A stretch of DNA of 64,000 bases from positions 14,136,001 through 14,200,000 of the forward strand of contig NC_073411.1 in NCBI RefSeq assembly GCF_028641065.1, given 5' to 3'. A program made the translations under genes and the position numbers. The notes beneath the pieces were generated by a model. It did not search any database and was not told where the DNA came from. It was given only the letters and a program-made list of their open reading frames with translations. This DNA is from Leucoraja erinacea (lineage: Eukaryota). Below are positions 1 to 64,000 of this stretch, in pieces; within the stretch, counting starts at the first letter, position 1; each line of letters starts with the position of its first letter.

Positions 1-544
1 GGTCGCGTAGAACGTGGCCTTTGGCATCTTCAATGTTCTGCCATTCAAGTAGACCTGGTAAATGGAGACAAGAATGGAATCTTGAAGGATCCCGATCCAA
101 ACATAGTCTGTTCATTCCCTCCACAGATGCTGCCTGACCCGCTGAGTTCTTCCAGCAATTTTCTGCTCCAACTTCGCTGACAGCCGAGCTCTAAAAACAC
201 CCTCATGGTCTTCCACCGAGGGCAGTTTCCAGAGGATCAGTTGCATATTCCCAGTAACGCCAGATGTTCCTTAGCAACACATCACGGTCAGGTGTGATGA
301 AGCTTCTGCGTGCCAGCCCTGGTCCATGGCCTTCTCTTCAGATATTGTCCTCTGGTCAATCACATGAAACATGGCAGATGGTCAATGACCTCAGGAGGGG
401 AAAGCTGATGATCCACAAACTTGTCTCCATTCATGGGGCAGTGGTGGAGAACGTTATGTTGCAAGTTCCTGGTTGTGCATGTCTCTGAAGGTCTGTCCTG
501 GGTCCAGCACATCAATGCAATCACACACAAAACTTATGACCACC

Positions 545-830
545 TCTAAGCTTTCGTAACATCCACAAAGGCGATGAACAATGGGGTTTGCTGCTCTTGA
601 CATTTTCCTTGTATTTGACACGGGGAGAAGATCATGTCCATTGTGGATCTACCTCCATGGAAACCGCATTGTGCCTCAGGTCAGAGAGTGCCTAAGGTCA
701 GCAGTCTTTGCAGGATCACTCTGGCAAAGGCCTTTCCTGTAACACTCAGAAGTGAGATGTCCCTGTAGTTGGTGCAGTCACTGTGATCTTGTACAGTGTG
801 ATGATGTTGGTGTTACGCATGTGTTACGCA
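545..830 (-). mobile_element. RTE-clade LINE RT relic (further pieces at about 5920-6060 and 7200-7350)
   Basis: Degenerate IITLYK..DC.NYR.ISLLS, QCGF..GRSTMDMIFS, GCPP.LL and LKAKTKV motifs. Confidence 0.65.
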
Positions 831-1495
831 GAAACTGCTCAATCCATCACAGGTGATGATCTCTTCACCATCAAAGGGATCTACAAGAGATGCTACCTGC
901 AAAAGGCAGCTAATATCAAAGACCCACACAAACCTACCAGTGTGAAAAGCCAACAGAAGCAGGGAAACTGACCACCATGTTTAAGATCAACTTCTTCCCA
1001 GCAATTACAAGCCTCTCGAACACTGCACAACATGAACCACAACAATGAGATATTATGGACTGTGTCTTTCGCTGCCCGACAGATGTTTTTTACACTAGAA
1101 TTTAATTATTAATTTCCTGGATTTTTATTTTATTAGTTACCTGTGTGTCGTTGCACTACGCTCCCATTATTTTGTTCAGAAGCCCAAAAAACGTGACCTC
1201 CAGGTTCAGGAACAGCTTCTTCCCAGCAACCACCAGGCTCTTGAACACTACCCAACACAAACCACATCTATGAATGAACTGTGAAGAACTGTGGACTGAG
1301 GTTTTGGTTGCATTACAGACATGTTTACAGTAGTATCGTGAGTATAAATTTACTGAAATGTAATTTAATGCATTTTTGTGTTGTTGCAATTACAGGCTTA
1401 TTAATCTGCACAAGATCAGCCATGATCATATTGAATGGCAGTGCAGGCTCGCAGGGCCGAATGGCCTACTCCTGCACCTATTTTCTATGTTTCTA

Positions 1496-1810
1496 CCCCT
1501 TCCCCCCCCTCCCTCTCCGGCTCCACAAAGCTCACTGCCCCCTCCCCCTCGACCTCCCCGCCCACACCCCCTCCCACACCTCCCTCCCTTCCCCACACCC
1601 CCCCACCCACACCCCCCCCCACACCACACATCCCCCCCCCCCCCCCACACCCTCCCCCTCCCCCACACCCCCCCCTACACACACACACACACACCCCCTC
1701 CCCACACCCCCCCCCTCCCTCCCACATCCCCCCCCCCTCCCACATACCCCCCCCCACCCACCCCTCCCCACACACACACCCCCCCCCCCCCCCCCCACCT
1801 ACACCCCTAT
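1496..1810. repeat. C/CA-rich low-complexity tract
   Basis: Runs of C interspersed with ACAC. Confidence 0.85.
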
Positions 1811-2600
1811 ATGGCTTATTTTTAAACTGTGGCCCCTGGTTCTGGACTCTCCCAACATTGGGAACATGTTTCCCATCTCTAGAGTGTCCAAACTCTTAAT
1901 AATCTTATATGTTTCAATAAGATCCCCTCTCATCTTTCTAAATTCTAGCGTATATACAGCAGCTCCATTCTCTCAGCATGACAGTCCCGCCATCCCGGGA
2001 ATTAACCTTGTAAACCTACACTGCACTCCCTCAATAGCAAGAATGTCCTTCCTCAAATTTGGAGAACAAAACTGCACACAATACTCCAGGTGTGGTCTCA
2101 CTAGGGCCCTGTACAACTGCAGAAGGACCTCTTTGCTCCTAGACACTCCTTTTGTTATGAAGGCCAACATGCCATTCGCTTTCTTCGCTGCCTGCTGTAC
2201 CTGCATGCTTACTTTCATTGACTGATGCACAAGGACCCCCCAGATCCCGTTGTACTTCCTCTTTTCCCAACTTGACACCATTTAGATAATAATCTGCCTT
2301 CCTGTTTTTGCTACCAAAGTGGATAACCTCACATTTATCCACATTAAACTGCATCTGCCTTGCACCTGCCCACTCACCCAACCTGTCCAAGTCACCCTGT
2401 ATCCTCCTCACAGTTCACACTGCCACCCAGCTTTGTGTCATCTGCAAATTTGCTAATGTTACTTGTAATCCCTTCACCTAAATCATTAATGTATATTGTA
2501 AATAGTTGCGGTCCCAGCACCGAGCTTTGCGGTACCACACTAGTCACTGCCTGCCATTCTGAAAGGGACCCGTTAATCCCTACTCTTTGTTTCCTGTCTA
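1811..2600 (-). mobile_element. CR1 (HER1-like) LINE RT fragment
   Basis: LYRALVRPHLEYCVQF, QFNVDKCEVIHFG and IQGDLDRL motifs; frameshifted. Confidence 0.9.
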
Positions 2601-3042
2601 TTACAGATGTGATGGTCTGCTTCCAGATTCAATCACCATCCAACTTTTCACTGGGATGGAATCAGTGAGTGTAGACTGAACTGTCCTTGCTTCAAAATGG
2701 GTGGGTGGGTATTTAGACCCAGTGGCCGGAGCAGGTGGTTGGCACTGGTACATTGGCCACATTGCATGTACCCAGTTGAAAAGCCCGCTGCCTCTGGGGG
2801 TTTGGAGAGACCATTGGAAGAGAGATCTGCCTCTGGGACAACTTGTGGGTAACAGTTTAGTTCACATGAGGAGCAGGCAGAACATTAGGGGTTCGAGTCC
2901 AACCCCTGGGGGCCCCTGTGTCACGTTTAGTTCAGAGATACAGTGCCCTTTGGCCCATCGAGTCCGCACTGACCAGCGATCCCACGCACAATAATCCCGC
3001 ACACGTTTGGGACAATTTATACATGTACCAAGCCTATCAACC

Positions 3043-3118
3043 TAGAGTTAGCGTTAGGGTTAGGGTTAGTGTTAGGGTTAGTGTTAGGGTTAGGGCTAGG
3101 GTTATGGTGTTAGGGTTT
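3043..3118 (+). repeat. Degenerate interstitial telomeric repeat (TTAGGG)n
   Basis: About 12 hexamers of TTAGGG/TTAGTG/CTAGGG. Confidence 0.85.
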
Positions 3119-3227
3119 GTATAAATTGTCCCCTAGCGTGTGTGAAATAGTGTGCGGATATTCGCTGGTCCACAAATGGGGGGCATCGGGGAAAGTGTGT
3201 GGGGGTTTGGAGAATGGGAGAAGGGGA

Positions 3228-5125
3228 TAGAAACATAGAAATTAGGTGCAGGAGTAGGCCATTCGGCCCTTCGAGCCTGCACCGCCATTCCATATGATCA
3301 TGGCTGATCATCCAACTCCGTATCCTGTACCTGCCTTCTCTCCATACCCTCTGATCCCTTTAGCCACAAGGGCCACATCTAACTCCCTCTTAAATATAGC
3401 CAATGAACTGTGTGGCCTCAACTACCTTCTGTGGCAGAGAGTTCCAGAGATTCACCACTCTCTGTGTGAAAAAAGTTTTTCTCATCTCGGTTTTAAAGGA
3501 TTTCCCCCTTATCCTTAAGCTGTGACCCCTTGTCCTGGACGTCCCCAACATCGGGAACAATCTTCCTGCATCTAGCCTGTCCAACCCCTTAAGAATTTTG
3601 TAAGGGATGTGAGGGGCGGGGGGGGCGAAGAATGGAACTGACTCCAGCATCTTCCCCACCACCGATGTCAGGCTAACTGGTCTATAATACTGTTTTCTTT
3701 CTCCTGTCTTTCTTAAAAAGTGTGATAACATTAGCTACCCTCCAATCCACAGGAACTGATCATGAATCTATAGAACATTGGAAAATTATCACCAATGCAT
3801 CCACAATTTCTAGAGCCACTTCCTTAAGTAACCTGGGATGCAGACCATCAGGCCCTGGGGATTTATCAAACTTTAGTCCCATCAGTCTATCCAACACCAT
3901 TTCCTGCCTAATGTGGATTTCCTTCAGTTCCTCAGTCACCCTAGATCCTCTGGCCACTGGTACATCAGGAAGATTGTTTGTGTCTTCCTTAGTGAAGACG
4001 GATCCAAAGTACCTGTTCAACTCATCTGCCATTTCCTTGTTTGGTCTTAACTATTTTTTGACTTTAGTCTTAACTAATTTTTTCCATCTTCACATACCTA
4101 AAGTAGCTTTTATTATCCTCCTTTATATTCTTGGCTAGCTTACCTTTGTACCTCATCTTTTCTCCCCGTATTGCCTTTTTAGTTATCTTCTGTTGCTCTT
4201 TAAACATTACCCAATCCTCTGGCTTCCTGCTCATCTTTGCTATGTTGTACTTCTATTTTATTTTTATACTGTCCCTGACTTCCCTACTGTCCCAGCCACG
4301 GTCGCCCCTTACTCCCTTTGGAATCTTTCTTCCTATTTGGAATGAACTGCACCTGCACCTTCTGTATTATTCCCAGAAATACCTGCCATTGTTGTTCAAC
4401 TGTCATCCCTGCTAGGGTATCTTTCCAGTCAACTTTATCCAGCTCCTCCCTCATGGCTCCATAGTCCCCTTTGTTCAACTCTAACACTGACACTTCCGAT
4501 CTACCCTTCTCCCTCTCAAATTGTAGATTAAAACTCATCATATTATGGTCACTATCTCCTAATGGTTCCTTTACCTCGAGTTCCCTTTAACAAATCCGGT
4601 TCATTGCGCAACACTAAATCCAGAAGTGCCTTCTCCCTGGTAGGCTCCAGTACAAGCTGCTCTAAGAATCCCACGGAGGAACTCCACAAACTCCCTTTCT
4701 TGGGGTCCAGTACCAACCTGATTTTCCCAATCTACCTGCATGTTGAAATCTCCCATAACAACTGTAGTATTATCTTTACGACATGTCAATTTTAACTCTT
4801 GTTTCAACTTGCACCCTATATCCAGGCTACTATTTGGGGGCCTGTAGATGTCCTATTAGGGATTTTTTACCGTTCCTCAGTTCTATCCATACTGACTCTA
4901 CATTTCCTGATTCTATGTCACCCCAAGCAAGGGACTGAATATCATTCCTCACCAACAGAGCTACCCCACCCCCTCTACCCACCTGCCTGTCTTTTTGGTC
5001 GGATGTATATCCTTGAATATTCAGTTCCCAGCCCCGGTCCTCTTGCAGCCATGTCTCTGTAGTTCCCACAACATCATACTTGCCAATGTCTAACTGAGCC
5101 TCAAGCTCGTCCACTTTATTTCTTT
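3228..5125 (-). mobile_element. CR1 LINE fragments (3' end plus APE/linker/RT start)
   Basis: YRPVSLTSVVGK, KSPGPDGLHPR, MGDFN and GTTETWL motifs; 3' tail ending in TTTCTATGTTTCTA. Confidence 0.9.
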
Positions 5126-5128
5126 ATT

Positions 5129-5700
5129 TCCCCCCCCCCCCGTCCCTAGACCCCTCTGCCACCCTCCACCACACCCCCCCCTCTCCCACACATACCCCTT
5201 CCCCACACCCCATCAACACACCCCCCCCTCCTCTCCTCCCTCCCACACAACACACCCCCCCCGCGCCCCTCCCCACACATACCGCTCCCCCACACCCCAT
5301 CAACACACCCCCTCCTCTCCCTCCCCCCACACCAACACACCCCCCCTCTCCCACACATACCCCTTCCCCACACCCCACCCCCTCCTCTCCATCCCACACA
5401 CCCCCCCGTTCCCCCTCCCCCACACCAACACACACCCCCCCTCTCCCACATACCCCTCCCCCACACCCCCCCCTCTCCCTCCCACACCACACACCCCCCC
5501 CTCCCTCCCCCACCCCCCCTCTCCATCTCCCACACACCCCTCCACCAATACTCCGCCTCCCTCCCACACACAACCCCCCTCCCTCCCCACGCATACCACT
5601 CCCCCACCCTCCCTCCCCCGCACCCCCTCTTCCACCCTCCCCACCCACCCTCTCCGGCTCCACAACGCTCGCTGCCCTCCCCCCCCCCCTCCCCGCATCC
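5129..5700. repeat. C/CA-rich low-complexity tract with internal repeats
   Basis: Repeated CCCACACATACCCC / CCCCACACC blocks. Confidence 0.85.
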
Positions 5701-6064
5701 CGGCAACTCAACAACCCTGCACTTGGGAAATGTCACCAAACCTGGCCTCTGTGTCCACTATCTCAATCTACTACTGTTATACACTTGTACCGTATCTGAG
5801 ATGCTTATTTAAGATTTGTCATAGTGATTATGTATGGTGATACATGTATTAAACTGTATACAGAAAACATTTTCACTTTAGCTCAGTATGACTAATAAAG
5901 AACCATTGGACATTTCTTACCTTGGTCTTGGCTTTCAGCGTTGCTAGAATGAAGAGGCTCCTGTCGCTTCTAGTGTGAAGATTCGCTCCTGTGTCAGTCG
6001 ACAAGACAGAGGACAGATAGGAAGATGCCAAACAGCATGGGAGCTGGGACACAACCTTGCTTCA

Positions 6065-7190
6065 ATAGACAACAGGTGCAGGAGTAGGCCATTCGGCCCA
6101 TCGAGCTAGCACCGCCATTCAATGTGATTATGGCTGATCATCCACAATCAGTACCCCATTCCTGCCTTCTCCCCATATCCACTTGACTCCACTAAGAGTT
6201 CTATCTAGCTCTCTCTTGAAAGCATCCAGAGAACCGGCCTCCACCACCCTCTGATGGAAAGAATTCCAGACTCACAACTCTCTGTGTGGAAAAAGTGTTT
6301 CCCCATCTCTGTTCTAAATGGCTTACCCCTTATTCTTAAACTGTGGCCCCTGTTTCTGGACTCCCCCAACATCGGGAACATGTTTCCTGCCTCTAGAGTG
6401 TACAAACTCTTAATAATCTTACACGTTTCAATAAGATCCCATCTCATTTTTCTAAATTCTGCAGTATACAAGCCCAGCTGCTCCATTCTCTCAGCAGATG
6501 ACAGTCCCGCCTTCTCGGGAATTAACCTTGTGAACCTTGGCTGAACACCCTCAATAGCAAGAATGTCCTTCCTCAAAGTCCAGGGGTCCAGTACCAACCT
6601 GATTTTCCCAATCTACCTGCATGTTGAAATCTCCCATAACAACCGTAGCATTACCTTTACGACATGTCAATTTTAACTCTTGATTCAACTTGCACCCTAT
6701 ATCCAGGCTACTATTTGGGGGCCTGTAGATGTCCTATTAGGGATTTTTACCCTTACAGTTCCTCAGTTCTATCCATACTGACTCTACATTTCCTGATTCT
6801 ATGTCACCCCAAGCAAGGGACTGAATTTCATTTCTCACCAACAGAGCTACCCCAGCCCCTCTACCCACCTGCCTGTCTTTTTGATCGGACGTATACCCTT
6901 GAATATTCTGTTCCCAGCCCTAATCCTCTTGCAGCCATGTCTCTGTAGTTCCCACAACATCATACTTGCCAATGTCTAACTGAGCCTCAAGCTCGTCCAC
7001 TTTATTTCTTATATTTTGCGCATTAATATAGAACACTTTAACTTCTGTATTCACCTCCATTCTCACAAAGGTGACCATTGGCCCTAACCTTACTCTCTTA
7101 TCCCATCTCGAACTTTCCTTCCCATTAATTCGGGAGTCTTTTGTAACTATTCCTGTACTTGCTTTCCCTTTAACTCTTTCTTTATACTCC
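6065..7190 (-). mobile_element. CR1 LINE fragments (3' end and APE start)
   Basis: KDILAIEGVQ..FTRLIP, NKVDELEAQ and TETWL motifs. Confidence 0.88.
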
Positions 7191-8747
7191 CAATTCACTC
7201 CACTACTCATGGGGAAACTGTCCGAAGTAGCGCCATCAAGATGCATGTTCTTGTGGAAGGACTGAGTGAGGTTTAGAAGATGTGGTGGACATCCACTCGT
7301 CTCCAATACCTGCTAGAGCCACATCTGCGGACAGAATCGATAGCTTTTGCTAAAAGGCCAATCTTTCTCCAAGTTTGAAGCAAACTTCCACGTTGGAGCA
7401 GCTGTTGAGGAACAACTTCCTGTGGCTCCGTAGGAACTCAGCGGGCCAGGCAACATATGTGGAGGGAATGGACAGATGATGTTTTAGAAACATAGAGAAT
7501 AGGTGCAGGAGTAGAGGCCATTTGGCCCTTCGAGCCTGCACCGCGGTTCAAAATGATCATGGCTGATCATCCAACTCAGTATCCTGTACCTGCCTTCTCT
7601 CCATACCCCCTGATCACTTTAGTCACATCTAACTCCCTCTTAAATATAGCCAATGAACTGTAGCCTCAACTACCTTCTGTGGCAGAGAATTCCACAGATT
7701 CACCACTCTCAGTGTGAAAAATGTTTTTCACATCTCGGTCCTAAAAGACTTAAACTGTGACCACTTGTTCTGGAACCCTAGGATCACGGCCCTTCAGGAC
7801 TCCATTCTAGTCCCCATTCACCAGGTCAGTTAATGACAGCAGATAGCAGAGGTTGATGTTCACCATGGACTGGAATAACACATGGTTGAAGATCCCAAAG
7901 GCCAATCTTGCTCCACGTTCTGCGTGATCGTTCACATCTGGCGCTGGAGATGCTGTTGAGGTACAAGTTGGTTGGATTTCTTGTGGCCCCAGTTCTCTCT
8001 CCAGATGGTGTGAAAGGGGAAAGCATGAAACATCTGCCGACTCATGTGGTCGCCAGCTGTTTATGAGGAAGTTTCCCTCCAAAGACTTGCAGGAAAATGC
8101 CACTGGGACAGATGATGAGTCAGAACTAGACGAGTTTGACAAATTTCTTAAACGCCATGGATTCCAGTGTGGTCCCCATTGATGTGGCTTCAAATCTGAT
8201 GGTTATACACGAACGGCACTCAAGTTCCTGACATTCATTTTATCTGTTTTAGTTTAGTTTACTTAAGTTTAGATTAGTTAAGTTTGCTTTAGTTTAGTTT
8301 GATTTATATTGTCATGTGTACTGAGGTACAGTGAAAGGCGTTTGTTGTGTGCTATCCAATCCCTCTTGGGGTTGCACAGGAGAATCCACGGTGTTTAAGA
8401 AATTTGTCAAACTCATTCAGCTGACCTGATCATCTATTCCAGTGGTAGTTTCCTCCAAGTTTTTGGGGTGAAAGTTCCTGGCAAACAGCTGGCGACCACA
8501 TCAGTGGGCAGATGTTTCATGGTTTCCCCTTCACACCATCTGGAGGAGATCCAGGTCGACAAGAAGTCCCACCAAGTTGTTCCTCAACAGCTTCTCCAGC
8601 GCCAGGTGTGGAAGGTCACAGAGAACTTGGAGCAAGATTGGGTTTTGGGAGCTTCAACGATGTGTCATTCCATCAATGGTGACCATCAACCTCTGCTACC
8701 TGCTGTCGTCGTTAACTGACCTGTTCAATGTAGACAAGAATGGTGTC

Positions 8748-9325
8748 TTAGAAACATAGAAAATAGGTGCAGGAGTAGGCCATTCGAGCCTACACCGCCA
8801 TTCAATATGATCATCCAACTCAGTATCCTGTACCTGCCTTCTCTCCATATCCCCTGATCCCTTTAGCCACAAGGGCCACATCTAACTCCCTCTTAAATAT
8901 AGCCAATGAACTGGCCTCAACTACCTTCTGTGGCAGTGAATTCCACAGATTCACCACTCTGTGTGAAAAATGTTTTACTCATCTTGGTCTGAAAAGATTT
9001 CCCCCTTATCCTTAAATTGTGACCCCTTGTTCTGGACTTCCCCAACAACGAGAACAATCTTCCTGCATCTAGCCTGTCCAACCCCTTAAGAATTTTGTAA
9101 GTTTCTATAAGATTCCCCCTCAATCTTCTAAATTCTAGCGAGTACAAACCGAGTCTATCCAGTCTTTCTTCATATGAAAGTCCTGACATCCCAGGAATCA
9201 GTCTGGTGAACCTTCTCTGTACTCCCTCTATGGCAAGAATGTCTTTCCTCAGATTAGGAGACCAAAACTGTACGCAATACTCCAGGTGTGGTCTCACCAA
9301 GACCCTGTACAACTGCAGTAGAACC
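8748..9325 (-). mobile_element. CR1 LINE 3' fragment
   Basis: ORF 8917-9312 with LVRPHLEYCVQFWSP...TRGHNLRI. Confidence 0.9.
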
Positions 9326-9989
9326 TCCCCCCCCCCCCCCCCCCCCCCCGTCTTGAAGGATCACGATCCAAAACGTCGGCTGTCCATTCCCTCCACAGAT
9401 GCTGCCTGACCCGCTGAGTTCCTACAGCTCTTTCTCTTCTTACCGAGGAGATTGAAGCTCACCGATCTCAGACAAGATCTCGGTGTGGAAGCACATCTCG
9501 GTCGCGGTCTCCCTCCCACGGCATAGTCTTCAAGGCTGCTCGTCCAGGGGCGCTGGATCTACTCGGAGCCAACTTGACCTGTAGATGTTTGTGCGGAGCT
9601 GGACTTGCGGGGACTTAGCGCCGGTGAGTGTAACCGCGAACACCATCAATGGAGCAAAATGACACAAGAAAGAGACTCCCCTCCCTCACCCCCCTTCATA
9701 CTCACCCCTCGACCCTCTGGACAGGGAGGGTGGGAAGGAAGGATTGACCCCTGAGGGGATATTTTATTAAATTGGGGGAGAGGGGCGATGTCTTTGGTCT
9801 TGACCCTTGGTCTTGTCCGGAACGCAGACCCGGTCCGTCCGGTGAAGCCTCGCTGACCAGTGGGATGACCATGGCGATGGGCTGTGTGTCTTGAAGGATC
9901 GCGCCGCTGTCCGCTCGTCGTGGGGTCACGCGTCGAGGTTCTTCTCCGGCCATCGTCCACGGACACTGTGGACGCTGCCTGGACAGCGC

Positions 9990-10230
9990 CGCCTTTTATA
10001 GACACCGCCATGTCCCGCCCCCCTCGATGACCATTGGACCTCGCTCCGGCCACGGCGTTGGCCCATGGGGCGGACAGTCCATCCGATTGGTGGAGACCGC
10101 TGTCCGTCAACGCTAAACTTCAGCGCCAAATTTCAGCGCGCGAAGGACAGCTCGTGCGAAGCGATTGTCCGTTCGCTCCGGCCACGAGCCCCGCGTGACC
10201 CTCCCCCCCCCCCCACACTGGCGCCAAGCC
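9990..10230 (-). promoter_or_regulatory. Candidate Pol II promoter (TATA, GC box, two CCAAT, E2F-like sites) in a CpG island
   Basis: Minus strand: TATAAAA 10000-9994, GGGCGG about 10020-10015, CCAAT 10037-10033 and 10090-10086, TTTGGCGC 10130-10123, TTCGCGCG 10144-10137. Confidence 0.6.
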
Positions 10231-10429
10231 GGACACTGAGGGAAATGAGGGACATTTGAGGAAGATTTTAATGGCCATTGGTCACTGACATCGGATGGAA
10301 GCTGCATACCAATTCTCGTTGCACTTATGTACAATGACAATAAAATATATTATTATTATTATTATGATTATTAGGGAATGAAGGACACTGAGAGTCAGTT
10401 GGTCACTAGGGACTTCCAGACTGGGGGGT

Positions 10430-11870
10430 CATTGAGGGAGCACCGGACACTGACCGATGTTGAGGGACTGAGGGACACTTGAATGATGAGGGACATTGAG
10501 CGGATGAGGGACGTTGAGGGGCATTGAGGGGATGAGGGGCATTGAGAGGATGAGAGGGACATTGAGGGGACATTGAGGGGATGAGGGGCATTGAGGGGGA
10601 TGAGGGGCATTGAGGGGATGAGGGGCATTGAGGGGATGAGGGGCATTGATTGAGGGGATGAGGGGCATTGAGGGATGAGGAACATTGAGGGGGCATTGAG
10701 GGGATGAGGGACATTGAGGGGGAGGGGGGACATTGAGGGGATGAGGGGCATTGAGGGGATGAGGGGCATGAGGGGGCGATTGAGAGGATGAGGGGCATTG
10801 AGGGGATGAGGGGCATTGAGAGGGGCATTGAGAGGGGCATTGAGAGGATGAGGGGCATTGAGGGATGAGGGGAACATTGAGGGGGCATTGAGGGGATGAG
10901 GGACATTGAGGGGATGAGGGGTCATTGAGGGGATGAGGGGACATTGAGGGGGGATGAGGGGACATTGAGGGGATGAGGGGCATTGAGGGGATGAGGGGAC
11001 ATTGAGGGGATGAGGGACATTGAGGGGATGAGGGGCATTGAGGGGATGAGGGGCATTGAGGGGATGAGGGGCATTGAGGGGATGAGGGGCATTGAGGGGG
11101 CATGAGGGGAGGGACATTGAGGGGATGAGGGACATTGAGGGGATGAGGGGACATTGAGGGGATGAGGGACATTGAGGGGATGAGGGACATTGAGGGGATG
11201 AGGGGCATTGAGGGGCATTGAGGGGCATTGAGGGGCATTGAGGGACATTGAGGGGACATTGAGGGCATTGAGGGATGAGGGGCATTGAGAGGATGAGGGG
11301 CATTGAGGGGATGAGGGGCATTGAGAGGATGAGGGGCATTGAGAGGATGAGGGGCATTGAGGGGATGAGGGGCATTGAGAGGATGAGGAACATTGAGGGG
11401 GCATTGAGGGGTTGAGGGACATTGAGGGGATGAGGGGTCATTGAGGGGATGAGGGACATTGAGGGGATGAGGGGACATTGAGGGGATGAGGGGCATTGAG
11501 TGGATGAGGGGACATTGAGGGGATGAGGGACATTGAGGGGATGAGGCACATTGAGGGGATGAGGGGACATTGAGGGGATGAGGCACATTGAGGGGATGAG
11601 GGGACATTGAGGGGATGAGGGGACATTGAGGAGATGAGGGACATTGAGGAGATGAGGGACATTGAGGGGATGAGGGACATTGAGGGGATGAGGGACATTG
11701 AGGGGATGAGGGACATTGAGGGGATGAGGCACATTGAGGGGATGAGGGGACATTGAGGGGACATGGAGGGGATGAGGGACATTGAGGAGATGAGGGACAT
11801 TGAGGGGATGAGGGGACATTGAGGGGATGAGGGACATTGAGGGGATGAGGGACATTGAGGGGATGAGGGA
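10430..11870. repeat. G-rich minisatellite, unit about 18-19 bp (GACATTGAGGGGATGAGG)
   Basis: Dozens of tandem copies with a degenerate 9-bp sub-periodicity; degenerate flanks out to about 10235 and 12010. Confidence 0.95.
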
Positions 11871-12319
11871 CTGCTGCTTATTGAGTGTCTGGTGGATGCT
11901 GAGGGAATGAGGACACTGAGGGAATGAGGCACGCTGAGGTGATGAGGGGCACCGAGGAACTGCGGGACAGACGATGCTGAGGGATTTAGGGACATTGAGG
12001 GGGTGAGGGGCCAACTCCCGAGGGTGACCCCTCGCACAAGGGAAGGTCCACACTCCCAGGGGGCAACATGAGTTCAGGGAAAAAAGGAGATGTTGGTACT
12101 ACTGCGTATAACACCAGCAATATTGGTTTATACCCAAAGAACCGCAGATGCCGGTTTACAAAACAAGATACAAAGTACTGGAGTAACACAACCGGTCAAT
12201 CTACAATAAAAGTGCAGAGTGAGAAGGAGTTATTGCTCCGTCTGGTGGTGTAGATGCGTGTACCTTTTCGCCTCACAGCAGCAGGGAGAAGAAGGAATGA
12301 CCAGTCTGTTTGTTAAATT

Positions 12320-13060
12320 TGTCATAAAGGCCAACATGCCATTCACTTTCTTCTCTGCCTGCTGTACCTGCACACTTACTTTCAGTGACTGATGAACTAG
12401 GACAGCCAGATCTTGTTGTACTTCCCCTTTTCCTAACTTGACAACATTTCGATAATAATCTGCCTTCCTATTCTTGCCACCAAAGTGGATAACCTCACAT
12501 TTATCCACATTAAACTGCATCAGTCCACTCACCCAACCTGTCCCAAGTCACCCTGCATCTTCATAGCATTGAGGGTGCAAAGTGACTTGGATATTCCAGT
12601 GAATACAAGCCCAGTTGATCCATTCTTTCATCATATGTCAGTCCCGCCATCCCGAAAATTAACCTGTTCAACCTACGCTGCACTCCCTCAATAGCAAGAA
12701 TGTCCTACCTCAAACTAGGAGACCAAAACTGCGCACAACACCGCATACAAGCAGCAAAATATCCTTCCTTTCATACAGGTGCTGTGTTTATCAACCAGGT
12801 TAGGTGTACAGGTTACAATACTGGAGGACATAGCTTTCAGGTGAGAGGGGGCAAAGTTTAAAAGAATGTGCGGGGCAACTTTTTTACACAGAGAGTGGTG
12901 GTGGTGGAGGCAGATACGATAGTGGTGTTTAAGAGGCTTTTAGACAGCCACATGGATATGCAGGGAATTGAGGGATATGGGTTGTGCTCAGATAGCTAAG
13001 AGTTGGTCTTGGCATCAAGTTCGACACAAATATTGTGGGCTGAATGGCCTGTTCTTGTGC
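12320..13060. mobile_element. CR1 LINE fragments in both orientations
   Basis: QFNVDKCEVIHFGG ORF (minus) and a plus-strand 3' end. Confidence 0.8.
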
Positions 13061-13081
13061 TGCCTAACCTGCTGAGTTACT

Positions 13082-13387
13082 NNNNNNNNNNNNNNNNNNN
13101 NNNNNNNNNNNNNNNNNNNNNNNNNNNNNNNNNNNNNNNNNNNNNNNNNNNNNNNNNNNNNNNNNNNNNNNNNNNNNNNNNNNNNNNNNNNNNNNNNNNN
13201 NNNNNNNNNNNNNNNNNNNNNNNNNNNNNNNNNNNNNNNNNNNNNNNNNNNNNNNNNNNNNNNNNNNNNNNNNNNNNNNNNNNNNNNNNNNNNNNNNNNN
13301 NNNNNNNNNNNNNNNNNNNNNNNNNNNNNNNNNNNNNNNNNNNNNNNNNNNNNNNNNNNNNNNNNNNNNNNNNNNNNNNNNNNNNNN
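13082..13387. other. Assembly gap (N run)
   Basis: 306 N. Confidence 1.
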
Positions 13388-13692
13388 GCTGGAGTGACAT
13401 ATGGGGGGTTTTTTTGGTCACCATCTAAGAAATAGATACACAAGAAACTGCAAATGCTGGAATCTGAAGAAGGGTCCTGACCCAAAACTGTCCATGTCTG
13501 TCCATTCCCACAGATGACCAAGATTTAAAAAAAAATCTCTTTCTGCTGACGTTGCCTGACTAGATTTTCCCCGGTAATTTTATATTTATTTTTTTCACAT
13601 TTCTAGCATTTGCAATTAATTCAAACTCTAATCAGTTTTGTGTTGGATGGGTGGCCAGTAAAATACAATCTTGGGTACACATACAGCGATTT

Positions 13693-13696
13693 AAAA
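13693..13696 (-). terminator. Pol III terminator (TTTT) of tRNA-Gly
   Basis: T4 run 4 nt after the discriminator base. Confidence 0.7.
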
Positions 13697-13700
13697 CGTG

Positions 13701-13771
13701 TGCGCTGCCCGGGAATCGAACCCGGGTCGCAAGAATGGGAATCTTGCATGATACCACTACACCAGCAGCGC
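13701..13771 (-). tRNA. tRNA-Gly (anticodon CCC)
   Basis: GCGCTGCTGGTGTAGTGGTATCATGCAAGATT-CCC-ATTCTTGCGACCCGGGTTCGATTCCCGGGCAGCGCA; 7-bp acceptor stem, A and B boxes, complete cloverleaf. Confidence 0.97.
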
Positions 13772-14276
13772 ATGAGCGTAACTCTGGCGCGCGCGCTTTT
13801 AGTGTGGAAAAGGCGCGAGTGACGGTTGTCCGCTCGAGGAGGGAGGCGTCAACTGCCGCTTTGTTTGGATCGTCACGTGTGCGAAATGAAGCTCCAAATA
13901 TATACACACATCTCCTCAAAACATATATCTTTCTTCTCTCCGCTCAATAAACCAGCAAGTCTGAGGTAAATAGAAAAGTAAACCGACATTTAACAGCGAC
14001 TGTGGTAAGATCGAGCTTTTGAAACGGCCGACACGGTCCCAGCTTCACATAAAATTATAGAAAGATAAACAAAACAACCTCTAATCAAATATCTCTGCGC
14101 TAAGTTCTTTGGCTCTAATGGCGCTGCCTTAAAACAAACACCAGAATGGTCAAAGTAATCTCGGGTAAAAGAATAAAATGCTATTTCACAGACCGGCAGA
14201 AAAATTGCAATACGAAAGGAGGATATTCGGCCCATCGAGTCTGTACTGTCACAAGAGAAAAGCAAACCAGTCCTGA

Positions 14277-15095
14277 TAGAAACATAGAAATAGATATTAG
14301 GTGCAGGAGTAGCCATTAGCCTTCGAGCCTGCACCGCCATTCATATGATCATGGCTGATCATTCCAACTCAGTATCCATACCTATTCTCTCAATACAATA
14401 AAACCCTTTAACACACATTAACATCACTCCCTCTGAGTCCACCCATGAACTGGCCTCAACTACCCTCTGATGCAGAGGCAAAAGATTCACCACTCTCTGT
14501 GTGAAAAAAGTTCTTCTCATCTCGGTTTTAAAGGATTTCCCCCTTTGCGCTTGGGGCGAGTCCTGATAGCAAACCAGTCCTAACATCGGGAACCTCATAG
14601 TCCTGATTTTTTTTTCAGATACTTATCCAGCACCCATTATTACCTCTGGTAGATTTATTTATTGAAATCATATTCTATGTCGCTCTTCCAGGGAGATGCG
14701 AACTGCATTTCGTTGTCTCTATACTGTGTTGTACAATGACAATGACAATTAAAGTCGAATCTGAATCTGAATCTGGTAGTTCTGTCTTTTCCATATCCCC
14801 AAAACTTACTGCAATAAAAATAAACTTTTTATGTCACGAGATGAGAAAATAATTTTTCACACAGAGAGTGGTGAATCTGTGGAATTCTCTGCCACAGAAG
14901 GTAGTTGAGGCCACACAGTTCATTGTCTATATTTAAGAGGGAGTTAGATGTGGCCCTTGTGGCTAAAGGGATCAGGGGGTATGGAGAGAAGGCAGGTACA
15001 GGATACTGAGTTGGATGATCAGCCATGATCATATTGAATGGCGGTGCAGGCTCGAAGGGCCGAATGGCCTACTCCTGCACCTATTTTCTACGTTT
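14277..15095. mobile_element. Two oppositely oriented CR1 3' ends
   Basis: FFTQRVVNLWNSLP-type tails; minus 14277-14600, plus 14838-15095. Confidence 0.8.
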
Positions 15096-15120
15096 CTCTG
15101 ATTGTGCCAATCACCTCTTT

Positions 15121-15405
15121 TAGTTTAGTTTAGAGATACAACGCGGAAACAGGCCCTTCAGCCCAACGAGTCCGCGCCGACCAGAAATCCCTGCACACTA
15201 ACACTATCCTACACACACCAAGCCAATGAACCTCCAAACCTGCAAGGTTTTGGAGTGTGGGAGGAAACCGAAGATCTCGGAGAGAACCCATGCAGGTCAC
15301 AGGGAGAACGGACGAACTCTGCACAGACAGCGCCCTTAGTCAGTATTGAATCCGGATCTTTGGCGCTGCAAAGTGCTGTGAGGCAGCAACTCTGCCGCTG
15401 CGCCA
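15121..15405 (-). mobile_element. HE1-type tRNA-derived SINE
   Basis: tRNA-like head, GGTTTCCTCCCACACTCCAAA core, CR1-like tail with (CTAAA)n. Confidence 0.8.
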
Positions 15406-17206
15406 ACGAGTGAATCTTCTGACAAAACAAGCAAGTGTTGTGGTTTGCAATTTGAAATGGAAACTGGGTTTCTCATGCACAGTACCTCAGAAATTCTTTA
15501 ATGGCTGACTTTCTAAAACTACTCTCATCCTGAACAGACCTGGAAGCCCTCTCTATCCATGTACTATCAGCACTCAGACCATGCTGCTGGGTTCCAAGGT
15601 AGGTAGAGGGATCTCGAGCAGCATGGCCCATTATTTCAACACAGAATTCCCATAGCTTGAAGCAACTAATACCAGTCCCAGTAAGGTTCAAACCATCACA
15701 TAAAATGGTTCATAAAATTATAGCACATTCTCTTAGATGCTGTGAGAGAATTTTTATTAATTCATGGAATATGTAAGTGGTGAACCATTTTTTAGTCCTG
15801 TGACTATCCTCGCGGCAAAGGTACTCACATAGTGCTGTTGAGTAATAGGTTTCAGGGTTTAGAAGAACCTGCAATATACTTCCAGATCAAGATAATATGT
15901 GATTTGGAAGGGAACTTGAAGATGGTTGTGTACCTATGCACTTGCCATCCTTGTTCTTTTTGGCAGTAAAGACGATAGGTTTGTGAGGTGCTGTCAGAGT
16001 AGCTCTCCTCTCACCTGTTCATGTAGCCACGGTATTTACTTGGCTAGTCTGATTGAGTTTCTGATCAGTGGTGACCTCAGGATTTTGATACTGAGGAATT
16101 GATATAGACTAGGGGTCATTACTGTGACCTCCTTTCTTGCTCTGCATCATGAATAATGTTGCTTGCAAACTGTATTTCCAGCAGAAATGTATTAAGGAGT
16201 CGGTTCTATTAAATAAACAAATCAAGTGAAGCTAAAGTAATTTGCATTTGCCAGGTCTGCCAAACAGTCCAGAAAAATTGCATGTGCACTACCAGTCAGT
16301 CTTCTCTCATAACAAGCTCTGAAAATTGTGCATCTGCAATGCAGACATCTATATTTAGCACAAGTTCAGAGCAGCAAGGCTATAACAGAGAAGCCTTGAT
16401 AGAAACGCTAATCCACACTAATCCATACATTTAATTTTGTGCTATACATTTACAATCTCACATTCAAACCTATACCCTATAATGTGCTTGTCCACACATA
16501 CAATAGAAATGCATGCATTCATGTTCACACACTGATAAAAATATATAGAAACTCATAAACGTCTCGCCCCAAAACGTATCCAGATCACACAAACATTTTC
16601 ACACACTCACACATATATTTACCCTTACAACAAGGTTTCTCACATATCTCACATTGTAAAGAGTGCGCATTCAACCTGTTTTTACCATCATTTTTACCCA
16701 TGCTTATAAATCAATAATGCATCTCTGGTTAGTGTAATAACATATTTCACCCTCTGGTAACTAACAAACTAGTATATCTATACTTATTTTTATTTGAGAA
16801 AAAGGAATTGTACCATTATTTCTGATAATTATAGGATTTGTATCAGAAAAAGTAAAATTGGATTAAAGGGAGCAATTTATATCATTCATTGATATTCTAA
16901 ATTAAATTAATTTATCAGCAGAATCAATAGGTTTAAAAATAGAGAATAGGTAACTGGGGAGAATAATATTTTTTTAAAGAATCTGAGACGAGGTGAGGAC
17001 ATATCTTTTAATTTTAAGCAATTAGTTGTAATCTAGATTTCACTGCTCTTTAATGGTGGAAGAAGGTTTAATGGAACTTTCAACAGGGAATCAGATAAAT
17101 AACAGAAAAATGAAAATAATTTAAAGGACTAAGGGGAATGAACAGGGGAATGAAACAAGCTCTTCTTAACAGTTGGCTTAGACACCATGCTGAACGACCA
17201 TATTAT

Positions 17207-17345
17207 ATGTGTAGGAAAGAACTGCAGATGCTGGTTTAAATCGAAGGTAGACGCAAAAAGCTGGAGTAACTTAGCGGGACAGGCAGCATTTCTGGAAAGA
17301 AGGAATGGGTGACGTTTCAAGTCAAGATCCTTCTTCAGACTGATG
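17207..17345 (-). mobile_element. Short Penelope-derived element (hammerhead-like core, mutated stem II)
   Basis: Reverse complement AGTCTGAAGAAGGATCTTGACTTGAAACGTCACCCATTCC... through the CAGCATCTGCAGTTCTTTC tail. Confidence 0.75.
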
Positions 17346-18040
17346 TCAGATCATATTATATGATTTTATTCCAAAAGAAAGAACATTCTGAGCATTTTAT
17401 ATTCTAGCATTAGTGCACTAGAGAATGTTTACCAAGACGTGAAGAGGCCTTTTTTCTGTTCTTGAAGCTTTCATAGTTTCTCCAATCAGCTTATGATTAG
17501 TCTTATGGCCTGCCATGAATGCAACATAATTTGAACTAGGTCATTTACACATCAAGGTTGTACTTCCAAACATCTTAAAGGCAGCTAACTGAACCGGAGC
17601 AGGCATTGCTCATGCATATTAGTTTTAATAGGTGTTAAAAACCAATATCAGGCAATTGGTCAAGAAATCATACCAGGAGAATGAGCTCAACCCTGTTATG
17701 AATTAATGTTTGAATAAATTTATTGGCCAAATATGTACATATACAAGGAATTTGCCTTGGTGCTCCGCTCGCAAGCAACAACACGACATACAGTAAACCA
17801 TTAAGAATAAAACATTAAAACTAAAACAGATTATTTATGATATTGAATGGCAGAGAAAGCTCATGGAGTTTTATGGATCTCTCCTATTTTCAATGCTCAA
17901 TTCAATTTTCCTGTGACTTCCTTCCAATGTCACCCTGCCTGCCATACTACTCCAATCACCCCCCCCCCCCCCCACACATATTTGAACATATCTAAACTTA
18001 ACCGCACAACCGCCTCCCCCATCTCCAAAACATGCTCCTG

Positions 18041-18223
18041 CATGTGTACGAAAGAACTGCAGATGGTGGTTTAAATCGAAGGCTGACACAAAATGCTGGA
18101 GTAACTCAGCGGGTGAGAGAGCATCTCTGGAGAGAAGGAATGGGTGATGTTTCTGGTCGAGACCCTTCTACAGACTCCATAGATGCTGCCTCACCCACTG
18201 AGTTACGCCAACAATTTGTGTCT
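18041..18223. mobile_element. Inverted pair of short Penelope-derived repeats with TSD
   Basis: Minus-strand copy followed by a plus-strand partial copy; flanking direct repeat ACATGCTCCTG at 18030-18040 and 18224-18234. Confidence 0.75.
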
Positions 18224-21200
18224 ACATGCTCCTGTATGATCTAAAGCAGGAGAATTAGAATGCCCAAGACCAAAGCCTGTTCTGCATTGTTCTTGGTAAA
18301 ACAATAAACCATATTTGTTGGTCAATATTTCACAAAGTTCCAGATTTTCCTTATATCCCCAAGCCCCCTTGGAAGTCTTGCACTAGTAAATATCAAGGTC
18401 AGAGTTAATGAAAGATGTAAATCAAAACATGAGGTGCTGTTATGTTTCCAGAGACTCAGCAGATGTACGTGGCCTCTTTCGATAGAACATAATTTCTGAT
18501 TTTATTTGGCATAAACTAATTTATTTCTGATGCATAGCAATCAATTGCTTTAAATGAGTTTTAGGTTTGTAAATCTAGTGCAGAATTTGGGAGAACCCTG
18601 TTTAACAAAATGGTGAGAATTTCGCATCTGCAGCAAAGGACATGTGGGAAGAAAAAAAGGGAGGGGGGAAAGTGGGATGGGGGTCTGGGAGCATAAAACT
18701 CCATTAGGGACCATTTCAGTCAAATGGTTTATTTTAGTGTGATTCTATACATCGTGAATCATCCATAAAGGCTTCCAGAGCCGATGTATTTTGTTACTCC
18801 TCCATGTACCTTGAAGGTGTTTGCAAGGTGTCTGGGGGCAAATTGTTTCATATCATTTGAGCCATATCATAAATTAAGTATAAGACAAGAGACTACAATG
18901 AAGTACAAGACAGTGAGAACAAATATTTGTTGATTGCTTTATTTGGCATTAGAAGACAAAAGTTTTTTTTATTGTAGTAGGGTGAAACCATACAGATTTG
19001 AATGATTTTTGTGCAGTGGAACTTTTCCAGTGACCAGTTGATTTTCACATTTAATAAGACCACTATGAGCATGCTGCAATTCCATGGAGATGGATTTTAT
19101 ACCTGTCTTCTTTCACAGCTTAAGGCAATTCCTCTGCGATTAATTCCATAGCTGTTCTTTGCACGCCATAAGATGCATCATGCATTGCAGTCTCAAAAGA
19201 TTATTACAAGTTAATAACATGTTCCTCTCTTCACTTTTTAGCTCAATGACTCCTTGAAGTTTTACACTTTTAGAAATACATTATACAACATTTCTTTCTA
19301 ATTATTTGGCTTATTTGGAATTTTTCTCATCTTCGCATAAATGTTAATCTTATATATAGCAGCAATACATTGATAACAGTCCTGAATATTTATCCTCAAG
19401 GAAAATGTTTTTTGTTAGACCAGGAAGAGAAATTAAAAAGCCACAATCCTAATAGAGTCGGGTATTTTACAAACAAATTTTAGCAGCAAAACTAAACAAA
19501 AGGAGGAGAGTCTAGATGTGTTGGGAGTCAAGAGAACAAAGTACATAGATCCTGTTCAGGCTCTGCATTTGATATCTGGAATTTTGAGAGATTAAAGTTT
19601 ATATCCATGGGAAATTGGCTGTCCAGATTACATGTGGAATAATGTAACAATAACATTCCATAGGACCATATCACACATGTGTATTTACTTTTGCTTCAAT
19701 GGCGGGGGGCTGCCTTCTGCCACATGTGGTGGCAGGCAGAAGATAGGACTGTTCAGTGAACTTGGCGCCAGAAACGTGGCGACACTTGTGTACCGCCGAG
19801 GTGAGGTCTGCTATATGATTTTACTGGGTTGTATGCGAAACATTGCATGTCACTGTACCTTGGTAAGTGTGACAACAACATATCATTGATTTATTTAAAC
19901 TCTCCACACAAGGTGATTGGCAACTTTTTTTCACCTCTTCGTAGTGCCTCATCATATTTTTGCAATTCCTCTTCTGGATTATTTTGATTAATATTTTGTG
20001 TTTAAGGTGAAAGATATTAATATTGGGGAATTCTCCAACAAAAGATTGAAATTACTTAAGTCATAGTCCCCATTACAATCTCCTTACCTCATCCCAACAT
20101 TCTACTGTATTTGTCTGAAATCAAACTAAACTGATTGCACCTCTGTAACATTAGATTTGGCTGGCATCCCACTCTGGAATTCCTCAACGAAGCCTGTCTA
20201 CATCTTTTACCTCCTTTACGATGTTCCTTAAATCTACTATTGTGACTAAGCCGTTGGTAATTTCTCCTTAATCTTTGTGTGGCTCAACAGTGTCTTTGTT
20301 GTTGGATAACAATGCCGTGACCTTTGATGTCAGTCTAAGTTAAAACCAACACTAACAAAGACTTGTCCCAAGCTGATCATTTTTTCTTCCCCCTGCTCCT
20401 GTCAGGCAGAAGATACAGATCCTTGAAAGTGTGCACCACCGGACTCAGGAACAGCTTCTGAATGGTTCTCCCATCTGCTAGGGCACTGTCCGATTCATCC
20501 TCTACCCTACTACAGACATTCGACTGTGGGTCTGCACCTGGTGCACTACAATGCTGAGAACTATACTCTGCACTCTGTATCTTCCTCATTGCTCTACCTA
20601 TTGTATTTGAGTTTGGCTTGGTTGTATTTATGTATAGTATTATCTGATTTGATTGGATACCATGCAACACAAAGCTTTTTACTGTACTTCAGTGTATGTG
20701 ACAATAGTGAACTAAACCTAATTGGAGAACATCAGTGCATATTAAACACTTAGGGCCAACAACAAATACTCTGATCAGATATAGCAAGGAGGCATACATG
20801 GAGTTCTTAGTATTCCAGCAATCAGTACATTTCCATCACTTTTTCTTTTCACTGTCTTGCAGAAGTTATGTGTAATTCTTATTTTTGTATGTGGTTTATG
20901 TGCCTGCGATGGTGCTGCAAGCAAGATTTTCATTGTACCTGTACCTCACTGTACTTGTGCATATGACTATGACCTCGACTTGACTTTGCAGCCTAGCCAA
21001 CCGTGGCTTGTCTGAAGGTAGAGGTTGCAAGGGAGAAGTGGAAGGGTCTGTTTCCTGAGCAAAACTCAAAGTGCTGGAGGAACTCGGCAAGTCAGGCAGC
21101 ATCTGTGGAGGGAATGGACAGACAATGTTTCGAGTCGGGACCCTTCTTCAGATCGGTCTGTTTCTTGCTTGCATTTATTAGAATCTATGTTGGGTTGTGC

Positions 21201-22006
21201 ACCAGGTAGGAGGTTTGATGAAGTATGGCGAAAAAGTCTTAAGACACAGCTATACACTGTGATGGGAGGGGTTGGGGTCAAGGACACGGGCAAGGGTAAG
21301 GCTAGTGGCCTCCCCAATGAACATTAATCAATCTTGCAATGAGGATGAATGTGCATAATATTCAACTTTAAAGTACCCTTCAAAGGGAGTCAGATTTAAA
21401 TTCTAACCCATGCCTTTGAATCTAGGCCACAGAGATGACAATTGACAACAATTCTGTGAAGTACTATAGGACCTCTATATTTAAGGCAAGCTGTTGCACT
21501 ATTGGAATAACTGGTAATCAGGTGAACAACATGAGGCAGAGAGAGAGATCAGGAAAAGGAAGGTCTAATATTTTCAAATGCAGAACAGTCATTGGTACTC
21601 TTCCCAAACAATACTTATTTTGAAAATGTCCACATAAATTATTGCAAATTCTGTTTGTAATAAATAAAGGGTACTGACATAGTTCCAAACATTGACATAC
21701 CTTCAAACTATTAATGATAAATTATAAATATATAATTATCTGAAACAAGACACATCTGGTTAACCCGAACATATATAAAATAATTGTAATTGATTAGAGT
21801 GAACCATATCTTCATACTTTATAGCTAGAATATAATAGGATTACTGAAATGTAATAATCTTGGCTGATTCCTTTTAAGCAGACTGCAAAATATCCTTCCT
21901 GTAAGCTTGAAACTTTATTTTTATGTATTTGTTCTTAGGTTGGGGTGGGGTGCAGGAGATTTCTGAAGTGACTGGAAGGGGAGAGCAGATTGAATGATGA
22001 AAAGCA

Positions 22007-22232
22007 TTAATTCTTGCTCTGCATTTTTCCTGCCTTCTCTTCATTTGAAGACCTGCCCTTCCTCGTGGCTGATGTTTTCTCTGCGCCATCCCCTCCTGTG
22101 GTTTTCCTGATGCCAACAGTGGTAAAGGTCTTTGCCTCAGACAAGATGGTGGAGGAAAAGGTAGGAATCATGAATGCAGGAGTACTGCAACTTACTGTGT
22201 TTAGCCGAGTTTCCTCGCCTTCCAGTAATTTC
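22007..22232 (-). CDS. nif: XNIF-like filament exon 4 (rod end and tail)
   Basis: [11 protein letters not shown]...KMQSKN*, followed by AATAAA at 21919-21914. Confidence 0.88.
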
Positions 22233-25200
22233 CTGAAAAATAAATCAAAATATTAAATTTGATTAAAACGTACAGATTTTTATATGGATTTCCCTTGGTT
22301 TAGGAGTAAAATATATTTTAATGATATCTGATACAAGCCTAGTAAATGTTTGATAGTAACAGATGATGCTTTCAGATTCACATCGTAATTCAAACAGAGA
22401 TGAACAGGGGAGCCAACTGGGGGGGCGGGTATTTGAATATGCCATACTTTCAAGAGAGAGTTAGATATAGCTCTTAGCGCTAAAGGAATCAAGGGATATG
22501 GGGAAAAGCAGGAACGGGGTCCTGATTTTAGATGATCAGCCATGGTCATATTGAATGGCGGTGCTGGCTCGAAGGCCCGAATGGCCTACTCCTGCAACTA
22601 TTTTTCTATGTTTCTATACTGCTTGAATAGGTCTATTTTTCAAATGGAAATTTCACAGATCAACAAAATAAAAGCAATTTGAATTAATCCAGGAATCTAA
22701 ATAAAGCATTTTTGACCGGTCTGAGTCTTGACTGATTCACCCACCTGCTTTTGTCCCCAACTCTATCCCTATCCCTCCCTCAGCACCATCTGCCCCATAT
22801 CCCTCCTTGGTCCATCTATTACCCACTGACCCTGTCTCACTCTTCCCTCTCGTCTCATTACACTGACAATCTTCCCTCTCCACGCTCCATAGTAATGCAT
22901 CTAAAACATCAACAGTTCCTCTCTCCCACAGATGCTGCTGAATTCGTTGAGTTCTTCTAGTAGTTTTTTTTCCCACAAAGCTCATTGCTTGTCTACCAAT
23001 AGCTATTAATATTTATTTTAATATCCCAGTAAATATGATTGCAACAAGCAAATTGTTTCACTGATCATATTGTAAAAGTAATTGGTTCTGGGACAACATC
23101 CACTGCATCTAGCACAGATTTTGTATATTATTTTAAGATTTGATCAAATTAAACATGAAACATCAGTGGATATTGGAATACCATTAATTTTTCCATTAAT
23201 TTCTTAACCATTCTGTTTATCAACATTCTTTTTGTAAAACTTGCATTTGTATAATTACTGCGTGAGAAACAGCTGGTTTGATTAATTAATTCACTGAGAC
23301 ATTCTTACAAAGTTGGCTTTTACCTATATGCAGCTATTTCAATGTCCAGTGCCATCTTGACATTGAGCAAATCTTGGTACTCCCTCAGGTGCTGAGTCAT
23401 TTCATTCTTAGTGGAATGCAGTGCATTTTGAAGTTCATTGATGGCTTCCTGTTGAAATTAAAAGAAACACAGTCAGGCCTTTAGTTTAATTATTTTGGTT
23501 TTTCACACCTACGTATGTGATTTGGCAACAGGTTAACAGCATTTGGCTGAGAACGCTTCTATCAAGGTGCCATTTCTATTCAAAATAAGAAGACTTGGCA
23601 GAGTTTCATTTGCGACCTATTAGCAAAGGGTTAAGATAGAAGCTGCATTTATGATGGAGTTTTCCCATTAGTGAAAGAAAAAAAGACTTGTGAATAGAAC
23701 CAATTTATATATTGAAGACAAAGCTTTAATTCCAAGGCAAGATGGCTGCATCATCAGGGTCCATGATGCAGTATCAAATGTATGTGATGTGTACTTTAAG
23801 TGTGCAATAAGACATCATCTATAATTGCAAAATATGCCATTAGAAGATGATGAGGTTTAAATTATGCACAGCCAAAGAGGACATTAGGACATGCAAGGTG
23901 GATTTTAAGGAATGTTTTAGAGGAGAAGAAATCAAGGGTTTAATTAAAGAGAAATGTTTGGTGCATTGAGTGCCCTGGAAGTGATGGGAGGCACAACAGT
24001 GCCATGACATCAAGAAAAGAGAGTAGAGGGGTGAGCTATTGGGTTAGATGTATTCATAGAGGTAGGACTGTAAAGTAAAGGGTCTGAGGGATGGGAGGCT
24101 GTTGTCTTGATGGTGAACCTTGCCGCTGAATACTTGGTGACTACCTGCAGGTTGTTGATCTCCGCATTGTGTCTGTCCTCCATATCCAGCATTTGCTTCT
24201 CTAGAGACTCGTTGGTGCATTTGACAGCTTCGATTTCAATGTTCCGTGATTGCAGTTGGCGCCGGTACTCGGTAATCTCCTCTTTGGCTGCTCGGGCAGC
24301 TTCGTTACCGCGGGCTGCATTCTCCGTGAAGTTGGCGAATTTTGATTTGTACCATTCTTCCGACGTCTGCTGGTTCTTTATGGCGATCACCTCATACTGG
24401 GACCTGATTTCTTTCAGAGCAGCTGTCAGATCCGGCTTGCTCACATCGACCTCCACTGTTACCTGGAGTTGGAGGTTAGATCGTAAATTGAGATTGCATG
24501 ACTTGGAAACATAAACCACTGCACCATTTTCCAATGGCGAGTTTTGCCTGAATGCAGCATTTTGACTGCAGTATGGAAAGTACATGCGTTGGCATATCCA
24601 GATTCAAATTAACATCAGGAGATAAACAACCAGACTCATCCTCCTAATGCACCCATCACTGACTCTAAACATTTTGATTCACATTGCAGTATTTGTTATG
24701 TTGTTAGATATTCTATAATTTAGACTCACTATTGTCTAATAACCAAATCTCACTCATGAGAATGGCTCATTGGCTGAACCTCCAGGAATCTATATAAAGC
24801 ATTTTTGACCGGTCTGAGTCTTGACTGCTTCACCCACCTGCTTTTGTCCCCCAACTCTATTCCTACCTCTCCCTCAGCACCATCTGCCCCATATTCCTCT
24901 TTGGTCCATCTATTACCCACTGACCCTGTGAATGGGCTGGAGGTTACCCAGGAGGACGGCATTACAAAATGGATGCAGGAGCATTGATGGTTCCTCGTCA
25001 TTCAATTGAAGGTGATCACAATGAGAATAATCTAATCCCAAACCTTTTCAGACAGCGAGTCCAATTCATATTAGCTAGCATTGTAACTCTGAATGTGTAG
25101 AAGAGTCTTGTTCATTTCTTATAAACAATGATTCAGACTGTATTTGGAATGACGGAGGGGAAAAAAAAAATCGCATTTTCGACAATATGAATCAACTCTA

Positions 25201-26647
25201 TAAAATAGAATGAACCCATTGACCATAATTTACATTTTGTCCGTCATCTTGATGACAGTAAAAAACACGACACAACCAAGAAAACCAAAATAAATATTGA
25301 CGCAATTAAGTAAAAAACATTAACGTTGTTCCTTGTTAAAGACAATTTTGACAGCATCTTTTTTCGAGGTAGATGAATATTGAATAGGAAATGCAGATGT
25401 GTTTTAACTAAACAGCAGCTGGACTGAGACCAGTTGTTCCGCAGCGCTGCCCGCACCGCAGCCGAGCCCTGGTCTGCTTCAATTCCAGACAACAGTCTTC
25501 CTCGTCAATAAATGGGAGGGCAGAGCTTCGCCGCATTCTCCTACATCTGCCGGAGAATGGAACACAGATACAGTTCAGTGAACATTTTAAAACCGACATT
25601 TTACATCAGGGTCGCGTGGACATAAAAAGCAGGCGCAGGCCATTCGGCCCCGGTATAAAATGTTGTTCAATAAACGATACAAATGACAACCTGAGCTACT
25701 TTCTTGCACTAACCCAATATCATAATGTAAAAAAACAAAACAACTCATGGCTGTCTTGAATGTGAATATCAAGAACTTGCAGATGTTAGGAATCTGAAAT
25801 AAAAACAGAAAGCTCTGGAAACACTCAATCGGGCAGGCGGCATCTGTGGAGAGAAATGGTTAAGGTTTCAGATGCTGGGGCGCTTCTGGAAGGGACTCAC
25901 GCTGGCCGCCGAGGCGGGGCGCTTTCTACATCTCTACATATGTACCTGGGACGCCTGCAATGCGGCTTGTAACTCGGCCAGGTCTTCCTGGTGGACCTTC
26001 TTCATGAACGCGATCTCATCAAGGAGAGACTCGATCTTCTTCTCTTGCTCCAACCTGGCCAAAGTGGCATCATCCAGGTCTTTCCTGTACACCTTCAGCG
26101 TGGCCTCGGCCTCTTTTCGCAGCTGAAGCTCTTGGTCGTACTTATCCTTGAGTTTGTCCAGGCAGCCGGCCAGATGTTCGCAGTCGAGGCGCAGCTGGCT
26201 CCGCTCATGGCTCAGCTCCTCCACCCGGGTGCGCAGGTCGCGGATCTCCTGCTCGTACACCTGGTTGAGACGGGACGGCTCGGCCTGCTTCTGCCTCAGC
26301 AGGGTCACCTCGGCCTCCAGCACCTTGTTCTGCTGCTCCAGGTGATGTACCTTGTCGATGTAAGTGACGAAGCGGTCGTTCAGCCCTTGGAGCTGTTCCT
26401 TCTCGTTGGTCCTGATAATCTTGAATTCATTGTTGACCGCCGTGCACTGGGACAGGTCGAAAGAGTCGAGGGAAGAAGGATAGGCACTCGACCTTTTGTA
26501 AGAGAAAGGAGAGAGGCTTCTGGACATGGAGACTTTGGTCACTGAGTTTCTGGAAGGGCTGTTTGATGTCAATCGGCCGGACAACCGGAGGTTGTCGCCG
26601 TAACCCTTACGGTAAGAGCCATAGTAGCACTCGGAAGAGTAGCTCAT
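22007..26647 (-). CDS. nif: Type IV neuronal intermediate filament, XNIF-like (low molecular weight neuronal intermediate filament; alpha-internexin/NF-L family), 456 aa
   Basis: Exons 26647-25946, 24462-24145, 23448-23324, 22232-22007 (1371 nt, in frame). Rod motifs [15 protein letters not shown] and [30 protein letters not shown]. Residues [35 protein letters not shown] and [10 protein letters not shown] match the recalled Xenopus XNIF better than INA/NEFL. Short tail without KSP repeats. Confidence 0.88.
23324..23448 (-). CDS. nif: XNIF-like filament exon 3
   Basis: EAINELQ...[20 protein letters not shown], the 125-nt exon typical of type IV genes. Confidence 0.92.
24145..24462 (-). CDS. 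nif: XNIF-like filament exon 2 (L12, coil 2)
   Basis: [20 protein letters not shown]...EINNLQ, 318 nt. Confidence 0.92.
25946..26647 (-). CDS. nif: XNIF-like filament exon 1 (head, coil 1)
   Basis: [14 protein letters not shown]...LQAALQASQ, 702 nt, donor CAG|GTAC. Confidence 0.92.
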
Positions 26648-26663
26648 CTTTGGGGCCGGGTGG

Positions 26664-26732
26664 AGGAGAGGAGAGGAGAGGTGAGGTGAGAAGAGGAGAG
26701 AAGATGAGAGGAGAGGAGAGGAGAGGAGAGGA
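26664..26732. repeat. (GAGAG)n pentamer repeat just 5' of the filament start codon
   Basis: About 13 degenerate AGGAG units. Confidence 0.85.
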
Positions 26733-29700
26733 GTGGACTCGATTCGACTCGCCCTGCGTCGAATGAACAAAGGCACCTCTGCAAAGCCTCCCTTTAGTAC
26801 CCAACATGTGAACGGCCAGAGCGAATCGGCAGCGCCCAACCCCTCCCCACCGACCCTCCCTTGTTGCGACCCCTCGAGCGTGTCGTTCCTCCTTGGATCT
26901 TGGCACGCAGTGATCGTCTCATTTCCTGACTTCAGCAGAAAATGTATGCAATCGTGTCGATATTTAACACGCTACGGGCTGATTTTTTAACAAGCGAAGG
27001 GACGACATTATCAGAGAAACATCTATTGATTTAAAAAAAACTTTTCAGAACGATCATGGTGTAATCTTTCGGTTATAAATCACAGCTGGAGAAGTGAAAG
27101 GAATAATGCATCGTTACAGTGTGTTAGTTTGCCCATTTTCATGCTGCAAATCAGTGAGATGTGAAAATTTGACTATTCCCCTTTTACTTTCAATTTTCTC
27201 GACGTCTAGATATTACTGTCTGGCCAGAAACGAATAGATGCACTGTCCGGCAGGATGTCATAAATGCCTCAAGATGGAGTTAAAACATTTTCGCACTGAA
27301 TGCGCCGTCAACCTATTGCGAGTTTTAAAATTATTACTGTATTTAATTTCCCCTGCATTCTCGGAAGGAAGAACGCTGAGGTTTTATTGATAGTAATTCA
27401 ATCTCTGAATATATTATTTCCATTGTTTTAAGTCTAAAACTGAATAATAATTGTATTTGAGATTCTGCATTAACCCCCTCCTCTCACAGAGGCGATAAAA
27501 TCAAAATGGCAGAGTTGGGGGTCAGAAGGGTTGTTCATTTGCAATACCATTCGCATTGCAGCATCTGGCTGATTCTTGCAACGACACCAGGGGTTGCAGG
27601 TGATTTCCAGACATGCCGCATTGGAACATCCCTTCAGTCTATGGGACGGCCCCCCCTCCGCAAATCGAATTTTCATTGTCGGTGCAGTATCTGTGACCAT
27701 ACTGATCCACAGCAGGCGTGTCTGAATCGTGTCGCGAAGAGCAGCCCCCGGCATTGTAGTAATCTCTCACTGACTGGGTTTCATACAGACCCTCACACTG
27801 TCAGCGGGGAGGAATAACTTCAGCTATGTGACAGACTGGACAAGATGGCGTTGATTCCCAAAGAGCAGAGAAGGTTCAGTGAAAATTTGATAGAGATGCC
27901 CAAATTTATTTTCAATACATACGAGTGCCCTTAGTGGAAGAGCCAGCAGAGGACATGGGTTTAAAATGACTTACAAAAGTACTTGGGGAAAATGAGGAAT
28001 ATTTCCACATGGCAAGCTGTGATCAATTCCCAATGATAAATTTTAATTTGGGATTTGGATAAATACAGGTAAATAATGAGTTTCCATAACTCAAATGCGT
28101 TTGACAAATTAGGGAACAGAATTTACCTTACATGGACTAAACAGGTTACAATGTGATGTTGATTGGGAGCTGGAGAACCAGTTCAAAGCTACTTTGGAAA
28201 TTAACAAGAGGAAAAAGAGTTGGCTTGGAAAAGAAAATCTAGGAAAAAATGGTTTCCTTGTATCTTCCCTGCAGTAAACAGACATCATCGTTGTCTCTTA
28301 AGAATACAGTTTGTCATTTCACCATCATCGGCAAAAGAGATTAACAAACAATCACTCCTATTGACACTTGTACAGTGATACTTTGTAAAACAATGGAACA
28401 TACGACCTTTCATATTTTTAGTATGCAATAACAAAAATAAATTTAAGGTTATGAAAAAGACCTTTAATTTCTAAAATTCAACAGGAAAAGAATGTTGTTA
28501 TTGTGAGTCTGCAACTCTCTACCCCCTAACCCATTTATCCCTATTGACAATTGTTTTTATAATGCGATTTTGCATCACGTGAGGATTCTTAGGAATGCAA
28601 CTATCGTGTTATACAGCAGAACTACCTTCATGTGACAAGGAACAAAAACTCCAGGGTTATAGGGGAAAAACATGTGAATGAGAATTATTGGATAGCTCGG
28701 TCATAGGGCTGACTGGCTCACTTCCACACAGTCAGATAATGAAACTAATAACAGGAAAGATAGAGGACAATTTATTCCACACCAGACATATCCAAATTGC
28801 ATCAGGAAGCATTCACATTAGTTTATCTGCTTCAAATGCCTTCAACATGCACATTTAACTGAATCCCTGAACCTTAATTAATCAACCACATATCACGGGA
28901 GATTGTTGCTTCCTTATAAAAATAAATCAGGTAGTGCATTGCAGTTGACATTCATGATATTTATCCCAATGAGAACACTTGAGCCATACATAAATCGCCC
29001 AACAAATGCCTGGCACTGAACAGTTTATAAAACATTCTGGAAGGCAGCACATGAAGGTGTGCTATAGTGAAGTATTTAATAGATAATAACAATAGATGCC
29101 CTACATATACTAGGCACACGTAGCCATTCCTGCCTTTGCTGCAGTTTAAAGACAGTAGCATCAATTTATTCAGATGCTGCCTGTCCCACTGAGTTACTCC
29201 AGCATTTTGTGTCTACCTTTGATTTAAACCAGCATCTGCAGTTCTTTCTTACACTTAAGATTGATGAGGCAAAATATTTTCTGGCAGGTGGCCGAGCCTC
29301 TCAGTCAGTGAAGACAGAACCTTTCAATATTTTAAAGGCAGAGTTAGATAGTTCATTGATATCAATGTGGTGAAATGTTACAGAGAGATGATGGGAATTT
29401 CAAGTGTAGATTACAATCTAATCAGCAATTATTTTATGAAAGGGAGGCAGTAGCTCAATGAGTTATCTTGCCATTGATTCGCTGATGAGTAAATCTCTGG
29501 GCAATAACATTGTCAAGTTCACTTAGATATAGGAGATTTAATTGGAAAGTGCATAGTTTATTTTGCAAGGTTTCTCACTGAACTGGCATAATTAGTGATT
29601 TATAAAAAGCAAGTTTTATAAAAGATCATCTTTGAATTTCACTCATAAAACGAGTAGCTTTCAACTCCTGCCGAGATTAGAATTCACTGGGGAAGTTACA

Positions 29701-31227
29701 AGGTTGATGTACAACTCATCAGAAATTGACAGCTGCAGCACTGATTTATGGATGACCAACATTCTGGCCTGATCGAAGTCTCATTAAATCGGTGAGGAAA
29801 ACAGTTTGAACCATTGATTTGCACAAAGAACTGAGCCAGCATTTAAATTGAAAGCATTGAGCTTCAAGGCTAATGCTTTCTGCACTGACCTTTGACAGGG
29901 AGGGCATATTATAAAAAAATGAACACAATATTGAAAAGCTGTGACTTTGAGATATTCCCTTCCCCGGAAGTTCAGTTTCATTAATTATTTTGCATTTGTA
30001 AATGGGAAATGGTATTATTAGTGTAGCTGCTTTTCTTGCCCATTATTAGTTACTGTGATGCTATTAACATTCAACAATATTTTTGAATGAGATGTTAAAT
30101 CAGTTTGTCTGCTCTCCCATATGGACGCAAAATATTCCTTATCACAACTTGAAGAACCATTGGCTTCTCTCCTGGACAATAATATTTGGCCAGTGCCCTG
30201 GATAATATTTATCCCTTAACCACAGAGTTCGATTTTGGGCACTGACCAAAATTATGCCAGCTTCTGGGCATTTTTAAACTGCTATTTGTGGGAAGCTTGC
30301 TGTGTATAACTTGGTTCTAAACCCATCAATAATTGACCTAAAACCTAAGTGTTTCATTTTCTTTGAAGTTTGGGTATTTCTAGCATTTACTGTTTTTTTA
30401 ATTCAGATTTCCAGCCTGCTTTTTTTGTTGATTTTTACTGTAATACATCATCATCTTAGCATGTGGTATGGCTCAAATCCTGCAATTATGCCCGGGTATA
30501 TGTGCAAAAGGCATGTGAATTACCCAACATACCTTGAACATTGTTGATGCATCAGAATTTGCTCCCTGCATCTATGAGCTTTGCCCTGCACTGCAATGGT
30601 TCTCCATACAGGGGGGTCGTGGATAACTCAATTACCAGCTAATACTGCCATCTAGTGTTCATTGCTATACATTTCATTTTAGATGGGAATGTTTGCAAAT
30701 ACATTTCAAAAAGAGCACAAATCTAAAAAATGAATAAACTCCAGCCCAACAACTTCAAAGGCTCCTCGGCACCAATGAAGAAACAGATTACTTTTCCCCA
30801 TGTCAGGATGGTGTGTTGCTTGAAGGGAACATGGAGGCAGGGGGGATGTCCTGTTGTTAATGATAAATAATCCTGTGCATCAAATATACTCCCACCATTA
30901 ACATCGGATGGTAGAATTAAAAAGGGAGATATACTGAAAATCTAAATAGAAAATGTTGGAAATAAGCAGTAGACCAATGAGCAATCATGGAGAGAGAAAA
31001 ATATTCCACTTTCTATTTATTGGTTAATCTGCATCTTCTGTACATCCATTTTATAAAAAACAGACCAATGTAAGAGCAAATATTTTTCTTAATGTGTGCA
31101 TATAACACATACATTTTATTGGGAACTTTTGTATAAAACTATTAATATTCAAATATAGTGACATTGTATTTACAAAGAACAACTGCATTTCTTTATCTAG
31201 TTGCAGACAATTATGCTTTATATTAGT

Positions 31228-31485
31228 TTTGTTTAGAGATACAGCTGGAAACAGGCCCTTCAGCCCAGCGAGTCCGCACTGACCATTGGTCACCCGTTCA
31301 TATCAGTTCTATGTTATCTCATTTTCGCATCCTCTCCCTACACACTTGGGGCAATTTACAGGGGCCACACTGGCACGTCTCTGGGGTGTGGGAGGAAACC
31401 GGAACAGCTGGAGACAACCCACGCGGTCACATGGAGAATGTGCAAACACTACATAGACAGCAGCTGAGGTCAGGATCAAACCCAG
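31228..31485 (-). mobile_element. HE1-type SINE
   Basis: Same core and tail. Confidence 0.7.
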
Positions 31486-32228
31486 GTATTTAGACTGCTT
31501 CAGACTGGAAAAGGGTCTCGACTTGAAACATCATCTATTCCTTCTCTCCAGAGATGCTGCCTGTTCTGCTGAGTTACTCCACCATTTTGTGTCTACTCCC
31601 TCTGAAGATTACACCATCACCCCAGAGGAATTTTTCAGCCTCCCTGTTCTCCACCTGTGACTGTTTAGAGACTGTGATTGGCCGTCTTAAAATGTTTTAT
31701 GCATCAGTGGTTATAGACAGTATGTATTAGCATCATTGCACCAGCCAATGAGCTGCAGTAAGGATGGGATATTGCACATGAATAGTCTCACAGCGAACAG
31801 TCTCTTGTATTGCAGGCAAATTTGACCTACCCAGAAAAACAGAAGAAACAGAATGCAGCAACCTCTCCCAATAAAAGCAGGGAAATGTCTCCAGTTGAGG
31901 AGAGTGACCCTACAAATGACATGCTTAAAAGCCACTGCCAGCAGTGCTTAGTTAATAGAGAAATTACCTAATCATTTCCAGTATGGCTGGGAATATCACT
32001 TAAAGATACAGAGCCATCTTAAAACTCACTCCATCACCCATTCCAATGCATGACAGTGGTAACAAATAATTGTTTCTTTTAAATGCAAAAAAAACTGCAT
32101 AAGTTAGTACTGGAAATGATTAGGTATTTTCTCTATTAAAGTCGATGAGTTATCACTTGGGAATGCCATGTATTTGCTGAAGAGCAGCGTTGTACTCTCT
32201 GGTGCCTGCAGGCTGACAGGGATAGTGC

Positions 32229-56111
<23,883 letters not shown>

Positions 56112-59100
56112 TCAGCAACAACCGAGGCAACTTGAGCGAAACATCTCTGGCAGGTACATCAACTCCATGGCTGCGTCCACTTCTGAATTTTCAACAAACC
56201 CAGCTGAAACCAGACATGTTTGGAGATAAATACATCAACAAAACATAGTCGTGAATCTCAAGCAGATATCCACTTGGAGGTGACAGAAAAATATCATCTC
56301 CGGGTCCTGACTGCGCGGTTTGCACGAGTGCTCTCAGCTCAGCGCAACTGCACATTCGAGCCTGCGGCCGGAAGAGACCAACTCACATCGACATGCAACG
56401 AGCGACGCATTTCTGACACACGGCGTTAAAATATACACAGTTCTCCAGAATGGAACTTCATCCCCCCTCTAATGCACGTGTTCAACCCCAAACAGCTCAA
56501 CTTAAAACAAACTGGCAGCAATTCACATTCAACTGAATATATTTTAACGATAATAACAGGTTTCCCCCACCCCCTCCTTTAAGTTGCAATTACTGATGGC
56601 CCCTTGGGTGGCTCCGGTTGAGTTTGGCGTTCAAGGGTTTTCACACGAATCGGTCCCAAAGTGTAATTAATGTTCACAAAAGCTGGGCTTGTGTGTGCAA
56701 CGGGGCGAGTTGGGTACACTTGGTTCAATGGTACTTTATTGTCACGTGTACAGTGAAATCCCTCTTTTGCATACAATAGACAATATGTACAGGAGTAGAC
56801 CATTCGGCCCTTCGAGCCAGCACTGCCATTCAATGATCATCCACAATCAGTATCCCGTTCCTGCCTTCTCCCCATATCCATTGACTCCGCTATCTTTAAG
56901 AGCTCTATCCAGGTCTCTCTTGAAAGTGTACAGTTCAATGGCAATCCTAATATATATTGGCACATGTATACTTAGTATGAGAGATAGTAAGATAGACCAC
57001 ACTGAGTATGCACACAAGAGTCCCCACGTTTTAGGCGGTCCCTTGTACCCTTCAAGTCCAAATTTTAAAAACATGTTAAAAAAGAGTCTTAACTTTGAAC
57101 CGCTGTTGTGAGCATCAGGTAACTCAAAGTTTAAAAGTTAAAACAATCTGCAGATGCTGGAAATCAGAAATAACAGCTGAAGATGCATGAAATATCATCA
57201 TCCTTATGGAGAGACAAACAGAATTTATGTTGGCCTCTAACAACTTTCACTGAACTGGGTGAAGTTCTAAGGCAAATGTGTTTGAGGTTGAGATATAGGC
57301 TAGGGGTGGAGAGTTTGTATTATTGATTGAAAGATACAGCGTGGAAACTAGCCCTTTGGCCCACCAAGTCCATGCTGACCATCGATCACCCATTCATACT
57401 ACTTGTTATTGCACGTTTCATCCACTCCCTACTCTTAAGGCATTTTGCATATTTTCCATTAATTTCTCCTGTACAGTCCGTCTATAACTCTTGTTCCTCT
57501 TTCCCCCGACTCTCATTCTGAAGAAGGGTCTTGACCCGAAACATCACCTATTCCTTTTCTCCAGCGATGCTACCTGTCTCACTGAGTTACTCCTTTTTTG
57601 TGTCTGCCTCCTCTTTAGTTTAACTGCACCAGCCTATTTACTTTCTTAGGCATCTGAGAAAATCCAGCATGGTCACGAGGATTCTCTCAAACTTCTGCAA
57701 GCACAAATAGTAACTTGGATAGGATATACCTTAGCCGGGTATGGAAGCTGCTGTGCTCTTGTCCATCAACAAGTGGTGAAGTCCATCACAGGCTTGTCAC
57801 ATGTCTTCTATGCAGTCCATCTCCTTGGTGTTTTGTATCAAAAAGGCTGGAAGTATTTTCAATTATGCCTGATTTCATGGCATTCCCATTCTCTCTTATG
57901 GTTCTATTTGAGGTCCACACATGCTCTCAAATAAATGCAGTGAATATACCTTCTGAAATATACAGGACCTTCTGTGCAGGGTATATGCACAAAATATGCA
58001 TATGTGCATATATGTGAACGTTTACAGATGAGAAATGTGAAAATTTACAGGTGAGAAATGCACATATTAGATATATGCACAAAATATTCATAAATGCACA
58101 TATCTAATATGTGATTTTCTCACCTGTAAACTTTCAAATTACATTTTTAAATCCAACTTAAAGATATGGGGTATGGGCACATGAAACAAACATCAGAGGA
58201 TTGTTAAATTTCTTTAATTTGATATTATACACACACCTGTTCAGGAAACTTCACAGTTAAATCAACTCTAAACAGAACAAAAAGCTGCATGAAGGTTTCA
58301 CAGTACATCTCTCAAGTTTACTTTCTTATCACATAAATTCAGTCAAAAGCAATGTCGTTTTTAAATGGAGACACAAAAGACTCCAATGCTGGAACCTTGA
58401 GCAAAAACAATCAAACTGCTGGAGGAATTCTGCAGGTCAGGCAGCATATGTGCAGGGAATGGACAGATTAATGTTTGGGTCAGGACCCTTCTTCATGCTG
58501 ATCTGTAAAAGTCTGAAAATAATTCTGACCTACCCATTCCATCCACAGATGCTGCCTGACCCACAGCACTTTGTATTTTGCATGGTTTATTAAACTGGCC
58601 TGTAACCACCGAGAGGCTTGTTTAGAGGTGGTAGGACCAGACATAATGTGGTTCAACGGTGGCAACAGGCAGTGCTGTCACCCAAGTTAGGACCACCACA
58701 CCCACTCATACAACAGCCCTTGAGCAAAGCAAAATTAACAACTGATTTAGCTTTTCCATGATTCAAGATATAAATTGTAGAAGGATCATAATTCTTTCAG
58801 AATAGCACAGCAGATTCTAAAATGAACTCCTCCATCCTAAATGTCCAATTGGTGCTTTTATTTTGGGTGGTGGGGTAGAACAGCAAACCAAAGACTGAGG
58901 TTTGGACAGCAGCAGATCCAACAGTTCAATCAATCAATGACACTATCAGAGCACTTACATTTTATCCAGTCACGCTGTGCCTACATGTGGGAAATATTCA
59001 AAACATTCTTACTGAGATTCAACAACAGAACTTCAATTTGAGGCAAGTTACAGTAAAACTCAGATAATGCATGAACCAAATAGTTGGAAGATAGACATAA

Positions 59101-59451
59101 AGTGCTAGAGTAACTCAGCAGGTCAGGCAGCATCTCTGGAGAAAAAGGATGGGTGACGTTTCGGTTCGGAACTCATCTTAATAGGTTATAGGAGCAGAAT
59201 CAGGCCATTCGGCCCATCGTCTACCCCGCCATTCAATCATGGCTGATCTATCTTTCCCTTTCAACCCCATTCTCCTGCCTTCTCTTCATTACCCCCGACA
59301 TCCATACCAATCAATTGGAAGTCTTCAGTTGGAAGTCACCTTGGTTTAACACTTTACTCTGTAGGTGAATTGGCTGCACTCCCTCTCAACACATTACGAC
59401 CTAGAACTTTTTGTGTTGGATTATTAATAGAAATAACATTAATATTTCTGA

Positions 59452-59667
59452 GGTCGACAAAAATGCTGGAGAAACTCAGTGGGTGAGGCAGCATCTATGG
59501 AGCGAAGGAAATAGGCGACGTTTCGTGCCGAGACCATCAGTCTGAAGAAGGGTCTCGACCCGAAATGTGGCCTTCCTTCACTCCATAGATGCTGCCTCAC
59601 CCGCTGAGTTTCTCCAGCATTTTTGTCTACCTTCGATTTTCCAGCGTCTGCAGTTCCTTCTTAAACA
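59452..59667. mobile_element. Inverted pair of short Penelope-derived repeats
   Basis: Minus copy about 59452-59535 and plus copy about 59536-59667 (TCTGAAGAAGGGTCTCGACCCGAAA at 59541). Confidence 0.75.
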
Positions 59668-61769
59668 TTTGGTATTCCTGAGAATCTGCCAATCCAACAC
59701 CAGAGTTATAAACACACAAGATTATCCGAGTTTTACTGCATGGATAAATAATAATCCTGGGATAGAAATCTTGGGAGGGGGAATTCTAAACCTCGAGTGT
59801 CTCCACCCCACACCCATCTGCAGCTCTAGCTGCGATGATGCTTCAAGGCACAGGAAAAAGGGAAGACACTCCTGTAATACTGCTCGATGCTTGGCATCTT
59901 TCCTGCTACCTCTTACCAGTCTGCTCCTCATTAACCTTCATTGAAATAGGTTTGAGCCAAAAAGGAAACAGTGAATGGACGAATCAAAGAACATTGGGTG
60001 CAAGCAGAATCTGCTGGTGCGACTGCTGGAGACAAACTGTGCAGCTCAGGCTGGGGGAAGGACTGGTCCAAGAACACGACAGAGAGAGGCGTTTATTAAT
60101 ATCTTGTAAAATGCAGTGCCATTTCCTGTCTACTATAGTGTACAATACCTTATACCACACATATTATTGGTGTGGCAGCATTTACATGACATTCTTCAAT
60201 CAGGCCTTGTATTTACCACACTTCCTGTGTACACTCCGCTCAGGAAATAACTGATGTGTGCCTGAGAGGCATAGGTTATTGTGCATTTAACGCCACTTTA
60301 TTAACGTCAGTTATTTATGAAAAGCACTGTTCATAGTTATCAGAACTGCTGTCAAGTTCTTTTGTTAATTTTTTGTAAATGCAGCTGATACGTTTGTCCA
60401 GGCTATTACACAAATTCCTAAAGCTACATTGAAAATTAACTTTGCTTCTCCCTCCACAGATGCCTGCATGACTTGCCAAGTTTTTCCAGCATTCTCTATT
60501 GTATTATAAGTATATTTTCTTGTCTGACTCCATTATTGTTAACCTTTAGCTAACATCCTTGCCCTGTTAGGGGGGCAGGTGCAGTGCCAAGTTTGTGTTC
60601 AGTCACATATCATACTGAGGCAATGACTTTGGTGGGGTCACTCTCTGACCTAGGCGATTCTGGAAGTAACTTCTCTTGATGGTAGAGATCAGTAGTCTTT
60701 ATATTTCCACAATGCAGCTGAGTTTAAGGTTGTTGATCTCTCTACTTAATGCACCCTTGCTACAACCTTTAACTTCAACCTGGTTCAGGGTCTTTACAGA
60801 ACGCAAAATGCTGTGGCAGCTTTCACTTATACTCTATAAAGCAAAGATGGTGACAAAACAATTTCAATATGTACTGCCATTTGCAAACTAGACTGGTTTA
60901 GTTAACAGATGAAAAATGTCACAGGCACATTTACAACAGCAAAAAAAGTTATTGAATAACATTATGATCATCAAAGCCACAGCACAAATTAACAGGGTGA
61001 CAGTGAAAATATCATCTGCTTCACGAGTCTGCTCCCACCCTTACCCTCATGGGTGGCGACAGAGACTGCAGGGGCACAGCAGCACACAGATTGACTTTGG
61101 AGCAACTAGTCACTCTTAGCCAGCCCCATCGATTTGGAGACAGGGGGTGAGAAGAGTGGAGAGGAAGAAAGAGAGAGAGAGGAATCAGCCAATTCTGCTA
61201 GTGGAGGGTGAAAAGGTAGAGGAAAAAGCAGGCAGCGGATGGGAAAATAGGAAAGGGGACATGGGAAAGAGGGAAGTATCTCAGGCTGCAGATTCTGCTC
61301 ACCACCCAACATTAGGTGACAAAGTGACCAGGCATTGGTAACAGAACATAGACACAAAAAGCTGGAGTAACTCAGTGGATAGTCTAGTACGTGACTGTGC
61401 TACCTCAGCAAGAGTCAGTGTCTAGATGAAATTATAGCAATTAAATTTTAGTCTACCGCCCCAGAATGATTTTCACTGTACAGCATGTGCGTTGTGAAAT
61501 GTAGTGCGGACTCTGCCGAGAGGTCGTAACCCCACCCTAGCTGTGCTTCCTGTTCCTGGACAACTGTTCATCTTTGCCACCGGCCTGCAGCAGCAGCTGA
61601 GGCCACCCTGCCTTTGCTCTGAAGCCTAGGGTCCACAGCTGTGTGTGAGCTGTAGTCTCTAGTCACTTGAGTGGGCTGCACTGGAATATTTGGTTCATTG
61701 CGACGGTCCTGCTTCGGTGCAGCAACTGCTCCTTAACCGAAAATTATGCTTCAGGGGCAAGGCATGGCT

Positions 61770-61958
61770 TTACTTTGCTATCGATCTTAACGAATCCTTC
61801 AGACCCTTGGTCATGCTTGGGATCAACACTGAATGATCATCCACACATTTAGTGACACAGAATTCTGCCTTCTGCTTGACGTCCTGCTCTTTCGCTCCTG
61901 AATCAAAGGCATCCTTTGCCCTGTCGTTGCAGTCCATCATGCACCTCTGCAGACGGTT
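61770..61958 (-). CDS. FAM136A: FAM136A coding exon 3
   Basis: 189 nt including TAA. Confidence 0.93.
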
Positions 61959-63913
61959 CTGTAAGAAGAGAGCAACTAGTCAGTCGGAAATACTTTCCCC
62001 TCCGTTGCCAACTCGAGAACGGGTGTTCAGTGTTGAGAAAGAATCACTCTTATGTATAGACAGACACAAAACGTTGGAGTAACTACGCGGGTCAGGCAGC
62101 ATCTCTGTAGAAAATGGATGTGACGTCCTGGGTCGGTACCCTTCTTCAGATGTCTGAAGGGACCCGACGCAAAATATCACCTATCCATTTTCTCCAGTCT
62201 GGTATCTCACTCTGGTGTCAAAGTTGTTTACCTAAGCATTATCTTGGTCTCCTCGCCCTGGATACCCCCAATCATAGTATCAAACTCTTTCTATCGAACC
62301 CACCTCATTCAATCATAATGTTCAACACCCTCGGTCAAGTCCCCTTTGCTCTAATGTAGGGAAACCCCCTTTTCCTTATTTACCTCAGCCAACCCCATCG
62401 ATTAGGAGACGGGGGTGAGAAGAGTGGAGAGGAAGAGAGAGCAGAATTCCTCAGGCAGTGAATCCGTGCCATATGCTGCCGATTGAATGAGGTGCCTATT
62501 CCCTTTGGCAGGAGAATGGGGTTAAGAGGGAAAAATTGATCAGCCATGATCGAATGGCGAAGCAGACGCGATGGGCCGAATGGCCTCATTCTGCTCCTGC
62601 ATCTTATGGTCTATGATTTTTCCCAGCCCAATCCACATGCGATCGTGATCCCACAAATCCTTCCCTTTTACACTGCCCATCTCTCCCCAAATCCAAAGCA
62701 GTTTATTTCATCAAATTCAATTCGCCAAACCTCTCCTCCCACTGACGTTACAGTGCAGTACAACTTCCCGAGTGATCTAAGAAATCCGTGTGGCCGGCAG
62801 TGTCTTGTCCTTACCTGGAACCTCTCCAGCTCTCCGGTGACCGCAGCCTGTGCCTTGGCGAGAGGGGTGTGGCACCGCTCGATACAATGATGAACCTCTT
62901 CCATGGACGAGTTGCCATTGTCGCAGCAGTCAGCACTGCACCGAAACATTCTTCCCTGTGGAGGCAAAGCAAACACACAGTGATATCATTCACTTATTCC
63001 CCACACCGCACATGTACCTCAAGGTACATCTCATCTGTTTGGTTTATTATTGTCACTTGTACCAAGGTTGTTGCATGCTATCCCGTCAGCGTGTTGGGAG
63101 AGCTACTGCCTTACAATGCCAGAGACCCAGGTTTGATCCCGACTACAGGTGCTGTCTGTACGGAGTTTGTACCTTCTCCCTGTGACCTACATGAGTTTTC
63201 GCAGAGATCTTCGGTTTCCTCACACACTCCAAAGACATAGTTTGTAGGTTAATTGGCTTGGTATAAAGGTAAAAAATTGTCCCTAGTGTGCGTAGGGTAG
63301 TGTTAGTGTGCGGGGATCACTGGTCGGTGCGGACTCGGTGGGCCGAAGGGCCTGTTTCCACGTTGTATCTCTAAACTAAACAAAACTATACATGGTTACA
63401 ATCAAGCCATCTACAGTGTACAGATACAGGTTAAAGGGAATAACGTTGTGTGAAGAAGCGCATAGTTAGAGTAAGGAATGCAGCTGTTAAAATATAGATT
63501 TAAAACAGGGGAGCCCCCACCCATGGGAGAGATCACCCCACCTACCCCACCCATGTAAAGGGGCACCTACTACACCCATGGGAGAGATCACCCCACCCAA
63601 GTGAGATCCCTACCCCACCCATGGGAGATCCCTACACCCATGGGAGATCCCTACCCCACCCATGGGAGACAGCATGCCCATCCCCTCCCACCCCACCTAT
63701 GACAGAGGACATCTAAGGGTGCCCGCGCTGCCCTTTGCCCTCTGTCCCTTTCACCTTGAGCCCGCCGCCATCGAGCGCGGCCCCACGGTCACCCCACCCC
63801 ACCCCACCCCGGCCCCGCACCTGCATCTTGCGGATCTGCTCCTTCTCCAGGCCCTGCACCATGGTGTCGACCGCCCGCTGTAGCCGGCGCTGCTGAGACT
63901 CGGCGCCCGCCAT
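61770..63913 (-). CDS. FAM136A: Protein FAM136A (140 aa, mitochondrial twin-CX3C-type protein)
   Basis: Exons 63913-63821 ([15 protein letters not shown]...IRKMQ), 62955-62815 ([11 protein letters not shown]...CIERCH...FQ), 61958-61770 ([16 protein letters not shown]...CVTKCVDDH...SIAK*). Conserved CX3C pattern; CpG-rich 5' end. Confidence 0.95.
62815..62955 (-). CDS. FAM136A: FAM136A coding exon 2
   Basis: 141 nt, CACAG|...|GTAAG. Confidence 0.93.
63090..63385 (+). mobile_element. HE1-type SINE in FAM136A intron 1
   Basis: Same head, core and tail. Confidence 0.8.
63515..63670. repeat. Short minisatellite (CCCATGGGAGATCCCTAC..., about 20-22 bp) in FAM136A intron 1
   Basis: About 6 imperfect copies. 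Confidence 0.75.
63821..63913 (-). CDS. FAM136A: FAM136A coding exon 1
   Basis: 93 nt, donor CAG|GTGCG. Confidence 0.9.
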
Positions 63914-64000
63914 CGCTCCACGCTGCCTCCCGGCCCGGCTCAACCCGGCCTGACCCAACGGTCCTCCACCGCCGGCGCCCCCTTCAGCCCGGAGCAGCAG

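Follow-up and report, generated by a model that had tools for sequence, protein, structure and literature searches.

Short repeats of the Leucoraja erinacea genome as probable truncated ends of hammerhead-bearing Penelope-like elements

The short repeats that pervade the 64-kb stretch of Leucoraja erinacea DNA analysed here (the window) almost certainly originate from the ends of Penelope-like elements (PLEs). They are probably what 5′ truncation has left of autonomous Neptune-type PLEs with recent activity: terminal (pLTR) pieces headed by the parental minimal hammerhead, which is likely inert in most inserts. The type of minimal hammerhead found in PLEs and its link to PLE ends have already been published; a further detail here are copies that start 1–3 nt before nucleotide C3 of the hammerhead. 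We found no printed account of this 5′ pile-up or of the present element family in the open-access literature, supplements aside.

Repeat copies in the window

An HMM built from natural copies identified 34 element copies in the window, or 0.53 per kb (Table 1), and gave 0 matches on 864 kb of reversed sequence. The whole core is spanned by 18 of the 34, and five (37265+, 36602−, 42858+, 55559+ and 55081−) have the type I order CUGANGA ... GAAA ... UH complete, with no core letter changed and with the 4-bp stem II and the palindrome retained; four of these also have the 2-bp helix I, the exception being 42858. A first-pass annotation had placed cores at 37265+, 36602−, 42858+, 55559+, 57518+ and 59542+, and each lies within 0–3 nt of the place given; those reported at 55084− and 21150− are present as well, at the true positions 55081− and 21151−. 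Three of the cores described there as at or near consensus are broken: the CG palindrome is gone from 57518, 21151 and 59542, the last of which lacks the cleavage triplet as well. In the whole genome, the core pattern taken from that annotation has 56,582 exact matches and a control pattern 0. Extrapolation gives about 0.8–1.1 million copies, or about 4–5% of bases.

The young insertion at 36512–37393 had been read as a GIY-YIG-bearing Penelope fragment that ends in the hammerhead module. The core is there, but the locus is a head-to-head insertion and no simple fragment: two arms of 424 nt, 100% complementary, meet near 36937 with a 2-nt microhomology, and each contains one core. The left arm ends at +91 (numbered from C3) and is untailed, while the right arm ends at +128 and has a 37-nt tail. 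Its endonuclease remnant stops short of the GIY and YIG letters, and at least 40 further loci are 99–100% identical to this insertion.

Table 1. Element copies and features of the young insertion in the window
Feature	Position	Strand	Remarks
Young PLE insertion	36512..37393		two 5′-truncated arms head-to-head; 424-nt perfect inverted repeat
Target-site duplication, left	36498..36511	+	14 bp
Target-site duplication, right	37394..37407	+	14 bp
Complete core, left arm	36575..36602	−	sense to kinase pre-mRNA, within 424-bp hairpin
GIY-YIG endonuclease C-terminus	36937..37148	+	~70 codons and stop; translation; tblastn 87% to parent ORF
Parent 3′ UTR	37149..37261	+	pyrimidine-rich
AGT at −3..−1	37262..37264	+	5′ strand of helix I (2 bp); commonest start of short copies
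Complete minimal hammerhead core	37265..37292	+	C3 = 37265; predicted cut after 37292; antisense to host kinase gene
Downstream stem-loop	37312..37379	+	around first 3′-end site; predicted fold; stem kept across subfamilies
Tail	37357..37393	+	between the two 3′-end sites (+91..95, +128..131)
Short copy	42857..42944	+	core complete, helix I broken
Short copy starting at −3	55554..55668	+	core complete; antisense within kinase intron
Head-to-head pair	54987..55168		complete core at 55081-55054 (−)
Head-to-head pair	59442..59675		one arm tailed; both cores broken
Head-to-head pair	18038..18229		one arm tailed; core broken
Old head-to-head pair	58357..58596		
Decayed single copies	84-161, 9355-9440, 13460-13575	+	HMM
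Decayed single copies	7427-7484, 12128-12198	−	HMM
Decayed single copies	22904-22968, 29172-29263, 31499-31598	+	HMM
Decayed single copies	17200-17346, 21052-21157, 25754-25873	−	HMM
Decayed single copies	48429-48527, 49672-49816	+	HMM
Decayed single copies	37504-37619, 53555-53643, 54725-54815, 54815-54884	−	HMM
Decayed single copies	57513-57623, 60449-60499	+	HMM
Decayed single copies	59081-59179, 61339-61378, 62051-62150	−	HMM

Parent elements and the truncation series

The parent is represented by a tandem unit at L014:2812-6757 and by an open RT-EN frame of 802 aa at L013. Both frames contain a CX4CX2C linker and, as a CX2-5CxxC linker is given as the definition of Neptune/Nematis (PMC8557442), this Cys linker points to a parent of putative Neptune type. 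The RVT_1 (E 1e-6) and GIY-YIG (E 0.007) domains both score just under the Pfam curated cut-offs. In the parents the core is located in the pLTR. It follows the endonuclease stop in 36 of 48 endonuclease-end matches, at a distance of 86–384 nt in all but one, and 12 of the 48 have no core; the 3′ UTRs of other subfamilies (86–384 nt) differ in sequence. Identity to the parent is 98.7% in the youngest copies.

The copies form a truncation series that reaches into endonuclease- and RT-coding sequence. Among 86 young arms (from the first 100 of 3,392 matches, the 14 array units of L136 being excluded), 36 extend beyond −11, up to −2381. Subfamily variants, including both variants at +125, are common to short and long copies. 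The claim of a high-copy, non-autonomous PLE-derived family is therefore borne out as to PLE derivation and very high copy number, but not as to a separate non-autonomous family. An independent SINE- or retrozyme-like family, with masters of its own and mobilised in trans by the PLE, is an unlikely source of the repeats. It would fit the way in which a sharply peaked 5′ end and constant 3′ ends delimit a 95/130-nt unit, the great excess of short over long copies in the old set, a 14-unit tandem array with units of 177–209 nt (L136), and the derivation of retrozymes from pLTRs (10.64898/2026.07.22.740005). Against it stand the continuity of the series and the sharing of both +125 variants; moreover, units with the short start run on into ORF1 (L114, L136 and L147), only 3 of the 14 L136 array units have a full core, and a same-strand neighbour within 100 nt occurs for just 28 of 514 older-set matches. 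Non-LTR retrozymes (PMC7229834, 10.64898/2026.07.22.740005) resemble the elements in their pLTR-derived type I hammerhead and in the L136 array, which lies elsewhere in the genome. Unlike them, the copies in the window have a minimal core and are scattered as monomers or inverted pairs, and the window contains no tandem 170–400-nt array with a hammerhead in each unit.

Truncated pieces of Neptune-type parents also agree with descriptions of EN+ Neptune/Nematis PLEs (Craig et al. 2021, PMC8557442), which share the order RT then GIY-YIG, the linker, heavy 5′ truncation, partial tandems, inverted 5′ copies and a 30–40-bp tail often at one end, the last three of which were all found here. The likeness is one of features, and the extreme excess of ~100-nt copies is a difference.

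Ends of the copies and the route of insertion

The 3′ ends are bimodal, at +91..95 and +128..131 (about 35 nt apart), and target duplications are ~10–17 bp. Exactly one tail is present in 64 of 86 head-to-head pairs (p 2e-6) and in 16 of 17 young loci with an inverted arm. At the other end, 23 of the 86 young arms, as placed by alignment, start at −3..−1 compared to 0.9 expected, and 14 of these 23 reach −2, which is above expectation for a true end at −1 (p 6e-5). Units running from −1/−3 to +208, into ORF1, occur at L114 and L136. RNA reads from two related organisms (four runs, 1–6 in 100 of each run) have mixed loose ends at the same −3/−2 places.

No 5′-end pile-up at the cut site was seen in 430 older copies, and the 86 young arms gave none that is significant (P 0.22). 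The cut site (+28) is the start point three times at L146 and once, for a long copy, at L193, which hints, short of significance, that cleaved RNA is sometimes used. Hammerhead cleavage is probably not the usual route to insertion.

The position of the starts, 1–3 nt before C3 and not at the cut site, suggests that RT runs off an RNA whose 5′ end lies immediately upstream of the ribozyme, and we consider run-off at an RNA 5′ end near −3 slightly better than an even chance. Of 30 copies that connect to the ORF1 start, none begins at −3..−1, while 17 pass through that place; this counts against a plain −3 transcription start for all templates, which predicts several.

A close model is Poseidon PAc of the green anole (Frangieh et al. 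2024, PMC11167929), where RT initiates within the RNA at two sites, which delimit the tail; cutting and extension affect both strands, and the hammerhead, just upstream of the RT starts, is protein-assisted and dispensable for insertion in vitro, with no RNA ends at the cut site. Differences are the Neptune-type Cys linker of the present elements and the ORF1 ATG, which lies ~165 nt after C3 here and at stem II in PAc; the available portion of that account makes no mention of a 5′-end pile-up before C3. In the present elements, the endonuclease may cut both strands and RT may start inside the RNA at ~+94 or ~+130, likely with the predicted stem-loop at 37312–37379 as its binding or initiation element. 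Inverted pairs would arise when one RT start site is used per strand. On RNA beginning ~3 nt before the hammerhead, RT would run off after 95–135 nt and give rise to the multitude of short copies; priming at a downstream pLTR would yield the longer ones.

More tentatively, the ribozyme could form the mRNA 5′ end, with a start 3 nt upstream, and excise a 31-nt capped leader as a switch, while RT from the internal sites would run off as a "strong-stop"-like cDNA that is integrated, often one per cut strand. If so, close to a million 95/130-nt inserts and no fewer than 56,000 intact cores would be explained as a run-off by-product, and PLE RNA ends and two-site priming would be mapped directly in the genomic record.

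It could be speculated that the start at −1..−3 is instead a 3′ splice site (pyrimidine tract, CAG/T) and that short copies stem from spliced RNA or a splicing intermediate. The D. virilis Penelope intron does end at helix I (PMC4209133), a pyrimidine tract and TCAG precede the core in nearly all subfamilies, and GT overlaps many stops. This is nevertheless improbable: young pile-up copies share no upstream exon, several subfamilies lack GT at the stop, and too many ends reach −2. Further, the 15 best-supported joints of either RNA data set (128 and 51 more lie beyond these) include no GT..AG and no spliced joint from endonuclease stop to core, and in two single-cell runs the UTR is covered as deeply as the endonuclease, although its depth is down about tenfold in two bulk runs.

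The hammerhead motif and its fate in inserted copies

As first annotated, the motif is a minimal type I hammerhead with an extra A and a palindrome in place of stem III. This matches the hammerheads described for PLEs (Cervera and De la Peña 2014, PMC4209133) in core boxes, extra nucleotide between 9 and 10.1, G10.1–C11.1 pair, palindromic 15.2–16.2 and pLTR position, and also in occurring mostly as single copies or opposite-strand pairs tied to truncated PLEs. The unpaired A is found in 222 of 231 copies covering that column. The pair closing helix II is G–C in 163 of 231 and G–U, through CpG decay, in 41; at 15.2–16.2 CG is commonest (159), followed by the CpG decay products CA (73) and TG (35). 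Helix III is absent, and the palindrome would allow a dimer. By the descriptor, helix I has 2 bp in 74 of 83 matches, the same length as in D. virilis and shorter than the 4–5 bp of Schistosoma, while helix II is 4 bp here versus 6 and 7–8, respectively (PMC4209133). The 56,582 cores compare with ~4,000 in coelacanth and ~9,000 in Xenopus by the descriptor of that study, although methods differ.

Compensatory pairs are negligible. Stem II had been said to vary while staying paired, but the change is one-sided, U–A to U·G, with A–U at pair 3 in only 3 of 252 copies and with subfamilies too alike to reveal further changes. A generic descriptor found no further hammerhead family in 864 kb (0 control matches), and thus no distant family for covariation. 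The fold consequently rests on the match to the known core. Rfam gave no hammerhead or other ribozyme family on the copies in the window, even at E 10; microRNA matches and two weak hairpin-ribozyme matches come from inverted repeats. A candidate HDV-like fold starting at −2, assessed by eye, was dropped as it has no P3/P1.1. In predicted monomer folds stem II has a probability of at most 0.11 in 12 of 15 and at most 0.41 in all, and the hammerhead lies 3.6–15 kcal/mol above the minimum-energy fold. The core is constant across parent subfamilies with unrelated UTRs. Judging from sequence, the parent likely has a functional hammerhead, one that probably needs a partner RNA or the element's protein in order to cut (for the dimer result of Lunse et al., see the review PMC6765202).

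In most inserted copies the hammerhead is likely inert. The further sample of 800 kb was taken around exact cores within the first 23 Mb of a single contig; once the 84 selected cores are set aside, 31 of the 430 copies are intact. Core decay in inserted copies is indistinguishable from that of the flanks, i.e. neutral: non-CpG mismatch is 5.6% in the core versus 6.8% in the body (p 0.12), and mismatch at G12 is 24% versus 27% at a body CpG (p 0.59). Conservation of CUGANGA/GAAA above the flanks is therefore lacking in inserts; this has no bearing on the parents, where the core is constant.

The suggestion that the repeats seed introns with self-cleavage sites is weakened by these figures, by the predicted misfolding and by the kinase gene, where both intact sense-strand cores sit inside head-to-head fold-back hairpins; at 55081-55054 (−), GAAA and the cut site can pair with the opposite arm. 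That hammerheads act in host pre-mRNAs, cutting them or making small circles so that the copies matter for RNA processing, seems hardly probable. The 56,582 complete cores favour it, as do the weak cleavage of PLE hammerhead dimers in vitro (PMC4209133) and the abundance of element RNA in the relatives, which means that partners for dimer cleavage exist. On the other hand, the core of the copies has neither a purifying nor a disrupting signal, stem II is improbable in the predicted folds, sense and antisense copies are equal in the kinase gene (six each), and the relatives' RNA has no read-end pile-up, in libraries poorly suited to reveal one.

It is most improbable that the motif is kept as a pLTR DNA promoter or protein-binding site and is hammerhead-like by resemblance alone, even if downstream blocks equal the core in constancy, covariation is absent, helix I is merely 2 bp, and TCAGTC resembles an initiator. 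All catalytic letters, the extra nucleotide, G10.1–C11.1 and the palindrome fit the minimal consensus, natural subfamily changes are confined to the loop, a wobble-tolerant pair, H17 (C/U) and N1.1 (A/G opposite U), and the homologous motif of the anole PLE cleaves (PMC11167929).

Implications

In this very young family, the way in which the elements transpose is recorded to the base. The abrupt start just ahead of the hammerhead and the rule of one tail per pair are testable handles on the role of the PLE hammerhead and on how inverted and tailed ends form, and the copy number makes PLE ends a sizeable fraction of the genome.

Copy number and parent element

A profile of natural copies matched 34 times within the window and 514 times over 864 kb; the same search of a reversed-sequence control returned none. 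The feature is real, and the first-pass annotation had recognised it correctly as the minimal hammerhead of a Penelope-like element (PLE). The core is spanned by 18 of the 34 window copies and is complete (core letters, 4-bp stem II and palindrome) in five, four of which also have a 2-bp helix I. The high copy number that had been claimed was borne out across the 2.19-Gb genome, whose repeats are probably those of a cartilaginous fish: the core pattern is matched exactly 56,582 times, one 31-nt variant 10,833 times and a 40-nt body from the youngest subfamily 3,392 times, with 0 in each control. Because only 31 of 430 unselected copies have a complete core, the family comprises about 0.8 million copies, or about 1.1 million if extrapolated from density alone, both figures resting on a sample centred on exact cores.

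At least 40 further copies of the stretch 36937-37395 were found by genome search at 99-100% identity. Elsewhere in the genome, a tandem unit of 3,945 nt (locus L014) carries an upstream frame of ~440 codons and an RT-endonuclease frame; at L013 the latter is open across 802 aa and has a CX4CX2C linker. Linkers of this type are a mark of Neptune and Nematis PLEs (PMC8557442), which the parent resembles in this feature. The L013 locus also contains a 6.1-kb inverted repeat. Among copies at L013, L014 and L015, the frames differ in a C-rich proline-coding linker between the upstream and RT frames (natural frameshift or assembly error).

Downstream of 48 endonuclease-end matches, a core was present in 36, all but one at 86-384 nt, and was not seen in 12. 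The UTRs between endonuclease end and core are unrelated in sequence among subfamilies. The core, lying behind unrelated UTRs, is therefore a constant component of the terminal repeat in several subfamilies.

Coordinates of features in the window and at other loci of the genome
Feature	Position	Strand	Remark
Protein kinase exons	window 56111-32200	-	PKK domain
Intermediate-filament gene exons	window 26542-24013	-	
DUF842 frame	window 61979-61773	-	
Head-to-head pair	window 36512-37393	both arms	14-bp target duplication; example of a one-tail pair
Perfect 424-bp inverted repeat	window 36507-37360		kinase intron
Old PLE fragments	window 52364-52432; 53287-53526	+	RT and linker coding
tRNA-Gly(CCC) gene	window 13700-13771	-	
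G-rich tandem repeat	window 10417-11900		18-19-bp
Two long low-complexity tracts	window 1500-1820; 5100-5750		C-rich
Near-perfect AT-rich hairpin	window 58049-58125		weak scores against several models of microRNAs; probably a short inverted repeat
Inverted repeat	L013:885-6983		two near-complete RT-endonuclease arms, open frame of 801-802 aa in each
Head-to-tail array	L136:3476-5948 (G000:C1:24092480-24094943)		14 units of 177-209 nt
Cut-site starts	L146:1950-2140		three starts

Ends of the copies

Positions are numbered from C3 of the core (0), with the predicted cut site at +28 and ORF1 downstream. The 86 young arms are 98.7% identical to the parent. Since 36 of them reach past -11 into UTR and coding sequence, present evidence does not sustain the separate non-autonomous family proposed at first pass. 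Another 23 begin at -3 to -1, compared to 0.9 expected, while 11 start at 0 to +4 and two, both at one locus, at the predicted cut site. Older copies have the same 5' edge in blunter form, and in RNA reads from two related organisms, loose ends of mixed kind occur at both -3 and -2.

No upstream exon is common to the pile-up copies, and 14 of the 23 arms extend to -2, so that an RNA end at -3 or -2 is better supported than a splice acceptor at -1. Units at L114 and L136 that span -1 or -3 to +208 show that the RNA beginning there runs on into ORF1. On the simplest reading, the RT would prime close to the RNA 5' end and then run off. One prediction of run-off failed: none of 30 ORF1-linked copies begins at -3 to -1, and 17 pass through. 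Either the long copies must then arise on different templates, namely circles or read-through tandems, or -3 is not a plain transcription start. No account of the pile-up was found in the open-access literature outside supplements; shark motifs or 5' ends may stand in the supplements that accompany PMC4209133 and PMC11167929.

The 3' ends cluster at ~+94 and ~+130. The stretch between them corresponds to the PLE tail, which in the anole element is as long as its two RT start sites are apart (PMC11167929). Exactly one tail was present in 64 of 86 head-to-head pairs (p 2e-6) and in 16 of 17 young loci having an inverted arm. A PLE tail at one end only has been described previously (PMC8557442).

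Is the motif a ribozyme?

The motif agrees with the published minimal hammerhead consensus (PMC4209133) in every core letter, in the extra nucleotide, in G10.1-C11.1 and in the palindrome at 15.2-16.2, and changes among subfamilies are confined to tolerant positions. The type is already known in PLEs and the family adds another member. Stem I is as short as the first-pass annotation had cautioned, helix I being only 2 bp; an Rfam scan of the window gave no match to the hammerhead motif, and covariation in the helices showed no real signal among copies. Conservation of the core above its flanks, suggested earlier as a test, was not seen in inserted copies: non-CpG mismatches were 80/1,430 in the core versus 311/4,602 in the body (p 0.12), and the CpG at G12 was gone in 33/140 versus 38/143 for one CpG of the body. 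The core of inserted copies decays at the same pace as the body.

In the predicted folds of monomers a competing helix takes up the core, the predicted probability of stem II being at most 0.11 for RNA starting at -3. Published reports describe PLE hammerheads that did not cleave as monomers and cleaved weakly as dimers (PMC4209133), and one needing the element's protein (PMC11167929). RNA reads cross the cut site without a pile-up of ends, in libraries hardly suited to show one.

The units of the L136 array start at -3, -1, +21 or +31 and end at ~+208, with the full core in 3 of 14. Its layout resembles the product of repeated RT jumps, or else a retrozyme-like array in its early stages. L136 and L114 each offer a natural 209-nt dimer. 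Copies at L146 and L193 start exactly at +28, which is a hint only.

Effect on host genes

Six sense and six antisense copies lie within the span of the kinase, which we take to be of SLK/STK10 type. The proposal that introns are seeded with cleavage sites is weak here: the two complete sense cores, at 36602 and 55081, both sit in head-to-head pairs whose opposite arm is able to pair with the core, and efficient cleavage within introns of the kinase is unlikely. The perfect inverted repeat in a kinase intron would yield long double-stranded RNA in the kinase pre-mRNA, a likely target of A-to-I editing.
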